DNA of 57,958 bases, taken from Bacilli bacterium. GTDB lineage: Bacteria > Bacillota_I > Bacilli_A > RF39 > UBA660. Each line of letters begins with the position of its first letter. Within the stretch, counting starts at the first letter, position 1. This document shows positions 1 to 57,958 of this stretch, piece by piece. A model generated the notes under the pieces. That model ran no database searches. It was not told the origin of the DNA and saw only the letters and a list, made by a program, of their open reading frames with translations. The stretch covers positions 1 through 57,958 of the forward strand of contig JBJEEB010000006.1 in NCBI GenBank assembly GCA_051872655.1. The letters are read 5' to 3'. The translations under genes and the position numbers were made by a program.

Positions 1-16
1 TCATGTTATAAATCTT

Positions 17-46
17 AGTGCACAACAATTGTGCACTTCTTTTTTT
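17..46 (+). terminator. Intrinsic terminator of the upstream gene (outside window)
   Basis: AGTGCACAA-caa-TTGTGCACT hairpin followed by a T-run. Confidence 0.65.
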
Positions 47-183
47 AAAATACAATCTTATAAAAAAGGCATTTTTTGTCTTTTTTTGCTTTAAATTTAA
101 GGATATTTATGATATAATTATTTATGTATAGGGATACACTAATATATTAATTATTAAAATATGAGCAAAAATGAGGCTGTAAA

Positions 184-1302
184 ATGAAAATTACAAAAAT
201 GACGTTAAAAAAATATAGAAATTATGACAATTTGGAAATATATTTTAATGATAATATTAATATTATTATTGGTGATAATGCTCAAGGAAAAACTAATTTG
301 CTTGAATCTATCTATTTACTTGGTGTTACTAAATCTTTTTTATCTAGTAGTGATAGAAATTTAATTATGTTTAATAATAAAGCTTCTTTAGTAAAAGGTG
401 AGTTAATTAATAATAATGGTAAATTTAATCTTGAGATATTGATTAGTGAAAGTGGTAAAACTGTTAAAATTAATAATAAAGAGATAAAAAAACTTAGTAA
501 TTATATATCTTTACTTAATGTTATTGTTTTTAATTCAGATAGTATTAGAATATTTAAAGATAGTCCTAATTCAAGAAGAAAATATTTTAATATTGAAATA
601 AGTCAAATTAATAAAAAATATTTAAAATTACTTGGTGATTATAATACTATATTAAGACAAAGAAATGAGTTTCTTAAAGTTATAAATATTGATAAAAAAA
701 ATGATATTATGTATTTAGATATTTTAAATGATAAATATGTAGATTTATCTTTAGAAATACAAAAAATTCGTAAAGAATTTATTGATAAAATTAATACTTA
801 TTTAAGTCAAATATTCAAATATATAACTGGTTTTGAGAAATTAGAACTTAAGTATGTATCAAATTTTAATAATTTAGATAAAGATATGTTTATTAAAAAA
901 TTAAATGATAATTTATATAGAGATATTCAATATAAAATGACTTTAATTGGACCAAATAGAGATGATTATTATTTTTTATTAAATAATAAAAATTTGTCGT
1001 TATATGGTAGTCAAGGTCAAATTAGAAGTTCTATACTTGCTCTTAAATTATCAGAAGTAAAGTTATTTATTGATATAACTTCTGATAGTCCTATACTTCT
1101 TTTAGATGATATGTTTAGTGAGTTGGATATTGATAAGAGAAATAATATTTTAAAATATTTAGATGGTAATGTACAAACTATTATTACTACTACTGATATT
1201 AAAAATATTAATTATAAATTAAGAAAAAAAGCTAATGTTTATGAAATAGAAAATGGAAAAATTATTTCCCAGGAAATAATTTCCAAGCAGGAAGGTGATT
1301 AA
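184..1302 (+). CDS. recF: DNA replication/repair protein RecF
   Basis: [12 protein letters not shown] Walker A, GSQGQ, LLLDD motifs; directly upstream of gyrB. Confidence 0.97.
1264..1277. promoter_or_regulatory. Noc-binding-site-like palindrome (one mismatch), inside the recF 3' end
   Basis: ATTTCCCAGGAAAT vs B. subtilis NBS ATTTCCCGGGAAAT; palindrome extends over 1260-1281. Confidence 0.65.
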
Positions 1303-1304
1303 TT

Positions 1305-3227
1305 ATGAATAATGAACATTATGATGCATCGGATATTCAAGTGCTTGAAGGATTAGAAGCAGTAAGAAAAAGACCTGGTATGTATATTGGAACTACCGAT
1401 ATTAAAGGATTACATCATTTGGTGTGGGAAATCGTTGATAATTCAATTGATGAAGCTTTAGCCGGTTATTGTAATAATATCGAAGTTATTATTAATAAAG
1501 ATAATTCAATTACTGTTAAAGATGATGGTAGAGGGATACCTGTTGATATACATCCAAAAACCGGTAAATCTACTGTTGAAACAGTATATACAGTTTTACA
1601 TGCAGGAGGTAAATTTGGTGGTGGAGGATACAAAGTATCTGGTGGTCTTCATGGTGTAGGTGCTTCTGTAGTTAATGCTTTAAGTAAATGGGTTGAAGTT
1701 AAAGTATATAAGAATGGTAAAGTTTACTTTATAAGATTTGAAGATGGTGGTCACACTGTTGCTCCTCTTAAGATAATTGATGAATGTTCTCCTGATAGAA
1801 CGGGAACTACAGTTACATTTAAACCAGATCCTAATATTTTTGATAGTGATATTTATGATTATGAAATACTTAAGGTTAGAATTAGGGAACTTGCTTTCTT
1901 AAATAAAGGTCTTTGTATTACTTTAAGAGATGATAGAGATAATGAGGATACTACTGGTGATAAATTTTTATATGAAGGTGGTATTAGTGAATATGTAAGG
2001 TTTATTAATAAAGGAAAAACTCCTCTTCATGATGATATTATTCATTTAACTGGTGAAGAAGATGGTGTTATGTTTGAGGTAGCTATGCAATATAATACTA
2101 GTTATAATGATAACATATATTCGTTTGTTAATAATATTAATACTCACGATGGTGGAACACATGAAGAAGGTGTTCGTAGAGCTTTAACAAGAGTTATAAA
2201 TAGTTATGCTAGGAAGAATAATTTATTAAAAGAAAAGGATGATTCATTAACTGGTGATGATGTTAAAGAAGGATTAACGATGATTATATCTTGCAAGCAT
2301 CCAAATCCTCAATTTGAAGGGCAAACAAAGGGTAGACTTGGTAATTCGGAAGTTAGAAAACTTGCTGATAGTGTATTTTCACAGGGATTTGAAAGGTTTT
2401 TATTAGAACATCCAGAAGATGCTAAAATTATTGTTAATAAAGCTTTACTTGCTTGTAGGGCTAGAAATGCAGCGAGAAAAGCTAGAGAAATTACTAGAAA
2501 AACTGATTTATCTACGACTAATTTTTTTGGTAAATTATCTGATTGTAAAAGTAAAGATCCTAAGGTATCTGAAATATTTATAGTCGAGGGGGATAGTGCT
2601 GGTGGTTCTGCTAAAAAAGGAAGAGATTCTATGACACAAGCTATTCTTCCACTTAGAGGAAAAATACTTAATGTAGAAAAAGCTAGACTTGATAAGGCTT
2701 TGTCTAATGAAGAAATAAGAACTATTATTACCGCATTTGGAACAGGTATTGGTGAAGAATTTGATTTATCTAAACTTAGGTACGATAAAATTATAATAAT
2801 GACAGATGCCGATGTTGATGGTTCTCATATTAGAGTATTACTTCTTACTTTATTTTATAGATTCTTTAAACCTATAGTAGAAGCTGGACATGTATATGCT
2901 GCGCAGCCTCCATTATTTAGAATAATGCATGGTAAAACAAGAAGATATGTATTAGATGAAAAGGAAAAGGAAGCTTATTTAGCATCTCTTCCTGAAAATG
3001 TCAGAAATCGTGCTGAAATTGCTCGTATGAAAGGTTTAGGAGAAATGGATGCTGAAGAGTTAAATGAAACAACTATGGATATTAATAAGAGAGTTTTGCG
3101 TAGAATTACTGTTGATGACTGTGTATCTGCTGATGCTATATTTGAAAAATTAATGGGTGATGAAGTAGAACCAAGAAGAGCATTTATTGAGGAAAATGCT
3201 AGATATGTTAAGAATCTAGACATTTAG
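1305..3227 (+). CDS. gyrB: DNA gyrase subunit B
   Basis: [34 protein letters not shown] motifs. Confidence 0.98.
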
Positions 3228-3238
3228 GAGGTAAAGTT

Positions 3239-5869
3239 ATGGAAGATGAAAATAAAATAAATAACAATGATATTAGTGATCTTATTGACAGAGCAATGAG
3301 TGATGATAATAGTGGTGAAACTAATATTCAAAATATTGAAAATAATGATATTGCTGATGATAATGACAATGATGATTTTAATGGTAATTTTCATGAAAAA
3401 GATAGTTCTACAGTAAATGATATCGTTTCTGAAGTTAAAGATTCATTTATTGATTATTCTATGAGTGTTATTACTTCTAGAGCTATTCCAGATTTGAGAG
3501 ATGGATTAAAGCCTGTTCATAGACGTATTTTATGGTCTATGTATGAGGAAGGTAATACACCTGATAAGCCTCATAAAAAATCCGCTACTACTGTTGGTTA
3601 TGTTATGGGACATTATCATCCACATGGTGATAGCTCTATATATGAAGCTATGGTGCGTTTAGCTCAAGATTTTAATGAAAGATATATGTTAGTAGATGGT
3701 CATGGAAACTTTGGTAATATTGAGGGTGATGGCGCTGCTGCCTATCGTTATACAGAAGCAAGATTATCTAAAATTTCACTTGAACTTATTAGAGATATTA
3801 ATAAAAATACTGTTGATATGGATGATAACTTTGATGAGACAAGTAAGGAACCTAGAGTACTTCCAAGTAGATTTCCTAATATTTTGGTAAATGGTTCAAT
3901 GGGTATAGCAGTAGGTATGGCTACTAATATCCCACCTCATAATTTAGGTGAAGTAATAGATGGATGCGTGGCATATATAGATAATCATGATATTGATACT
4001 TTAGGACTTATGGAATATGTTAAAGGTCCTGATTTTCCTACTGGTGGTATAATACTTGGTAATTCTGGTATTAGAAAGGCTTATGAAACTGGTAGAGGTT
4101 CTATTACTATTCGTAGTAGAGCTGAAATTGAAGAACACAATAATCATAGTACTATTGTTATTACAGAAGTTCCTTATGGTGTTAATACTATGGAACTTAA
4201 AAATAAGGTTGCAGAACTTGTTAGGGATAAAGTAATTGAAGGTATTTCTGATTATCATACTGATTTAAAAAATGGTGTTAAGATTACTATTACTTTAAAG
4301 AAGGATGCTAATCCTCAAGTAGTATTAAATAATTTATATAAACATACTAATTTTCAAGTTTCTTATGGAATTATATTTTTAATGCTTGATCAAGGGGTTC
4401 CTAAAACTTTAGGTCTTAAGGATATTATATCTAAATATATAGATCATCAAAAAGAAGTTATTATTAGAAGAACTAGATTTGATTTAGAAAAAGATGAGAG
4501 AAGAGTACATATTTTAGAAGGATATAAGATAGCTCAAGATAACATTGATGAGGTTATTAAAATTATTAAAACTGCTAAAAGTGATGTAGAAGCTAAGGAA
4601 AAGTTGATGACTCGTTTTGCCCTTTCTGAAATACAAACTGATGCTATATTAGAATTAAAATTGCGTCGTTTAACTGGAATGGAAAGAGAGAAGATTGAAG
4701 CAGAACTTAGAGATTTACTTCTTGAAATTGAAGAATTAAAATCTATTCTTGCTTCTGAACAAAAAGTACTTGATATTATAAAAAAAGAATTGCTTGATAT
4801 TAAAAATAGATATGCTGATGAAAGAAGAACACATATTGATATGACAGCAATTGAATATATTGAAGATGAAAGTTTAATACCTGAGGATAAGATTGTTATT
4901 ACCTTAACTAAGAAAGGTTATATTAAGAGATTATCTGCTTCTACTTATAAAACTCAGCATAGAGGTGGAGTAGGTATTAAAGGAATGACCACTAATGAGG
5001 AAGATTTTGTTGAACAAATTCTTAATTGTTCAACGCATGATTATGTCTTATTCTTTACTAATAAAGGTAAAGTATATCGAATTAAAGGTTATGAAATTCC
5101 TGAGTATAGTAGACAGTCTAAGGGATTACCTATTATTAATTTACTTAATTTAGAAAATGGGGAATATGTTACTTCTTTGCTTAATGGTTCAAATGATAGT
5201 GAAGATAAATATTTAGTATTTGCTACAAAGAGTGGTTTAATAAAAAGAACTGATTTAGCTGAATTTTATAATATTAGATCTAATGGTAAGAAATTTATTA
5301 CTTTACGTGAAGATGATGAACTTATTTCTGTAAAGGGTACTAATGGTGAAAATGATGTATTGATGGCTTCTTCTAATGGTAGAATGGTTAGATTTAATGA
5401 AAATTCTATTAGAGTTATGGGTAGAAGTGCTGCTGGTGTAAGAGGTATTAACTTAGATGGTGGATATCTTGTTGGTATGGAAATTGTTAAACCTAATGAA
5501 GATGTACTTGTAATTAGTGAAAATGGTTATGGCAAAAAGACCCCTATTGAAGATTATAGAATTACTAATAGAGGTGGAAAAGGTGTAAAGACTATTAGTA
5601 TTACAAATAAAAATGGTTCTATTGTTTCATTTAAGACTGTTACAGATGATAAGGATTTAATTATTATTACTAATACTGGCATGATTATTAGATTGGCTGT
5701 TGATAAGATATCTAGAATGAGTAGGGTTACTCAAGGAGTAAAATTGATTAATTTAAAAGATGATACTAAAGTAAGTAGTACTGCCATTGTTGATAGAGAA
5801 GAATGTTATGATATTTCTTCAGATAATGCGGAAATTATTGATAGTACTACAAATAAAGAGAATGAATAA
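3239..5869 (+). CDS. gyrA: DNA gyrase subunit A with an acidic N-terminal extension
   Basis: DGLKPVHRR, YHPHGD, AAAYRYTEARL, GyrA-box QHRGGVG; RBS AGGAGG before 3239. Confidence 0.98.
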   Translation: MEDENKINNNDISDLIDRAMSDDNSGETNIQNIENNDIADDNDNDDFNGNFHEKDSSTVNDIVSEVKDSFIDYSMSVITSRAIPDLRDGLKPVHRRILWSMYEEGNTPDKPHKKSATTVGYVMGHYHPHGDSSIYEAMVRLAQDFNERYMLVDGHGNFGNIEGDGAAAYRYTEARLSKISLELIRDINKNTVDMDDNFDETSKEPRVLPSRFPNILVNGSMGIAVGMATNIPPHNLGEVIDGCVAYIDNHDIDTLGLMEYVKGPDFPTGGIILGNSGIRKAYETGRGSITIRSRAEIEEHNNHSTIVITEVPYGVNTMELKNKVAELVRDKVIEGISDYHTDLKNGVKITITLKKDANPQVVLNNLYKHTNFQVSYGIIFLMLDQGVPKTLGLKDIISKYIDHQKEVIIRRTRFDLEKDERRVHILEGYKIAQDNIDEVIKIIKTAKSDVEAKEKLMTRFALSEIQTDAILELKLRRLTGMEREKIEAELRDLLLEIEELKSILASEQKVLDIIKKELLDIKNRYADERRTHIDMTAIEYIEDESLIPEDKIVITLTKKGYIKRLSASTYKTQHRGGVGIKGMTTNEEDFVEQILNCSTHDYVLFFTNKGKVYRIKGYEIPEYSRQSKGLPIINLLNLENGEYVTSLLNGSNDSEDKYLVFATKSGLIKRTDLAEFYNIRSNGKKFITLREDDELISVKGTNGENDVLMASSNGRMVRFNENSIRVMGRSAAGVRGINLDGGYLVGMEIVKPNEDVLVISENGYGKKTPIEDYRITNRGGKGVKTISITNKNGSIVSFKTVTDDKDLIIITNTGMIIRLAVDKISRMSRVTQGVKLINLKDDTKVSSTAIVDREECYDISSDNAEIIDSTTNKENE

Positions 5870-5890
5870 TTAATTTATTCATTCTTTTTT
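5859..5890 (+). terminator. gyrA terminator
   Basis: AGAATGAATAA...TTATTCATTCT followed by a T-run. Confidence 0.7.
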
Positions 5891-5927
5891 CTATGTTGGA
5901 TGTTGATGTGTAAAAATGAAATAAAAT

Positions 5928-5941
5928 ATTTCCCGGGAAAT
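5928..5941. promoter_or_regulatory. Noc-binding site (perfect consensus)
   Basis: ATTTCCCGGGAAAT, intergenic. Confidence 0.75.
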
Positions 5942-6054
5942 AATTTTGTTAATATAAATTTAATTTATTAAAATATTTTTTGGAAAATATTTTTTATATT
6001 ATTATTTTTTAAATAAATGCATACATATGTTTGTGTCTATTTGAAATTTGAATC

Positions 6055-6083
6055 TTGATTTTTTTTTATAAATGTAGTATAGT
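6055..6083 (+). promoter_or_regulatory. SigA promoter of the SRP RNA
   Basis: TTGATT-N17-TATAGT, placing +1 near 6090. Confidence 0.7.
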
Positions 6084-6089
6084 GTTGTT

Positions 6090-6162
6090 GATACAACATT
6101 AATGGTGGAACCAAGTCAGGGACGGAAGTCAGCAGCTTTAACACTTAATTAATGTGTGTATC
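6090..6162 (+). ncRNA. ffs: Small bacterial SRP RNA (4.5S type)
   Basis: Helix-8 signature TCAGG-GAC-GGAA-GTC-AGCAG; ends pair (GATACA-ACATTAAT / ATTAATGT-GTGTATC); T-run follows; near tadA/dnaX. Confidence 0.92.
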
Positions 6163-6171
6163 TTTTTTTTA

Positions 6172-6728
6172 TGTTTCATGTGAAACATAGTAATCAACAG
6201 TTATTTTTACTTATGTTAATAAATAAAATCTATTATACTTGTGAAAGTAAATTATTAGTTTTTTATTTGTATTTAATGTCATGTTTCACGTGAAACATGA
6301 CTATCAACAACTATAATTTTTTTTTATATATTGATAACTATTAAATAGAGATGCTAAGTAAATAAATTTATTTATTGTAATTTTTAATAGTATTTAATAT
6401 TTTAGTTATTGATTTTATTTATAATATACTATTTATATTTATGTTTCACGTGGAACATAGTTATCAACAACTATAATTTTTTTTATATATTGATAACTAT
6501 TAAATAGAGATGCTAAGTAAATAAATTTATTTATTGTAATTTTTAATAGTATTTAATATTTTAGTTATTGATTTTATTTATAATATACTATTTATATTTA
6601 TGTTTCACGTGGAACATAGTTATCAACACTAAATTTTTTTTATTATGCTAATAAATAAAATCTATTATACTTATAAAAGTAAATTATTAATTTTTTATTT
6701 GTATTTAATATATGTTCCACGTGAAACA
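6172..6728. repeat. parS: Cluster of five parS (Spo0J/ParB) sites in duplicated AT-rich units
   Basis: TGTTNCAYGTGNAACA at 6172, 6282, 6442, 6601 and 6713; units 6282-6441 and 6442-6600 nearly identical; 6172-6281 resembles 6601-6712. Confidence 0.92.
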
Positions 6729-6863
6729 CAAAAATATTATTAGAATTTTTTCTATTTAAAAATATGTTTATTTTGCTACTAGGTTGTTGATAAATAGATT
6801 TTGTGTAGTTATTATTTATTTTTTTTGATATACTTGTTGATATGTGAAAGGAAATGTATTTTT

Positions 6864-7289
6864 ATGAAAGAATATTTTATGAAGATGGCTTATTGTGAAG
6901 CAAAAAAGGCATATAAAAATGATGAAATACCTGTTGGGTGTGTTATTGTATGTGAAAATGAGATAGTTGCCTGTGGATATAATAAAAAAGAACGTAAAAA
7001 TAATGCTCTTATGCATGCTGAAATTATTGCTATTGATAAAGCTTGTAGAAAACTTGGTAGTTGGCGATTGGATAATTGTGATATTTATGTTACTTTGGAG
7101 CCTTGTATGATGTGTATGGGGGCAATTATTGAAAGTAGAATTAGAAATGTATATTATGGTACTAAAAATAAAAACGAACAAATGTATGTTTTAAATATGA
7201 TTAATAGGTTTGTGAATTTATATAATGTTAATGATGTTGATTGTTCTAAAATTTTATCGGATTTTTTTATAAATAAAAGAAAAAAGTGA
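6864..7289 (+). CDS. tadA: tRNA adenosine(34) deaminase
   Basis: HAE and EPCMMC zinc motifs; start moved to ATG 6864 after GAAAGGA. Confidence 0.9.
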   Translation: MKEYFMKMAYCEAKKAYKNDEIPVGCVIVCENEIVACGYNKKERKNNALMHAEIIAIDKACRKLGSWRLDNCDIYVTLEPCMMCMGAIIESRIRNVYYGTKNKNEQMYVLNMINRFVNLYNVNDVDCSKILSDFFINKRKK

Positions 7290-7337
7290 TGTTTATAGGT
7301 AAGTTTTGTGATATAATTGATGTGAGGGAGGTAGTTT

Positions 7338-9020
7338 GTGAGTTATTTAGCTTTATATAGAAAATATAGACCTATTGATTTTGATAATGTTTATGGTCAA
7401 GATGAAGTTGTAACTGTTATTAAAAATGCTATTATTAATAATAAGGTTTCACATGCTTATTTATTTTGTGGTCCTAGAGGTACTGGTAAAACTACTATTG
7501 CTAAAATTATAGCTAAAATGGTTAATTGTGATAATTTGATTGATGATAAACCTTGTGGAAAATGTTATAATTGTCAACATTTTTTAAATAGTAATGATAT
7601 TGTTGAAATTGATGCTGCCTCTAATAATGGTGTTGATGAAATAAGAGAACTTAAAGATAAAATAAATCTTGTTCCTAGTAATGCTAAGTATAAAGTTTAC
7701 ATTATTGATGAGGTTCATATGCTTACCACTCAAGCATTTAATGCTTTATTAAAAACTCTTGAGGAACCGCCTGCACATGTTATTTTTATTTTGGCTACTA
7801 CTGAACCTCATAAGATTCCTCTTACTATTTCTTCGAGATGTCAAAAATTTCGTTTCACTAAGATTAATTCAACAAAAATTGTTGATAGATTAAAAGAAAT
7901 TGCTAAACTTGAAAATATTAAAATTGAACCTGATGCTTTATTTGAAATTGCTAGAATTTCTGATGGAGGGATGAGAGATGCAATTAACTTTTTGGATCAG
8001 CTTGTGTCATATAATAGTAAAGATATTACTTTAGATGATATTTATAAAGTTAATGGTTCTGTTTCTTATAATGATATTTATTTGTTACTTAAGGCTATAT
8101 ATGATAATAATAAAATTAAAATAATTGACTTCTTTGATACTTTTAATGATAGTGGAAAAGATATTAATAAATTTTCTTCAGAACTTATTGTATTTTTGAA
8201 AGACATTATTTTATTTAAAAATACTAAATTATTATCTGATATTGATGTCAAAAATGAAAATATTAAGCTTGTTGATAATCTCTATAATGTTGGTATTATT
8301 TATGATTTAATAGAAAAATTAAATGATATACAAAACACTATAAAAAATTCTAATCATGGTTGTATATTATTTATGACTTCTATACTCAAGTTTTCTGATA
8401 ATTATTTTTGCAATAAAAAAGTTGAAATTACTTCTGTGAATATAAAAAATAATGATGTAAAAATTGAAAATAAAGAGGATAAAATTATTTCCCGGGAAAT
8501 AATTTCAAAAGAAAAGGAAAATACTAAAGTTATGGATAGTCCAAAAATAATTAATAATAAAGATATTGAAAATATTAAAATTAAAATTAATAATGCTCTT
8601 GCTTTAGCAAATAAAGGTGTATTAATGAAACTCAAGAATGATTGGAGTTTAATTGATGATTATTTATATGATGATAATTATTCTGTAGTTGCAGGTCTCC
8701 TTAAAGATTCAGTACCTGTAGTAGCTTCAGAAAAGTATATTATTGTTGCTAATAATCTTGATGCTATTGCTAATAGAATTAATGATAATGCTAATTTGAT
8801 TGAAAATTTATTGTTTAAAATATTTGGATATAATACATATGTTGTTGGTATGTCTAGTGAGAAATGGAATATAGAAAAAGATAAGTATATATTAAATATT
8901 AAAAATGGTATTAAGTATATAGAAAAAGATATTATTAATGATCAAAATATTAAAAAGCAAAAAACTTCTGTTGATGAACTTATTGATTTAATGGGAGAAA
9001 GTATAATTGAATATAAATAA
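7338..9020 (+). CDS. dnaX: DNA polymerase III gamma/tau
   Basis: YRKYRP, GPRGTGKT, zinc module, EIDAASNNGVD, SRC. Confidence 0.97.
   Translation: MSYLALYRKYRPIDFDNVYGQDEVVTVIKNAIINNKVSHAYLFCGPRGTGKTTIAKIIAKMVNCDNLIDDKPCGKCYNCQHFLNSNDIVEIDAASNNGVDEIRELKDKINLVPSNAKYKVYIIDEVHMLTTQAFNALLKTLEEPPAHVIFILATTEPHKIPLTISSRCQKFRFTKINSTKIVDRLKEIAKLENIKIEPDALFEIARISDGGMRDAINFLDQLVSYNSKDITLDDIYKVNGSVSYNDIYLLLKAIYDNNKIKIIDFFDTFNDSGKDINKFSSELIVFLKDIILFKNTKLLSDIDVKNENIKLVDNLYNVGIIYDLIEKLNDIQNTIKNSNHGCILFMTSILKFSDNYFCNKKVEITSVNIKNNDVKIENKEDKIISREIISKEKENTKVMDSPKIINNKDIENIKIKINNALALANKGVLMKLKNDWSLIDDYLYDDNYSVVAGLLKDSVPVVASEKYIIVANNLDAIANRINDNANLIENLLFKIFGYNTYVVGMSSEKWNIEKDKYILNIKNGIKYIEKDIINDQNIKKQKTSVDELIDLMGESIIEYK
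8487..8500. promoter_or_regulatory. Noc-binding site (perfect) in the dnaX linker region
   Basis: ATTTCCCGGGAAAT within the 24-bp palindrome 8482-8505. Confidence 0.72.
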
Positions 9021-9026
9021 AGGAGA

Positions 9027-9332
9027 ATGATGAAAATGAATATGCAAAATTTGATGATGCAAGCTAAAAAAATGCAAAAGGATATTGAGAAGACTCAAAA
9101 GGAATTAGAAAGTAAAATTTATGAAGGTAGTTCACAAATTGTAACTGCTTCAGTTAATGGTAATGGAAAATTACTGTCTATTAATATTGAAATTGATGAT
9201 TTAACTAATGATGATAAAGAGATGTTAGAGGATATGATTTTAGTTGCTGTTAATAATGCTCTTGATAAAATGGAAAAGGATAAGGAAGAAAAATTTGGTA
9301 AATATGGCCAAATGTTTAATGGTTTAATGTAG
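9027..9332 (+). CDS. ybaB: YbaB/EbfC nucleoid-associated protein
   Basis: MQNLMMQAKKMQ, EMLEDMILVAVN; lies between dnaX and recR. Confidence 0.93.
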   Translation: MMKMNMQNLMMQAKKMQKDIEKTQKELESKIYEGSSQIVTASVNGNGKLLSINIEIDDLTNDDKEMLEDMILVAVNNALDKMEKDKEEKFGKYGQMFNGLM

Positions 9333-9333
9333 T

Positions 9334-9927
9334 ATGTATCCTAATTGTGTTAAGAATGTTATTGAATGTTTAAAGGATTTACCGGGAATAGGGGAAAAGA
9401 CTGCTGAAAGACTAGCTTTTTCTTTAATTAATTTTGATAAAGATGAACTAACTTTGTTTTCTGAATCTATATGTGGAATTAGAGATAAACTTACTAATTG
9501 TAAGATATGTGGTAATATTTGTGATAGTGATATTTGTCCTATTTGTCAAGATAAAGACAGAAATAGTAGTTTAATATTTGTAGTAGAAAAGGCTAAGGAT
9601 ATTTCTTTATTTGAAAAAATTAATATTTATAATGGTAAATATCATGTTCTTGGTGGTTTAATTTCTCCTCTTGAGGGGATTGGTCCTGAAGATATTAATA
9701 TTGATAAGTTAATTTCTAGAATTGATATTGATGAAGTAAGTGAAATTATTTTAGCTTTAAAACCTTCAATTGAAGGTGAAACTACTATGCAATATATTAA
9801 AAAAATTCTTGAAGATAAAAATGTTAAAGTTACAAGGATTGCCACAGGTATTCCTATTGGTACTGATATTGAATATATTGATCCTATGACATTAGAATTT
9901 GCTTTAGAAGGTAGAAAAGACATATAA
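9334..9927 (+). CDS. recR: Recombination mediator RecR
   Basis: LPGIGEKTAERLA HhH, C4 zinc finger, Toprim YHVLGG. Confidence 0.97.
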   Translation: MYPNCVKNVIECLKDLPGIGEKTAERLAFSLINFDKDELTLFSESICGIRDKLTNCKICGNICDSDICPICQDKDRNSSLIFVVEKAKDISLFEKINIYNGKYHVLGGLISPLEGIGPEDINIDKLISRIDIDEVSEIILALKPSIEGETTMQYIKKILEDKNVKVTRIATGIPIGTDIEYIDPMTLEFALEGRKDI

Positions 9928-9954
9928 ATTTGTTTTAATCATATAATTTTTTAG

Positions 9955-10152
9955 GTGAAATATATGATTAAAAAAATATTTTGGGTGGTAAAGAGATTTA
10001 TTTTTGGTGTTTTATTTATTTATGCTTTTAATGTTATTGTATTTCCTATAGATGCTGTAGTTCCAATAAATATTTTTACTATTTTATTTGTCAGTATTTT
10101 TGGGTTACCTGGAATTATTGGTATTTGTTTATTTTCTATTTTTATTTTATAG
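9955..10152 (+). CDS. bofA: Pro-sigmaK processing inhibitor BofA family (start may be ATG 9964)
   Basis: PINIFT...GLPG motif, hydrophobic, after recR; SigE-like -10 CATATAAT at 9940. Confidence 0.82.
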   Translation: MKYMIKKIFWVVKRFIFGVLFIYAFNVIVFPIDAVVPINIFTILFVSIFGLPGIIGICLFSIFIL

Positions 10153-10166
10153 AAGGGAGTTTTATT

Positions 10167-11114
10167 ATGTTAGATCAGTATAAGTGTGGACAACCTATAG
10201 TATATAATATTTTAAGTAATGCTATTGCTCATGATAAGTTATCTCATGCTTATTTATTTGATTCTAATGGTAATAGTGATGTTGAAAAAATTGTTTTATC
10301 TTTTGTTAAGATGATTATTACTAATAATATTCTTGATGAAAATGAAAAAAATAATATTTGTATGAGAATTGATGATGGTAATTATGTCGATGTTAAAATT
10401 ATTGAACCTGATGGAATATGGATAAAAAAAGATCAATTACTTGATTTGCAAAGTGAATTTAGTAAAAAATCTATTGAGGGTAATAAGAAAATTTACATTA
10501 TTAAGTCTGCTGATAAAATGAATGTTCAAACTGCTAATTCAATACTTAAGTTTTTAGAGGAACCTATTGATGATATTATTGCTATTTTGATTGTGGATAA
10601 TATTAATTTAGTTATTGAGACTATTGTGTCTAGGTGTCAAATTATTAAACTAAATAAGAAACCTCTGTCTTTAAAATCAATAGATAATTTTTCTTCTTAT
10701 TTTTATCAAGGAAAATATTCTTTATTTAAAGATGAAGAAAAGAGTAAGATAATAGATGATGTTCTTTCGTTTATTATGTTTTTGGAAAATAATGGATTGG
10801 ATACTATTGTTTATTCTAAAAAAATTTGGCATAATAATTTTAAAGATAGAGAATTGTCTATATTAGCAGTTAATCTTTGTATTTATTTTTATTATGATGT
10901 TATTAAATATAAATGTAATTTGGAAAAATATTTTTATGAAGACAAGCTATCTAGTATCGAAATTGTAGGTGAAAAAAATAACTATTCTAGATTAATAAAT
11001 AAAATTGAAGTACTTGATAGAACTGAAAATTATTTGAAAAGAAATTTGAATATTAATTTACTTATTGATAAAATGATTATAGATATGTGTGGTGATATTA
11101 ATGAAAATAGTTAA
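10167..11114 (+). CDS. holB: DNA polymerase III delta-prime
   Basis: SHAYLF, ANSILKFLEEP, TIVSRC; upstream of yaaT; start moved to ATG 10167. Confidence 0.88.
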   Translation: MLDQYKCGQPIVYNILSNAIAHDKLSHAYLFDSNGNSDVEKIVLSFVKMIITNNILDENEKNNICMRIDDGNYVDVKIIEPDGIWIKKDQLLDLQSEFSKKSIEGNKKIYIIKSADKMNVQTANSILKFLEEPIDDIIAILIVDNINLVIETIVSRCQIIKLNKKPLSLKSIDNFSSYFYQGKYSLFKDEEKSKIIDDVLSFIMFLENNGLDTIVYSKKIWHNNFKDRELSILAVNLCIYFYYDVIKYKCNLEKYFYEDKLSSIEIVGEKNNYSRLINKIEVLDRTENYLKRNLNINLLIDKMIIDMCGDINENS

Positions 11115-11877
11115 TGTTAAGATTAATGATTTTGGTAGAAATTTTTATTATGATTGTAATGGACTGAATTTGAAAAAAAATCTTACTGTTATTGTTACTA
11201 CTGATAGAGGATTAGAGTTTGGTACTGTTGTTGATTTTATTGATGTAGAAGAAGATAATAATTATGAAAAGGTTAATAGAATTGCTACTAAAAAGGATTA
11301 TCTTCAACATATGAAAAATTTGAATGATGCTAAAATTGCTTTAGATAAGTGTCGTGAACTAGCTAGTAAGAATGGTTTAAATATGGTTATTATTGATGCT
11401 AATTATAATTTTGATAAAAGTCAGTTATTATTTAGATTTTTAGCTGATGAGAGAATTGATTTTAGAAATCTTGCTAGAGAACTTGGCTCTAGGCTTAAAA
11501 CGAGAATTGAACTTAGGCAGATTGGTATAAGGGATAAAGCAAAAGAAATTGGTGGAATAGGTCCTTGTGGTAGGCATTTATGTTGTAGTACTTTTCTTAC
11601 TAGTTTTGATTCAGTATCTATTAGTATGGCTAAGAATCAGGGACTTGCTTTGAATCCTACTAAAATTAATGGTGTATGTGGAAGGTTGTTGTGTTGTTTA
11701 AATTATGAAAATGATTTATATACTGAATTAAGAAAGAATGTTTTAGATGTTGGTAAAAAAACTTTTGTTAATGGTAAGGAAGGAAAAGTTATTTCATCAG
11801 AACCTTTACTTGGTAAGTATAAAGTTCTTGTGGATGATGAGATAGTTGAAGTTGATGTAAATGATAGTAAAAAATAA
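11101..11877 (+). CDS. yaaT: RicT/YaaT (PSP1 domain) protein
   Basis: RIELRQIG, GPCGRHLCC, CGRLLCCL. Confidence 0.93.
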   Translation: MKIVNVKINDFGRNFYYDCNGLNLKKNLTVIVTTDRGLEFGTVVDFIDVEEDNNYEKVNRIATKKDYLQHMKNLNDAKIALDKCRELASKNGLNMVIIDANYNFDKSQLLFRFLADERIDFRNLARELGSRLKTRIELRQIGIRDKAKEIGGIGPCGRHLCCSTFLTSFDSVSISMAKNQGLALNPTKINGVCGRLLCCLNYENDLYTELRKNVLDVGKKTFVNGKEGKVISSEPLLGKYKVLVDDEIVEVDVNDSKK

Positions 11878-12583
11878 TTTATTAAATTTTAAAAATAAAT
11901 ATATTTATCAAGATACAGAATATTTTAAAATGTCTCTTGATAGTCTTTTGCTTGCTAATTTTGTAACTATTAATTTGCGTGATAAAAAAATACTTGATAT
12001 TGCTACTGGTAATGCTCCTATTCCTATGCTTTTAACTTATAGAACTAAAGCACATATATATGGTGTTGAAATTCAGAAAGAGGTTTATTCTTTAGGAAAG
12101 ATATCTATTAATGAAAATAATATGACAGAACAAATTAGTTTGATTAATGAAGATGCTAATAATCTTATTAATATATTTAATTCTGATACTTTTGATGTTA
12201 TTGTTTGTAATCCTCCTTATTTTAAAACTAATAATATTTTATTTGAAAATAATAATAATATTAAGTCTTTAGCTAGACATGAAAAGTCTTTAGTACTTGA
12301 AGATGTTTTTAGAATAAGTAAAGTTTTGCTTAAAAATAATGGTAGACTTGCTATTGTACATAGAAGTGAAAGATTTATGGAAATTTTAATTCTTATGAAA
12401 AAGTATAATATTGAGCCTAAGAAAGTTAGGTTTGTTTACCCTAACAGAGAAAAAAATAGTGATTTAGTTTTAATTGAAGGTACTTTAAATGGCAAGAGTG
12501 GTCTTAAAATATTAAAACCTTTATTTATATATGATAGAGATAATGTTTATACGAAAGAAGTAGAAGATATGTTTGGAGAGTGA
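11861..12583 (+). CDS. yabB: tRNA1(Val) adenine-N6 methyltransferase, YabB family
   Basis: DIATGNA SAM motif, NPPYF, ARHE; synteny. Confidence 0.85.
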   Translation: MIVKNNLLNFKNKYIYQDTEYFKMSLDSLLLANFVTINLRDKKILDIATGNAPIPMLLTYRTKAHIYGVEIQKEVYSLGKISINENNMTEQISLINEDANNLINIFNSDTFDVIVCNPPYFKTNNILFENNNNIKSLARHEKSLVLEDVFRISKVLLKNNGRLAIVHRSERFMEILILMKKYNIEPKKVRFVYPNREKNSDLVLIEGTLNGKSGLKILKPLFIYDRDNVYTKEVEDMFGE

Positions 12584-12587
12584 TTTT

Positions 12588-13427
12588 ATGGTACAAGATA
12601 GTTATAATGATAGTCCTACTTTATATTTAATATCAACACCTATTGGTAATTTAGAGGATATTACTTATAGGAGTATAAGAATATTAAATGAGGTAGATGT
12701 TATTTTTTCAGAAGATACTAGGGTAACTCTTAATTTACTTACACATTATGGTATTAGTAAAAAATTGATTTCTTTACATGAACATAATGAGGAAATTGTA
12801 AAGGAGAGGGTACTTAAATTCCTTGAGAATGGTGATAGTGTAGCATTAGTTACTGATAGAGGTACTCCAATTATTAGTGATCCTGGTTATAAAACTGTTA
12901 AATATGTTAGTGATAATGGTTTTAATGTTGTTGCTCTTCCTGGTGCTACTGCTTTTGTACCTGCACTTATTACTTCTGGTATTTCTCCTCAACCTTTTTT
13001 ATTTTATGGATTTCTTGATAGTAAAGATGGTAGTAGAAAAAAAGAGTTAGAATTATTATCTGATTATGAGGAGACAATCATTTTTTATGAAGCTCCTCAT
13101 AGGATAATTAAAACTTTAAATATGATGCTTGATATTTTTGGAGATAGAAATATTAGTATATCTAGAGAAATTACTAAAAAGTTTGAAACTATTTATAGAG
13201 GAAAAATTAGTGAAGTAATTAATGTTGTTCCAGATAAGGGAGAATTTGTTATAATTGTTGAAGGTATGAAAGATAAAAAAATAGATGATAATATTAGTGT
13301 TAGAGAGGCTGTAAATAATTATATTAGTGCTGGTTTTGATGTTATGACTTCAATTAAAAAAGTTGCTAAGGATAGAGGACTAGCTAAGAATGTTATTTAT
13401 AGTGAATATCATCGGGAGGATAAATAA
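12588..13427 (+). CDS. rsmI: 16S rRNA C1402 2'-O-methyltransferase
   Basis: TPIGNLEDIT, EDTR, GTPIISDPG, FYEAPHR. Confidence 0.95.
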   Translation: MVQDSYNDSPTLYLISTPIGNLEDITYRSIRILNEVDVIFSEDTRVTLNLLTHYGISKKLISLHEHNEEIVKERVLKFLENGDSVALVTDRGTPIISDPGYKTVKYVSDNGFNVVALPGATAFVPALITSGISPQPFLFYGFLDSKDGSRKKELELLSDYEETIIFYEAPHRIIKTLNMMLDIFGDRNISISREITKKFETIYRGKISEVINVVPDKGEFVIIVEGMKDKKIDDNISVREAVNNYISAGFDVMTSIKKVAKDRGLAKNVIYSEYHREDK

Positions 13428-13996
13428 TGAAGTTAATTGTTGGGCTTGGTAATCCTGGTAAGGAATACGACAAAACAAGACATAATATTGGTTTTAATAT
13501 ACTAGATATAATTGCAGACAAATATAATCTTTCATTTAATGAAAATAAGAAATTTAATGCTTTAGAAGTTATTTTTAATATAATGAATGAAAAAATTATT
13601 CTTATTAAACCACTTACTTTTATGAATTTATCTGGTGATTGTGTTGTTAAGTATGTTGATTATTATAATATTGATATTAATGATATACTTGTTATTCATG
13701 ATGATTTGGATATGGAGCTTGGTAAGATAAGAATAGTTTATGATAGTTCTAGTGGTGGTCATAATGGTATTAAGAGTATTATTAATAATTTGAATAGTCA
13801 AAAATTTACTAGATTAAAAATTGGTATAGCTCATAATAAAAATATTGATACTAAAGATTATGTGTTAGGTAAATTTAGTAAGGAAGATATGGATATTTTA
13901 TCTGATACTTATAATAAAGTTTCTAATATAGTTCAGGATTTTATTAATAATGATATTAATACTTTAAAACAAATTTATAGTAATAAAAATAATTAG
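13427..13996 (+). CDS. pth: Peptidyl-tRNA hydrolase
   Basis: LIVGLGNPG, TRHNIG, GGHNG. Confidence 0.97.
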   Translation: MKLIVGLGNPGKEYDKTRHNIGFNILDIIADKYNLSFNENKKFNALEVIFNIMNEKIILIKPLTFMNLSGDCVVKYVDYYNIDINDILVIHDDLDMELGKIRIVYDSSSGGHNGIKSIINNLNSQKFTRLKIGIAHNKNIDTKDYVLGKFSKEDMDILSDTYNKVSNIVQDFINNDINTLKQIYSNKNN

Positions 13997-14038
13997 ATAC
14001 AAAATATTTGTATCTTTTAGTGTTGGAGGTGATAATAT

Positions 14039-17000
14039 ATGGCATTTTTTGATAATTTATTTGATATTAGTAATAAAGATGAACAATTAGTTACTGGTTT
14101 GAATAGGGAACTTAATTGTATTTATATATATGATTATTTTAATAAATATAATAAGAATATTTTAATTGTTACTAATTCTTTATATGAAGCAAATGATTTA
14201 TATAATAGATTAATTAATTATACTGATAAAGTATTATTTTTTCCTATGGATGATTTTATGACTAGTGAAGCTTCAATTATTAGTCCTGAACTTATGATTG
14301 AAAGACTTAATACTTTAAATAAAATTTTAGAAGATGATAAATATATTGTTATTTCTAACTTGATGGGGCTACTTAGATACCTTCCTAGTAAGTCTTTATA
14401 TGAGAGTAAGATTGTAAAATTAAATACTGACTTAGATGTAAATAGAGATGTGTTAATTAACAAATTATTTGACTTAGGTTATGAGAAAGTTCCACTTGTT
14501 ACTAAAACTGGCGAAATGGCTATTAGAGGATACGTTATTGATATATTTCCTATTGGAATAGATAATCCTATAAGAATAGAATTTTGGGGAGATACTATTG
14601 ATATTATTAAATATTTTGATTTGGATAGTCAGATTTCTAATGCTTGTGTAGATGAAATTTCTATATATCCTTTTACGGAATTTTTACTTGATAATAAGAA
14701 TGATATTGACAGTAAAATGTTTAAACAAAAATATTTACCTTATTATTCTAAACTTGTTCAAGGTATATGGAATTATTTATGTAATTATACTCTTTTTTAC
14801 TATGATTATAATCAAATTATAGAAGCTTATAGATTACTTAGAGAGAATATTATTAATTATGATAATGAAATAAATGATAGCATTAAGACTAATTATATGT
14901 TTGATATAAGTGATGTTAAGTATAATAATATTATTTATATGTTAGAATTTGATAATTTACTTGATATTAATATAAATAATAAGTGTAATTATTTATCTAG
15001 TAATATTGACAATTATCAAGGTGATTTTGAAAAGATTAAGACTAGTTTATATAAGTATATTAATAGTGGTAAAACTGTTATTATGTGTATTGATAATAAA
15101 AATGTTACTAAGAGGGTAGTTAGTTATCTTGATATATTGGATGATGTTATATTAACTAATGAGAAAGAGATTATTAAAAATAAGATTAATATTATTAATA
15201 AATATATTATTAGTGGTTTTATATATAATGATTATGTTGTTATTTCTTCAAATGATTTATTTGGTAGAATAGAGGAAAAAAGAAAAGTTAAGAATAAATA
15301 TAAAGTTGGTAGTAAGATTAGTAATATTGATAATTTAGAGAAGGGTGACTTTATTGTTCACATCGATCATGGTATTGGTCAATATATTGAACTTTGTACT
15401 TTAATTAAAAATGGATTAAAGAAGGATTATATTAAACTTTTATATGCTGATGGTGATATTTTATATTTACCAGTAGAAAAAATTGATAAGATTACTAAGT
15501 TTAATGGTAGAGAAGGTGCTTCTATTAGACTTGATAAGCTTGGTACTGATTCTTGGAATAAGAAAAAGGCTAGAGTTAGAAGTAAATTAGAAAATATAGC
15601 AGGAGATTTAATTAGAGTTTCTGCTGAAAGGGAAAATTCTAAAGGGTATGCTTTTAGCCCTGATGATGAAAATCAGATACTTTTTGAAAGTAAATTTAAG
15701 TATACTGCAACTCCTGATCAAGAGAGAGCTATTAATATCATTAAAAGAGAGATGGAAAAGGATAAACCAATGGATATGCTTTTATGTGGTGATGTTGGTT
15801 ATGGTAAGACAGAGGTTGCTTTTCGGGCTATATTTAAGGCTGTTAATGATGGTAAACAAGTGGCTTATCTTTGCCCTACGACTATTCTTTCTAGTCAGCA
15901 GTATAATTCTGCTTTAGATAGATTTAGTGATTTTCCTATTAATATTGCTCTTCTTAATAGATTTACTTCAGTTAAGGATCAAAATATTATTTTTGATAAT
16001 TTGAAGAATGGTAAGATAGATATTTTATTTGGGACGCATAAGCTTCTTAATGATAAGGTTGATTTTAAGGATTTAGGTCTTCTTATTATTGATGAAGAAC
16101 AAAGATTTGGTGTTGTTCATAAGGAAAAGGTTAAGAAATATAAAAGTAGTATAGATGTACTAACACTTAGTGCTACTCCTATTCCTAGAACTCTTCAGAT
16201 GTCAATGTCTGGGATTAGAGGTCTTGCTCTTATTGAAACTCCTCCAGAAAAGAGAAGACCTATTCAGACTTATGTTATGCCAGAGAGTATAAATATTATA
16301 AAAGATGCTATTTATAAAGAGTTATCGAGAAATGGTCAAATATTTATGCTTTATAATAGTGTTGAAAAAATTGATAGTAAATTAGAAGAAATAAGTAAGT
16401 TAGTACCTGAGGCTAATATTAGATATGCTCATGGTAGAATGACTAAAATTGAACTTGAGAATATTATGCTTGATTTTACTAATCATAAGTTTGATATATT
16501 ACTTTGTACTACAATTATTGAGACTGGTATAGATATTCCTAATGTTAATACATTAATTGTTCTTGATGCTGATAGATTTGGATTATCACAGTTATATCAG
16601 ATTAGAGGTAGAATTGGTCGTAGTGATAGAATTGGTTATGCTTATCTTATGTATAATGGTAAAAAGGAACTTAATGATTTAGCAGTTAAGAGACTTAATA
16701 CAATTAAAGAATTTACAGAACTTGGTAGTGGCTTTAAAATTGCTATGAGGGATTTATCAATTAGAGGAGCAGGTGATATTCTTGGTAGTGAACAATCTGG
16801 TTTTATTGATAGTATTGGTATAGATTTGTATCTTAAAATGCTGAAAGAAGAAGTTGATAAGCTTAAAGGTATTAAAGTTGAGGAAGATAAAGTAGAAAGT
16901 ATTAAACCTCTTATTGAAGTTGAAACTCATATTTCTTCTGAATATGCTCCTGATGATGAGATTAAACTTGAATTACATAAATTGATTAATGATATTAATT

Positions 17001-17362
17001 CTGAGGAAGATATTGAAAATTTGTGTAAAGTAATTAAAGATAGATTTGGTAAGGTTACTGAAGAAATGATTATTTATATGCATGAAGAATGGTTTGAGAA
17101 ACAAGCTAAGTCTCTTAATATTACTGAAACTAAACAAACTAAAACTTATATTGAAATAGTTCTTCCACAGTATATATCTAAACAAATTGATGGAGAAAAA
17201 TTATTTTTTGCTGCTTATGAAATATCTAAGTATTTTAGATTTTCTTATAATAATAATCAGATTCATATTTATTTAGATACTATTAAATTAGATAAACATT
17301 TTGTATATTATTTGAATGATTTACTTGGTGTTATTATAAAAGATATAAAGAAGGAATATTGA
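14039..17362 (+). CDS. mfd: Transcription-repair coupling factor
   Basis: CarD/RID VHIDHGIG, GDVGYGKT, DEEQRFG, TRG motif. Confidence 0.97.
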   Translation: MAFFDNLFDISNKDEQLVTGLNRELNCIYIYDYFNKYNKNILIVTNSLYEANDLYNRLINYTDKVLFFPMDDFMTSEASIISPELMIERLNTLNKILEDDKYIVISNLMGLLRYLPSKSLYESKIVKLNTDLDVNRDVLINKLFDLGYEKVPLVTKTGEMAIRGYVIDIFPIGIDNPIRIEFWGDTIDIIKYFDLDSQISNACVDEISIYPFTEFLLDNKNDIDSKMFKQKYLPYYSKLVQGIWNYLCNYTLFYYDYNQIIEAYRLLRENIINYDNEINDSIKTNYMFDISDVKYNNIIYMLEFDNLLDININNKCNYLSSNIDNYQGDFEKIKTSLYKYINSGKTVIMCIDNKNVTKRVVSYLDILDDVILTNEKEIIKNKINIINKYIISGFIYNDYVVISSNDLFGRIEEKRKVKNKYKVGSKISNIDNLEKGDFIVHIDHGIGQYIELCTLIKNGLKKDYIKLLYADGDILYLPVEKIDKITKFNGREGASIRLDKLGTDSWNKKKARVRSKLENIAGDLIRVSAERENSKGYAFSPDDENQILFESKFKYTATPDQERAINIIKREMEKDKPMDMLLCGDVGYGKTEVAFRAIFKAVNDGKQVAYLCPTTILSSQQYNSALDRFSDFPINIALLNRFTSVKDQNIIFDNLKNGKIDILFGTHKLLNDKVDFKDLGLLIIDEEQRFGVVHKEKVKKYKSSIDVLTLSATPIPRTLQMSMSGIRGLALIETPPEKRRPIQTYVMPESINIIKDAIYKELSRNGQIFMLYNSVEKIDSKLEEISKLVPEANIRYAHGRMTKIELENIMLDFTNHKFDILLCTTIIETGIDIPNVNTLIVLDADRFGLSQLYQIRGRIGRSDRIGYAYLMYNGKKELNDLAVKRLNTIKEFTELGSGFKIAMRDLSIRGAGDILGSEQSGFIDSIGIDLYLKMLKEEVDKLKGIKVEEDKVESIKPLIEVETHISSEYAPDDEIKLELHKLINDINSEEDIENLCKVIKDRFGKVTEEMIIYMHEEWFEKQAKSLNITETKQTKTYIEIVLPQYISKQIDGEKLFFAAYEISKYFRFSYNNNQIHIYLDTIKLDKHFVYYLNDLLGVIIKDIKKEY

Positions 17363-17418
17363 CAATAATAAACTAATATGACATAATATGATTACAAATT
17401 TTATGTGGAGGTAATGGT

Positions 17419-17793
17419 ATGAATTATGATATGAAAGAAACAAAAAGAAAAAAAATTTATACATTTCGTTGTGTAAATACAAAAGTTTCATTTGATGATA
17501 ATGGTTATATTGTGGAAGCAAGTAATTTTTCAAACTTTATGTGGTGGTGTACTCAAAATATAGATGAAAAATTAGTTGGAAAACATATAACTGAATTAGC
17601 AAGATTAATTAAAGAAAATGCACTTAATGTTGATGTTTATATTAATTTTTTAGAAAATGTAGTTTTAAAATTTTATGAAATATCTCTAAAAAATTATAAG
17701 AAAACTATAGATTCATTAGTAAATGATTTAGAAAGTCAAAGTGACGTACCTTCATTAGGTGTAAATAATAAAGAAAGAGTTAAAAAGATGTAG
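17419..17793 (+). CDS. Hypothetical protein
   Basis: 124-aa ORF with GGAGG RBS and upstream TTGACA; no motif recognised. Confidence 0.65.
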   Translation: MNYDMKETKRKKIYTFRCVNTKVSFDDNGYIVEASNFSNFMWWCTQNIDEKLVGKHITELARLIKENALNVDVYINFLENVVLKFYEISLKNYKKTIDSLVNDLESQSDVPSLGVNNKERVKKM

Positions 17794-17956
17794 TTGGTAT
17801 AATTAAATTTGTTAATAAATTTTATAAAATTAATGGGATTTTTTATGAACGAAATTCCATTTTTAATTTTGGGTAGTAAATAATTTTAATTTTTTTGATT
17901 TAAAGTATATTTCTTTATTTATTAGACAAAATATTAAAGAAAGTATAGGTGAATAT

Positions 17957-18487
17957 ATGAAAACAACTGGTGTTATTAGAAGAATAGATGAATTGGGTAG
18001 AATAGTTATTCCAAAGGAAATAAGAAAAAGTTTAAGAATTAAGAATGGTGAGAGTTTAGAGGTGTTTTTGGATGGTGATAGTATAATATTAAAGAAGTTT
18101 TCACAGATTGAAAGTTTGGAAAATATATCTGTTGATTACGTTGAGGCGTTTAATCAAATTATTAAACATAATATTATTGTTACTGATAGAGATAAAGTAG
18201 TGGCTGTATCTGGTCCATTAAAGAAAAAATATCTTGGTAAAAATATTAATGAATTTACTGAGAGATCTATTGAAAGAAGGGATTCCTTTTCTGAAAAGCA
18301 AAAAAAGGAATTTAAGATAATTGAAAATGAGGAAGATGTCGGGTATTATACTTTTGTTTCAATTGTTAATAATGGTGATGCTATAGGTAGTGTTATTATT
18401 ATATCTACTGATGTACCTATTACTGATACTGAAGATAAACTTGCTATAGTTCTATCTAATTTGCTTAGTAAACAGTTTATTGATTAA
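17957..18487 (+). CDS. spoVT: Stage V sporulation protein T (AbrB + GAF)
   Basis: TGVIRRIDELGRIVIPKEIR, VTDRD GAF domain; near mfd; SigG-like GTATA-N17-CAAAATA at 17905-17933. Confidence 0.92.
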   Translation: MKTTGVIRRIDELGRIVIPKEIRKSLRIKNGESLEVFLDGDSIILKKFSQIESLENISVDYVEAFNQIIKHNIIVTDRDKVVAVSGPLKKKYLGKNINEFTERSIERRDSFSEKQKKEFKIIENEEDVGYYTFVSIVNNGDAIGSVIIISTDVPITDTEDKLAIVLSNLLSKQFID

Positions 18488-18566
18488 TATCATAGATTAT
18501 CTATGGTATTTTTTTTAAAATTTACTTGTTTTTGTGTTATACTTATGTAGTAGGAGTTGTAAGAAT

Positions 18567-20297
18567 ATGAAGGATTTTTTAGGAAATTTAAAGTTTGCAT
18601 GGAAATACGCTAAAAATAATAAGAAAAATTTAATATGGTATATTATAGTAAATATTTTAATAATAATTATAAGTGTTATAGTTCCAGTATTATCTGCAAA
18701 AATAATTATATATTTAACAGATAATGAATTTTATCAATTACTATTAATTGCACTTATTATAATGTTAGTTGAGTGGTTTAGAAATTTTATGCATTATTTT
18801 AGAAGGCATAATAGTAATATATTATTTAGAGAAACATATGTTAATCTTCAAACAAATTTAGGTAAAGAGATATTAAAAATAGAAAATAAATATATAGATA
18901 GCACAGGTTCTGGCTTATTTATACAAAGACTTACAAATGATACTTCAAAATTATCTGAAATATTTCCTTTACTTGGTGATTTTTTAACAAATATAATTAC
19001 ATATATTGGTATATTTGTTGCAATATTTGTAATTAATAAGATTGTATTTGTATATATGGTTTTATCGATTATAATAATATATTTTGTTGAAAGAAAAAGA
19101 GTAAAACTTAGAAATGAAAATGATAAGAAATTTAGAAAAATGAATGAAAAAGTTTCAAGTTTTGTTGGTGAAATGGTAAGAGGAATTAGAGATATAAAAA
19201 TGCTTAATTCTGAGGAAAGTTTTTCAAATGAATTAAAGCGTAAAGTAATTAATTTAAATTTTGAAAGATACGAAATGAATAGGGTTGATAGAAATTATAG
19301 TTTATATAGTGGTACTTTATTAGATTTAAATGATTTTTTACTTATAGTTTTATTAGTACTTTTAATTAAAAATAAAGATATAACTATTGCAAGTGCACTT
19401 GTTATTCATAATTATTCATCAAGGCTATCAGATGTTGTATATTGGGTAGGTTCACTTTTAGAAAAAGTGAAAGATTTTAATTTATCTGTTGATAGAATAA
19501 AAGAGATTATGAATAGTGAAAAATTTACAAAAGAAACATTTGGAACTAAACATATAGATAAGGTACATGGTGATTTTGAGTTTAAAAATGTAACATTTGC
19601 GTATGATGAAAAAAATATATTAGATAAAGCAAGTTTTAAAATAGAAGCAAATAGTACAGTAGCATTTGTAGGTAAAAGTGGTGCTGGTAAAACTACTATA
19701 TTTAGTTTACTTTGTAAATTATATAATATAGATTCAGGAGAAATAACGATAGATGGAATTAATATAAATAAACTAGATAAAGATTCAATAAGAGGTAACA
19801 TTACAATTATTAATCAAAATCCTTATATATTTAATGTTAGTATTAAAGATAATTTAAGACTTGTAAAAGAAGATATTACTGAGGAAGAAATGATTGAGGC
19901 TTGTAAAATGGCTTGCCTTGATGATTTTATTAATACTCTTCCTGAAAAATATGATACTATTGTTGGAGAAGGTGGTGTTAATTTATCAGGTGGTCAAAAA
20001 CAGAGATTAGCTATTGCTAGAGCATTAGTTCAAAAAACTGAAATAATATTATTTGATGAAGCTACTAGTGCATTAGATAATGAAACACAAGAAAGAATTC
20101 AAGAAGCAATTAATAATATGCAAGGTGAATATACAATACTTATAATTGCTCATAGATTATCTACAATAATTAATGCAGATAGAATATTATTTTTAGATGA
20201 TGGTAAAATAAAAGCAGAAGGTACTCATGAATATTTACTTAAGAATTATGTTGAATATAAAAAACTTTATGAGACAGAAATTAAAAATAGAAAGTAA
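18567..20297 (+). CDS. ABC exporter, fused permease-ATPase (MsbA/multidrug type)
   Basis: N-terminal TM helices, GKSGAGKT, LSGGQ, FDEATSALD. Confidence 0.92.
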   Translation: MKDFLGNLKFAWKYAKNNKKNLIWYIIVNILIIIISVIVPVLSAKIIIYLTDNEFYQLLLIALIIMLVEWFRNFMHYFRRHNSNILFRETYVNLQTNLGKEILKIENKYIDSTGSGLFIQRLTNDTSKLSEIFPLLGDFLTNIITYIGIFVAIFVINKIVFVYMVLSIIIIYFVERKRVKLRNENDKKFRKMNEKVSSFVGEMVRGIRDIKMLNSEESFSNELKRKVINLNFERYEMNRVDRNYSLYSGTLLDLNDFLLIVLLVLLIKNKDITIASALVIHNYSSRLSDVVYWVGSLLEKVKDFNLSVDRIKEIMNSEKFTKETFGTKHIDKVHGDFEFKNVTFAYDEKNILDKASFKIEANSTVAFVGKSGAGKTTIFSLLCKLYNIDSGEITIDGININKLDKDSIRGNITIINQNPYIFNVSIKDNLRLVKEDITEEEMIEACKMACLDDFINTLPEKYDTIVGEGGVNLSGGQKQRLAIARALVQKTEIILFDEATSALDNETQERIQEAINNMQGEYTILIIAHRLSTIINADRILFLDDGKIKAEGTHEYLLKNYVEYKKLYETEIKNRK

Positions 20298-20339
20298 AGT
20301 ATTATAGTTTAGTAGAAAGCGTTAGTACAAAAAATAATT

Positions 20340-20393
20340 TGATAATGAGACTTACAGGCTTATTATCATTTAGAGAGATTTTAGGCTCTCTAA
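20340..20393 (+). other. Twin-hairpin element, copy 1 (function unknown)
   Basis: TGATAATGAG-ACTTACAGG-CTTATTATCA, t, TTAGAGAG-ATTTTAGG-CTCTCTAA. Confidence 0.75.
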
Positions 20394-20447
20394 GAATAAA
20401 TAAAAATAATACTTGAAAATATGTTTTTTATATGATAAAATACTTTG

Positions 20448-20668
20448 TGTAAAGCGAAGAAAGAAAGAGTAATAGAAAGAGTATTTTAAAGAGAGTCTAT
20501 GATGGTGGAAATTAGATAAAGAAAAACTATTATGAATGGTTCTGGAGCAGTTATATCTAATAGGTATAAACGGTGGTTACGTTATAACTTAATGAGTGTA
20601 TTATTATAAAATAAGGTGGTACCGCGGATATTTATTCGTCCTTTTGTGTCCATCTTATTTTTTTATTA
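20448..20668 (+). promoter_or_regulatory. T-box riboswitch with Met (AUG) specifier
   Basis: Stem I AGAGA/GGTGGAA motifs, specifier GA-ATG-G-TTC (ATG 20536-20538), T-box AAGGTGGTACCGCG; promoter TTGAAA-N17-TAAAAT at 20413-20441. Confidence 0.9.
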
Positions 20669-20678
20669 GAGGTGTATT

Positions 20679-21164
20679 ATGAGAAAATTTGAGAGAATAA
20701 GTGAGAAAGAGTTTTTAAAAGATGTTTCAAATGCTAATTATGAAGATATATTATTACCTAAGAGAAGTACTAAAAATAGTGCTGGATATGATTTTTATTC
20801 TTTGTATGATATTACTATTAAACCTAATGAAATAGTAAAAATTCCTACTGGTATTAAAGTATGTATGAATGAAAATGAATTTCTAGGAATATTTATTCGT
20901 AGTAGTTTGGGATTTAAGTATAATATTCGGATGTGTAATCAAGTTGGTATAATAGATGCTGATTATTATAATAATAAAGATAATGAGGGTCATATTTTTG
21001 TATGTTTACAAAATGAGGGTGATAAAGATTTTGTAATTAATAAAGGTGATAGATTTGTTCAAGGTATATTTATGCCATTTTTAATAACTGATGATGATAG
21101 TACTACTAGTAAAAGAATTGGTGGTATTGGTAGTACAAATAAAGGAGAAGATAATAATGAATAA
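20679..21164 (+). CDS. dut: Trimeric dUTPase
   Basis: SAGYD, RSS, GIIDADY, QGIF, RIGGIGST motifs. Confidence 0.93.
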   Translation: MRKFERISEKEFLKDVSNANYEDILLPKRSTKNSAGYDFYSLYDITIKPNEIVKIPTGIKVCMNENEFLGIFIRSSLGFKYNIRMCNQVGIIDADYYNNKDNEGHIFVCLQNEGDKDFVINKGDRFVQGIFMPFLITDDDSTTSKRIGGIGSTNKGEDNNE

Positions 21165-22695
21165 TGATAAGAAATTTTATATTAGTACGGCAATCGCTTA
21201 CACTAGTTCAAAGCCACATATTGGTAATACTTATGAGATAGTACTAGCGGATGCTATTGCTAGGTATAAGAGATTAGAGGGGTATGATGTTTATTTTCAG
21301 ACTGGTACTGATGAACATGGTCAGAAGATAGAAGATAAGGCTAGAGAAGCTGGAGTTAGTCCACAGGAATATGTTGATAAAATAGCAGGAGAAATTAAGT
21401 CTATTTGGGATTTAATGGATACTAGTTACGATAGATTTGTTAGAACTACTGATAAGGAACATGAAGAAAAAGTGCAAAAAATATTTAAGAAGTTATATGA
21501 TCAAGGAGATATTTATAAAAGTGAGTATAAAGGACTATATTGTACACCATGTGAGTCATTTTGGACGGAGAGTCAGCTTGTAGATGGTAAATGTCCTGAC
21601 TGTGGTAGAGACGTTAATGAAGCAACTGAAGAAGCATATTTCCTTAGAACTAGTAAGTATTCTAAGTGGCTTGAAGACTATATTGAAAGTCATCCTAATT
21701 TTATTGAACCTGAATCAAGAAAGAATGAAATTATGAATAACTTTATTAAACCTGGTCTTCAGGATTTATGTGTATCTAGAACGTCGTTTAAGTGGGGGGT
21801 TCCAGTATCTTTTGATGATAAACATGTTATTTATGTATGGATAGATGCACTATCTAACTATATTACTTTTTTGGGGTATGATGTAGATGGTAATTACACT
21901 CCTGAATTCGAGAAGTATTGGCCTTGTAATGTGCATTTAATTGGTAAGGATATTCTTAGATTTCATACGATATACTGGCCAATTATGCTTCATCTACTTG
22001 ATTTACCTCTACCAGAGAAAATATTTGGACATCCATGGCTTTTATTTGGTAGTGATAAAATGAGCAAGAGTAAGGGAAATATTGTTTATGCTGATGATTT
22101 GGTTAATGAGTTTGGTGTCGATGCTGTTAGATTCTATATGTTACATGAGATTCCTTTTGCTTCAGATGGTAATTTTACTAGAGAACTGCTAATCGATTCT
22201 ATTAATGGTAATTTGGCTAATGTATTAGGTAATTTAGTTAATAGGACAATTGGTATGGCTAATAAGTATTTTGATGGTATTATTGAAAATAAGAATGTTA
22301 GTGAAGAAATTGATACTGAGTTTAAAGATTATATTATTAGTAGAAAGGCTGTCATTGATGAGAAGATGAATGATCTTAGGGTGGCTGATGCTTTAGAAGA
22401 AGTTATTAATATTTATAGAAGATGTAATAAATATATTGATGAAACTACTCCTTGGGTACTTGCAAAAGATGATAGTAAGAGAGATAGACTTGCAACAGTA
22501 ATTTATAATTTGGTAGAGGGAATTAGAATTGGTACGGTATTAGTTAGAGCATTTATGCCTTCAACTAGTGAGAAAATTTTCTATCAGATTAATACTGAGT
22601 TAAAAGATTTTGATAGTATCAAGAACTTTGGCGGATACGTTAGTGGTACTAAAGTTAATACTCCTGAAGTATTATTTCAAAGAATTGAGAACTAG
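21157..22695 (+). CDS. metG: Methionyl-tRNA synthetase (short form, no C-terminal tRNA-binding domain)
   Basis: PHIGN, GTDEHG, zinc knuckle, KMSKS; ATG 21157 after AGGAG overlaps the dut stop. Confidence 0.96.
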   Translation: MNNDKKFYISTAIAYTSSKPHIGNTYEIVLADAIARYKRLEGYDVYFQTGTDEHGQKIEDKAREAGVSPQEYVDKIAGEIKSIWDLMDTSYDRFVRTTDKEHEEKVQKIFKKLYDQGDIYKSEYKGLYCTPCESFWTESQLVDGKCPDCGRDVNEATEEAYFLRTSKYSKWLEDYIESHPNFIEPESRKNEIMNNFIKPGLQDLCVSRTSFKWGVPVSFDDKHVIYVWIDALSNYITFLGYDVDGNYTPEFEKYWPCNVHLIGKDILRFHTIYWPIMLHLLDLPLPEKIFGHPWLLFGSDKMSKSKGNIVYADDLVNEFGVDAVRFYMLHEIPFASDGNFTRELLIDSINGNLANVLGNLVNRTIGMANKYFDGIIENKNVSEEIDTEFKDYIISRKAVIDEKMNDLRVADALEEVINIYRRCNKYIDETTPWVLAKDDSKRDRLATVIYNLVEGIRIGTVLVRAFMPSTSEKIFYQINTELKDFDSIKNFGGYVSGTKVNTPEVLFQRIEN

Positions 22696-22713
22696 TAATT
22701 GGTTCTCTTTTTT
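22688..22713 (+). terminator. metG terminator
   Basis: GAGAACTAG-taa-TTGGTTCTC followed by a T-run. Confidence 0.7.
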
Positions 22714-22838
22714 GTATTGACAAATATAGATTATTTATAATATAATAATTTTCGATTTAGATGTTTTATATCTGCACTTTGGTCGTATAGATTTATGGCT
22801 ATATAGATTAATTAGTTTTATAGCGCGGAGGTATAAAT

Positions 22839-23213
22839 ATGAATAATAAAATTATGAAATATCTAAATCAAAATAAATCTTGTAGTTTTAGTAAACTTCT
22901 TTTTTCGTTTATCGATAAGAGAGGAATTACTGATTCAGAGGTTTATAAAAAAGCTTGTATAGATAGGAGATTATTTTCTAAAATTAGGTGTAATGAAAAT
23001 TACATACCTAAAAAAGATAATATAATTAAATTGTGTTTATCTTTATCTTTAAATAAAGAAGAGATAAATGTATTATTAAATAGTGCTGGGTATTCACTTA
23101 GTATGAATAATGATGTCGATTTGATTATATCTTTCTGTATAGAAAATAATATTTATGACATTAATGTTGTAAATGATTATCTATATACTTTTACTAACAC
23201 TGTCTTAAATTGA
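22839..23213 (+). CDS. XRE-like HTH protein
   Basis: FSKLLFSFID, VYKKACIDRRLFSKIR, LLNSAGYSLS, DLIISFCIEN; own TTGACA/TATAAT promoter and GGAGG RBS. Confidence 0.72.
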   Translation: MNNKIMKYLNQNKSCSFSKLLFSFIDKRGITDSEVYKKACIDRRLFSKIRCNENYIPKKDNIIKLCLSLSLNKEEINVLLNSAGYSLSMNNDVDLIISFCIENNIYDINVVNDYLYTFTNTVLN

Positions 23214-23225
23214 TGGTGTTTTTTT

Positions 23226-23242
23226 GTCACTTTTAAAGAGAC
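23226..23242. promoter_or_regulatory. Candidate operator upstream of the coiled-coil gene
   Basis: GTCAC-N7-GAGAC near-palindrome abutting the -35 position of a TATACT -10 box (23264-23269). Confidence 0.45.
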
Positions 23243-23304
23243 CAATTTATTCTACTTTTTAGGTATACTTTTAAGTGTGAAAGGAAATATTGGAGGTGTT
23301 ATAT

Positions 23305-23811
23305 ATGAAAATTAATATTTCAGGATTAATGAATATGATAGCGGAGGATGAAAGAAAATGTAGTTCTTTATCTAATTCTTTGAGAACGAAAGTTTATAGT
23401 GTTTCTATTCAAGAGTTAAATGGTACTGTAAATGTTATTGAAGACTATAAAGATGAATTTGACAAAGAGTTAGAAGAATACAGAAAGATTATGTCTAGAA
23501 TATCTAAACTTAAATCTATTTTGTATGAGAAGAATAATAGCTTTAAATTATCTGATGGTAGAACTATACAGACCGCTATTAACGATAATTCTAATTTGAG
23601 AAAGATGAAATTAACTTATGATAATATGTTAAGTTTCAGAAATATTAAAAGAAGGGTTACTGAAGTAAATAATTCTTATTTTGAATGTAAAACTGTTAAT
23701 TTTGATATTGATGAAATTAAGAATGAGTTAATAGTAATTGAATCTAAAATTCAGAATACTGACTTTGAAATATCTAAACTTAATTCTATTGAATTTGAAA
23801 TAGATATTTAA
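23305..23811 (+). CDS. Coiled-coil protein, DIP1984/DUF6847-like
   Basis: Helical; pattern KLKSILYEKN..DGRTIQTAI..FDIDEIK..IQNTDFEISKLN resembles the family; GGAGG RBS. Confidence 0.6.
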   Translation: MKINISGLMNMIAEDERKCSSLSNSLRTKVYSVSIQELNGTVNVIEDYKDEFDKELEEYRKIMSRISKLKSILYEKNNSFKLSDGRTIQTAINDNSNLRKMKLTYDNMLSFRNIKRRVTEVNNSYFECKTVNFDIDEIKNELIVIESKIQNTDFEISKLNSIEFEIDI

Positions 23812-23815
23812 AAAT

Positions 23816-24075
23816 ATTGGTCTTACTAAGTTATTTTGTAAGTTAAATGATGGTAACTGCTATCAGCCAATTGCTTTCTCTTATACTTGATATATTTATG
23901 AATGTTGATAGATTTGTGTTATGATTTATTACTTATTAGTTACTTTATTGTATCAATTTTTTTATTAGTTATAGTTTATTATTAAATTATATTATGGATA
24001 AGTGATTTAATTTTAAGTATAGGGAAAGTATGGAGAAGATATATCATATTTATGTATGATGTATCTTCTTTACTT
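23816..24075 (+). ncRNA. Candidate structured RNA / 3' UTR element
   Basis: Junction ATTGGT/GCCAAT enclosing two hairpins; long stem 23872-23890 with 24013-24030; TTATNNN repeats; terminal terminator hairpin. Confidence 0.5.
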
Positions 24076-24185
24076 TATTTATAAATTGTAAAGCATGCGT
24101 AAAATGTCTAAAAATAATATTTACTAATTTACTAAATTATGTTATATTTCTATTGTAGTACCTGCAGTGGAAAAGGAGAAAGAGC

Positions 24186-24353
24186 ATGCTTAGTACTAAG
24201 AGATGGAACTTTATGTTTAAGATATCATGTGGTATTTTAGCAGGTGTTTTGGTTTTCTTAATTTTTGTAGGTAGTAATTTTTTTGATTTATTATATCTTG
24301 GTATAATAATTATGTTTATTTTTAAATATTTAGTTGATAAAAAGTTAAAATAA
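24186..24353 (+). CDS. Small 55-aa membrane protein (absent from the ORF track)
   Basis: AAGGAG RBS; MLSTKRWNFMFKISCGILAGVLVFLIFVGSNFFDLLYLGIIIMFIFKYLVDKKLK; promoter TTTACT-N17-TATATT with TG extension at 24120-24148. Confidence 0.7.
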   Translation: MLSTKRWNFMFKISCGILAGVLVFLIFVGSNFFDLLYLGIIIMFIFKYLVDKKLK

Positions 24354-24399
24354 TTGTATCATATTAATGGTATGATTTTTTTATTAGGAGGTATATTTT

Positions 24400-25155
24400 A
24401 TGTATATAGATACACATTGTCATGTATTAAATGATTATTATGATGATATAGATGAAATTATTAATAAGTGTAAAAATAATGATGTTAATAAAATTATAGT
24501 AAGTGGTTGTGATATAGAAACTAATAAAGAGGTATTAGAACTTGTTAATAAATATGATATTATTTATGGTACTATTGGTTTTCATCCTACTGAACTTAAT
24601 GATTTTAAAGAAGAATATTTTGATTTTTTAGAAAAAAATATTATGAATAAAAAGATAGTTGGTATAGGAGAAATTGGACTTGACTATCATTATGAAGATA
24701 CAGATAAAAATGAACAAATTAATGTATTTACTAGACAATTAGAAATAGCAGAAAAATATGATAAACCTATTGTAGTTCATAGTAGAGATTCTATTCAAGA
24801 TACATATAATATATTAGGTAATTATAAATTAAAGGGAAGTATTCATTGTTTTAGTGGATCTGTAGAAATGGCTAAATTATTTACTAAACTTGGATATAAA
24901 TTGGGAGTAGGAGGTATAATTACTTATAAAAATGCTAAAAATATTAAAGAGGTAGTAAAAAATATTGATTTATCATATATTTTACTAGAGACTGATAGTC
25001 CTTATCTTAGTCCTGAACCTTATAGAGGTACTAAGAATGATCCTTCAAATATTCCTTTTATAGCTGGGGCTATTGCTGATATAAAAAATGTATCAAAAAT
25101 AGATGTTGCAAGGATTACTACTGATAATGCTATAGCAGAATTTGACTTTTTATAA
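24400..25155 (+). CDS. tatD: TatD family DNase
   Basis: DTHCH, GEIGLDY, HCFSG, LETDSPY. Confidence 0.95.
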   Translation: MYIDTHCHVLNDYYDDIDEIINKCKNNDVNKIIVSGCDIETNKEVLELVNKYDIIYGTIGFHPTELNDFKEEYFDFLEKNIMNKKIVGIGEIGLDYHYEDTDKNEQINVFTRQLEIAEKYDKPIVVHSRDSIQDTYNILGNYKLKGSIHCFSGSVEMAKLFTKLGYKLGVGGIITYKNAKNIKEVVKNIDLSYILLETDSPYLSPEPYRGTKNDPSNIPFIAGAIADIKNVSKIDVARITTDNAIAEFDFL

Positions 25156-25206
25156 AAAAGATGTTACAATTAATATGCTTAAAATATTAATGAGGTGAGA
25201 CATAAT

Positions 25207-25926
25207 ATGAAAAAGATAGCTGCGAAAATAATAACTATTTCTTCACAGTTATTGGTAGCTAGTGTATTTTTATTCTTATTATTTTCTGGTGAGAATACTA
25301 ATAATAAAAGTGTGGTAGTAGATAATAATAATTTTAATAAAATGGCAGATAAGACTTTATTTCTTTTTAAGAGTTTAGATGAAACTAAAAAAGAAGAAGA
25401 TTCTAATGTTATAGTAGAACTTAATTCTGCTGATGAGAAGGAAGAATTAAGTGAAAAAGTTAAAGATGAAGATAATGACCTATCATTAACAAATAAAGAA
25501 GAGGTAAAGGAAGAAACTCCTAAAAAAGAGGAAAGTAATAGTACACCATTAACTCCTGATTTTAGTGATAGAGTAGCCATTGAAACATTTACTGGTAATT
25601 TAACAGGATATGGTCCAGATTGTGTTGGTTGCGGAGGAAAAACTAGTACTGGTTATGATTTAACACAAAATATATATTATGAAGATAGTGAATTTGGACG
25701 TGTTAGAATAGTAGCTGCTGATAAGTATTTTCCGTTTTATTCTATAATTAGAATAAGTGATGTTCCTGGTATGGATAGTTTTCTTGCTATTGTGCTTGAT
25801 AGAGGTGGTAATGTTGGATTTGATAAAGGTACTTTATTTGATTTAGCATTTTCTACTGAAAAAGATCCTAATATTTTAGGTTTAACTAGAAATGTAAAGT
25901 TTGAAGTTTTAAGAAGTGGTAATTAG
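25207..25926 (+). CDS. Membrane-anchored 3D-domain-like cell-wall protein (YabE position)
   Basis: N-terminal TM helix, acidic linker, TGYGPDC..VAAD..LDRGG..LFDL; follows tatD. Confidence 0.65.
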   Translation: MKKIAAKIITISSQLLVASVFLFLLFSGENTNNKSVVVDNNNFNKMADKTLFLFKSLDETKKEEDSNVIVELNSADEKEELSEKVKDEDNDLSLTNKEEVKEETPKKEESNSTPLTPDFSDRVAIETFTGNLTGYGPDCVGCGGKTSTGYDLTQNIYYEDSEFGRVRIVAADKYFPFYSIIRISDVPGMDSFLAIVLDRGGNVGFDKGTLFDLAFSTEKDPNILGLTRNVKFEVLRSGN

Positions 25927-25982
25927 CACTTCTTTTTTTCGACACTATTTTCTTTTTATATATCATATAATTAAATTGAGGT

Positions 25983-26915
25983 ATGGATATGAAGAAAATA
26001 ATAATATTTACTGCATTAATTTTATTTATTCCATTTATTATAGTTAATTTTTTTAATGTTGATAAAAAAGAAGAAATAAAATTAAAGTATGAGTCTAATA
26101 TTATTATTAGGGTTAAAAGATTAAGTAGTAACGAAATTGAGTATTTACCATTAGAAGAATATATAGTTGGTGTATTAGCAGGTGAAATGCCTATTTATTT
26201 TGAAAAAGAAGCTTTTAAAGCACAGGCTGTAGCTGCGAGAAGTTATGCTTTAAAGAAAATTGAGTATAATAAAGATAATGAATATGATGTAGTAGATTCT
26301 GTACTTAATCAGGTATATTTAGATAATTATTATCTTAAAGAGGCTTGGCAAGATAAATATTTAGATAATATTAATAAACTTAGAGAAATTGTTAATGAAA
26401 CTTCTTTGGAGTATTTGGATTATAATGGAGAAGTAGTAGATGCTTTGTTTTTTTCTACGAGTAATGGTTATACTGAGAATGCTTCTTTAGTATTTAATAT
26501 TGATTTGCCTTATTTGCAAAGTGTTTCTTCAATGTGGGATAGTTCTACGAGTAGTGCTTTTAGAAGTACTAAAAAAATTTCTATAGATGAATTTTATTCT
26601 TCATTGAATCTTGAATATTCTAATACTTTGGATTTTAAGGTATTAAGAAGAAGTAGTACTAATAGAATTTTGAATCTTAGTATTAATGGTATAGAGTTTA
26701 CTGGTAAAGAAGTGTATGATAAATTAGGTTTAAAGTCTATGGATTTTTCTTTAAAACAAGATGGTAATAATATAATTATTGATACTATAGGATATGGTCA
26801 TGGTGTTGGTATGAGTCAATATGGAGCAGAAGGAATGGCACTTGAAGGTTATTCATATAAAGATATTCTTTCTCATTATTATGTTGGAACTTCTATTAAA
26901 AAAATTGAAAATTAG
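25983..26915 (+). CDS. spoIID: Stage II sporulation protein D
   Basis: EEYIVGVLAGEMP, KAQAVAARSY, GYGHGVGMSQYGA; SigE-like CATATAAT at 25964. Confidence 0.95.
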   Translation: MDMKKIIIFTALILFIPFIIVNFFNVDKKEEIKLKYESNIIIRVKRLSSNEIEYLPLEEYIVGVLAGEMPIYFEKEAFKAQAVAARSYALKKIEYNKDNEYDVVDSVLNQVYLDNYYLKEAWQDKYLDNINKLREIVNETSLEYLDYNGEVVDALFFSTSNGYTENASLVFNIDLPYLQSVSSMWDSSTSSAFRSTKKISIDEFYSSLNLEYSNTLDFKVLRRSSTNRILNLSINGIEFTGKEVYDKLGLKSMDFSLKQDGNNIIIDTIGYGHGVGMSQYGAEGMALEGYSYKDILSHYYVGTSIKKIEN

Positions 26916-26962
26916 TGTATATATTTTTTAAATTAGGAAACAATTATAGTAGAGGTGAAAAT

Positions 26963-27604
26963 ATGAAAATGAAGAGAATTAAACCATTAGTAATACCTAT
27001 GATTTATGGTGTATGTGTTATTGCATTTTTATTTTGTATGTATTTTGCTGGTAAACTATCTAATAATTTTTTATTTAAGGATAAGAACGTTACTAATTAT
27101 GTAGATGGTGAAATTGTATCTGAGTATGATAATGACATACCTGTAGTTAGTACTAGTTCTATTATTGTAAGACCTTATTTAGATAGTAATGTATCTATTT
27201 ATAAGACATTTTATGATTATCAAGATGAAATAAATAATCAGGAAAACTCAATTATTCTTTATGAGGGAACTTATATGCAAAATTCTGGTGTAGATTATAC
27301 TAGTGATAATTCATTTGATGTAATTAGTATTCTTGATGGTACTGTGATTAATGTTTATGAAAATGAAATTCTTGGTACTTCTATTGAAATACGTCATAAT
27401 AATGATCTTATTAGTGTATATCAAAGTTTATCTGATGTTACTGTAAAAGAAGGAGATAATGTTATTCAAGGTCAAATACTTGCTAAAAGTGGTTTATCTA
27501 ATATTAATAGGGAATTAAATAATCATTTGCACTTTGAATTATATTATAAAGGAACTATAGTAAATCCAGAAGAATATTATAATAAATCTGTTGATGAATT
27601 ATAG
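26963..27604 (+). CDS. spoIIQ: SpoIIQ-like M23 protein
   Basis: TM helix, NSGVDY, HLHFE; between spoIID and spoIIID; SigF-like GTATA-N14-GGAAACAAT at 26917-26944. Confidence 0.82.
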   Translation: MKMKRIKPLVIPMIYGVCVIAFLFCMYFAGKLSNNFLFKDKNVTNYVDGEIVSEYDNDIPVVSTSSIIVRPYLDSNVSIYKTFYDYQDEINNQENSIILYEGTYMQNSGVDYTSDNSFDVISILDGTVINVYENEILGTSIEIRHNNDLISVYQSLSDVTVKEGDNVIQGQILAKSGLSNINRELNNHLHFELYYKGTIVNPEEYYNKSVDEL

Positions 27605-27666
27605 GCATTAATGCCCTTTTTTTACATAATATATTTATTTATAAATATAATTTTATAGGTGAATAT

Positions 27667-27921
27667 ATGAATAAAAAAATTTTGGATAGGGTTATTGAAG
27701 AGGCTAATTATATTTTTAATACTAAAAAGACTATAAGAGAGACTTCTTATGTATTTGGAGTGTCTAAGAGTACTGTACATAAAGATATTAGGGAAAGATT
27801 AGTTTTACTTGACAAGAATTTATACGAAAAAGTGTCAAGTATTTTGGAATATCATACTTATATTAAGCATATTAGGGGAGGACAAGCTACTAAAAGGAAG
27901 TTTTTGAATAAAAATATATAA
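27667..27921 (+). CDS. spoIIID: Sporulation transcription factor SpoIIID
   Basis: FGVSKSTVHKD..ERL, HIRGGQATK. Confidence 0.93.
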   Translation: MNKKILDRVIEEANYIFNTKKTIRETSYVFGVSKSTVHKDIRERLVLLDKNLYEKVSSILEYHTYIKHIRGGQATKRKFLNKNI

Positions 27922-27978
27922 TCTTCCCTATTAAAAAATGTTAAATTGTGGTAAAATGTAAATAAGGATGGTGATTTT

Positions 27979-28971
27979 ATGTTTAATAAAGATATTGGAA
28001 TTGACTTAGGAACTGCTAATGTACTTATATATATTAAGGGACAAGGTATTGTATTAAATGAGCCATCTGTTGTTGCAATAGACGCTGATACTAAGAGACC
28101 TTTGGCAGTTGGTACTGAGGCGCATGAAATGCTTGGAAGAACTCCTGGTAAGGTAAAGGCAATAAAACCTATGAAAGATGGTGTAATTGCTGATTATGAT
28201 ACTACTGAAGTAATGCTTAATTATTTTATAAAAAAGGTTAATGGAAAAAGTTTTTTTTCTAGGCCTAGAATATTAATTTGTTGTCCATCTAATATTACTC
28301 AGGTTGAAAAAAATGCTATTAAAGAAGCTGCTGAAAGGACAGGGGCTAAAAAAGTCTTTTTAGAGGAAGAACCTAAAGTTGCCGCTATTGGAGCTGGAAT
28401 GGATATATCTAAACCAAGTGGCAATATGGTAATTGATATTGGTGGTGGAACTACTGATATTGCTATTTTATCTTTAGGTGGTATTGTTAATAGTTCTTCA
28501 ATTAGAATTGCTGGAAATGCTTTTGATAATGATATTGTTAAATACATTAAAGATAAATATAAATTATTAGTTGGAGAGAGAACCGCAGAAGATATTAAGA
28601 TATCTATTGGTACTGTTTTTCCTGGATCTAGAAATGAGAAAATGGAAGTAAGAGGAAGAGACTTGGTTACTGGACTTCCACATACTATTACTCTAACTAG
28701 TGATGAGGTAGAGGAAGCATTAAGAGAGAGTGTATATACTATTATACATGCTGTTAAAGGTATTTTAGAACAAACTCCTCCAGAATTATCTGCAGATATT
28801 ATTGATAAAGGAATTGTTCTTACTGGTGGTGGAGCACTTGTCGATGGATTTTCTCAAATACTTAGTCAAGAATTAAAAGTTCCTGTATTTACTGCAGAAT
28901 CTCCACTTACTTGTGTAGCTGAAGGTACAGGAGTACTTTTAGATAATTTATATATGTTAGAGAGGCAATAA
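27979..28971 (+). CDS. mbl: MreB-family actin homologue (Mbl by synteny)
   Basis: IGIDLGTAN, DIGGGTTD, LTGGGAL; follows spoIIID. Confidence 0.88.
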   Translation: MFNKDIGIDLGTANVLIYIKGQGIVLNEPSVVAIDADTKRPLAVGTEAHEMLGRTPGKVKAIKPMKDGVIADYDTTEVMLNYFIKKVNGKSFFSRPRILICCPSNITQVEKNAIKEAAERTGAKKVFLEEEPKVAAIGAGMDISKPSGNMVIDIGGGTTDIAILSLGGIVNSSSIRIAGNAFDNDIVKYIKDKYKLLVGERTAEDIKISIGTVFPGSRNEKMEVRGRDLVTGLPHTITLTSDEVEEALRESVYTIIHAVKGILEQTPPELSADIIDKGIVLTGGGALVDGFSQILSQELKVPVFTAESPLTCVAEGTGVLLDNLYMLERQ

Positions 28972-29000
28972 TAATTAAACTAAAGTTTTATGGAGTAACT

Positions 29001-30095
29001 ATGAAAATAATTGATACTAATGATTATGATACAATTGAAGAGTTTGAAATTTTAAAAAGGGATCTTGAAGACGAATTATATATTAAAAGAAAATATGACA
29101 TTAGTGATTTTGCTTTGGTTAGAACTACTAATTTTTTAGAGGAAGATCATGTATTAAAAGCACTTTGTAAAATACCTTTTGTTATTAATACTAATAATGT
29201 TCCTTTTAGTACAATGCATGAGATACTTAGAAATAAATATAATATAAATGTCTATGATGAGATTGAGGATGAGAAACTTAAATTATTGGTAAGCAAATAT
29301 AGTCCTTTATCTACTCAATATAGATCTACTATTCATTTTACATTAAATGGATTGGTTTCTAATCATAGTATGGGGTCCTTTAATAATAACAATTTTATTA
29401 TTATTGATAGATTGGATAAGCATCTAGAAATAGATGACTTTAGATCAATACGAATGGAAGATACTTTTGTTTATGGAGAGTTTTCTATATCTGATTCTGC
29501 TATTATTCTTATTGATGCTGAAAAATATCAAAAATTATTAAAAGAATATCCTTGGCTTGATACTTATAAAAATATTGTTTTATTTCGTGGAGATGAAAAG
29601 AAAGCAACCCAAATACTTTTGACACAAATGGGAATTGTTCCTGAAAACATTGGTGCGCATTCAGCAGATTATACGAAACGTACACCTATGCAGCAGGAAT
29701 ATTTTAAAAATTTAAAAGAGAAGTTTGGTATTGAACAAGTCAAACATTGTTATTCAAATGAATATATTGCTGATGATGAAAAAAATTTGTTATTATGGGA
29801 AATGTATGATAATAGGTTTTATAATGCTCTTTTTACATATTTTAAAATTGATGATGTTAGAAAAGATCAAATGTTAGAATATTTGTTATCATATAAATAT
29901 AGTAGATCACAGCAACAAGAATTATTAAAAAATTTTATTTTTGAAGTTGGATTAGAAAATTATCAAGAATTTGTTTTGAATTATAATAAACAAATTTTAA
30001 ATGAAATAGCTAATAATAATTATCCTACTAATGATGAAATAATTGAAAGAGGATTTATATTTTTCAAAAGTGATGTTGTTAGTATGAAAAAATAG
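29001..30095 (+). CDS. Hypothetical protein
   Basis: 364-aa ORF with GGAG RBS; RSTIHFTLNGLVSNH segment; no family recognised. Confidence 0.75.
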   Translation: MKIIDTNDYDTIEEFEILKRDLEDELYIKRKYDISDFALVRTTNFLEEDHVLKALCKIPFVINTNNVPFSTMHEILRNKYNINVYDEIEDEKLKLLVSKYSPLSTQYRSTIHFTLNGLVSNHSMGSFNNNNFIIIDRLDKHLEIDDFRSIRMEDTFVYGEFSISDSAIILIDAEKYQKLLKEYPWLDTYKNIVLFRGDEKKATQILLTQMGIVPENIGAHSADYTKRTPMQQEYFKNLKEKFGIEQVKHCYSNEYIADDEKNLLLWEMYDNRFYNALFTYFKIDDVRKDQMLEYLLSYKYSRSQQQELLKNFIFEVGLENYQEFVLNYNKQILNEIANNNYPTNDEIIERGFIFFKSDVVSMKK

Positions 30096-30205
30096 ATTTT
30101 GCAGATTAATATTATTTTAGCAATGTAAAAATTATGTCAAAAGAAATAAATTTTATTTAATTTACTTCTTTTTTTTAGTATAATTATATTGAGGATGGTG
30201 ATGTT

Positions 30206-30643
30206 ATGACTATTGGTCTTGCTAGTGATCATCGTGGTTATAAAGCAAAAAAATTTTTGAAAGATAGTTTATATAAATATGATGTAATAGATTATGGTAC
30301 AGATACTGAAGATAGTGTTGATTTTCCAGTATATGCTAAAAAACTTGGTACTGCTATTCAAAATGGAGAAGTAGACTTAGGTATCGCTATATGTGGAACT
30401 GGTATTGGTATGAGTATTACTTTGAATAAAATGAAGGGAATATATTGTGCTAAAGTATCTAATGAAAGTGAAGCTATTTTATGTAAAGCACATAATAATG
30501 TTAATTGTATAGCTATTAGTGAAGAATTAGATGAAGATTTAATGTTAGATATTGTAGATAAATTTATTAATACGCCTTTTACTAATGTTAGTAAATATAT
30601 AAGAAGAAATGATATGATTAAGGGCATAGAAGATAATGGTTAA
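30206..30643 (+). CDS. rpiB: RpiB/LacA/LacB sugar-phosphate isomerase
   Basis: ASDHRG, CGTGIGM, HNNVN. Confidence 0.88.
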   Translation: MTIGLASDHRGYKAKKFLKDSLYKYDVIDYGTDTEDSVDFPVYAKKLGTAIQNGEVDLGIAICGTGIGMSITLNKMKGIYCAKVSNESEAILCKAHNNVNCIAISEELDEDLMLDIVDKFINTPFTNVSKYIRRNDMIKGIEDNG

Positions 30644-30824
30644 GTTTCTTTTGTATTTATTTGTATTACCTTTAGTTATTTATGCTATGGATAGTATTAA
30701 TATTAATAATATTTTTAAGAAAAATAAGATAGTGCAAGCAAAAATATTTTATATTCTATTAGTGTTTGGGCTTTCTTATTTAGTTTGTAATTTTGTATAT
30801 GATTTTTTATATTTGATTAAGTAA
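30636..30824 (+). CDS. DUF1146 (YwzB-like) small membrane protein
   Basis: Two TM helices, IFKKNKIVQA, SYLVCNF. Confidence 0.7.
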   Translation: MVKFLLYLFVLPLVIYAMDSININNIFKKNKIVQAKIFYILLVFGLSYLVCNFVYDFLYLIK

Positions 30825-30889
30825 TATTACTTAATTTTTTCTTTTAATTTTAATTATTATGTGATAAAATACTAACAAGCGGTGATTTT

Positions 30890-31873
30890 ATGTTTAAAAT
30901 AGGTAATATTACATTAAATAATAATGTTGTTCTTGCTCCAATGGCTGGGGTTTGTAATAGTGCTTTTAGAAAAATTATTAAGGAAATGGGTTGTGGTCTT
31001 ATATATGCTGAAATGGTAAGTGATAAGGGACTTATTTATGATAGTAAGAAGACTAAAGATATGCTTTATTTTGAAGAATGTGAGAGACCTATTGCACAAC
31101 AAATATTTGGCAGTGATAAAGATACTTTTGTAGAGGCTGCTAGAATGGTTGAAGATATTATGCATCCTGATATTATTGATATTAATATGGGATGTCCTGT
31201 GCCTAAGGTGGCTATAAAGTCTCAGGCAGGTAGTGCTTTACTGAAGAATCCTGAAAAAATAAGAGACATTGTTAGTGCAGTAGTTAAAGCTGTTAATGTT
31301 CCTGTAACTGTTAAGATTAGAAGCGGTTGGGATACAAATAATATTAATGCAGTCAGTGTTGCTAAAATATGTGAAGAGGCTGGAGCTAGTGCTATTACTG
31401 TTCATGGTAGAACTAGAAGTCAGGGATATTCTGGTAGCGTCGATTTAGATATAATTAAAAAGGTTAAAGAATCTGTATCAATACCAGTTATTGGTAATGG
31501 TGATATTACTAATATAGAATCAGCTAAAAAGATGTTATCTTATACTGGTTGTGATGCTATTATGATTGGTAGAGGTGTTCTAGGTAATCCTTGGCTTATA
31601 AAAGAAATTATTACTTATTTAGAATCTGGAAAAGTAATTAGTAAGCCTAGTTATGAGGACAAAATAAATATGTGTTTTCATCATTTGGATTATTTACTTA
31701 AAATTAAAAGTGAGAAGACTTCTGTTCTTGAAATGAGAAGTCATATAGCTTGGTATTTGAAAGGCTTGCCTGAATCACAATCTGTTAAAAATGAAGTTTT
31801 TAAGGCAAAAACTAGTGAGGAACTAAAAAATATTCTTAATAACTATTTAAAAAAAATTAAAAATAATATATAA
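30890..31873 (+). CDS. dusB: tRNA-dihydrouridine synthase B
   Basis: LAPMAG, INMGCP, VHGRTR, GNGD. Confidence 0.95.
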   Translation: MFKIGNITLNNNVVLAPMAGVCNSAFRKIIKEMGCGLIYAEMVSDKGLIYDSKKTKDMLYFEECERPIAQQIFGSDKDTFVEAARMVEDIMHPDIIDINMGCPVPKVAIKSQAGSALLKNPEKIRDIVSAVVKAVNVPVTVKIRSGWDTNNINAVSVAKICEEAGASAITVHGRTRSQGYSGSVDLDIIKKVKESVSIPVIGNGDITNIESAKKMLSYTGCDAIMIGRGVLGNPWLIKEIITYLESGKVISKPSYEDKINMCFHHLDYLLKIKSEKTSVLEMRSHIAWYLKGLPESQSVKNEVFKAKTSEELKNILNNYLKKIKNNI

Positions 31874-31886
31874 TATTTGTTAGGAG

Positions 31887-32489
31887 ATGAGAAATATGAA
31901 AGCAAGTTTTTTTAAAAGAATGGGAGCATTTGTTATAGATTATTTTATAGTATTAGTTATTGCATCTTTAATAACAATGGGATTTAATACTAATAAAAAT
32001 AATGATTTGAATAGTCAAATGAATCAATTAATTAGTGATTATCAAAATGAAAAAATTACTATTGATGAATATAAGGATGAAACTTATAAATTGAACTATG
32101 AGTTACAAAAAGAAAATATGACAGTGAATATTGTAACTATTACTTTGTATATTGGTTATTTTGTAGTTTTTGCTACTTTAAATAAAGGACAAACTTTGGG
32201 TAAAAAGTTATTAAAAATTAGGGTTGTTAATAAGAATAATGATAAACCTAGTATTTGGAATATGCTAGTTAGAAGTTTATTTATATATAATATTATTAGT
32301 ATTTTATTTAGTACAGTAGCAGTTAATTTTTTAAATATTAATACGTTTACTTATATTTATACAACGCTTGGATATATAGAATATTTTGTTATAATAATAT
32401 CATTCTTTATGGTAATATATAAAAAAGATGGAAGAGGTTTACATGATATGATGGCTGGTACTAATGTTATTGAAGAGGTGAAAAAATAA
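31887..32489 (+). CDS. RDD family membrane protein
   Basis: FFKRMGAFVID, GQTLGK, GLHDMMAGT. Confidence 0.88.
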   Translation: MRNMKASFFKRMGAFVIDYFIVLVIASLITMGFNTNKNNDLNSQMNQLISDYQNEKITIDEYKDETYKLNYELQKENMTVNIVTITLYIGYFVVFATLNKGQTLGKKLLKIRVVNKNNDKPSIWNMLVRSLFIYNIISILFSTVAVNFLNINTFTYIYTTLGYIEYFVIIISFFMVIYKKDGRGLHDMMAGTNVIEEVKK

Positions 32490-33958
32490 TGGAAAGACAA
32501 TTTTCTGAACAAGAGCAAGTTAGAAGAGATAAATTAGAAGAAATTAAAAAATATTGTAATCCTTATCCTGAAAAATACAATGTAACGCATAAGATTAAGG
32601 ATGCTAGGTTACTAGAAGATGGTATTACTGATGTTGCTATTGCCGGTAGAATAGTTTTCATGAGAAAAATGGGAAAACTTTCTTTTGTAAGAATTCGTGA
32701 TATTGAAGGTGATATGCAACTTGAAATTAAAATTGATATGGTTGGTGAAGAAAAATATGCATTCTTTAAAAAATTAATTGATACTGGTGATTTCATTGGT
32801 GCAAGTGGTGAAATATTTACTACTCAAACTGGTGAAAAAACTTTAAGGGTACATAGTTTTGAATTTTTAGGTAAAGCACTTAGACCACTTCCTGAAAAGT
32901 TTCATGGTTTAACTGACATGGAAATGAAATATAGGCAAAGATATGTTGATTTGATTATGAATGAAGATACTAGAAGAGTATTTTTAGGTAGAAGTAAATT
33001 ATATGCTTATATTCATAAGTTTCTTGGAGAAAATGGATTTTTAGAGGTTGAGACTCCAATACTTCAGAATGCTGTGTGTGGTGCATCTGCTAAACCTTTT
33101 TATACACATCATAATGCTTTAGATATGGATTGTAATCTTAGAATTGCTCCTGAAACATATTTAAAGCAATGTGTTGCTGGAGGTTTTAATAGGGTATATG
33201 AAGTGGCTAAATGTTTTAGAAATGAAGGTATGGATACTGAGCATTTACAGGAATTTACACAGGTAGAATGGTATGCTTCTTATTGGAATTTTGAAGATAA
33301 TATAAAATTTTATCAGAAATTTATTAGAGGATTACTTACCGAACTTACTGGAAGTACTTCTATTGAATATCAGGGTAATATAATTGATTTTGGTTCTGAT
33401 TGGAAAAAAATTAATTATGTGGAGGAAATGAGAAATGTTTTAGGTTTTGATTTTCTTGATATAGATGATCCTAAAATACTTAAAGATAAAGTTGTTCAAA
33501 AAGGTTTATTTACCTATGAAGAATTAGAAGATACTAAATCTCTTAGTCAGATTATTGATTTTATATATAAGAGAAAAATTAGAACTGATGTTTTAGAACC
33601 TACAATTATATATAATTATCCTGCTGTTTTAATACCTCTTGCTAGAAGAAATGATAATGATAATAGAATTATTGATGTATTTCAGGTTGTTGCATGTGGT
33701 ACTGAATTATGTAAGGCTTATTCTGAACTTGTTAATCCAGTTACTCAAAGAGAGGCTTTTGAAGATCAATTAAGGGCAAAAGAACAGGGTGATGATGAGA
33801 CTATGGAATTAGATGAAAATTTCTTAAGTGCTATGGAACAAGGAATGCCTCCGATTAGTGGTCTTGGATTTGGCATCGATAGGTTAATGATGATTATATT
33901 TAATCAACCTTCAATTAGAGATGTTGTATTATTTCCACAAATGAAGGATAAAAAATAG
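32489..33958 (+). CDS. lysS: Lysyl-tRNA synthetase, class II
   Basis: OB domain, YRQRYVDL, FRNEG, GFGIDRL. Confidence 0.96.
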   Translation: MERQFSEQEQVRRDKLEEIKKYCNPYPEKYNVTHKIKDARLLEDGITDVAIAGRIVFMRKMGKLSFVRIRDIEGDMQLEIKIDMVGEEKYAFFKKLIDTGDFIGASGEIFTTQTGEKTLRVHSFEFLGKALRPLPEKFHGLTDMEMKYRQRYVDLIMNEDTRRVFLGRSKLYAYIHKFLGENGFLEVETPILQNAVCGASAKPFYTHHNALDMDCNLRIAPETYLKQCVAGGFNRVYEVAKCFRNEGMDTEHLQEFTQVEWYASYWNFEDNIKFYQKFIRGLLTELTGSTSIEYQGNIIDFGSDWKKINYVEEMRNVLGFDFLDIDDPKILKDKVVQKGLFTYEELEDTKSLSQIIDFIYKRKIRTDVLEPTIIYNYPAVLIPLARRNDNDNRIIDVFQVVACGTELCKAYSELVNPVTQREAFEDQLRAKEQGDDETMELDENFLSAMEQGMPPISGLGFGIDRLMMIIFNQPSIRDVVLFPQMKDKK

Positions 33959-34057
33959 TTATAAAGTATTATAAAATAAGGGAAAACAATAAAAATTTTC
34001 TCTTTTTTATTTACTTTTATGTCTTTTGTGCTATAATTAATGTTAGAGGAGGTTATT

Positions 34058-35509
34058 ATGAAAAAACATAGTTTATTTAAAGTAATATTAATTGTTTTTG
34101 GAGTACTTTTATTAGTTAATGGAGGACTTGCCATTGCTGGTCAGTTTGTTGATAAGCTTAATGCTTTTAATATGATTCCATTTGGTGATACTTTTATTAA
34201 TTATACACAGTCATTTTATTATTTCTTTGATGCTGCTGTTTATCTATTAGTAATTGGTGCTTTTTACGGAGTACTTAAAGAAGTACCAGCATATAAGAAA
34301 CTTATAGATAATATTGCTAGTAAAGTTAAAAGTCATAGTAAGTTATTTGTAATTATTGTTACAATATTATTTGCTCTTTTGACATCATTTACTGGTTTAA
34401 TAGGAGCAATTCTTATATTTGTACCTTTTGTTGCTGCTATTGTATTGGCATTAGGATATGATAAACTTGTAGCTATTACTTCTACTGTTGTTTCTATGTT
34501 AGTAGGATTTATAGGTGGTGTATATGTAACTTTTAGAGATCCTAATAGTTATTATGGATACAGCGCAACTACTATTGAGAAATTGTCTACATTAGATTTG
34601 TATTCTAATATTTGGGCTAAGTTAGTTCTTTTAGTTCTTGGTACTGCTTTACTTGTATTTTTCATTACAAGATATATTAAAAATCTTCAAGATAAGAAAG
34701 TAAAATATGAACTAAATGAAAGTAATGAAGTATTAGTTTCAGAAGTAAAAGGCGATTACAAAAACATTAAGACATGGCCTATGATTGTTATTTTATCAGT
34801 AATACTTGTTATCCTTGTTCTTGGATATTTACCATGGAATTCTTTATTTGGTATTGAGTGTTTTGATAAATTTAATGATTGGTTATTAGGATTAAAGATT
34901 GGTGAATTTTCAGTATTTTCTAATGTTATTACTGCTAATGCATATTCATTAGGAAATTGGGCTAGTCTTGGTTCATATATGGCAATAATTATCACTTTAA
35001 TTATATTTACATTAATTATTAAATTTGTGTATAGAATTAAATTTGATGATGTTATTGATAATTTTATGAATGGTGCAAAGAAGATGATACCAACAGTATT
35101 CTTAGTTATGATTACTTATGCTATTCTTGTATGTGCTTATAACTTTGGATTTATGTCTAATATTATTAGTTTGATTTCTGAGTCTAAATTAGGATTAAAT
35201 GTTCTAACTGGTACTTTAATTAGTGGTTTAGGATCATTACTTCATACTGATTTATATTATACTGTTGCTGGTGTATATTCTACTATGTTAGCACAAGTTA
35301 CTGATGAATCTTTATATTCTGTATATGCAGTATTATTCCAAAGTGTATATGGTATTGTTTCTATTATAGGGCCTACTAGTTTCTTAGTAATATTTGCTCT
35401 TAAATATTTTGATGTTCCATATACTACTTGGGTAAAATATATATGGAGATTTGTATTAATGTTATTATTAATTGTAATTTTAGTATTACTTGTAATGTCA
35501 TTGATATAA
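34058..35509 (+). CDS. Polytopic membrane protein, YfcC-like transporter
   Basis: About 12 hydrophobic segments, LGYDK, GPTS..VPYTTWVK C-terminus. Confidence 0.6.
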   Translation: MKKHSLFKVILIVFGVLLLVNGGLAIAGQFVDKLNAFNMIPFGDTFINYTQSFYYFFDAAVYLLVIGAFYGVLKEVPAYKKLIDNIASKVKSHSKLFVIIVTILFALLTSFTGLIGAILIFVPFVAAIVLALGYDKLVAITSTVVSMLVGFIGGVYVTFRDPNSYYGYSATTIEKLSTLDLYSNIWAKLVLLVLGTALLVFFITRYIKNLQDKKVKYELNESNEVLVSEVKGDYKNIKTWPMIVILSVILVILVLGYLPWNSLFGIECFDKFNDWLLGLKIGEFSVFSNVITANAYSLGNWASLGSYMAIIITLIIFTLIIKFVYRIKFDDVIDNFMNGAKKMIPTVFLVMITYAILVCAYNFGFMSNIISLISESKLGLNVLTGTLISGLGSLLHTDLYYTVAGVYSTMLAQVTDESLYSVYAVLFQSVYGIVSIIGPTSFLVIFALKYFDVPYTTWVKYIWRFVLMLLLIVILVLLVMSLI

Positions 35510-35652
35510 TATAATAATTAAATTATTTGTATTAATAAGATATCTAGAATTCTAGGTATCTTTTTTACCTAAAAAAGTCTATTTTTCTTGTTTAAAATTT
35601 AGAAATTTATATCATTATATTCATAGAATATGTTAGAGAGGAGATACTTAAT

Positions 35653-37959
35653 ATGATTGGAAATTTTAATGATGAAGCACAGAATGTATTAATGAATGCA
35701 AAAAAAGAGATGTTAGATTTGGGGCATCCTTATATTGGAACTGAACATTTACTTCTTTCTATTTTAAATACTGATAGTAATATTTGTGAAAGATTAAATA
35801 GTTATGGTCTTTATTATGATAATTTTAAAGAAGAGTTATCTAAAGTTATTGGAACATCAAAGAAGAAAAGTGAATATATTTTGTATACACCATTACTTAG
35901 AAAGGTAATACAATCTGCAATTATTGATAGTAAGGAAAATAATGATGGTGAAGTTACTGTTGAACATTTATTTTTCTCTATGCTTGAAGAAGGTGAAGGT
36001 ATTGCTATTAGAATTTTAATTGGTATGAATATAGATATTGAGTCTATGTATGATGATTTTTCTACTAGTCTTATTAAGAAGAATAAAAGAAATAAAAAAA
36101 AGAAATTACTTGTTGATGATTTAGGTATTGATCTTACAAATGAGGCAATGAATGGAAAATTAGATCCTGTTATAGGTAGAGAAAAGGAAGTTAAGAGGGT
36201 AATGGAAATTCTTTGCAGAAGAACTAAGAATAATCCTATATTAATTGGTGAAGCTGGGGTAGGGAAGACTGCTATTGTTGAGGAATTATCCAGATTAATT
36301 GCTAATGAAAATGTTCCTTCTGGTTTATTAAATAAAAGAATTATTTCTATTGATATGGCTACAATGGTTGCTGGTACTAAGTATCGTGGTGAGTTTGAAG
36401 AGAGAATGAAAAAATTACTTAAAGAAATTGAAGATAATACGGAAATTATTTTATTTATTGATGAAATTCATACATTAGTTGGAGCAGGTGGTGCTGAAGG
36501 TGCAATAGATGCTTCTAATATATTAAAACCTTCTCTTGCTAGAGGGAAAATTAGGTGTATAGGAGCTACTACTACTGAAGAGTATAAAAAGTTTATTGAA
36601 AAAGATTCTGCTTTAGAAAGAAGATTTCAAAAGGTATTTGTAGAGGAACCTAGCATTGAAGAAACTAAAAATATTTTATTTAGTATTAGAGATATTTATG
36701 AGAAATATCACAATGTTGTTATTAGTGATAATGTATTAAATAATTTAATTAATATTTCAGAAAAGTATATATTTGATCGAAATAGACCTGATAAAGAGAT
36801 AGATATATTAGATGAAGTTTGTGCTAGAGCAAGTATTAAAGAAATAGGTAGTGATAGATTAAGTAATATTAAGAAAGAAATTAATAGACTTTGTAAAGAA
36901 AAAAATAGTTTTATTATAGATAATAATGTAGATAAAGCTTTTGATATAAGGAAAAAGGAAGTTAAACTTATGTCAGAACTTAATGAACTTGAACTTTCTT
37001 GTAGTAATAGAAAAAATGAGGTTTTGATAGAGGATATTGCCTCTGTTGTTAGTAATAGAGCAAAAGTTCCTATTAGTGATATATTAAGTAGTAATATTGA
37101 TAATATATATGATATAGAAAAAAAATTAAAGAGTATAATTATTGGACATGATAAAGTTATAGATAGTCTTATTAATATTACTAAAAGAATAAAGTATGGT
37201 GATAATAGATGTTATTCAATGATGTTTGTTGGTCCATCTGGTGTTGGTAAAACTTATTTATCTAAAGAATATGCTAAACTTTTGGTTGGAGAATCTAATT
37301 TTATTAGGTTAGATATGAGTGAATATAGTGATAGTACTGCAGTTAATAAAATATTAGGTTCTGCTCCTGGATATGTTGGTTATGATGATAATAAAAATAT
37401 ACTTGAAGAAATTAGAAATAATCCTAACTCAGTAATATTATTGGATGAAATTGATAAAGCACATTCTTCAGTAATTAATCTTTTTTATCAAATACTTGAA
37501 GAAGGAAAAATTAAAAATTCTAAGGGAACTACTGTAAGATTTAATAACGCTATTATTATTATGACTTCTAATGCAGGATTTGAAAATAATTGTATTGGTT
37601 TTAATAAATCTGAAGATAATATTACTAGTTTAAAAAATAGGTTTTCTACTTCTTTTATTAATAGAATAGATGGTATTATGATGTTTAATAGGTTAAATGA
37701 AGATGATATTAAGAAAATTATTAATCTTAAGTTAGATAATATTAATAAAAAATATAGTAGTATTAATATTAATTATTCTGATGATTTAATAATGGATATA
37801 ATAAATAAATCTGATTATTATAATTTTGGAGCTAGAAGGCTTGATAAAATTATATCTAGGGGTATAGAAAACAATATTATTGAGGCTATAATTAATAATG
37901 ATAAAGAAATTTTTATAGATAAATTAAATGAATATGAAAAAAATATCACTAAAGCTTAG
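35653..37959 (+). CDS. clpC: Clp protease ATP-binding subunit, ClpC-like
   Basis: Clp-N repeats (TEHLL), [31 protein letters not shown]. Confidence 0.85.
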
Positions 37960-37966
37960 TGATATT

Positions 37967-38995
37967 TTATGGTATTAATCCCCATCCTGTTACTACATAT
38001 CTTCCACCTTGTCTTTTTGCTGCTGCAGGTGGATTATTATATAATTTTCCATTAACTGTTAATGATGATGATTGGCCACCATCTAGATTAGCAGCATTAT
38101 ATGTTCCATATCTTGTTAGAATGTCTACCATATCTTGAAGACTAGCTCCATTAATATAGTTTTCTCCATCTACTACTAGAAATAGTATTATTCCTGATTT
38201 TGTTTGCCCGATAGCTACTCTTGGTGCATATCCCCATGGGTCGCCAACTATTTCTAGTGGCTTTCCATTAACTATTAGGAATGGTCCAAATACCATAGCA
38301 TCATTTATGTTTGCTGCGAGTGCTTCATTAGCAGTGGCATTTGACATTAATTTTAATTTACCATCTTTAGTTAGACCTATTATATTGTCTCTAGTAGTGT
38401 CTGCTGTATCTGCTCCCCAAGTTATTTCTCCATCTTGGATAACTACTCCTGTTGGTATATCAGAACCATATCCTGAGTCTTGAAATCCTCCACCATTTAT
38501 ACATACTGTTCCACCATATCTTTCACACATTGTGGAAACTCTTTCTCCTTTTCCACCAACATTAAATTGTTTAGTTGAAATTAGTCTTACTTTTTCTGGA
38601 TGATATATTGCTACTAAATAACCATTTGATGTTCCAACTTTTAAATTTATTATTTTATAATCATCATCTGGATTGTCTCTTTTATATAATTCTTCTTCAT
38701 ATTTATCTTTATATGAAGATTTTTCTTTTGTATTTATTACTATTTCATCAGTATTTGCATCTTCTTCAAAAGTTATAAAGTAATTACTAGACATTATTTT
38801 ATCTATTGTTTCTTGATTATAAAATATGTTTGCAAAATACTGATGATGCATTGTTTTCATAGCAGTATTTACATACATGTTTCTTACTTTATCCCAAGGA
38901 CCATACATTACAAAGAAACATGCTATGGCAATTATATCTAGAAATATAAACAATATAGTTGTTTTGTATATTTTTTTCTTTTTTCTTTCTCGCAT
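37967..38995 (-). CDS. Membrane-anchored phosphodiester glycosidase family protein
   Basis: INGGGF, FGPFLIVNG, APRVAIGQ, NLDGGQS. Confidence 0.85.
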   Translation of the reverse strand: MRERKKKKIYKTTILFIFLDIIAIACFFVMYGPWDKVRNMYVNTAMKTMHHQYFANIFYNQETIDKIMSSNYFITFEEDANTDEIVINTKEKSSYKDKYEEELYKRDNPDDDYKIINLKVGTSNGYLVAIYHPEKVRLISTKQFNVGGKGERVSTMCERYGGTVCINGGGFQDSGYGSDIPTGVVIQDGEITWGADTADTTRDNIIGLTKDGKLKLMSNATANEALAANINDAMVFGPFLIVNGKPLEIVGDPWGYAPRVAIGQTKSGIILFLVVDGENYINGASLQDMVDILTRYGTYNAANLDGGQSSSLTVNGKLYNNPPAAAKRQGGRYVVTGWGLIP

Positions 38996-40329
38996 TACTC
39001 TACCTCCAATGGATTATCAATAGTTCCAGTACCTTTAGTTAATTTGTTTTTGTCTATTGATATTACTGGTACTATTTTTAGACTAGTTGAGGAAGATTTT
39101 GTATATAATTTGAAATCATTTTGGAATACATAAACATTATTACTATTTTTGTCTATACCAGTAGACATAAAGTAATTAGTTAGTTTAGAATTTAATATTG
39201 GATCTCCTACTGATAATACTGACACTTTAGTATCAACTGTTGTACTCAGTACTTCTGTATAATCAAAGTTAGTAGTATTACTATATAGTCCATTGGCATA
39301 TGTTGTTTCTTTAATTAAGTCTTTATAGCTTAATTTATTTAGATATGTATTTTTTAAATAGTATGCTAAGGTTTTTGCTTTAGTATCATTATGGTAATAT
39401 CCACTGCTTGAATAATTATATTTTTGTTCTTCACCATTTATTGTTAGATAATCATTTAATGATAGTTTGATAGTATCAGTATTTACTTCATATATTCTCC
39501 ATATATCATTATCTAATTTTACATAACTTCCAAATAGTGAAGTTTCATCTTCAAATGTATATGGCTCATCTTTACTACCATTTCCTCCTGTTTTTTCTAT
39601 TGTTCCTTTTATAGTTATTACTGGTTTAATTCCTAATATATCTGTACCATCACTTTTACCTAGTTTTCCATCACTATCTATATACCATACTTTATTTTCT
39701 TTATTGTTATTTATTAAATAATAATATTCTTGATTATTCATGAAACTATTTGAACCACCAGTATTTACATAATCATTTAATGAAGGTATGGTTATATATG
39801 TATCTTCTGTTACTTCTTTACAAGATATACTTTTAGTATCATCAATAGTATCTTTACATGTTTTAGTAAATGTTAAATATTTATTCATATTATTTAGATT
39901 TTTTTCTAGTATACCAGAATATTCTTCGTTGTCTACTTTATTTAACCATTTATTTATATATGAAGAGTAATAATTTTTAGGCTCTCCTTCTGCTAGTGAA
40001 GTTATATTGTTGTCCAGTGTCATTGTAATTGAATTATCAGTATTTATTTTGATTATTCTCCATATTAAATTTGAATATAATACATAGTTATTTACATCTT
40101 TACCATTAAAGTAATATTCTCCATTAATATTTTTAAAATTTTCATTTTCATTATTACTTTCTTTGATATCTTTTGCCATAGAATTTGTTTCTTCTACTTT
40201 GTTATTTTCTATATATAGTTTAATAAATCTTCCTCCATAAAAAATAACACACGCTAATAAAAACATAAAGCTTATTAAGTTAAATATTTTTTGTATACTT
40301 AATTTTCTTTTACTTCTTTCTTTACTCAC
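38995..40329 (-). CDS. Membrane-anchored surface protein with a duplicated domain
   Basis: N-terminal TM helix; two repeats YV...IWRI....D.I ... G.G...PY/PL. Confidence 0.7.
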   Translation of the reverse strand: MSKERSKRKLSIQKIFNLISFMFLLACVIFYGGRFIKLYIENNKVEETNSMAKDIKESNNENENFKNINGEYYFNGKDVNNYVLYSNLIWRIIKINTDNSITMTLDNNITSLAEGEPKNYYSSYINKWLNKVDNEEYSGILEKNLNNMNKYLTFTKTCKDTIDDTKSISCKEVTEDTYITIPSLNDYVNTGGSNSFMNNQEYYYLINNNKENKVWYIDSDGKLGKSDGTDILGIKPVITIKGTIEKTGGNGSKDEPYTFEDETSLFGSYVKLDNDIWRIYEVNTDTIKLSLNDYLTINGEEQKYNYSSSGYYHNDTKAKTLAYYLKNTYLNKLSYKDLIKETTYANGLYSNTTNFDYTEVLSTTVDTKVSVLSVGDPILNSKLTNYFMSTGIDKNSNNVYVFQNDFKLYTKSSSTSLKIVPVISIDKNKLTKGTGTIDNPLEVE

Positions 40330-40600
40330 TTCATCATCCCTCTTTTTCTAATTAATTATATCAAAAGTGTAATATTTTTACAATAGTTCTAAAAAATTAA
40401 TTTATATTAAGTAAAGTATAGAAAAAATTATAATAAAATAAATCTTTATAAAAACTTATTTTATATAGTTTTATTTTCTTTTATTATTAAATATTAGACT
40501 ATTTAGTAGACACTTTTGTTATTTATTTTTGGAATTCTTTTATAGTAAAACAATTTACTTAAAATAAAATAAATGATATAATGATGATGAGTGTGATTAT

Positions 40601-40795
40601 ATGAATTATAATTTGAATGATAAGGTAATTATGAAAAAAGTGCATCCTTGTGGATGTAGTGAGTTTGAAATTATTAGACTAGGGGCAGATATTAAAATTA
40701 GGTGTACTAATTGTAATAGGGTTATAATGCTTCCTAGAGTTGATTTTAATAAGAAGATTAAAAAGGTGATTGAAAATGAAAAAAAAGAGATTTAG
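40601..40795 (+). CDS. DUF951 (YyzM-like) protein
   Basis: MKKVHPCG, RLGADIKIRCTNC. Confidence 0.88.
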   Translation: MNYNLNDKVIMKKVHPCGCSEFEIIRLGADIKIRCTNCNRVIMLPRVDFNKKIKKVIENEKKEI

Positions 40796-42311
40796 ATTAC
40801 ATCCTGCTTTAATATTTTTGATTCTTACTATAGCAGTTATGATATTTAGTAGTTTGGGTAGTTTACTTAATTTAGAGTCTAGTTATTATGTTGTTAATGA
40901 GGTTACTGGTGATTTAACTACTCAGGCTGTTAATATTCATAATTTATTTAATAGAACAGGTCTTCAATATTTAATTAGTAATATGCTTAATAATTTTATT
41001 AGTTTTGCTCCTCTTGGTAATTTAATTATTGGTTTACTTGGAGTTGGTGTTGGATACAAAAGTGGATTTCTTAATTCATTATTTAAGGTTATTGGAGAAA
41101 AGGTACCTAGAAAAATTCTTACCTTTTTAGTGGTACTTCTTGGTGTTATATTTTCAATGTTTTATGAAGTTGGATATGTAATACTTATTCCACTTGCTGC
41201 AATATTATTTATGAATTTAGGTAGACATCCATCAGCAGGTATTTGTGCTGCTTTCTCTGGAATTACTTTTGGATATGGAGGAAATTTTATTGTAAATAGA
41301 TTGGATAGTATGCTTACTACTTATTCTAATAAAGCTGCTTCAATACTTGATTCTTCTTATAATGTTAATATATATGGTAATATTATTTTTACAATAGTTA
41401 GTACTATACTTATAGCTTATGTTGGTATGATGGTTACAGAAAAGTTTATTATACCTAAACTTGGTAAATATTATTTTGATGAAGAAGAACCTTCTCAAGA
41501 GGGTGAAGTTTCTAAGAAAGAAAGAAAAGGTATAGTTATAGCTTTACTTGCTACTTTGGTTGTAGGATTAATACTTATTTATTGTATTATTAAAGGACTT
41601 CCTTTCTCTGGATTATTTCTTGATCTTAGTCAAAATAGGTATGTTGATATGTTATTTGGAGAGGGTTCTTATTTTTATAAGGGTTCTGTTACTATATTTT
41701 CATTTTTACTTATATTTAGTTCTTTAATCTATGGTATTAGGGTTAAGAGTATTAAGAGTAATAGGGATTTAGTAGATGGTATGAGTTATTATTTAAAAGA
41801 TGTAGCTTCTCTTCTTGTACTTATATTTTTTGCTTCTCAGTTTTGTATGATATTTAGAGAAACTAATATTGGCTTATTTATAGTGGCTTCTTTATCAGAA
41901 TTACTTAATGCAATGCATTTATCTGGTCTTGCACTTGTAATTATTACATTTTTAATAGTGGCTTTATCTACTTTCTTTGTACCTATGGCTTCAACTAAAT
42001 GGGCTATGCTTTCTCCAGTAATTGTTCCTATGTTTATGCAAAATTCTATGACTCCTGAATTTGCTGAAGTTGTTTTTAGAGCGGGTGATTCTTGTATTAA
42101 GGGTATTACACCAATATTTAGCTATTTTGTTATATTAATAGGTTTTTTACATATTTATGATAAGAGAAAAAATGATGTTATTACTATTACTGATGCTATG
42201 TCTTTAATGATACCATATACTATAGCTTTTATAATATTATATTTTGTTATAATGTTGGCATTTTATATAATTGGTATACCTATAGGTTTTGGAACTAGTG
42301 TTATGTTATAA
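40770..42311 (+). CDS. AbgT family transporter
   Basis: HPALIF, NFISFAPLG, GRHP.AG, KWAMLSP, FRAGDS. Confidence 0.85.
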   Translation: MKMKKKRFRLHPALIFLILTIAVMIFSSLGSLLNLESSYYVVNEVTGDLTTQAVNIHNLFNRTGLQYLISNMLNNFISFAPLGNLIIGLLGVGVGYKSGFLNSLFKVIGEKVPRKILTFLVVLLGVIFSMFYEVGYVILIPLAAILFMNLGRHPSAGICAAFSGITFGYGGNFIVNRLDSMLTTYSNKAASILDSSYNVNIYGNIIFTIVSTILIAYVGMMVTEKFIIPKLGKYYFDEEEPSQEGEVSKKERKGIVIALLATLVVGLILIYCIIKGLPFSGLFLDLSQNRYVDMLFGEGSYFYKGSVTIFSFLLIFSSLIYGIRVKSIKSNRDLVDGMSYYLKDVASLLVLIFFASQFCMIFRETNIGLFIVASLSELLNAMHLSGLALVIITFLIVALSTFFVPMASTKWAMLSPVIVPMFMQNSMTPEFAEVVFRAGDSCIKGITPIFSYFVILIGFLHIYDKRKNDVITITDAMSLMIPYTIAFIILYFVIMLAFYIIGIPIGFGTSVML

Positions 42312-42337
42312 AAGTTGTACTTTAGTACAACTTTTTT
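42310..42337 (+). terminator. Terminator after the AbgT gene
   Basis: AAAAGTTGTACT-tt-AGTACAACTTTT followed by Ts. Confidence 0.7.
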
Positions 42338-42426
42338 CTTTTAATTATTTTAGTAAATTAGTATAAAGATATTTATTTTGTAGTTAATTTTTGTTATAAT
42401 AAGTGGGTAAGAAAGAAGTGATATAA

Positions 42427-43524
42427 ATGAGTTTAACTGCTGGTATTGTAGGACTTCCTAATGTTGGTAAGTCTACTTTATTTAATGCTATTACTAAAAA
42501 AAATATATTGGCCGCTAATTATCCATTTGCTACGATTGATCCTAATGTTGGAGTGGTAACTGTTCCAGATAAGAGAGTAGAAGTACTTGAGAATATGTAT
42601 CTTCCTGAAAGAACTATTCCTACTACTTATGAATTTACTGATATAGCTGGATTAGTTAAAGGAGCTAGCACTGGAGAAGGTCTAGGTAATAAGTTTTTAT
42701 CGCATATTAGACAAGTTGATGCTATTGTTGAAGTAGTTAGATGTTTTGATGATAATAATATTATTCATGTAGATGGTAGTATTGATCCTATTCGCGATAT
42801 TGAGGTTATTAATGTTGAACTTGTACTTTCTGATTTAGAAATTATTACTTCAAGAATTGGTAAGATTGGTAAAAAAGCAATGACTACTAAAAACAAGGAT
42901 GATGTTAAAGAAATTCAATTATTAGAGAAGATTAAGGATGCATTAGAGAAGAATATTCCAGTTAGAAAATTAGGGCTTAATGATGATGAAAAGAAAATTA
43001 TTAGTTCATTTAATTTAATTACTTTAAAACCTATTATATATGCACTTAATGTTAGTGAGAATGATATTGTAAATGGTAATGAGTATACTAATAGAGTATT
43101 TGAATATGCTAAAAATGAGGGTAGTGAAGTAGTTATTATTTCTGCTAAAATAGAAAGTGAACTTGCTGAACTTGATGATGATGAGAAAAGGTTATTTTTA
43201 AATGAACTTGGTATTACTTCAAGTGGTCTTGATAAACTTATTGATAAAACATATAAATTGCTTGGTCTTGCTACATTTTTTACTGTTGGTTCTGATGAGG
43301 TAAGAGCTTGGACTTTTAAAAAGGGAATGAAAGCTCCTGAATGTGCTGGTATTATTCATTCTGACTTTGAAAGAGGATTTATTAAGGCAGAAGTTATGTC
43401 TTATGATGATTTAGTAAGAGAAGGTAGTGAACTTAAAGTAAGAGAAGCAGGAAGAGCTAGAATTGAAGGAAAAGAATATGTAATGCAAGATGGTGATATT
43501 TGTCACTTTAGATTTAATGTATAG
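42427..43524 (+). CDS. ychF: Ribosome-binding ATPase YchF
   Basis: [18 protein letters not shown] domain ending FRFNV. Confidence 0.97.
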
Positions 43525-43535
43525 AAAGGATTAAT

Positions 43536-45320
43536 ATGAGAGATAGAAAAGATATTGATGAGAAGTATACTTGGGATTTAGATGTTATTTATAGTAGTAT
43601 TGAAGACTTTAATGAAGATTATGAATTAGTACTTAGTAAGATTAATATTCTTAAGAAATACGAGAATACTATGATGGATAATAGTGATAATTTTTATAAT
43701 ACTATTAAGTTATCTTTTGAGATAGAGAGATTGCTTGATAAGTTATATTGTTATGCTAATTTATCTTTTGATTTGGATACTTCAAATAATGGTAAACAGG
43801 AATTATGTGAAAGAGTATCTAATTTAAGAAGTAATTATAGTGAGGTTAGTTATTTTATTGTACCTAGTATTTTGAAATATGATTACAGTGTTATAGAAAA
43901 GTATATGGAAGAAAATAATAGTATTAGAGATTATGAAGTATCTATTAAAGAAATATATAGATATAAAGAACATACTTTAAGTGATGCGGAAGAAAGAATA
44001 TTATCTAGTATTGGTAAAATAGTGGGTAATTGTTACGATACTTATGAGTTACTTAAGGACTGTGATATGTCTTTTGGTAAAATTAAAGATGAAGAGGGAA
44101 AAAATGTAGAAATTAATAATAGTAATTATAGTTTATATATTGAGAGTAAAGATAGAAAAGTAAGAAAAAGTGCTTTTAAGACTTTATATAAAGAATATAA
44201 AAAATATACTAATACTTTTGCTTCATTAATATCTTCAAATATGAAAGAATTATCTACTTTAGCTAAACTAAATAAATATAATAGTGCTATAGAGATGAGT
44301 TTATATGCTGATGATGTAGATATTAAAGTATATAATAATTTGATTGATAGTGTACATAATCATATTAATTATATTTATGATTATTATAAATTAAAAAAAG
44401 AAATACTTGGAGTTGATAAGCTTCATTTATATGATATATATGTACCAATAGGTAATAGTTTTGATAGAAAATATAGTTATGATGAAGCAGAAGAGACTAT
44501 ACTTAAAGTATTATCTATATTTGGTGATGAATATATAAATAAGGTAAAAGAAGCTCTTAATAGTAGATGGATAGATGTATATCCTACTAAAAATAAGAGA
44601 ACTGGTGGATACTCTGGTGGTAGTTATGATACTTATCCTTATATACTTCTTAATTATCAAGATAAATATAATGATATGTCAACATTAATTCATGAGATGG
44701 GACATTCTATGCATAGTTATTATTCTAGAACTTATAATGATTATCAAAATAGTGAATATAAAATCTTTGTAGCGGAAGTTGCTTCAACAGTTAATGAGTT
44801 GTTACTTAGTCATTATTTATTGGAAAATAGTAATAATAAAGAAGAAAAGATGTATATTCTTAATAATTTAATGGAATTATATAGGGCTACTATATACAGA
44901 CAAACCATGTTTGCTGAATTTGAAAGAGATATATCTAGCATTATTGATAAAGAAGAGGCTCTTACTGCTGATAAATTATCTAGTATCTACTACGAATTAA
45001 ATAAATTTTATTTTGGTAATGATGTAGTAGTAGATGATGAGATTAGATATGAATGGGAGAGAATACCTCATTTCTATTATAATTTTTATGTATATAAATA
45101 TGCTACTGGTCTTAGTGCTGCTACTGCTATTGTAAAAGGTATATTAGATGGTAAAGATAATGCAGTAGATAATTATATTAATTTCTTAAAATGTGGTTCT
45201 AGATTATCTCCAATTGAATCACTTAAAGTAGCTGGAGTTGATTTGACTGATAGTAGTGTAGTTGATATTGCTTTGGAAGAATTTAAAAATATATTAGATA
45301 TGTATAAAAATATAATATAA
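43536..45320 (+). CDS. pepF: Oligoendopeptidase F (M3B)
   Basis: TWDL, HEMGHSMH, AEVAST, YVYKYATG. Confidence 0.95.
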   Translation: MRDRKDIDEKYTWDLDVIYSSIEDFNEDYELVLSKINILKKYENTMMDNSDNFYNTIKLSFEIERLLDKLYCYANLSFDLDTSNNGKQELCERVSNLRSNYSEVSYFIVPSILKYDYSVIEKYMEENNSIRDYEVSIKEIYRYKEHTLSDAEERILSSIGKIVGNCYDTYELLKDCDMSFGKIKDEEGKNVEINNSNYSLYIESKDRKVRKSAFKTLYKEYKKYTNTFASLISSNMKELSTLAKLNKYNSAIEMSLYADDVDIKVYNNLIDSVHNHINYIYDYYKLKKEILGVDKLHLYDIYVPIGNSFDRKYSYDEAEETILKVLSIFGDEYINKVKEALNSRWIDVYPTKNKRTGGYSGGSYDTYPYILLNYQDKYNDMSTLIHEMGHSMHSYYSRTYNDYQNSEYKIFVAEVASTVNELLLSHYLLENSNNKEEKMYILNNLMELYRATIYRQTMFAEFERDISSIIDKEEALTADKLSSIYYELNKFYFGNDVVVDDEIRYEWERIPHFYYNFYVYKYATGLSAATAIVKGILDGKDNAVDNYINFLKCGSRLSPIESLKVAGVDLTDSSVVDIALEEFKNILDMYKNII

Positions 45321-45321
45321 A

Positions 45322-45400
45322 AAAGAGACAATTTTATTGTCTCTTTAGTACTTACAAAATGCTGATTTAATAAAAAATACCTTACATAAAGGTATCTTTT
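45322..45400. terminator. Two terminator-like hairpins between pepF and the convergent gene
   Basis: AAAGAGACAA-tttta-TTGTCTCTTT and ATACCTT-acata-AAGGTAT flanked by A/T runs. Confidence 0.6.
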
Positions 45401-45424
45401 TGACTTTTATACAATAAAATTATT

Positions 45425-45478
45425 TCATTTAAAGACTACAGGCTTTAAATGACAGTGAGAGACCTTAGGCTCGAACTG
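45425..45478 (+). other. Twin-hairpin element, copy 2
   Basis: TCATTTAAAG-ACTACAGG-CTTTAAATGA then CAGTgaGAG-ACCTTAGG-CTCgaACTG. Confidence 0.75.
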
Positions 45479-45484
45479 ATATTA

Positions 45485-45895
45485 TTATTTAACACTTCTT
45501 AGATAAGCAACTAAATTATTAGCATGGTTATAGTAGGTAGTATTATTATTTGATTTTAGTACTATACTATCATTATCAATTATTTGTATATCTATTTTTT
45601 GCATCACATTATTGTTATCATATCTTACACTAATGGTATCATAACATATATCGTTGTTACCAGTCCAAGGACCATTATTTGATAGTTCTTTCCAATATGT
45701 ATCTATTTTATTTAATACTTCTTTATTTAATATAGTTTCAGTATTATTACAATCTACATAATAGATATCGTAGTTATTAGTATTTAATATATCTTTAGTC
45801 CAATTACTATTTTGTTTATTTATTAATATCAATACTATTATTCCTAGAAAGATTAGAATTGTAACTCCTATTACAATATAATTTTTTTTAGTCAT
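45485..45895 (-). CDS. Hypothetical membrane-anchored protein
   Basis: N-terminal TM helix, AGGAGG RBS, two cysteines. Confidence 0.75.
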   Translation of the reverse strand: MTKKNYIVIGVTILIFLGIIVLILINKQNSNWTKDILNTNNYDIYYVDCNNTETILNKEVLNKIDTYWKELSNNGPWTGNNDICYDTISVRYDNNNVMQKIDIQIIDNDSIVLKSNNNTTYYNHANNLVAYLRSVK

Positions 45896-46010
45896 ATATC
45901 CTCCTTATGTTCTAACTTAATATTATCATTTAGAAAAAATTGTGTCAATAATTTTAATATAGATATTTCTTTTTCTGTCAAATTAATGTATACTTATAAT
46001 AGGTGATTAG

Positions 46011-47100
46011 ATGGAACTTTATGAATTAAAAAGAGAATATAAATTACTTGAAGATAAAATTAATAATCTTAGGAGGTCTCTTTGACTTAGATGGTAAGAT
46101 AAAAAGAGTAGAAGAAATTAATAATTTAATGTTAGAAGGTTCTTTTTGGGATGATAGAGAGACTTCTGATAGATTAGTTAGTGAACTTAAATATGATAAG
46201 AATATTATTGATAATATTAATGATTTAAGTAATAAACTATCTAGTAATATTAGTATGCTTAATGATATTAAGAGTGATGATACTGAGTTATTGTCTTTGG
46301 TAGAAGAAGATTATTATGATATTAGTAGATTAATTGAAAAAGCTACTCTTGATACTTATTTAAGTGGTGAATATGATAATAATAATGTTATTATGGAAAT
46401 TCATGCTGGAGCAGGTGGTACTGAATCTTGTGACTGGGCTATGATGCTATATAGAATGTATACTAGATATGCTAGTAAGAATAATTATTCTATTATTGAA
46501 CTTGATAGGCAAGATGGTGAAGAAGCTGGTATTAAGTCAGTTATGTTTCAGATTAATGGACCTTTAGCGTATGGTTATTTAAAACATGAAAAGGGTGTAC
46601 ATAGACTAGTTAGAATTAGTCCATTTGATGCTAATAAGAGGAGACATACTTCATTTGCTGCGGTGGATGTAATGCCTGAGATTAATAATAAAATTAATAT
46701 AGAAATTAATGATAGTGATATTAGAGTGGATATTTATCGTAGTAGTGGTCCTGGTGGACAAGGTGTAAATACTACTGATAGCGCTGTTAGAATTACACAT
46801 ATTCCTACTGGTATTGTTGTTACTTGTCAGAATGAAAGAAGTCAGATTAGAAATAAGGAAAAGGCATTAGAGGTACTTAAAGGAAAACTTTTATTACTTG
46901 AAGAGGAAAAACAAAATGAAAAATTAAATGGTATAAAGGGTGAACAATTATCTAATGGATGGGGTAGTGCTAAAAGAAGTTATGTAATGCAACCTTATAC
47001 TTTGATTAAGGATAATATTAGTGGTTATGAAAGTAGTAATGTTAATGCTATATTAGATGGTGAGATAGAAGAAATGTTAGAATATGGTATAAAAGAATAA
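46011..47100 (+). CDS. prfB: Peptide chain release factor 2 with programmed +1 frameshift
   Basis: 24-codon ORF from ATG 46011 ending AGGAGG-TCT-CTT-TGA-C (TGA 46083-46085); SPF and GGQ motifs in the +1 frame. Confidence 0.96.
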
Positions 47101-47114
47101 AAGGGTGAATTATT

Positions 47115-48017
47115 ATGGGAATATTAGATTATTTTAGAAAGAAAAAAGTTGATAGTATTGTAGACAAAGTAAATAAGAAAAATATTGGTAAGAGATATTG
47201 TATGCTTATTCTTGGTACTTTAATAGTGGCTTTTTCTTTTAATTTATTCTTTTTGAGATATAATTTAGCTTGTTTTGGAGTAAGTGGTATATCTATTATA
47301 CTTAGTAAGTTTGGAGTTAATCCATCTATATTTATCTTAGTATGTAATATTTTACTTATGATACTTGCTTATTTTACTTTAGGTCTTGAAAATACTAAAA
47401 ATCAATTAGTAGGAGCTGTTATATATCCAATATTAGTACAACTTACTAGTTATATTACTAAATATATTGATTTAGGTGATACTGAAATGATTGTTATTGC
47501 AGTAGTTGGAGGAGTACTAGCGGGTATTGGATATGGTCTTATATATAAAAGTAATTTTTCTACTGGTGGTACTGATGTTATTGTGGGTATTATTCATAAG
47601 TATTTGAAGATGTCTATGGGAAATGCTGGCCTTATAGTAAATGGTTCTATTATATTACTTGGAAAACTTGTTTTTGGATGGAATATAGTACTTTATGCTA
47701 TTTTGGTTTCTTACTTGATATCTATATTTACTGATAAGGTATTACTTGGTATATCTAAAAGTAAAGCTTTTTATATAGTTGTTGATAAAGAAAAAGATGA
47801 TATGGTAAGAGATTTTCTTATTTCACTTCCTGATGTGGGAGCCACTATTATTGATGCAGAAGGAGGATACTCTAATGATGAAGAAACTCTATTATTAGCG
47901 GTTGTTCCTACAAGAAGTTATTTTATTGTTAAAGAAGGATTAAAAGAAATAGATGATAATATATTTTTCTTAGTTTGTGATTCATATGAAGTTAGTGATA
48001 AAGGTGATTTGTCATGA
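47115..48017 (+). CDS. YitT family membrane protein
   Basis: STGGTD, GATII..GGYS, EIDDNIF. Confidence 0.85.
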   Translation: MGILDYFRKKKVDSIVDKVNKKNIGKRYCMLILGTLIVAFSFNLFFLRYNLACFGVSGISIILSKFGVNPSIFILVCNILLMILAYFTLGLENTKNQLVGAVIYPILVQLTSYITKYIDLGDTEMIVIAVVGGVLAGIGYGLIYKSNFSTGGTDVIVGIIHKYLKMSMGNAGLIVNGSIILLGKLVFGWNIVLYAILVSYLISIFTDKVLLGISKSKAFYIVVDKEKDDMVRDFLISLPDVGATIIDAEGGYSNDEETLLLAVVPTRSYFIVKEGLKEIDDNIFFLVCDSYEVSDKGDLS

Positions 48018-48895
48018 CTTTGAATAAGAGAAAAAAATTTAATACTAAGAGATTAGAGAAGACTATTAAAAATAAGAATACTTATTATAATTTCTTTCTA
48101 TTTATGATGGGTATGGCTATTAGTGCTATTTCTGTTAGTGTATTTTATTCTCCTAATGGTGTTGTTACTACTGGTAGTACTGGACTAGCTATTATTCTTA
48201 ATAAATATTTGAATATTGATTTATCTTTATTAGTACTTTGTTTATCTTCAATATTATTAGTTTTATCTTTTTTGATATTTGGAGTTAATTATGGTTCTAA
48301 ACATATTTTAGGTACAATATTATTTCCAATATTTATTAAGAGTGCTACTTTAATTAATGAATTTATTGATTTTAAAGATACTTCTTTATTTTTACTTATT
48401 ATTATAGGTAGTGTACTTTCTGGAATAGGATTTGGTTTAGTAAAAAGAAGTAATTATAGTTTGGGTGGATTTTATGTACTATATGATATTATTAATCAAA
48501 AATTAAAAATATCTATAGGTAAGGCTAGTTTAATATGTAATAGCTTACTTATTATTTTTAGCATATTTACTTTTGGTATTAGTAAATGTATTTATGCAAT
48601 GATTGGTTTATATGTGGCTAGTTATGTTGGTGATAAAATTATGCTTGGTATTTCTAATAATAAAGCTTTTTACATTGTTACTAGGAAGTCTTTTGAAGTT
48701 AGAGATTATATTATAAATAATCTAAATCATACTGTTACAGTCGTTACTGCTAGAGGGGGATATTCTGATAGAAAGAAGAAAATGTTACTTTGTGTAATAC
48801 CTACAGTAGAATATGTAAAAATGAAGGAAGTAATTAAAGCAATTGATGATAAGGCATTCTTTTTAATTACGGATTGTTATAGTGTATCTAAATAG
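48014..48895 (+). CDS. YitT family membrane protein (paralogue)
   Basis: SLGG, VTVVTARGGYS, IDDKAF. Confidence 0.83.
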   Translation: MTLNKRKKFNTKRLEKTIKNKNTYYNFFLFMMGMAISAISVSVFYSPNGVVTTGSTGLAIILNKYLNIDLSLLVLCLSSILLVLSFLIFGVNYGSKHILGTILFPIFIKSATLINEFIDFKDTSLFLLIIIGSVLSGIGFGLVKRSNYSLGGFYVLYDIINQKLKISIGKASLICNSLLIIFSIFTFGISKCIYAMIGLYVASYVGDKIMLGISNNKAFYIVTRKSFEVRDYIINNLNHTVTVVTARGGYSDRKKKMLLCVIPTVEYVKMKEVIKAIDDKAFFLITDCYSVSK

Positions 48896-48980
48896 GAAAT
48901 TTATGTAAATTTGTTTATAGTTGTTTTAAAAAATGATAAATAATGGTATAATTATTTATACAGATATGGAGGAGTTTGAT

Positions 48981-49676
48981 GTGGAGTTAATTAGAATTAG
49001 CGATGTTCAAAAGACATATAAAACTGGTACTGTTGCTTTATATGATTTAAACCTTAGTATAAAAAAAGGTGAATTTGTATTTGTAATAGGTGCTTCAGGT
49101 AGTGGTAAATCTACTTTGATTAAGATGTTATATAGAGAAGAAAAACCTGATAAAGGTTCTATTATAATAGGTGGTATTAATGTAGCAAAACTTAGAAATA
49201 GAAAAGTTTATGCTTTAAGAAGAAAGTTAGGAGTTGTCTTTCAAGACTTTAAATTATTACCTAAACTTACAGTATATGAAAATGTTGCTTTTGCTATGGA
49301 GGTATTAGGATACGATAAAAAAGAAATTCATAAGAGAGTAATGGAAGTTCTTGATTTAGTTGGACTTAAAAATAAAGTTAGACAATTTCCTGATCAGTTG
49401 TCTGGTGGTGAACAGCAGAGAGTAGTTATTGCTAGGGCGATTGTTAATAAACCTAAATTACTTATTTGCGATGAACCTACTGGTAATTTAGATCCTGATA
49501 CTTCAATGGAAATAATGAAAGTACTTGATGAAATTAATGCTATGGGAACTACTATTATAATGGCAACTCATGATAGAGATATTGTTGATAGAATGAAGAA
49601 GAGAGTTATTTTACTTGATAGAGGAAGACTTGCAAAAGATATAGAGAAAGGAAGCTATTGTAATGAAAGGTTTTAG
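48981..49676 (+). CDS. ftsE: Cell division ATP-binding protein FtsE
   Basis: GASGSGKST, VFQDFKLL, LSGGEQQR, DEPTGNLDP; GTG 48981 after GGAGG. Confidence 0.94.
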   Translation: MELIRISDVQKTYKTGTVALYDLNLSIKKGEFVFVIGASGSGKSTLIKMLYREEKPDKGSIIIGGINVAKLRNRKVYALRRKLGVVFQDFKLLPKLTVYENVAFAMEVLGYDKKEIHKRVMEVLDLVGLKNKVRQFPDQLSGGEQQRVVIARAIVNKPKLLICDEPTGNLDPDTSMEIMKVLDEINAMGTTIIMATHDRDIVDRMKKRVILLDRGRLAKDIEKGSYCNERF

Positions 49677-50583
49677 AAGTATAAAAAGATATTTTAGAGA
49701 TGCATTACATGGAGTATTTAGAAACTTTCCTCTATCACTAGCTTCAATATCTTGTATTACTATTACTTTAATTGTAGTAGCAGTATCTCTAATTTTATCT
49801 TATAATGTTGAACATTTTTCTGATTCTATTAGAAAAGATGTAACTGTTGTTATGTTTTTGAAAAAAGAAACTACTAAGGAAGATTTAGATAAGATAAAAA
49901 AAGAATTAGAAAGTATTGAAAATATTGAAAATAGTAGTATTGTACTTAAAACTAAGGATGAATCCGCTAAAGAATTAAAAGAACAAAATGAAATATTTGC
50001 TACTACTGTTGATAGATGGACTAATGAGACTAATCCACTGCTTGACAGTTATATGTTTAAAGTAAAAGATATTGTTAAGATTGATGATACTGTTAAGGAA
50101 GTAAAAAATTTATCTTTTTCAAAAGATAAAATTAATAATATTAATTATGGAGAAGATATTGTTCATCAATTAGTAGAAGTATTTAATGTGGTAAAGAAGA
50201 TATGTATAGTAGCAGTTGCTTCACTAGTTCTTGTTACTGCATTCTTAATAGCAAATACTATTAAACTTGCTATTTATTCAAGAAAAAGAGAAATTGAAAT
50301 AATGAGGTTAGTTGGAGCTTCAAATATTTCAATTAAGATACCATTTATTATTGAAGGCTTATTTATTGGTATTCTTGGTTCTGTTATTCCAATACTTATT
50401 ACCATATTTGGATATACTTCACTATTTAATTATTTTGGTGGTAAGTTATTTGGATCTGGTCTTGCATCACTAGTTAATCCTATGCCATTTGTATATCAAG
50501 TATCTGGTGTTCTTTTAGTAATTGGTATAGTTGTTGGTATGCTAGGTAGTTATCAAGCTGTAAGGAAATACTTGAAAATATAG
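49663..50583 (+). CDS. ftsX: Cell division permease FtsX
   Basis: Four TM helices, NPL, NTIKL..SRKREIEIMRLVGA. Confidence 0.93.
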   Translation: MKGFRSIKRYFRDALHGVFRNFPLSLASISCITITLIVVAVSLILSYNVEHFSDSIRKDVTVVMFLKKETTKEDLDKIKKELESIENIENSSIVLKTKDESAKELKEQNEIFATTVDRWTNETNPLLDSYMFKVKDIVKIDDTVKEVKNLSFSKDKINNINYGEDIVHQLVEVFNVVKKICIVAVASLVLVTAFLIANTIKLAIYSRKREIEIMRLVGASNISIKIPFIIEGLFIGILGSVIPILITIFGYTSLFNYFGGKLFGSGLASLVNPMPFVYQVSGVLLVIGIVVGMLGSYQAVRKYLKI

Positions 50584-50967
50584 TATTTCTTTTTTTATCC
50601 ACAGAGCGGTTAAATAATAGCTTACCAACTACAATGCTCTCTTTCTAAAAATATTGTATATCAAATATTATTAAAAGTGGATACTTATATCTTTTAAAAA
50701 AATATAATTTAAAATAAATTATGTTTTATAATTAGTAATATAAATTTAAATAATAGACAAAAAAGTTAAAAACACGATAAAAAATCACATTGTATTCTTT
50801 TAAAAACTTAACATAGTATAAAGATTATAAAATTATGCAACTTTATCAAAAATAATTCTACAATCAAATTTAAATCTAATGTAAATAAGATGACGATCAA
50901 GTGAAAAAAATTAGTGAACACTTGAAAATATGTTATAATTAATTTAGCATATAGGAGGATAATTATA

Positions 50968-52065
50968 ATGAAATATAATAGAAATTTAGAAATAATATTG
51001 AATAGAATTAAGAATGAAACTAAAGATTTTGTAAAAATTTTCTCATCTTCTTTTCCAAAAAGAATGAAATTATATGAAAATAAACAAAAATATATAATTA
51101 CAAAAGATACTCCTACTGAAAGATTCTTTTATACAGAAGAAGAAAAGAAAAAATATTCAAATGAACATGATAAATATTTTTGTTATATAATAGAAAAATT
51201 CGTAACAACAATACAAGAAAAAAATCCCAACTTTGATTTATCTAATTTTTATAGTAAATTTGATGATATAATGTTTTATGACATTAAATCTTCTGGGGTT
51301 TATATTGGTGGAACGTACATTCATATTGGTGGATTTTATAGTTCAATGTTTAATGTAATAGTAAATCGTGAGCATTCAGATAATAAAGATAAAGTAGTTA
51401 CTCATGAATTATTACATGCAGCTTCTTCTAAAAATTGTTTTTTATTTGGGTTTTATAATGGTCTTATAAAAACTGGTAGGTGGCTAAATGAAGGTTATAC
51501 TGAATTATTAAATAACAGATATTTTGATAGCAATTTTGGTTTTTCATATCCTAGCGAAGTTTTTCTTATGAATAAACTAGAACATATTATTGGAAAAGAA
51601 AAAATGGAACATTTATATATAAATAGTGATTTAAAAGGATTAATTAATGAAATAAATAAATATTTAAGTAAAAAACAAACATGGTCATTTATTAGAGGAA
51701 AAAATATATCAAAAAGATTATTATATTTACAAAAAATGAGTATTAATAAAAGTAAAAATGAAAATAAACCAATCGATAATTTATTTATTTCACAAATACA
51801 AAGTGTCTTTTCAACTATACAAAACAGAAATCTAATGAAAAAAATTCTAGAAATTTATATTCCTAGAAAATCATATATATCTCTTTTACAAGCTAATTTA
51901 AGCAATAATGATGAATCTAATATAAATGAATTATCAACTAAAAAAAATGCAAAAGTATATAGCAAAAAACGTGGCTTTGCAACTATAACTGCTTTGATTA
52001 CTTTATTATCAATAATTCTAGGTGCAGTAATTATTTTTATAATTATAAATAATCTTTTGATATAA
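50968..52065 (+). CDS. Putative zinc metallopeptidase-like protein with a C-terminal membrane tail
   Basis: THELLH...LNEGYTE gluzincin-like motif; C-terminal KKRGF plus hydrophobic helix; AGGAGG RBS. Confidence 0.65.
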   Translation: MKYNRNLEIILNRIKNETKDFVKIFSSSFPKRMKLYENKQKYIITKDTPTERFFYTEEEKKKYSNEHDKYFCYIIEKFVTTIQEKNPNFDLSNFYSKFDDIMFYDIKSSGVYIGGTYIHIGGFYSSMFNVIVNREHSDNKDKVVTHELLHAASSKNCFLFGFYNGLIKTGRWLNEGYTELLNNRYFDSNFGFSYPSEVFLMNKLEHIIGKEKMEHLYINSDLKGLINEINKYLSKKQTWSFIRGKNISKRLLYLQKMSINKSKNENKPIDNLFISQIQSVFSTIQNRNLMKKILEIYIPRKSYISLLQANLSNNDESNINELSTKKNAKVYSKKRGFATITALITLLSIILGAVIIFIIINNLLI

Positions 52066-52205
52066 AGTTAGTATGTGACCTGATGTCAAAAAAAGACATA
52101 TTAGATTTAATAAATAATTTTGAAATTGAAACATGAAAAACAAATAAAAGCTTATGAACTTTAGTTCGTATATTGTTTTGAAATGAAACTCTTGATATAA
52201 TAAAA

Positions 52206-52748
52206 TTATTCTAATTTTATATATTCATTTATACCATATTTTTCATTTACTATATCATAGAATATATATGTATGAGGAGGATTATATGTTAGGTATATAA
52301 ATCCTATATATATAATTATTATTATTGGTACTGAGAGTGTATTTAACACTTTTAGTTTTTTTTCTTTTAATATGTTATAACTTACTATTTGACCTATTAT
52401 ATATACTATTATCATAAGAATTATGGATATAAATATATTTTCTCCAAATAGTTTATATAGTGGTATATATATTACTAGATATAGTGGTATTTGCATTAGA
52501 GGAATGAAATATGTATTAAATGAAAAATTATTATATTCAATATTATATTTTTTTAAAAGAATATATTCAATTAAACTATATATTAATGTTGAAGTGAATA
52601 GTATTTTCATATGTTCCCAAATGCTTTCATTTACTGGAAATATAAAAGAAAAGATTATGTTTGGACATACTTCATAGGCAAAGTGAGATATAAAAGATAG
52701 TATTGTTATAATAATTACTCCAAGTAATTTTATTTTCTTTAAGTTCAT
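52206..52748 (-). CDS. Membrane protein, DUF6512-like
   Basis: SHFAYE, PVNESIWEHMK, LTYNPP; multiple TM helices. Confidence 0.7.
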   Translation of the reverse strand: MNLKKIKLLGVIIITILSFISHFAYEVCPNIIFSFIFPVNESIWEHMKILFTSTLIYSLIEYILLKKYNIEYNNFSFNTYFIPLMQIPLYLVIYIPLYKLFGENIFISIILMIIVYIIGQIVSYNILKEKKLKVLNTLSVPIIIIIYIGFIYLTYNPPHTYIFYDIVNEKYGINEYIKLE

Positions 52749-52807
52749 GTTATTACTCCTTTATTTATTATATTATTATTATGGTTAAATATTAAAAAAA
52801 TATAGGA

Positions 52808-52867
52808 TAATTTTAGAGACTATTTTAGGCTCTAAAATTACTTTATGAAGACCTTAGGCTTCATAAA
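52808..52867 (+). other. Twin-hairpin element, copy 3
   Basis: TAATTTTAGAG-ACTATTTTAGG-CTCTAAAATTA, c, TTTATGAAG-ACCTTAGG-CTTCATAAA. Confidence 0.78.
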
Positions 52868-52953
52868 CATCGAACTACTTTAGTGTGAGATGAAAAAATA
52901 ATAAATACCTTTATTTTTATGTGTTTTTTTAGTATAATATATATTGTGGTAAT

Positions 52954-54201
52954 ATGAAAAAAAGTTATATATTTATAGGTATATTTTTAATATTTATAAT
53001 AGTTATTACAGTAATAGGTAGTATTATAGTTACTGGTAATGTTAAAGTTACTGAAGATAAAGATATTTTAACTATACAGAGTAATAAAGAAGTATATTTT
53101 AAACCTTATGGTTATAGTATAGATAATCCTAATATTATTGTTAATCCTTATGGTAATAGTCCTCTTACCGCTATTGCTATGTTTGAAACTAGTAATTATA
53201 GTGAAGTATCTATTAAAATATTAAGTAAAGATGGTAATAGTGATATATTTTATACTTTTGCTAAGGATAAGTATCACTTAATTCCTATATATGGATTATA
53301 TGCTGATTATGATAATACAATAATTTTATCTAGTGAAGGTAAAGAAAAAGTTATTAATATTAAAACAGATAGTTTACCTGAAGATTTTACTTATGTTGAT
53401 AATGGTACTAGTGGTAATTTTATGTTTTATAATAGTAATTATCCATATGCTATTGATAATAATGGTGAAGTAAGATGGTATCTTAATAGTAATTATTATG
53501 GTAATATTAGTCTAATGGATAATTCCACTATTATCATTGGTAGTAATAGATATAATGAAGAGGGAAGAACTATATCTTTTTATGAAATAAATTTACTTGG
53601 TAAGATTTATAATGAGTATATTATGAATAATGATTATTATGGCTATAATACTATAATAGAAGGTAATGCAGTGGTACTAAGTAATAAGGTAATGCTTATC
53701 GATTTGCAAACAGGAGAAGTTAAGAGAGAATATTTTAATAATGATGGATATGACTATGTTGATAATGTTGATGGAGATATTGTAGTTAGAAAAGATAATA
53801 TTTATTATAAATTTACAGACAATGAATTAAAAGAAACTTCTTATGATAATGTGAACAAAGAATATAGTTTTTATAATAATACTGTTAATTATAGTATAAT
53901 ACCTTCAAGTAGGTATGGTAGTCTACTGGAGACTAAGAAAAGTGATAAAAGAATATCTCTTATTAACTATGATAAGAATGATGATCTTAATATACTCTTA
54001 AAAAAAGAAATAGATAGAATTTTAGTAACTAATAATAATGAAGATAATATATATATTATTCTAGATAAATTTTTAGATAAGAGAGTATATGAGGTATCTG
54101 ATACTTTGTATATTAATGATACTAGTTTAAGTGGAAAATATACAGTTTATGTTAAGATAAAAGATAGACTATATAAGACTGACTATTATATTGAGGTGTA
54201 A
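52954..54201 (+). CDS. Membrane-anchored protein with an arylsulfotransferase-type N-terminal Ig-like domain
   Basis: NPYGNSPLTA, H.IPIYGLY, IDNNGEVRWY, EINLLGK. Confidence 0.7.
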   Translation: MKKSYIFIGIFLIFIIVITVIGSIIVTGNVKVTEDKDILTIQSNKEVYFKPYGYSIDNPNIIVNPYGNSPLTAIAMFETSNYSEVSIKILSKDGNSDIFYTFAKDKYHLIPIYGLYADYDNTIILSSEGKEKVINIKTDSLPEDFTYVDNGTSGNFMFYNSNYPYAIDNNGEVRWYLNSNYYGNISLMDNSTIIIGSNRYNEEGRTISFYEINLLGKIYNEYIMNNDYYGYNTIIEGNAVVLSNKVMLIDLQTGEVKREYFNNDGYDYVDNVDGDIVVRKDNIYYKFTDNELKETSYDNVNKEYSFYNNTVNYSIIPSSRYGSLLETKKSDKRISLINYDKNDDLNILLKKEIDRILVTNNNEDNIYIILDKFLDKRVYEVSDTLYINDTSLSGKYTVYVKIKDRLYKTDYYIEV

Positions 54202-54202
54202 A

Positions 54203-55420
54203 ATGGATAGAATTATTTTACATATTGATGTTAATAATGCTTTTCTTAGTTGGTCCGCTGTATGGATGCTTAAAAATGGATATAATAAAGATATTCGTAA
54301 TAGATATGCTGTTATTGCAGGGGATGAATCTCAAAGGAGAGGTATTGTTTTAGCTAAGAGCGGATTATGCAAGAAAAGAGGAGTAAAAACAGCAGATCCT
54401 ATTTATTTAGCTAGAAGAAAATGTCCATATTTAGAGGTGTATCCTCCTAAATTTGGAGTATATAAGAAATTTTCTGATATGATGTATAAATATTTATGTA
54501 ATTATACAAATATTATTGAGAGATATTCAATTGATGAATGTTTTCTTGATTATACAGGTAGTATTAATTTGTTTGGTGATCCAGTAAAGGTCGCCTACAG
54601 GATTAAGGATGATATTTATAAAAAATTTGGTTTTACTGTTAATGTTGGAGTAGGCAATAATAAGTTACTTGCTAAGATGGCATCAGATTTTGAGAAACCT
54701 AATAAGGTGCATACTCTTTTTAGTAATGAGATTGAAAAGAAGATGTTTCCATTACCAATAGAAGATTTGTTTATGATAGGTAAGGCAAGTAGTAAGAAAC
54801 TTAGGGAGATGGGAATTACTACTATTGGTGAACTAGCTAAAACTGATGAAGATGTTCTTGTTAAGAAATTTAAGCAAATGGGTAAAATGATGCATGAATA
54901 TGCTAATGGTATTGATAATAGTGAAGTTATGTATGAAAGAGAACAGGTAAAGAGTATTTCTAATTCAACTGTACTTCCTTATAATTACCATGATATAGAA
55001 ATGATAAAGAATGTTATTCATAGTTTGTCTAATGAAATAGGTAAAAAATTAAGAAACAATAAATTGTATGCTGATACTGTAGGTATTTGGTTTAAATATA
55101 CTTATTTTGATAAAGTTAGTAGACAAATAAAATTAGATAATAGTATCTCAAATGATGAAGATATATATAGTAATGCTTTTAGTATTTTTAATAGTATTTG
55201 GAATCATGAAGATGGTATTAGAAGTATATGTGTGTTTGTAAGTGGGTTATCTAGTGAGAGAAAACTACAATTATCTTTATTTGATGATATAACTAGGAAA
55301 GATGAAGATGATAATAATCTTCAAGATGTTATTGATGATTTAAGAGATAAATTTGGAGATAATGTAATTGGGTTTGCTAATAAAAAAAATGATAAAAATA
55401 CTGATAGTTCTAACTATTAA
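54203..55420 (+). CDS. dinB: DNA polymerase IV (Y family)
   Basis: ILHIDVNNAF, YSIDE, LAKMASD.KP, QLSLF clamp-binding motif. Confidence 0.92.
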   Translation: MDRIILHIDVNNAFLSWSAVWMLKNGYNKDIRNRYAVIAGDESQRRGIVLAKSGLCKKRGVKTADPIYLARRKCPYLEVYPPKFGVYKKFSDMMYKYLCNYTNIIERYSIDECFLDYTGSINLFGDPVKVAYRIKDDIYKKFGFTVNVGVGNNKLLAKMASDFEKPNKVHTLFSNEIEKKMFPLPIEDLFMIGKASSKKLREMGITTIGELAKTDEDVLVKKFKQMGKMMHEYANGIDNSEVMYEREQVKSISNSTVLPYNYHDIEMIKNVIHSLSNEIGKKLRNNKLYADTVGIWFKYTYFDKVSRQIKLDNSISNDEDIYSNAFSIFNSIWNHEDGIRSICVFVSGLSSERKLQLSLFDDITRKDEDDNNLQDVIDDLRDKFGDNVIGFANKKNDKNTDSSNY

Positions 55421-55457
55421 AAGTGTCAGATGAAAATTAAGATAGGAGATAATAATA

Positions 55458-57620
55458 ATGAATACAGAAATAATAAATGAAATTAGTGAAAATTTAAATA
55501 TTAAAAAGGAAGGTATTGAGGCAGTACTTAAGTTACTTGAAGATGGTAATACTGTTCCTTTTATAGCTAGATATAGAAAAGAAGCTACTGGAGCTTTAAA
55601 TGAAGAGCAGATTAGAAGTATTAATGAATGTTATGAATATCAAATTAATCTTTTAAAGAGGAAAGAGGATGTTATTAGATTAATTGATGAGAAAGGGTTA
55701 CTTACTGAAGAACTTAGAAATAGTATCATGAATGCTTCTAAACTTGTTGAAGTTGAAGATATATATAGACCTTATAAGGAAAAGAAAAAGACTAAAGCTA
55801 CAGAGGCTATTAAAAATGGGTTAGAACCTTTAGCTAAAATTATTATGTCTTTTAAAATGGTCGATATTAATAAAATTGCAGAATCTTATTTAAATGATAA
55901 TGTTAAGACGATAGATGAAGCAATTACTGGAGCTAGTTATATTATAGCGGAATGGATTAGTGATAATGCAAGTTATCGTAAATATATTAGGAACAATATG
56001 AATAATTATGGTATAATTCATAGTAGGTTAAAAAAGGATGCACATGATGAAAATAAAACCTATGAGATGTATTATGATTATGAAGAGAGGATAAAATTTA
56101 TTAAACCTCACAGAGTACTTGCTTTAAATAGAGGAGAAAAAGAAGGCATTTTAACAGTTAATATTGAAGTTGATTATGATTATATTATTTCTTATTTAGA
56201 AAATAAAATTATAAAAAATAATGATGTTATGTCTTCTGATATAGTAAAAGCCGCTATTAAGGATAGTTATAAGAGACTTATATTTCCTAGTATTGAAAGG
56301 GAAGTAAGAAGTGATTTAAAAGATATAGCTGAACAGTCCGCTATTGAAGTATTTGGTAATAATTTAGAAAAATTAATACTTACTCCTCCTATGAAAGATA
56401 TTACTGTTCTTGGATTTGATCCTGCATATAGAACTGGTTGTAAACTTGCAGTTGTAAGTCCTACATCAAGTGTACTTAATATTTCAGTTATATATCCACA
56501 TGAACCACATAATAAGTGGGAAGAATCTAAGAAGGTACTTAAGGATTTGTTTAAAAAGTATGATATTGATGTAGTAGCAATTGGTAATGGAACTGCTTCA
56601 AGAGAAAGTGAAAAACTAGTTGCTGAGGCTATTAGTGAATATAAAGATAAGAATATTAAGTATGTTATTGTAAGTGAAGCAGGGGCTAGTGTTTATTCTG
56701 CGAGTGATTTGGCTATTAAGGAATTTCCTGATTTAACTGTGGAAAAGAGAAGTGCTATTAGTATTGCAAGGAGACTTCAAGATCCTTTATCTGAACTTGT
56801 TAAGATTGATAGTAAAAGTATTGGTGTTGGGCAGTATCAACATGATGTAAATGAAAAGAAACTTGATGAATCTTTGGATTTTGTTGTTAGTAAATGTGTT
56901 AATAATGTTGGTGTTAATATTAATACTGCTAGTAGTTCTATTTTAAAGTATATTTCTGGACTTACTAAAACTACAATTGATAAAATTATTAATTATAGAG
57001 AAAAAAATGGTAAAATTATTTCAAGAGATAGACTTGTTAAAGATAAAGTTTTAAGTCCAAAGGTTTATGAACAATCAATAGGTTTTATGAGAGTAATTGA
57101 TGGTGATAATGTTATGGATGAGACTCCTATTCATCCTGAAAGTTATGGGGTAGCAATGAAAGTACTAAATGATTTATCTTGTACTGTTAAAGATATTGGA
57201 AAGGAAGAACTTTCTAAGAAGTTAGATAGTATTAATATTGAGATTTACTCTAAGGAACTTGGAGTGGACAAATATACTCTTGAGGATATTATTAAGTGTT
57301 TGAAGCAGCCCAATAGAGATTTTAGAGATGATTTTGAGAAACCTATACTTAAGAGTGATGTTCTTAATATTGAAGATTTAAAAGAAAATATGGAATTATC
57401 TGGTACTGTTAGGAATGTTGTTGATTTTGGAGCTTTTATTGATATTGGACTTCATGATGATGCACTTGTTCATATTTCTAAACTTACTGATAAATATATT
57501 AAACATCCTAGTGAAGTTGTCTCTGTAGGAGATATTGTAACTTGTTATGTTGAAAAAATTGATTTAGCAAAAAAAAGGGTAAGTCTTTCTTTGATTAATC
57601 CTAATATGGTTAAAAATTAG
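55458..57620 (+). CDS. tex: Tex family RNA-binding transcription accessory protein
   Basis: TVPFIARYRKE, DPAYRTGCK, EAGASVYSAS, C-terminal S1 domain. Confidence 0.95.
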   Translation: MNTEIINEISENLNIKKEGIEAVLKLLEDGNTVPFIARYRKEATGALNEEQIRSINECYEYQINLLKRKEDVIRLIDEKGLLTEELRNSIMNASKLVEVEDIYRPYKEKKKTKATEAIKNGLEPLAKIIMSFKMVDINKIAESYLNDNVKTIDEAITGASYIIAEWISDNASYRKYIRNNMNNYGIIHSRLKKDAHDENKTYEMYYDYEERIKFIKPHRVLALNRGEKEGILTVNIEVDYDYIISYLENKIIKNNDVMSSDIVKAAIKDSYKRLIFPSIEREVRSDLKDIAEQSAIEVFGNNLEKLILTPPMKDITVLGFDPAYRTGCKLAVVSPTSSVLNISVIYPHEPHNKWEESKKVLKDLFKKYDIDVVAIGNGTASRESEKLVAEAISEYKDKNIKYVIVSEAGASVYSASDLAIKEFPDLTVEKRSAISIARRLQDPLSELVKIDSKSIGVGQYQHDVNEKKLDESLDFVVSKCVNNVGVNINTASSSILKYISGLTKTTIDKIINYREKNGKIISRDRLVKDKVLSPKVYEQSIGFMRVIDGDNVMDETPIHPESYGVAMKVLNDLSCTVKDIGKEELSKKLDSINIEIYSKELGVDKYTLEDIIKCLKQPNRDFRDDFEKPILKSDVLNIEDLKENMELSGTVRNVVDFGAFIDIGLHDDALVHISKLTDKYIKHPSEVVSVGDIVTCYVEKIDLAKKRVSLSLINPNMVKN

Positions 57621-57680
57621 TCAAAAAATAGTGATTTTATGTAAAATAGTGTAATTTTATTAAAAAAATGCATAAAATAA

Positions 57681-57709
57681 TTGACAGATAGGCAATTTTA
57701 TAGTATCAT
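57681..57709 (+). promoter_or_regulatory. SigA promoter of tRNA-Gly
   Basis: TTGACA-N17-TATCAT. Confidence 0.7.
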
Positions 57710-57726
57710 TATTATTGCCTACTGAT

Positions 57727-57800
57727 GCAGATGTAGTTTAATGGTAGAACCTCAGCCTTCCAAGCTGACTGCGTGAGTTCGATTCTCATCATCTGCTCCA
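57727..57800 (+). tRNA. tRNA-Gly (TCC)
   Basis: GCAGATG/CATCTGC acceptor stem, anticodon arm TCAGC-CTTCCAA-GCTGA, GTTCGA T-loop, encoded CCA. Confidence 0.97.
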
Positions 57801-57902
57801 TTTATGAGAGTAAACAAACTTTTAGGTTTGTATAACATATAAAAGCCTAGTAAACCTTTGTATTTACTGGGTTTTTTGTTTGCCTAAAAGGAGCGTGATA
57901 AA

Positions 57903-57958
57903 ATGAATATTACTAGAAAAAACTTCCCTTTAGCACTAAAAGACAAGGTATTAGAAAA
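57903..57958 (+). CDS. Start of an ORF cut off by the window end
   Basis: AAGGAG RBS, then ATG MNITRKNFPLALKDKVLE, open to the edge. Confidence 0.45.
   Translation, partial: MNITRKNFPLALKDKVLE

Follow-up and report, generated by a model that had tools for sequence, protein, structure and literature searches.

Tandem-hairpin repeats, possibly REP-like, with a conserved apex and a strand-bound orientation in a lineage of Bacilli

The window, the whole stretch of 57,958 nucleotides analysed here, belongs to the genome (G000, 91% complete) of a pig-gut bacterium from a Bacilli lineage with 25% G+C. It contains three sites with tandem hairpins on the + strand, and re-inspection of the sequence bore out their initial description, in that the stems are variable yet complementary while the apex AG-AC-(loop)-AGG-CT is constant. 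The window hairpins were scored with a covariance model, R1. At site 1, hairpin A (20340..20368, + strand; R1 20.2 bits) has a 10-bp stem with one G.T pair and the apex AG-ACTTACAGG-CT. A one-base spacer separates it from hairpin B (20370..20393, + strand), which has an 8-bp stem, TTAGAGAG/CTCTCTAA, and the variant apex AG-ATTTTAGG-CT; the T.G closing pair reported previously is located here (apex AT..AGG). Some 20 nt beyond the end of hairpin B lies the -35-like TTGAAA of the promoter of a T-box leader.

Site 2 begins with hairpin A (45425..45452, + strand), with a 10-bp stem, the apex AG-ACTACAGG-CT and an R1 score of 40.5 bits (E 1.5e-7). After one base follows a second hairpin (45454..45477, + strand), AGT-GA-GAG / CTC-GA-ACT, which carries a tandem G.A/A.G mismatch and the apex AG-ACCTTAGG-CT. 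This type, termed the third-hairpin type, was counted in 4 arrays and also occurs in G000 at C21:109430, C21:116922 and C23:16697. Site 3 comprises three hairpins, all on the + strand: hairpin A (52808..52840; R1 30.3 bits), with an 11-bp stem and the long apex AG-ACTATTTTAGG-CT; hairpin B (52842..52867; R1 37.9 bits), with a 9-bp stem and the apex AG-ACCTTAGG-CT; and hairpin C (52868..52892), which had been missed in the sequence-only reading and consists of a basal stem and a GA-rich internal loop (CATC-GA-AC..GT-GTGA-GATG) without the AGAC apex. Together with an A-rich linker and a weak hairpin/T-run, they form a module (52804..52923, + strand) between the divergent genes for a DUF6512 protein and an arylsulfotransferase-like protein, adjoining a promoter-like site of the - strand gene.

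Whether modelled as DNA or RNA, all three sites fold into the described hairpins; z-scores for the + strand range from -4.4 to -8.1, and this strand was the more stable one in six of six comparisons. None of the copies has a U-tail, as first described, and their 3' flanks are A-rich. The pattern AGAC-N2-9-AGGCT matched six times in the window, against 1.01 expected (maximum of 4 in 100 shuffles), and five of the six matches fall inside the three sites.

Further copies, on which the original proposal depended, were found throughout the genome. G000 contains 97 hairpins (66 with the exact apex and 31 with one mismatch) in 43 arrays, made up of 31 doubles and 12 singles; some arrays carry an extra third hairpin with a purine-rich internal loop. 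Successive stems abut directly in 23 cases and are separated by 1 nt in five. No inverted, opposite-strand neighbours occurred within 300 nt in the G000 arrays; two such pairs were seen on contig C25 of a congener, G015. Apex words number 81 in the whole genome, compared with 4-21 for composition-matched control words, and in 70 of them at least 6 of 8 flank positions pair; shuffling the flanks among hits lowered this number to 11.3 on average (maximum 24). The AGAC apex class was the commonest among 3,368 intergenic hairpins found in G000.

The covariation of the stems was likewise upheld. In an alignment of 74 hairpins, the rows of which were preselected for pairing, 96.9% of the cells pair (62.1% in shuffles), all eight variable pairs change on both sides, and the covariation score is 0.829 versus 0.156. 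The apex consists of an A.G mismatch and a C-G pair, rarely replaced by T-A, under a loop that starts with a pyrimidine and ends in A. Certain stem subfamilies recur, e.g., CTTAAG, TTTGAAG and CTAGGTAAG, and an apex-anchored alignment of all 43 arrays revealed no invariant flanking position beyond AGAC/AGGCT. G.T wobbles and GA mismatches had both been thought to favour the + strand as the folded one. The asymmetry between the strands resides in the A.G mismatch of the apex and in the GA loops of third hairpins, and the stems do not contribute to it: among 1,064 stem cells in the skew-concordant hairpins of three genomes, 985 are Watson-Crick, 15 G.T and 11 A.C. Without an excess of wobbles on the motif strand, the stems look DNA-like. 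No known family was recognised, as in the sequence-only reading: nothing in Rfam 15 matched the arrays at gathering score. In the window only a T-box, tRNA and SRP RNA reached gathering, the best matches at sites 2 and 3 (E 0.08-0.7) lay far below it, and 140 kb of G013 holding 11 arrays yielded tRNA only.

The arrays are dispersed, one per spacer, mostly about 2-230 nt from a stop codon. Their contexts (tandem, convergent and divergent, 29/5/5) resemble those of all long spacers (246/22/55). A strict detector recognised no canonical terminator at 26 of the 43 gene 3' ends facing an array, so some arrays could lie in 3' UTRs. The placement nevertheless argues against a role inside mRNAs, given the position of site 3 between divergent genes, that of site 1 upstream of the T-box promoter, and the mixed contexts overall. 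An association with accessory genes or gene-insertion points found no support. Site 1 alone has a neighbour of this kind, an ABC transporter gene that other species lack at the corresponding position, and intergenic regions of at least 100 nt were equally syntenic between G000 and G013 with arrays (27%) and without (27%).

Among the genera searched, the AGAC-apex family was seen in this genus only, where pattern hits range from about 3 to 154 per genome. It is a structure-constrained repeat family that is conserved across species: arrays are kept, with an invariant apex, at orthologous sites of species that share 50-89% identity in the flanking proteins. The site 1 array is retained in eight species, and in G017, G022, G010, G015, G005, G014 and G001 the orthologous hairpin A has a different but still complementary stem. 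Eleven species, G000 among them, retain the site 3 array, in which the stems covary and C-G is swapped for T-A at the apex; the closing pair of hairpin A is T-A rather than C-G (ATTATAAG) in 12 other species, a compensatory change. In hairpin C, the core is conserved and the basal stem covaries in G014, G022, G005, G010, G015, G013, G012, G023, G050 and G002. Orthologous arrays of G000 and G013 preserve the A-B-C order and show compensatory stem changes, and strains in four metagenome runs retain sites 2 and 3.

Empty sites were also observed. In G018 the site-3 module is missing as one block, the two aligned pieces (query 3-554 and 675-1251) being 2 nt apart, and the picture at this site is similar in G019, G006, G011 and G007. 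The site 3 spacer measures 205 nt in G000, 108 nt in G021 and 86 nt in G018. Decayed copies were found in G048 and G008. Moreover, a second type of twin hairpin, marked by AGCGAAGCGG, is present in 19, 24, 8 and 4 copies in G047, G009, G020 and G004, respectively, and in 0-2 copies elsewhere. In some other species this type occupies the same sites 1 and 3; co-evolution of cis sites with a trans-acting factor would be expected to produce such "dialects" at shared positions.

A partner among HUH nucleases or RAYTs, as had been suggested, does not co-occur with array load. The Y1 transposase family PF01797 gave no match in the 91% complete G000. It was detected in 8 of 29 genomes of the genus without tracking the load, being absent from G014, G015 and G022, which have the highest copy numbers, and present in the low-copy G009 and G016. 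The copy in G013 is an ordinary IS605-like tnpA-tnpB element, with no such hairpins nearby. Searches of G000 for the rolling-circle replication protein families Rep_OBD and Rep_trans found none, and a Rep_1 search was uninformative since its control remained silent. DnaG is present.

The orientation of the arrays is independent of that of the neighbouring genes (73 same, 64 opposite), as the sequence-only reading had it. It follows instead the sign of the keto skew at four-fold sites, with which 95 arrays agree and 21 disagree in three genomes (35/6 in G000, 35/8 in G013 and 25/7 in G015), leaving 21 of 116 arrays on the minority strand. Where skew and gene direction conflict, 42 arrays follow the skew and 10 the genes. 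The motif lies on whichever strand is richer in G+T at synonymous positions, a strand that in other bacteria is the lagging-strand template and transiently single-stranded. The orientation thus tracks the strand with the mutational signature of single-strand exposure, as predicted by the earlier idea of a single-stranded DNA signal on the lagging-strand template. We infer that the skew marks fork direction. It is a synonymous-site signal with opposite sign in two gene classes, and the G+T-rich strand carries dnaN-gyrBA, the S10 operon and rpoB. Protein genes in G000 are not co-oriented with it, about half being on the other strand. The layout of G013, a single contig, tells against this view of fork direction: the sign of the skew changes near 1.2 Mb and 0.6 Mb, the flips in gene orientation fall near 0.12 and 0.84 Mb, and clusters of DnaA boxes lie on both sides of dnaN-gyrBA at 0.19-0.20 Mb.

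The best reading of these data is a clade-specific, REP-like family of structured intergenic repeats made up of twin or triple hairpins. To the observed family, structure, conservation and strand rule, it adds, beyond the assumed fork direction, two suppositions: folding at the level of DNA, and a protein as the reader. The two or three hairpins, head to tail with 0-1 nt between stems that vary freely while pairing, would fold as single-stranded DNA behind the fork, where a putative protein specific for both sequence and structure would read them and either use the arrays or propagate and maintain them. We favour this account tentatively, at somewhat less than an even chance. The negative searches for a partner protein, the 21 arrays on the minority strand and the layout of G013 count against it. 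So does the possibility that template switching, by correcting quasi-palindromes, keeps the stems perfect in place of selection.

Like REP, BIME and REPIN elements, the arrays are short extragenic palindromes whose copies, numbering tens to hundreds, are clustered, confined to particular lineages and maintained vertically. REPs are defined by a conserved tetranucleotide (GTAG or CGTC) that tags the stem foot (PMC3733652), and are recognised as single-stranded hairpins in which unpaired residues at the loop edge matter for cleavage by RAYT (PMC3733652, PMC3333891, PMC6006769). In the arrays, by contrast, it is the apex that is conserved rather than the stem and foot tag, and neither GTAG nor CGTC is found. 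The units are direct and on one strand, whereas BIMEs and REPINs are inverted doublets, and their orientation is locked to the skew strand. A RAYT (TnpA-REP), usually flanked by REPs, was not found in G000; CGTC-type REPs likewise have no dedicated transposase (PMC3733652). Furthermore, the host is a Bacilli lineage with 25% G+C, while the main text of the REP survey makes no mention of Firmicutes.

Integron attC sites likewise conserve structure over sequence and are strand-specific, and they fold as single-stranded DNA, as the arrays would, with mismatched bases that define the active strand. In attC, however, the base of the stem is conserved and the sites form cassette arrays beside an integrase gene, whereas here the apex is conserved, the stem base varies, the arrays are dispersed singly, and no link to variable genes was found. 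The single-strand origins (sso) of rolling-circle plasmids also have orientation-dependent hairpins, active only on the displaced strand, whose terminal loop contains a short conserved word. They are, however, single-copy plasmid elements of about 150-300 nt, nothing ties the arrays to priming, and the Rep searches of G000 in the two families above were negative.

A bolder extension of the preferred reading is, in our estimate, somewhat more doubtful: a subclade of uncultured gut Bacilli would maintain some 40-75 arrays per genome, folded on the single-stranded lagging-strand template and read by a dedicated putative protein. The system may also be linked to an atypical organisation of replication, one where the skew between strands is uncoupled from gene orientation and the dnaA locus. 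If so, sister-species dialects at identical intergenic positions would represent genome-wide co-evolution of cis sites and their reader, and the arrays a new kind of replication-strand-specific structured DNA signal, neither REP/RAYT nor transposon relic.

About as plausible as that extension is the proposal that the arrays are small RNA genes in their own right, or modules to which proteins bind at the RNA level, with a short transcript starting just upstream of hairpin A. A protein would bind the conserved loops or GA motifs, or the loops would pair with targets, and the co-orientation with replication would stem from selection acting on strongly transcribed units. A -10-like hexamer lies 0-20 nt upstream of the first stem, on the motif strand, in 75 of 119 arrays (53.9 +/- 4.8 in shuffles, maximum 68; 32 in the mirror control), an enrichment that fits a transcript of their own and counts against the DNA reading. 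However, these words lack other promoter signals (TGn in 3.8% versus 8.0% in the background; at least 4 of 6 matches to -35 in 16.0% versus 18.2%). One subfamily in G013 and G000 has a conserved promoter-like box before hairpin A, and in G012, G013, G023 and G050 the site 3 array is followed on the same strand by a hairpin and T-run, but overall terminator-like sites downstream are not enriched (43 versus 33 of 136). As RNA, the + strand folds better than the - strand at all three sites; moreover, A.G and tandem G.A motifs are common, and purine-rich internal loops typical, in RNA-protein sites, which favours RNA over our preferred reading. Against the RNA proposal stand the stems without wobble excess, the absence of an Rfam match, and the protein genes, which are not themselves co-oriented with the skew. 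The only RNA run (X18) provided thin contigs only for this organism.

It is unlikely that the arrays are miniature relics of mobile elements, i.e., MITE- or PATE-like pairs of transposon-end hairpins without host function, spread by a replication-coupled single-strand mechanism whose transposase was lost or is unrecognised, with the strand rule as a record of insertion. The ends of IS200/IS605 elements resemble the arrays in having two subterminal hairpins, of which one strand is read; these elements act on, and insert into, the lagging-strand template, so that their orientation follows replication (PMC6006769). The clean occupied and empty sites among congeners, the recurring stem subfamilies, the occupation of all kinds of long spacers in background proportion, the widely ranging loads and the decayed copies would all fit such an origin. 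Yet the end sequence is identical throughout among copies of a given IS, as in fresh transposon copies, whereas the stems here differ between copies, and no transposase tracks the load. Orthologous persistence with compensatory changes and an invariant apex, as well as retention by the metagenome strains, also speak against relics, and the two element types at the same two sites in different species are poorly explained by independent insertion.

Ordinary transcription terminators or stabilisers of mRNA 3' ends that share a loop by chance are very improbable: the arrays do resemble intrinsic terminators in being hairpins just after genes, many of which have no other terminator by the strict detector, but they lack a U-tract, occur in either gene orientation, are tandem and have a conserved asymmetric apex, and no terminator-like structure was called at the arrays of sites 2 and 3. 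With one shared loop and mostly one direction along the chromosome whatever the genes do, they look more like a signal read in single-stranded DNA than an ordinary gene stop sign. Half of them are antisense to the preceding gene, five lie between divergent genes, and canonical terminators with a hairpin and T-run are numerous in the genome; species poor in the motif have such a terminator at site 1 in place of the array.

Three arrays of hairpins arranged head to tail (A, B and sometimes C) lie on the + strand of the window, at 20340-20393 (site 1), 45425-45477 (site 2) and 52808-52892 (site 3). At each site the hairpins abut with spacers of 0-1 nt, as the sequence-only reading, in which only twin hairpins were described, had it; the abutment can be read directly in the sequence at all three places. 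The stems, of 8-11 bp, are different in every hairpin, while the apex is constant (AG-A-C/T-(loop)-A-GG-CT), placing an A.G mismatch beneath a C-G closing pair (T.G once). The second hairpin of site 2 carries a tandem G.A/A.G mismatch, and site 3 includes a third hairpin (52868-52892, + strand) with a GA-rich internal loop and without the AGAC apex. All of the window hairpins formed as drawn in ViennaRNA folds with both DNA and RNA parameters, so that the early description of stems that differ yet remain complementary around a conserved apex stands. The z-scores of the + strand ranged from -4.4 to -8.1, and the + strand fold was stabler than that of the - strand in 6 of 6 comparisons. The pattern AGAC-N2-9-AGGCT has six matches in the window (1.01 expected), five of which fall in the three sites, and a covariance model scan of the window gave no copy beyond the known ones.

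The window corresponds to contig C6 of an assembly of 1.36 Mb (G000; 25.5% G+C, 67 contigs, 91% complete), and the public sequencing runs containing its sequence are mostly pig-gut metagenomes. Across this genome, the apex word was found 81 times, versus 4-21 times for composition-matched control words, and 70 of the 81 had pairing flanks (at least 6 of 8 positions), versus a mean of 11.3 and a maximum of 24 when flanks were shuffled among the hits. With one apex mismatch permitted, 66 + 31 hairpins were detected; of the 43 arrays that they form, 31 are doubles and 12 singles, and eight have the GA-loop third hairpin. The dispersed element first proposed from three copies recurs genome-wide, and the flanks of its apex pair far more often than shuffled flanks. 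Stem-to-stem spacing was 0 nt in 23 cases and 1 nt in 5, and no array of this genome has an oppositely oriented neighbour within 300 nt. Of 188 hairpins drawn from three genomes, 175 begin the loop with a pyrimidine. In a census of 3,368 intergenic hairpins of G000 (stems of at least 7 bp), the AGAC-type apex was the commonest class (49, with a further 20 as reverse complement); ordinary hairpin-plus-T-run terminators were also numerous.

One subfamily of arrays has a conserved, promoter-looking box of ∼30-60 nt directly 5' of hairpin A, in 11 copies between 429 and 1077 kb of the single-contig genome G013 and in G000 at C22:16520-16570, C30:1620-1672 and C25:32880-32930. In G013 the box sits 3' of the members of one family of paralogous genes and of the terminator of that family; it had no Rfam match.

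The stems covary, as had been claimed from the window. When 74 distinct hairpins taken from three genomes were aligned, pairing was seen in 96.9% of stem cells (62.1% in shuffles), both-sided changes occurred at all eight variable pairs, and the covariation score of 0.829 (versus 0.156) was attained by none of 500 shuffles; since these rows were preselected for pairing, the flank-shuffle comparison (70 of 81 versus 11.3) is the unbiased test. More telling for structural conservation than this alignment are the orthologous arrays. G000 and G013 have 11 syntenic array-bearing spacers in common, six with arrays in both, and in the orthologous arrays the A-B-C order is kept, stem pairs are exchanged in a compensatory manner and hairpin C retains its purine-rich loop. 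At site 1, the twin hairpin is found ∼20 nt 5' of a T-box promoter in eight species; the T-box leader of the window (20448-20646, 97.2 bits) lies downstream of the array and precedes a dUTPase-like ORF and a methionyl-tRNA synthetase gene. Both the stem of hairpin A and the upstream gene differ between G000 and the other species at this site. The synteny of site 3 is conserved in 28 of the 29 genomes of the genus. Its three-hairpin module (window 52804-52923) occurs in ten further species, where the stems covary, and in most of these T-A takes the place of C-G as the apex closing pair. The module is decayed in two species, cleanly absent from G018 and G021 (spacers of 86 and 108 nt versus 205 nt in G000) and also absent, judging from split alignments, in G019, G006, G011 and G007.

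Within the genus, pattern counts ranged from ∼3 to 154 per genome (0-7 for a reversed control). Seven genomes chosen by GyrB, 84-91% identical to that of the window, had background-level counts. Among 401 genomes sampled across the class, 49 of them from the same family (in 40 genera), only G000 (40) and G018 (10) had more than 6 hits. Species poor in the AGAC type can contain a second type of twin hairpin, in which the first hairpin has an AT-rich stem of 8 bp and a TTG loop and the second is short, G+C-rich and contains AGCGAAGCGG or a relative. Copies of the AGCGAAGCGG type numbered 19 in G047, 24 in G009, 8 in G020 and 4 in G004, with 0-2 elsewhere, and they occupy the same sites 1 (loci L165, L166, L169 and L179) and 3 (L341 and L345). 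In several species another conserved palindrome, of the TATCAAC-AATACCTG-TTGATA type, recurs beside a hairpin array or a terminator (G000 C21:109338-109364; also upstream of site 1 in L165, L166 and L169). No Rfam family matched the arrays, in agreement with the initial impression that they belong to no known family, and literature searches on RF39 turned up no hairpin repeats.

The orientation of the arrays follows the chromosome strand. Contigs fall into two composition classes: at four-fold sites, the coding strand is G+T-rich in one (keto skew ∼+0.35) and A+C-rich in the other (-0.2 to -0.33), with coding DNA split about evenly between them; as the skew is seen at four-fold degenerate sites, it reflects mutational asymmetry rather than an amino-acid effect. 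When counts from G000, G013 and four G015 contigs were pooled, arrays lay on the G+T-rich strand in 95 cases versus 21, and agreed with local gene orientation in 73 versus 64; where skew and genes disagreed, 42 arrays followed the skew and 10 the genes. The corresponding binomial values (2e-12, 0.49 and 9e-6) are indicative only, because arrays that share a genome cannot count as fully independent. The independence from neighbouring genes that was noted in the window thus extends to the pooled set, and in G000 the hairpins between co-oriented genes were 21 antisense and 21 sense, with 9 between divergent and 7 between convergent genes. A G+T-rich strand is usually the leading-strand sequence, i.e., the lagging-strand template, which fits the location of dnaN-gyrBA, the S10 operon and rpoB, all on the G+T-rich strand; we infer that the array strand is the lagging-strand template.

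Skew and gene orientation are uncoupled in these genomes. Along the whole G013 contig, the skew at synonymous sites switches near 1.2 Mb and again near 0.6 Mb, with weak values over 0.6-1.0 Mb, whereas the genes change orientation near 0.12 and 0.84 Mb. The same uncoupling was seen in G000 (C21, C33, C16, C23 and others) and G015 (C11 and C19). The strand with the lagging-type signature holds about half of the coding DNA, in co-oriented gene blocks of 40-100 kb, which may bear on the tolerance of replication-transcription conflicts in reduced genomes. In G013, DnaA-box clusters flank dnaN-gyrBA at 0.19-0.20 Mb, away from the skew switch, the best match to a short dif-like probe (762 kb, one mismatch) was at about chance level, and tRNA genes were too few to give a replication sign. 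The only G000 contig with a joint flip of skew and gene orientation is C4 (∼19-25 kb; L323 7500-12800). Next to this switch, at ∼20 kb, lie clpP, the genes of two serine recombinases (a small resolvase and a large enzyme) and one for a 377-aa protein that has no match in Pfam; the contig holds no replication gene.

Taken with the stems and the placement of the arrays, the strand rule leads us to put first, tentatively, a function in single-stranded DNA. That the arrays act as RNA appears somewhat less likely; its main support is an enrichment of -10-like hexamers 0-20 nt 5' of the arrays on the motif strand (75 of 119; composition shuffles gave 53.9 ± 4.8 and the mirror control 32), but these words have TGn and -35 matches no more often than background -10-like words. 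Against RNA, too, stem cells are nearly all Watson-Crick (985 of 1,064), without an excess of G.T (15) over A.C (11), and the wobbles once taken to favour a folded + strand thereby lose their weight. The array of site 1 stands 5' of a promoter, that of site 3 has been retained in a divergent intergenic region next to the promoter-like site of a - strand gene, and the mix of gene contexts around arrays is that of any long spacer. Terminators were not enriched 3' of arrays. Where a gene end faces an array, a strict detector, which misses, e.g., the hairpin at 45374-45400, placed a terminator before the array in 12 cases and after it in 5, and gave none in 26. Among 24 runs containing the sequence, one is recorded as RNA and two more were guessed to be RNA; run X18, an RNA run available as contigs only, had a depth of ∼1 at sites 2 and 3, too thin for transcripts. 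Joints from 45449 to 52841 in runs X1 and X2, with 22 letters on the short side, join two hairpin copies and were attributed to the effect of the repeat on the assembly graph.

For the single-stranded-DNA reading, the strand rule in three genomes is a rare clue to a non-coding element that acts, or is made, on single-stranded DNA. The genus offers species rich in arrays, others with decayed copies, with a different type at the same places or with clean empty sites, and through these contrasts both the search for a reader protein and the decision between DNA and RNA become open to direct test.

The sequence-only reading suggested looking for co-occurrence with a recombinase or HUH protein. In the 91% of G000 represented, no Y1 transposase, Rep_OBD, Rep_trans or RAYT enzyme was found; DnaG is present. 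The Y1 family is likewise missing in the genomes with the most arrays and occurs in array-poor ones, the G013 copy being an IS605-like tnpA-tnpB. In Proteobacteria, dispersed hairpin repeats are well documented and are accompanied by a RAYT enzyme. The arrays resemble REP/RAYT systems in being dispersed, lineage-specific, hairpin-forming and vertically kept, but lack the foot tag, the RAYT gene and the inverted pairing; they are direct tandems in which the usual conservation is reversed, the loop being fixed and the stem free. The portions of the literature consulted on strand-biased intergenic stem-loop repeats and on REPIN/RAYT in Firmicutes comprised REP/RAYT work and general papers only, and the REP papers among them describe no comparable family in low-G+C Bacilli. 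Viral carriage was dismissed, as single hits of the 14-letter apex word in at least 118 viral stretches gave a hairpin at 2 of 80 examined loci, the chance level.

The association with accessory genes proposed for the window holds only loosely, at site 1, and finds no support genome-wide. At site 1, an ABC-transporter gene (18534-20297, 587 aa), with paralogues elsewhere in G000, lies between a SpoVT-like gene and the array and is missing there in other species. Array-bearing spacers showed no excess at synteny breaks (27% syntenic both with arrays and in other long spacers), a comparison low in power because G013 is distant. ORFs of similar size to the transporter, at C16:15491-17221 and C21:5013-6776 of G000, each lie between two arrays that are opposite in orientation. 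Near site 3, although not adjacent to the array, contigs of three metagenome runs have 6 letters in place of 1,588 bp (50604-52191); the missing stretch contains a 365-aa ORF without Pfam match (50968-52065), which is a strain-level accessory gene.

Follow-up and report, generated by a model that had tools for sequence, protein, structure and literature searches.

A DIP1984-like protein gene continuous with a large structured RNA in an accessory cassette of a Bacilli genome, with homologues in phages

In bacteria it is rare to find a large structured RNA that covaries strongly, and such RNAs have repeatedly opened up new biology, as with riboswitches, OLE RNA and the cage-forming GOLLD and ROOL RNAs. 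For OLE RNA with OapA, and bacterial Y RNA with Rsr, the RNA gene adjoins that of the partner protein; in the Y RNAs the 5' and 3' ends pair into a long stem that closes the molecule, and genes for RNA ligase lie nearby. GOLLD, ROOL and the skipping-rope RNAs, large RNAs of phage tRNA islands with no assigned function, are not tied to one protein gene, and ROOL averages 581 nt. The type III toxin-antitoxin systems, such as ToxIN, are compact cassettes of a protein and a structured RNA, patchily distributed and found on phages too, in which the antitoxin RNA consists of tandem direct repeats and lies upstream with a terminator before the toxin gene. As to regulation, the C proteins of restriction-modification systems (C.AhdI, C.Esp1396I) and SinR are encoded by small genes directly upstream, with palindromic operators that overlap the -35 region of the controlled promoter; C proteins activate and also repress from such sites. 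The cassette described here has something in common with each of these, but its RNA, of about 270-330 nt across the family, is strictly tied to one protein gene and is fused to the protein's own mRNA, and the protein and RNA sequences are unrelated to those of the OLE/OapA and Y RNA/Rsr systems.

The cassette lies in the window, by which we mean the whole stretch of DNA analysed, 57,958 nucleotides of a Bacilli bacterium (contig JBJEEB010000006.1, assembly GCA_051872655.1). The interval between metG and tatD is interrupted there by a discrete insertion of about 1.37 kb (22714-24090), which holds a regulator gene, the gene for a 168-aa protein and, directly past the stop codon of the latter, a 271-nt non-coding tail with a terminator at its end (Table 1). 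Its relatives without the cassette have metG followed directly by tatD, or a small 55-aa ORF between the two, and in 10 of the 10 same-genus genomes examined the cassette is absent from this site, so the "self-contained module" of the initial annotation is literally true. Where relatives carry the cassette its site varies, being between prmC and a penicillin-binding-protein gene there as against between metG and tatD here; in same-genus relatives the penicillin-binding-protein gene is the next gene and is convergent to the cassette. The distribution of the cassette is patchy, at 8 of 60 relatives and 8 of 399 genomes of the class. The sequence TTGTA is present at both insertion junctions. Some neighbours of the cassette in variable regions could be recognised by eye from their translations, among them a YefM/YoeB-like pair in loci L039 and L040 and a Cas12a-like N-terminus in L113.

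Table 1. Features of the cassette and its edges, in positions of the window
Feature	Position	Strand	Remarks
metG terminator	22687-22707		followed by a T run
Left cassette edge	~22714		homology with relatives ends just past the metG terminator and its T run
Regulator promoter	22717-22746	+	TTGACA-18-TATAAT, 12/12 consensus positions
Regulator gene, 124 aa	22839-23213	+	probable N-terminal XRE-type helix-turn-helix and ~50-aa helical C-terminal part
Intrinsic terminator of regulator gene	23196-23225	+	9-pair stem (23196-23220), then T run
Palindromic candidate operator GTCAC-N7-GAGAC(C)	23226-23243	strandless	unique in window, co-occurs with regulator gene
-10 element TATACT of protein-RNA promoter	23264-23269	+	read from sequence; start site predicted
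Ribosome-binding site GGAGG of 168-aa gene	23292-23296		
168-aa helical protein gene, DIP1984/DUF6847 fold	23305-23811 (from ATG)	+	two helix, beta-hairpin, helix repeats
Three-way-junction motif, ~56 nt	23816-23871	+	covariance model R1; RNAalifold gives the same three helices
Helix P1	23816-23821 with 23866-23871	+	
Helix P2	23822-23826 with 23838-23842	+	
P2 loop, conserved, 11 nt	23827-23837	+	UAAGUUAUUUU
Junction UUAAAU	23843-23848	+	
Helix P3	23849-23853 with 23860-23864	+	
RNA body	23872-24030	+	closing helix around AT-rich interior of about 120 nt (RNAduplex, MFE folds)
Closing helix	23872-23890 with 24013-24030	+	joins the segment after the junction head to the segment before the terminator
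Intrinsic terminator ending the RNA	24031-24082	+	19-pair hairpin (24031-24072), T-rich tail
Right cassette edge	~24090		homology with relatives resumes about 10-15 nt past the RNA terminator

The 168-aa protein had been called DIP1984-like, and that call is now backed by both profile and structure comparisons. A profile of its homologues finds 3KDQ, the solved structure of DIP1984 of Corynebacterium diphtheriae, at an E-value of 6.8e-6, and the predicted model of the protein (pLDDT 97.3) matches 3KDQ in Foldseek (E 9.7e-5, TM 0.66/0.71) and in VIA (Z 12.7, rmsd 3.6 A, 150/152 residues aligned), so that the same fold is seen over almost the full length at an identity of only 17%. No other clear structural match was returned by the two programs; the VIA rows below 3KDQ (next Z 8.9) were set aside as generic helical hairpins and not relatives. 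The protein differs from DIP1984 in falling under both curated cut-offs, with 23.9 bits for PF20935 (E 4.3e-5, cut-off 27) and 26.5 bits for NF038048 (E 6e-6, cut-off 70), and of 38 diverse homologues 27 reach E<=0.01 with PF20935. From these profiles and the model we take it to be, in all probability, a distant subfamily of the DIP1984/DUF6847 superfamily. Its pI of 5.4 (the median for 38 homologues being 5.3) makes it mildly acidic, and it contains no recognised RNA-binding domain and receives no name from PHROGs. For the DIP1984/DUF6847 family a structure has been solved, but neither a function nor an RNA partner has been described; the sole family-related mention that a literature search on these names returned is a passing one in a plasmid survey, and what the search found for 3KDQ was unrelated.

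The regulator gene was described at the outset as XRE-like, with a promoter and a terminator of its own, and the two signals stand: the promoter agrees with the consensus at all 12 positions and the terminator stem occupies 23196-23220. No Pfam HTH family scores above its cut-off for the protein, the nearest being HTH_26 (E 0.026, 15.2 bits, cut-off 22) and HTH_19 (11.3 bits, cut-off 30.2), and the best PDB match of its profile is an XRE-type domain at a weak E-value of 0.021. As regards a five-helix HTH fold, the top Foldseek rows for its AlphaFold model (pLDDT 89.4) are nearly all XRE-type proteins, the best being ClgR, C.AhdI, C.Esp1396I, SinR and CapH, with a target TM of 0.7-0.83, an rmsd of 2-3 A and a probability of 1.00, but weak E-values (0.07-0.6). 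The N-terminal 65 residues or so superpose on the C proteins and SinR at that rmsd of 2-3 A, and the arrangement of a small gene directly upstream with a palindrome over the -35 region of the controlled promoter is also shared. The regulator is unlike them in its weak Foldseek E-values and the absence of a Pfam HTH match above cut-off, and also in its extra helical C-terminal part of about 50 residues and in the sequence of the operator. It has 712 homologues, and among the 120 listed none bears a name (three are labelled "hypothetical protein") or a Pfam domain; in PHROGs it matches only the C-terminal part of phrog_4031, whose function is unassigned.

Just past the regulator gene lies the presumed control region of the protein-RNA transcript. 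A GTCAC-N7-GAGAC palindrome beside a promoter lacking a -35 had been reported there, and both parts are confirmed: GTCNC-N7-GNGAC matches the window once, at 23226-23242, where 0.01 matches would be expected by chance, and a promoter scan found no good -35 at the right distance from the TATACT at 23264-23269, the only alternative being TTGTCA-18-TATTCT, which agrees with the consensus at 9 of 12 positions. Relatives hold TATAAT or an extended -10, TGnTATAAT, at the same position, about 20 nt past the palindrome, for which the family consensus is GTCNC-N7-GNGACC. The palindrome is centred at about -41 relative to the predicted start and the -35 is poor, and "activator geometry" is thus a fair description of the layout. 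From palindrome to ATG there are 62 nt in the window, 51-56 nt in most homologous loci and 69 nt at those with a divergent regulator gene.

The linkage between HTH gene and palindrome, on which the initial annotation had staked its interpretation, is evident across the family, with the palindrome present in 44 of 46 distinct regulator-bearing upstream regions versus 5 of 15 without a regulator. Loci with a divergent regulator gene (L034, L035) retain the palindrome too, and it is therefore not simply that gene's terminator. An XRE-type dimer on the palindrome would presumably gate transcription from about -41, with class II-like activation somewhat likelier than repression. In 15 of 61 distinct loci, about a quarter, the protein gene and the RNA occur with no detected regulator gene, the RNA always being retained, which makes the regulator an optional extra to an invariant core of protein and RNA.

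That the 168-aa gene runs into structured non-coding sequence ahead of a terminator proved correct for all of the 271-nt tail. The region 23812-24138 contains no ORF of at least 30 aa on either strand, and a terminator scan found none between the stop codon and the RNA. The plus strand of the tail folds with -66.4 kcal/mol (z -5.9, 0 of 200 shuffles as good), the minus strand with only -28.6 kcal/mol (z -1.9). The head of the tail is a three-way junction, in which the loop word AAGUUAUU and the junction UAAAU are invariant across the family. Its covariance model, R1, finds a single match in the organism's own 1.36 Mb genome (23811-23872, E 2e-16), and the structure whose conservation downstream of homologues was at issue in the initial annotation is present in all 53 representative loci, each matched by R1. 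Among these 53 matches 91.0% of cells are paired versus 71.7% when shuffled, and P2 and P3 covary at five of five pairs each. A gapless MAFFT seed of 37 sequences gives a similar result, with 88.7% of cells paired versus 72.5% shuffled, double changes in 13 of 16 pairs, and a covariation score of 0.55 versus 0.24 (sliding the partners gives no more than 0.14). One U-G pair is retained in 50 of 51 rows and there are other G-U pairs, and these together with the far better fold of the plus strand point to a plus-strand RNA. The tail is thus a real structured RNA, with strong compensatory change in the junction.

The downstream sequence reaches 110 nt or more in 111 loci, and every one of these has the sequence anchors of the motif, 24-55 nt past the stop codon, the distance being 32 nt in 72 of them. 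Against 60 relatives R1 gives 8 strong matches, every one directly past a gene of the 168-aa family; weak matches in three others (E 2e-4 to 2e-3), two of which have no family gene nearby, were treated as false. A loose DNA pattern of the junction matches viral contigs at least 119 times; of 80 such loci only two are even marginal in the model (E 0.002 and 0.007), and these matches are therefore chance occurrences in AT-rich DNA.

Beyond the junction the RNA body is enclosed by a long closing helix, which all 37 of 37 loci can form, with energies of -14.5 to -25.5 kcal/mol and sequences unrelated between lineages. Compared with shuffles the helix has a median z of -3.55 over 32 loci, with 0 of 100 shuffles as good in 19 of the 32. 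The loci are related to one another, so that the shuffle statistics in general, for the junction as for the helix, overstate independence. The AT-rich interior carries recurring UUACARUU words across the family; the RNA of the window has a degenerate form, TTATAGTTTAT, at 23969-23979, and no exact copy of TTACRRTT. The RNA region also holds promoter-like hexamers.

The RNA tail belongs to no described Rfam family, GOLLD, ROOL, riboswitches and ribozymes included. The RNA matched nothing in Rfam 15 either in the window and 8 bacterial loci (searched at E<=1) or in 5 phage loci (E<=0.1); the C. difficile locus, searched at E<=10, gave only weak rows on its terminator region (E>=0.046, all below gathering scores). 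Several other roles were considered and rejected. A 5' leader or riboswitch of the downstream gene does not fit an RNA that ends in a terminator and is followed by different genes at different loci. Two small frames of 25 and 15 codons lie in the RNA, and by eye their start codons are absent in relatives. Readthrough of the stop codon would meet the next in-frame stop 5 codons on. Some RNA-library contigs touch the locus. For this strain the regulator gene is represented in two runs of a single study and the protein gene in one, the RNA body being uncovered; in a relative, one contig spans the 3' end of the gene and part of the junction motif, which is weak evidence, such contigs being without ends or strand.

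Homologues of the protein occur in phages as well, on 17 contigs with protein identities of 33-53% and genomes of 100-120 kb. These were found with a closer alignment of 9 sequences, the 38-sequence alignment having no block conserved enough; a direct protein search of phage and plasmid collections yielded nothing from phages and a single C. difficile entry, classed there as a plasmid. About 300 nt follow the gene in the phage homologues, with the closing helix formed by 10 out of 10 tails (z -2.3 to -8.2), TACAATTT in 10 of 10 tails, and TTACRRTT at 1.3 per sequence versus 0.07 when shuffled. The 7 phage loci examined lie beside tRNA arrays and genes for dUTPase and RNA ligase, though they belong to one clade of related phages and amount to roughly one observation. 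The tRNA arrays that these copies end also hold skipping-rope RNAs. The closing helix is likewise found in the C. difficile homologue (L134, 3023-3330; z -4.0). For the distant "class B" homologues (L128-L132, L137 and L138) it is unsupported (z -1.0 to +1.3); complementary segments of 8-18 bp can be picked out by eye at these loci, tentatively.

These observations could be accounted for by an autonomous accessory operon in which one transcript yields both the protein and a large structured RNA, the RNA being the putative working partner of the protein, an interpretation that we find about equally easy to believe and to doubt. The two might form a ribonucleoprotein, or the RNA might hold or otherwise control the protein. 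Since it would be made in cis, protein and RNA would appear together in fixed proportion, and the conserved loop, the junction and the interior words may be the sites of protein contact.

A rather unlikely alternative, and one that deserves to be weighed seriously, is that the tail is a purely cis-acting 3' UTR, protecting the message from 3' exonucleases or tuning termination, decay or translation of the upstream ORF, with no role in trans and no protein contact at all. The RNA does lie inside the transcription unit, between stop codon and terminator, it is never found apart from the gene, and the protein is acidic with no RNA-binding domain; complete linkage and parallel divergence would, moreover, be equally expected for such a UTR, because gene and RNA are adjacent. 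What it explains poorly is the elaborateness of the tail, since 270-330 nt with a covarying junction, invariant nucleotides and interior words far exceed what exonuclease protection needs, and these features are common to bacteria and phages despite protein identities of only 33-53%. We know of no bacterial 3' UTR of comparable complexity.

The initial annotation also drew an analogy with type III toxin-antitoxin systems, and this did not hold up. The RNA lies downstream of the protein gene and no terminator separates them, Tandem Repeats Finder reports 0 rows in the RNA at a minimum score of 30, and neither Pfam nor PADLOC matches the protein to a ToxN/AbiQ-type endoribonuclease, its fold being of the 3KDQ type; the cassette is not a member of that class. 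A pair with similar logic from outside the family, in which the RNA neutralises a harmful protein in the manner of toxin-antitoxin or abortive-infection systems, would suit a small self-contained cassette with its own regulator that sits at various sites, is patchy among relatives and the class, has copies in phages, and in some variable regions neighbours a YefM/YoeB-like pair or a Cas12a-like gene start. We nonetheless think it improbable, as the RNA is co-transcribed downstream, not placed upstream behind a terminator, and has no tandem array, and neither the fold nor the family of the protein is nuclease-like, PADLOC giving nothing for it at E<=0.001 (best E 0.0087); the loci that have gene and RNA alone are compatible with such a pair and not specific to it. 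A DNA-level element folding as a single strand, such as a single-strand origin, a recombination site or iterons, would be in keeping with the AT-rich interior, the recurring words, the promoter-like hexamers and an insertion with TTGTA at both junctions, but is very hard to reconcile with a strongly strand-specific fold with conserved G-U pairs, flanked precisely by a stop codon and an intrinsic terminator and always preceded by the same gene in phage genomes of 100-120 kb and in chromosomes, in a cassette whose ORFs include no recombinase or replication gene, and we consider it extremely improbable.

Because the phage copies end islands of tRNAs and small RNAs beside dUTPase and RNA ligase genes, the pair would more plausibly serve in phage-host conflict over RNA or translation than in housekeeping. 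As a tentative possibility, then, the DUF6847 protein and its tail of some 270-330 nt may form an unrecognised ribonucleoprotein, shared by small-genome gut Firmicutes and their phages of 100-120 kb, where it would belong to a tRNA and RNA-repair island, and acting on tRNA, translation or RNA damage during such conflict. An RNA outside Rfam here comes with a handle, since in every case it is joined to a gene from a single small protein family, and bacterial chromosomes and phage tRNA islands alike retain the pairing. The role of DIP1984/DUF6847 thereby becomes directly testable, with the protein, the RNA and often the regulator and operator on a single 1.4-kb piece of DNA. Were the ribonucleoprotein reading true, the DIP1984/DUF6847 family as a whole would gain its first function, and the ornate RNAs of bacteria a new class that has a protein partner of its own.

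The 22717..24075 interval was read in the initial annotation as a regulator gene with its own promoter and terminator, a palindrome, a promoter lacking a -35 element, a 168-aa gene and a structured tail, and this anatomy is borne out (see table). The gene order is T-box leader, dUTPase gene, metG, cassette, 55-aa membrane ORF, tatD, and no ORF of at least 30 aa is found in the 271 nt after the 168-aa ORF. As also proposed, the module is self-contained and, judged by comparison with related sequences, it is an insertion: all 10 genomes of the same genus that were examined lack it between metG and tatD, metG there being followed by tatD directly or by a small ORF and then tatD, and its edges in the alignment with relatives (~22714 and ~24090) coincide exactly with the first promoter and the last terminator. 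Five of those 10 genomes carry a homologous gene pair elsewhere (57-58% and 67-68% identity), which in the two loci read (L003 and L005) is flanked by prmC and by a penicillin-binding-protein gene in convergent orientation.

Features of the cassette and its flanks, by position in the window
Feature	Position	Remarks
T-box leader	20448-20646	97.2 bits, above gathering score
T-box leader and dUTPase gene	20448-21164	dUTPase gene overlaps metG start
metG terminator	22687-22707	
TTGTA, first edge	22709-22718	
Regulator-gene promoter	22717-22746	perfect TTGACA-18-TATAAT; start of cassette
Regulator gene	22839-23213	124 aa
Regulator gene's own terminator	23196-23220	
Palindrome GTCAC-N7-GAGAC	23226-23242	directly 3' of regulator terminator
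-10 element TATACT	23264-23269	21 nt past palindrome; without matching -35
168-aa ORF	23305-23811	GGAGG ribosome-binding site ahead
Final terminator	24031-24072	19-pair hairpin; ends the 271-nt tail
TTGTA, second edge	24083-24092	
55-aa hydrophobic ORF	24186-24353	directly 5' of tatD

The TTGTA present at both edges could be a target duplication or a chance occurrence in AT-rich DNA. The overlap of the dUTPase gene, which the T-box leader precedes, with the start of metG makes dUTPase appear to lie within the T-box-controlled metG operon; the same type of dUTPase also stands right after the protein-RNA pair in phage loci. Five of the 10 relatives examined from the same genus keep the 55-aa ORF (34-66% identity), so it probably encodes a genuine small membrane protein that belongs to the core genome rather than to the cassette.

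The 168-aa protein falls just short of the curated thresholds for PF20935 (DUF6847) and NF038048 (DIP1984 family), and an exhaustive search yielded 109 clusters at 50% identity. PF20935 is matched at E<=0.01 by 27 of 38 diverse full-length homologues, and the earlier DIP1984-like call, made on resemblance, is upheld by the match of a profile of these 38 to the Corynebacterium diphtheriae DIP1984 structure (PDB 3KDQ; E 6.8e-6) and by structural comparison. The AlphaFold model (pLDDT 97.3) has two helix, beta-hairpin, helix repeats and aligns with 3KDQ at Foldseek TM 0.66/0.71 and VIA Z 12.7 (next row Z 8.9), with no other clear structural match from either program. The protein is mildly acidic (pI 5.4; family median 5.3). 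DIP1984/DUF6847 is a family without known function, and literature searches on its names yielded a single family-related mention, in a plasmid survey.

Right after the stop codon of this gene, every locus has the same head arrangement, a ~56-nt three-way junction (helices P1, P2 and P3) whose UAAAU anchor lies 24-55 nt past the stop (of 111 loci with sufficient sequence, 72 have it at 32 nt). The 50 distinct head versions show obvious compensatory changes, P2 for instance occurring as CUUAC/GUAAG, CUCCU/AGGAG, CUUGU/ACAAG and UUCAU/AUGAA. The gapless MAFFT alignment comprises 37 versions; 12 that have an additional base separating P1 from P2, and that of locus L033 with a different P2 loop, were left out because MAFFT misplaced them. 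On these 37 the three-helix structure pairs 88.7% of cells (72.5% in shuffles), 13 of the 16 pairs show double-sided changes, and the covariation score is 0.55 vs 0.24 shuffled (0 of 500 shuffles reach 0.55) and at most 0.14 with partners slid. R1, the covariance model built from this alignment, matches all 53 representative loci, the 13 left-out versions among them, so that the downstream structure the initial annotation wanted looked for in homologues is indeed conserved. The alignment fitted to R1, which leans towards the model, has 91.0% of cells paired and covariation at every pair of P2 and P3; RNAalifold yields identical helices. R1 has one match in the window's own genome and, in 60 relatives, 8 strong matches, each immediately 3' of the gene, and 3 weak ones, at the two of which that were checked the gene was not found. 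A family member occurs in 8 of 399 genomes of the class.

A stretch of 15-30 nt just past the head forms a closing helix with a segment lying 120-210 nt beyond it (37 of 37 diverse loci; -14.5 to -25.5 kcal/mol). In most of these loci a terminator comes directly after the helix, whose sequences are unrelated between lineages. Compared with 100 dinucleotide shuffles of its 5' strand, the helix has a median z of -3.55 in 32 loci (three were dropped for short tails), no shuffle being as good as the real helix in 19 of the 32; the weakest are those of L014 (13 of 100 shuffles as good) and L033 (7 of 100). Minimum-energy folds of 15 loci consist of the head, the long closing helix and an AT-rich, variable interior. 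TTACRRTT is enriched in the interior, occurring 0.94 times per sequence vs 0.056 shuffled; the window RNA holds this word only in the degenerate form TTATAGTTTAT. The 271 nt of the window fold with z -5.9 on the + strand vs z -1.9 on the - strand. No Rfam family matches the RNA in the window, bacterial, C. difficile and phage loci scanned. The regulator gene is represented in RNA-library contigs from two runs of a single study and the protein gene in those from one run, and a contig from a relative spans the gene into the RNA head; this is weak evidence of expression and silent on ends, strand and RNA body.

The 124-aa protein has only a weak Pfam match, to HTH_26, and its model (pLDDT 89.4) superposes on the XRE-type domains of ClgR, restriction-modification controller proteins, SinR and CapH with target TM 0.7-0.83, but at Foldseek E 0.07-0.6. 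Within the 58-kb window only the palindrome fits GTCNC-N7-GNGAC (0.01 expected by chance); the form with the trailing C is found a single time in the 1.36 Mb genome, which is unremarkable in itself since a reversed control pattern occurs twice. From 114 collected loci with the 168-aa gene, 61 distinct upstream regions of at least 500 nt were counted: 44 have both regulator gene and palindrome, 2 the regulator gene with a degenerate copy of the palindrome, 5 the palindrome alone and 10 neither. The suspected linkage thus holds, in 44 of 46 regulator-bearing regions vs 5 of 15 without the regulator. The palindrome lies 51-56 nt from the ATG in most loci, its fourth position varying (GTCGC/GCGAC, GTCTC/GAGAC and mixed forms) around constant GTC-N-C and G-N-GAC, and its retention despite a divergent regulator gene (L034 and L035) means that it is not that gene's terminator. 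In relatives a TGnTATAAT or TATAAT follows ~20 nt 3' of it, which puts its centre near -41; that the regulator binds there we infer, as we do the sign of regulation.

Distant (class B) homologues of the DUF6847/DIP1984 family occur in other Firmicute families and have 220-530 nt of non-coding sequence 3' of the gene (L128-L132, L137, L138); L128-L133 lack the R1 head. By eye, their tails share the words UUCC (after the stop), AUGUUAGGU, AAAAACUU and GAAGUAGG and have short complementary, covarying closing segments that differ between loci; both features are tentative, the segments because the automated closing-helix test gives no support (z -1.0 to +1.3). In C. difficile, where a homologue has 35% identity, ~300 nt follow the gene; this tail contains copies of the word TTACAA, a closing helix with z -4.0 and a terminator. 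Upstream of this homologue (NC_017177.1; L134 2340-2490), two hairpins resembling tRNA T-arms, one GGGTTCGATTCC-like and one GGGTTCAAATCCC-like, lie in a ~140-nt stretch closed by a GC-rich outer stem, in which ARAGORN calls no tRNA and Rfam gives only two chance-level rows (E>2); similar hairpins stand just 5' of the gene in phage loci. Recognised from translations only, a YefM/YoeB-like pair (L039 and L040 2432-2948), a Cas12a-like N-terminus (L113 1-1237) and DNA methyltransferase-like genes (L127 2401-3498) neighbour the cassette in metagenome loci, hinting at variable, defence-rich regions.

Seventeen viral contigs, most of 100-120 kb, encode homologues (33-53% identity). One has the R1 head, and each of the 10 distinct phage tails tested has the word TACAATTT as well as a closing helix (z -2.3 to -8.2). 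All 7 phage loci examined share a synteny in which the gene follows a tRNA array (up to 15 tRNAs) and precedes genes for dUTPase and RNA ligase; this counts as roughly one observation since the phages are related to one another. Skipping-rope RNAs also occur in the four phage tRNA arrays scanned with Rfam, and a winged-helix gene lies directly 5' of the phage gene copy in three loci. Between array and gene, the phage loci examined encode a conserved ~150-aa protein without a Pfam match (L140 3188-3664, L151 3403-3873 and homologues). One array holds a tRNA with anticodon CTA, reading TAG (L143 1821-1902; labelled tRNA-Pyl by ARAGORN); TAG is the stop of 7 of the 17 phage gene copies, and the phages may read it as sense in part of their genome. 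In one phage (L152 4510-4660) the usual tail is replaced by a tRNA-like sequence that begins like a D-arm and, ~140 nt later, ends like a T-arm; ARAGORN does not call it, and it may be an interrupted tRNA.

That the tail is a purely cis-acting 3' element is a doubtful reading; it is not a leader of the downstream gene, because the next gene differs between loci and is sometimes convergent. Still less probable is a toxin-antitoxin-like pair: the type III analogy drawn in the initial annotation fails on gene order, repeats and protein family, and a repeat search found no tandem repeats in the window RNA. A DNA-level element is barely credible, and a U-G pair retained in 50 of 51 rows, with further G-U pairs, fixes the strand of the RNA. 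What never varies is a core made of the gene for a DUF6847-fold protein and, fused to it, a new kind of large structured RNA; the XRE-type regulator and its operator often accompany this core. There is an even chance that the two parts of the core are a co-transcribed protein-RNA working pair.
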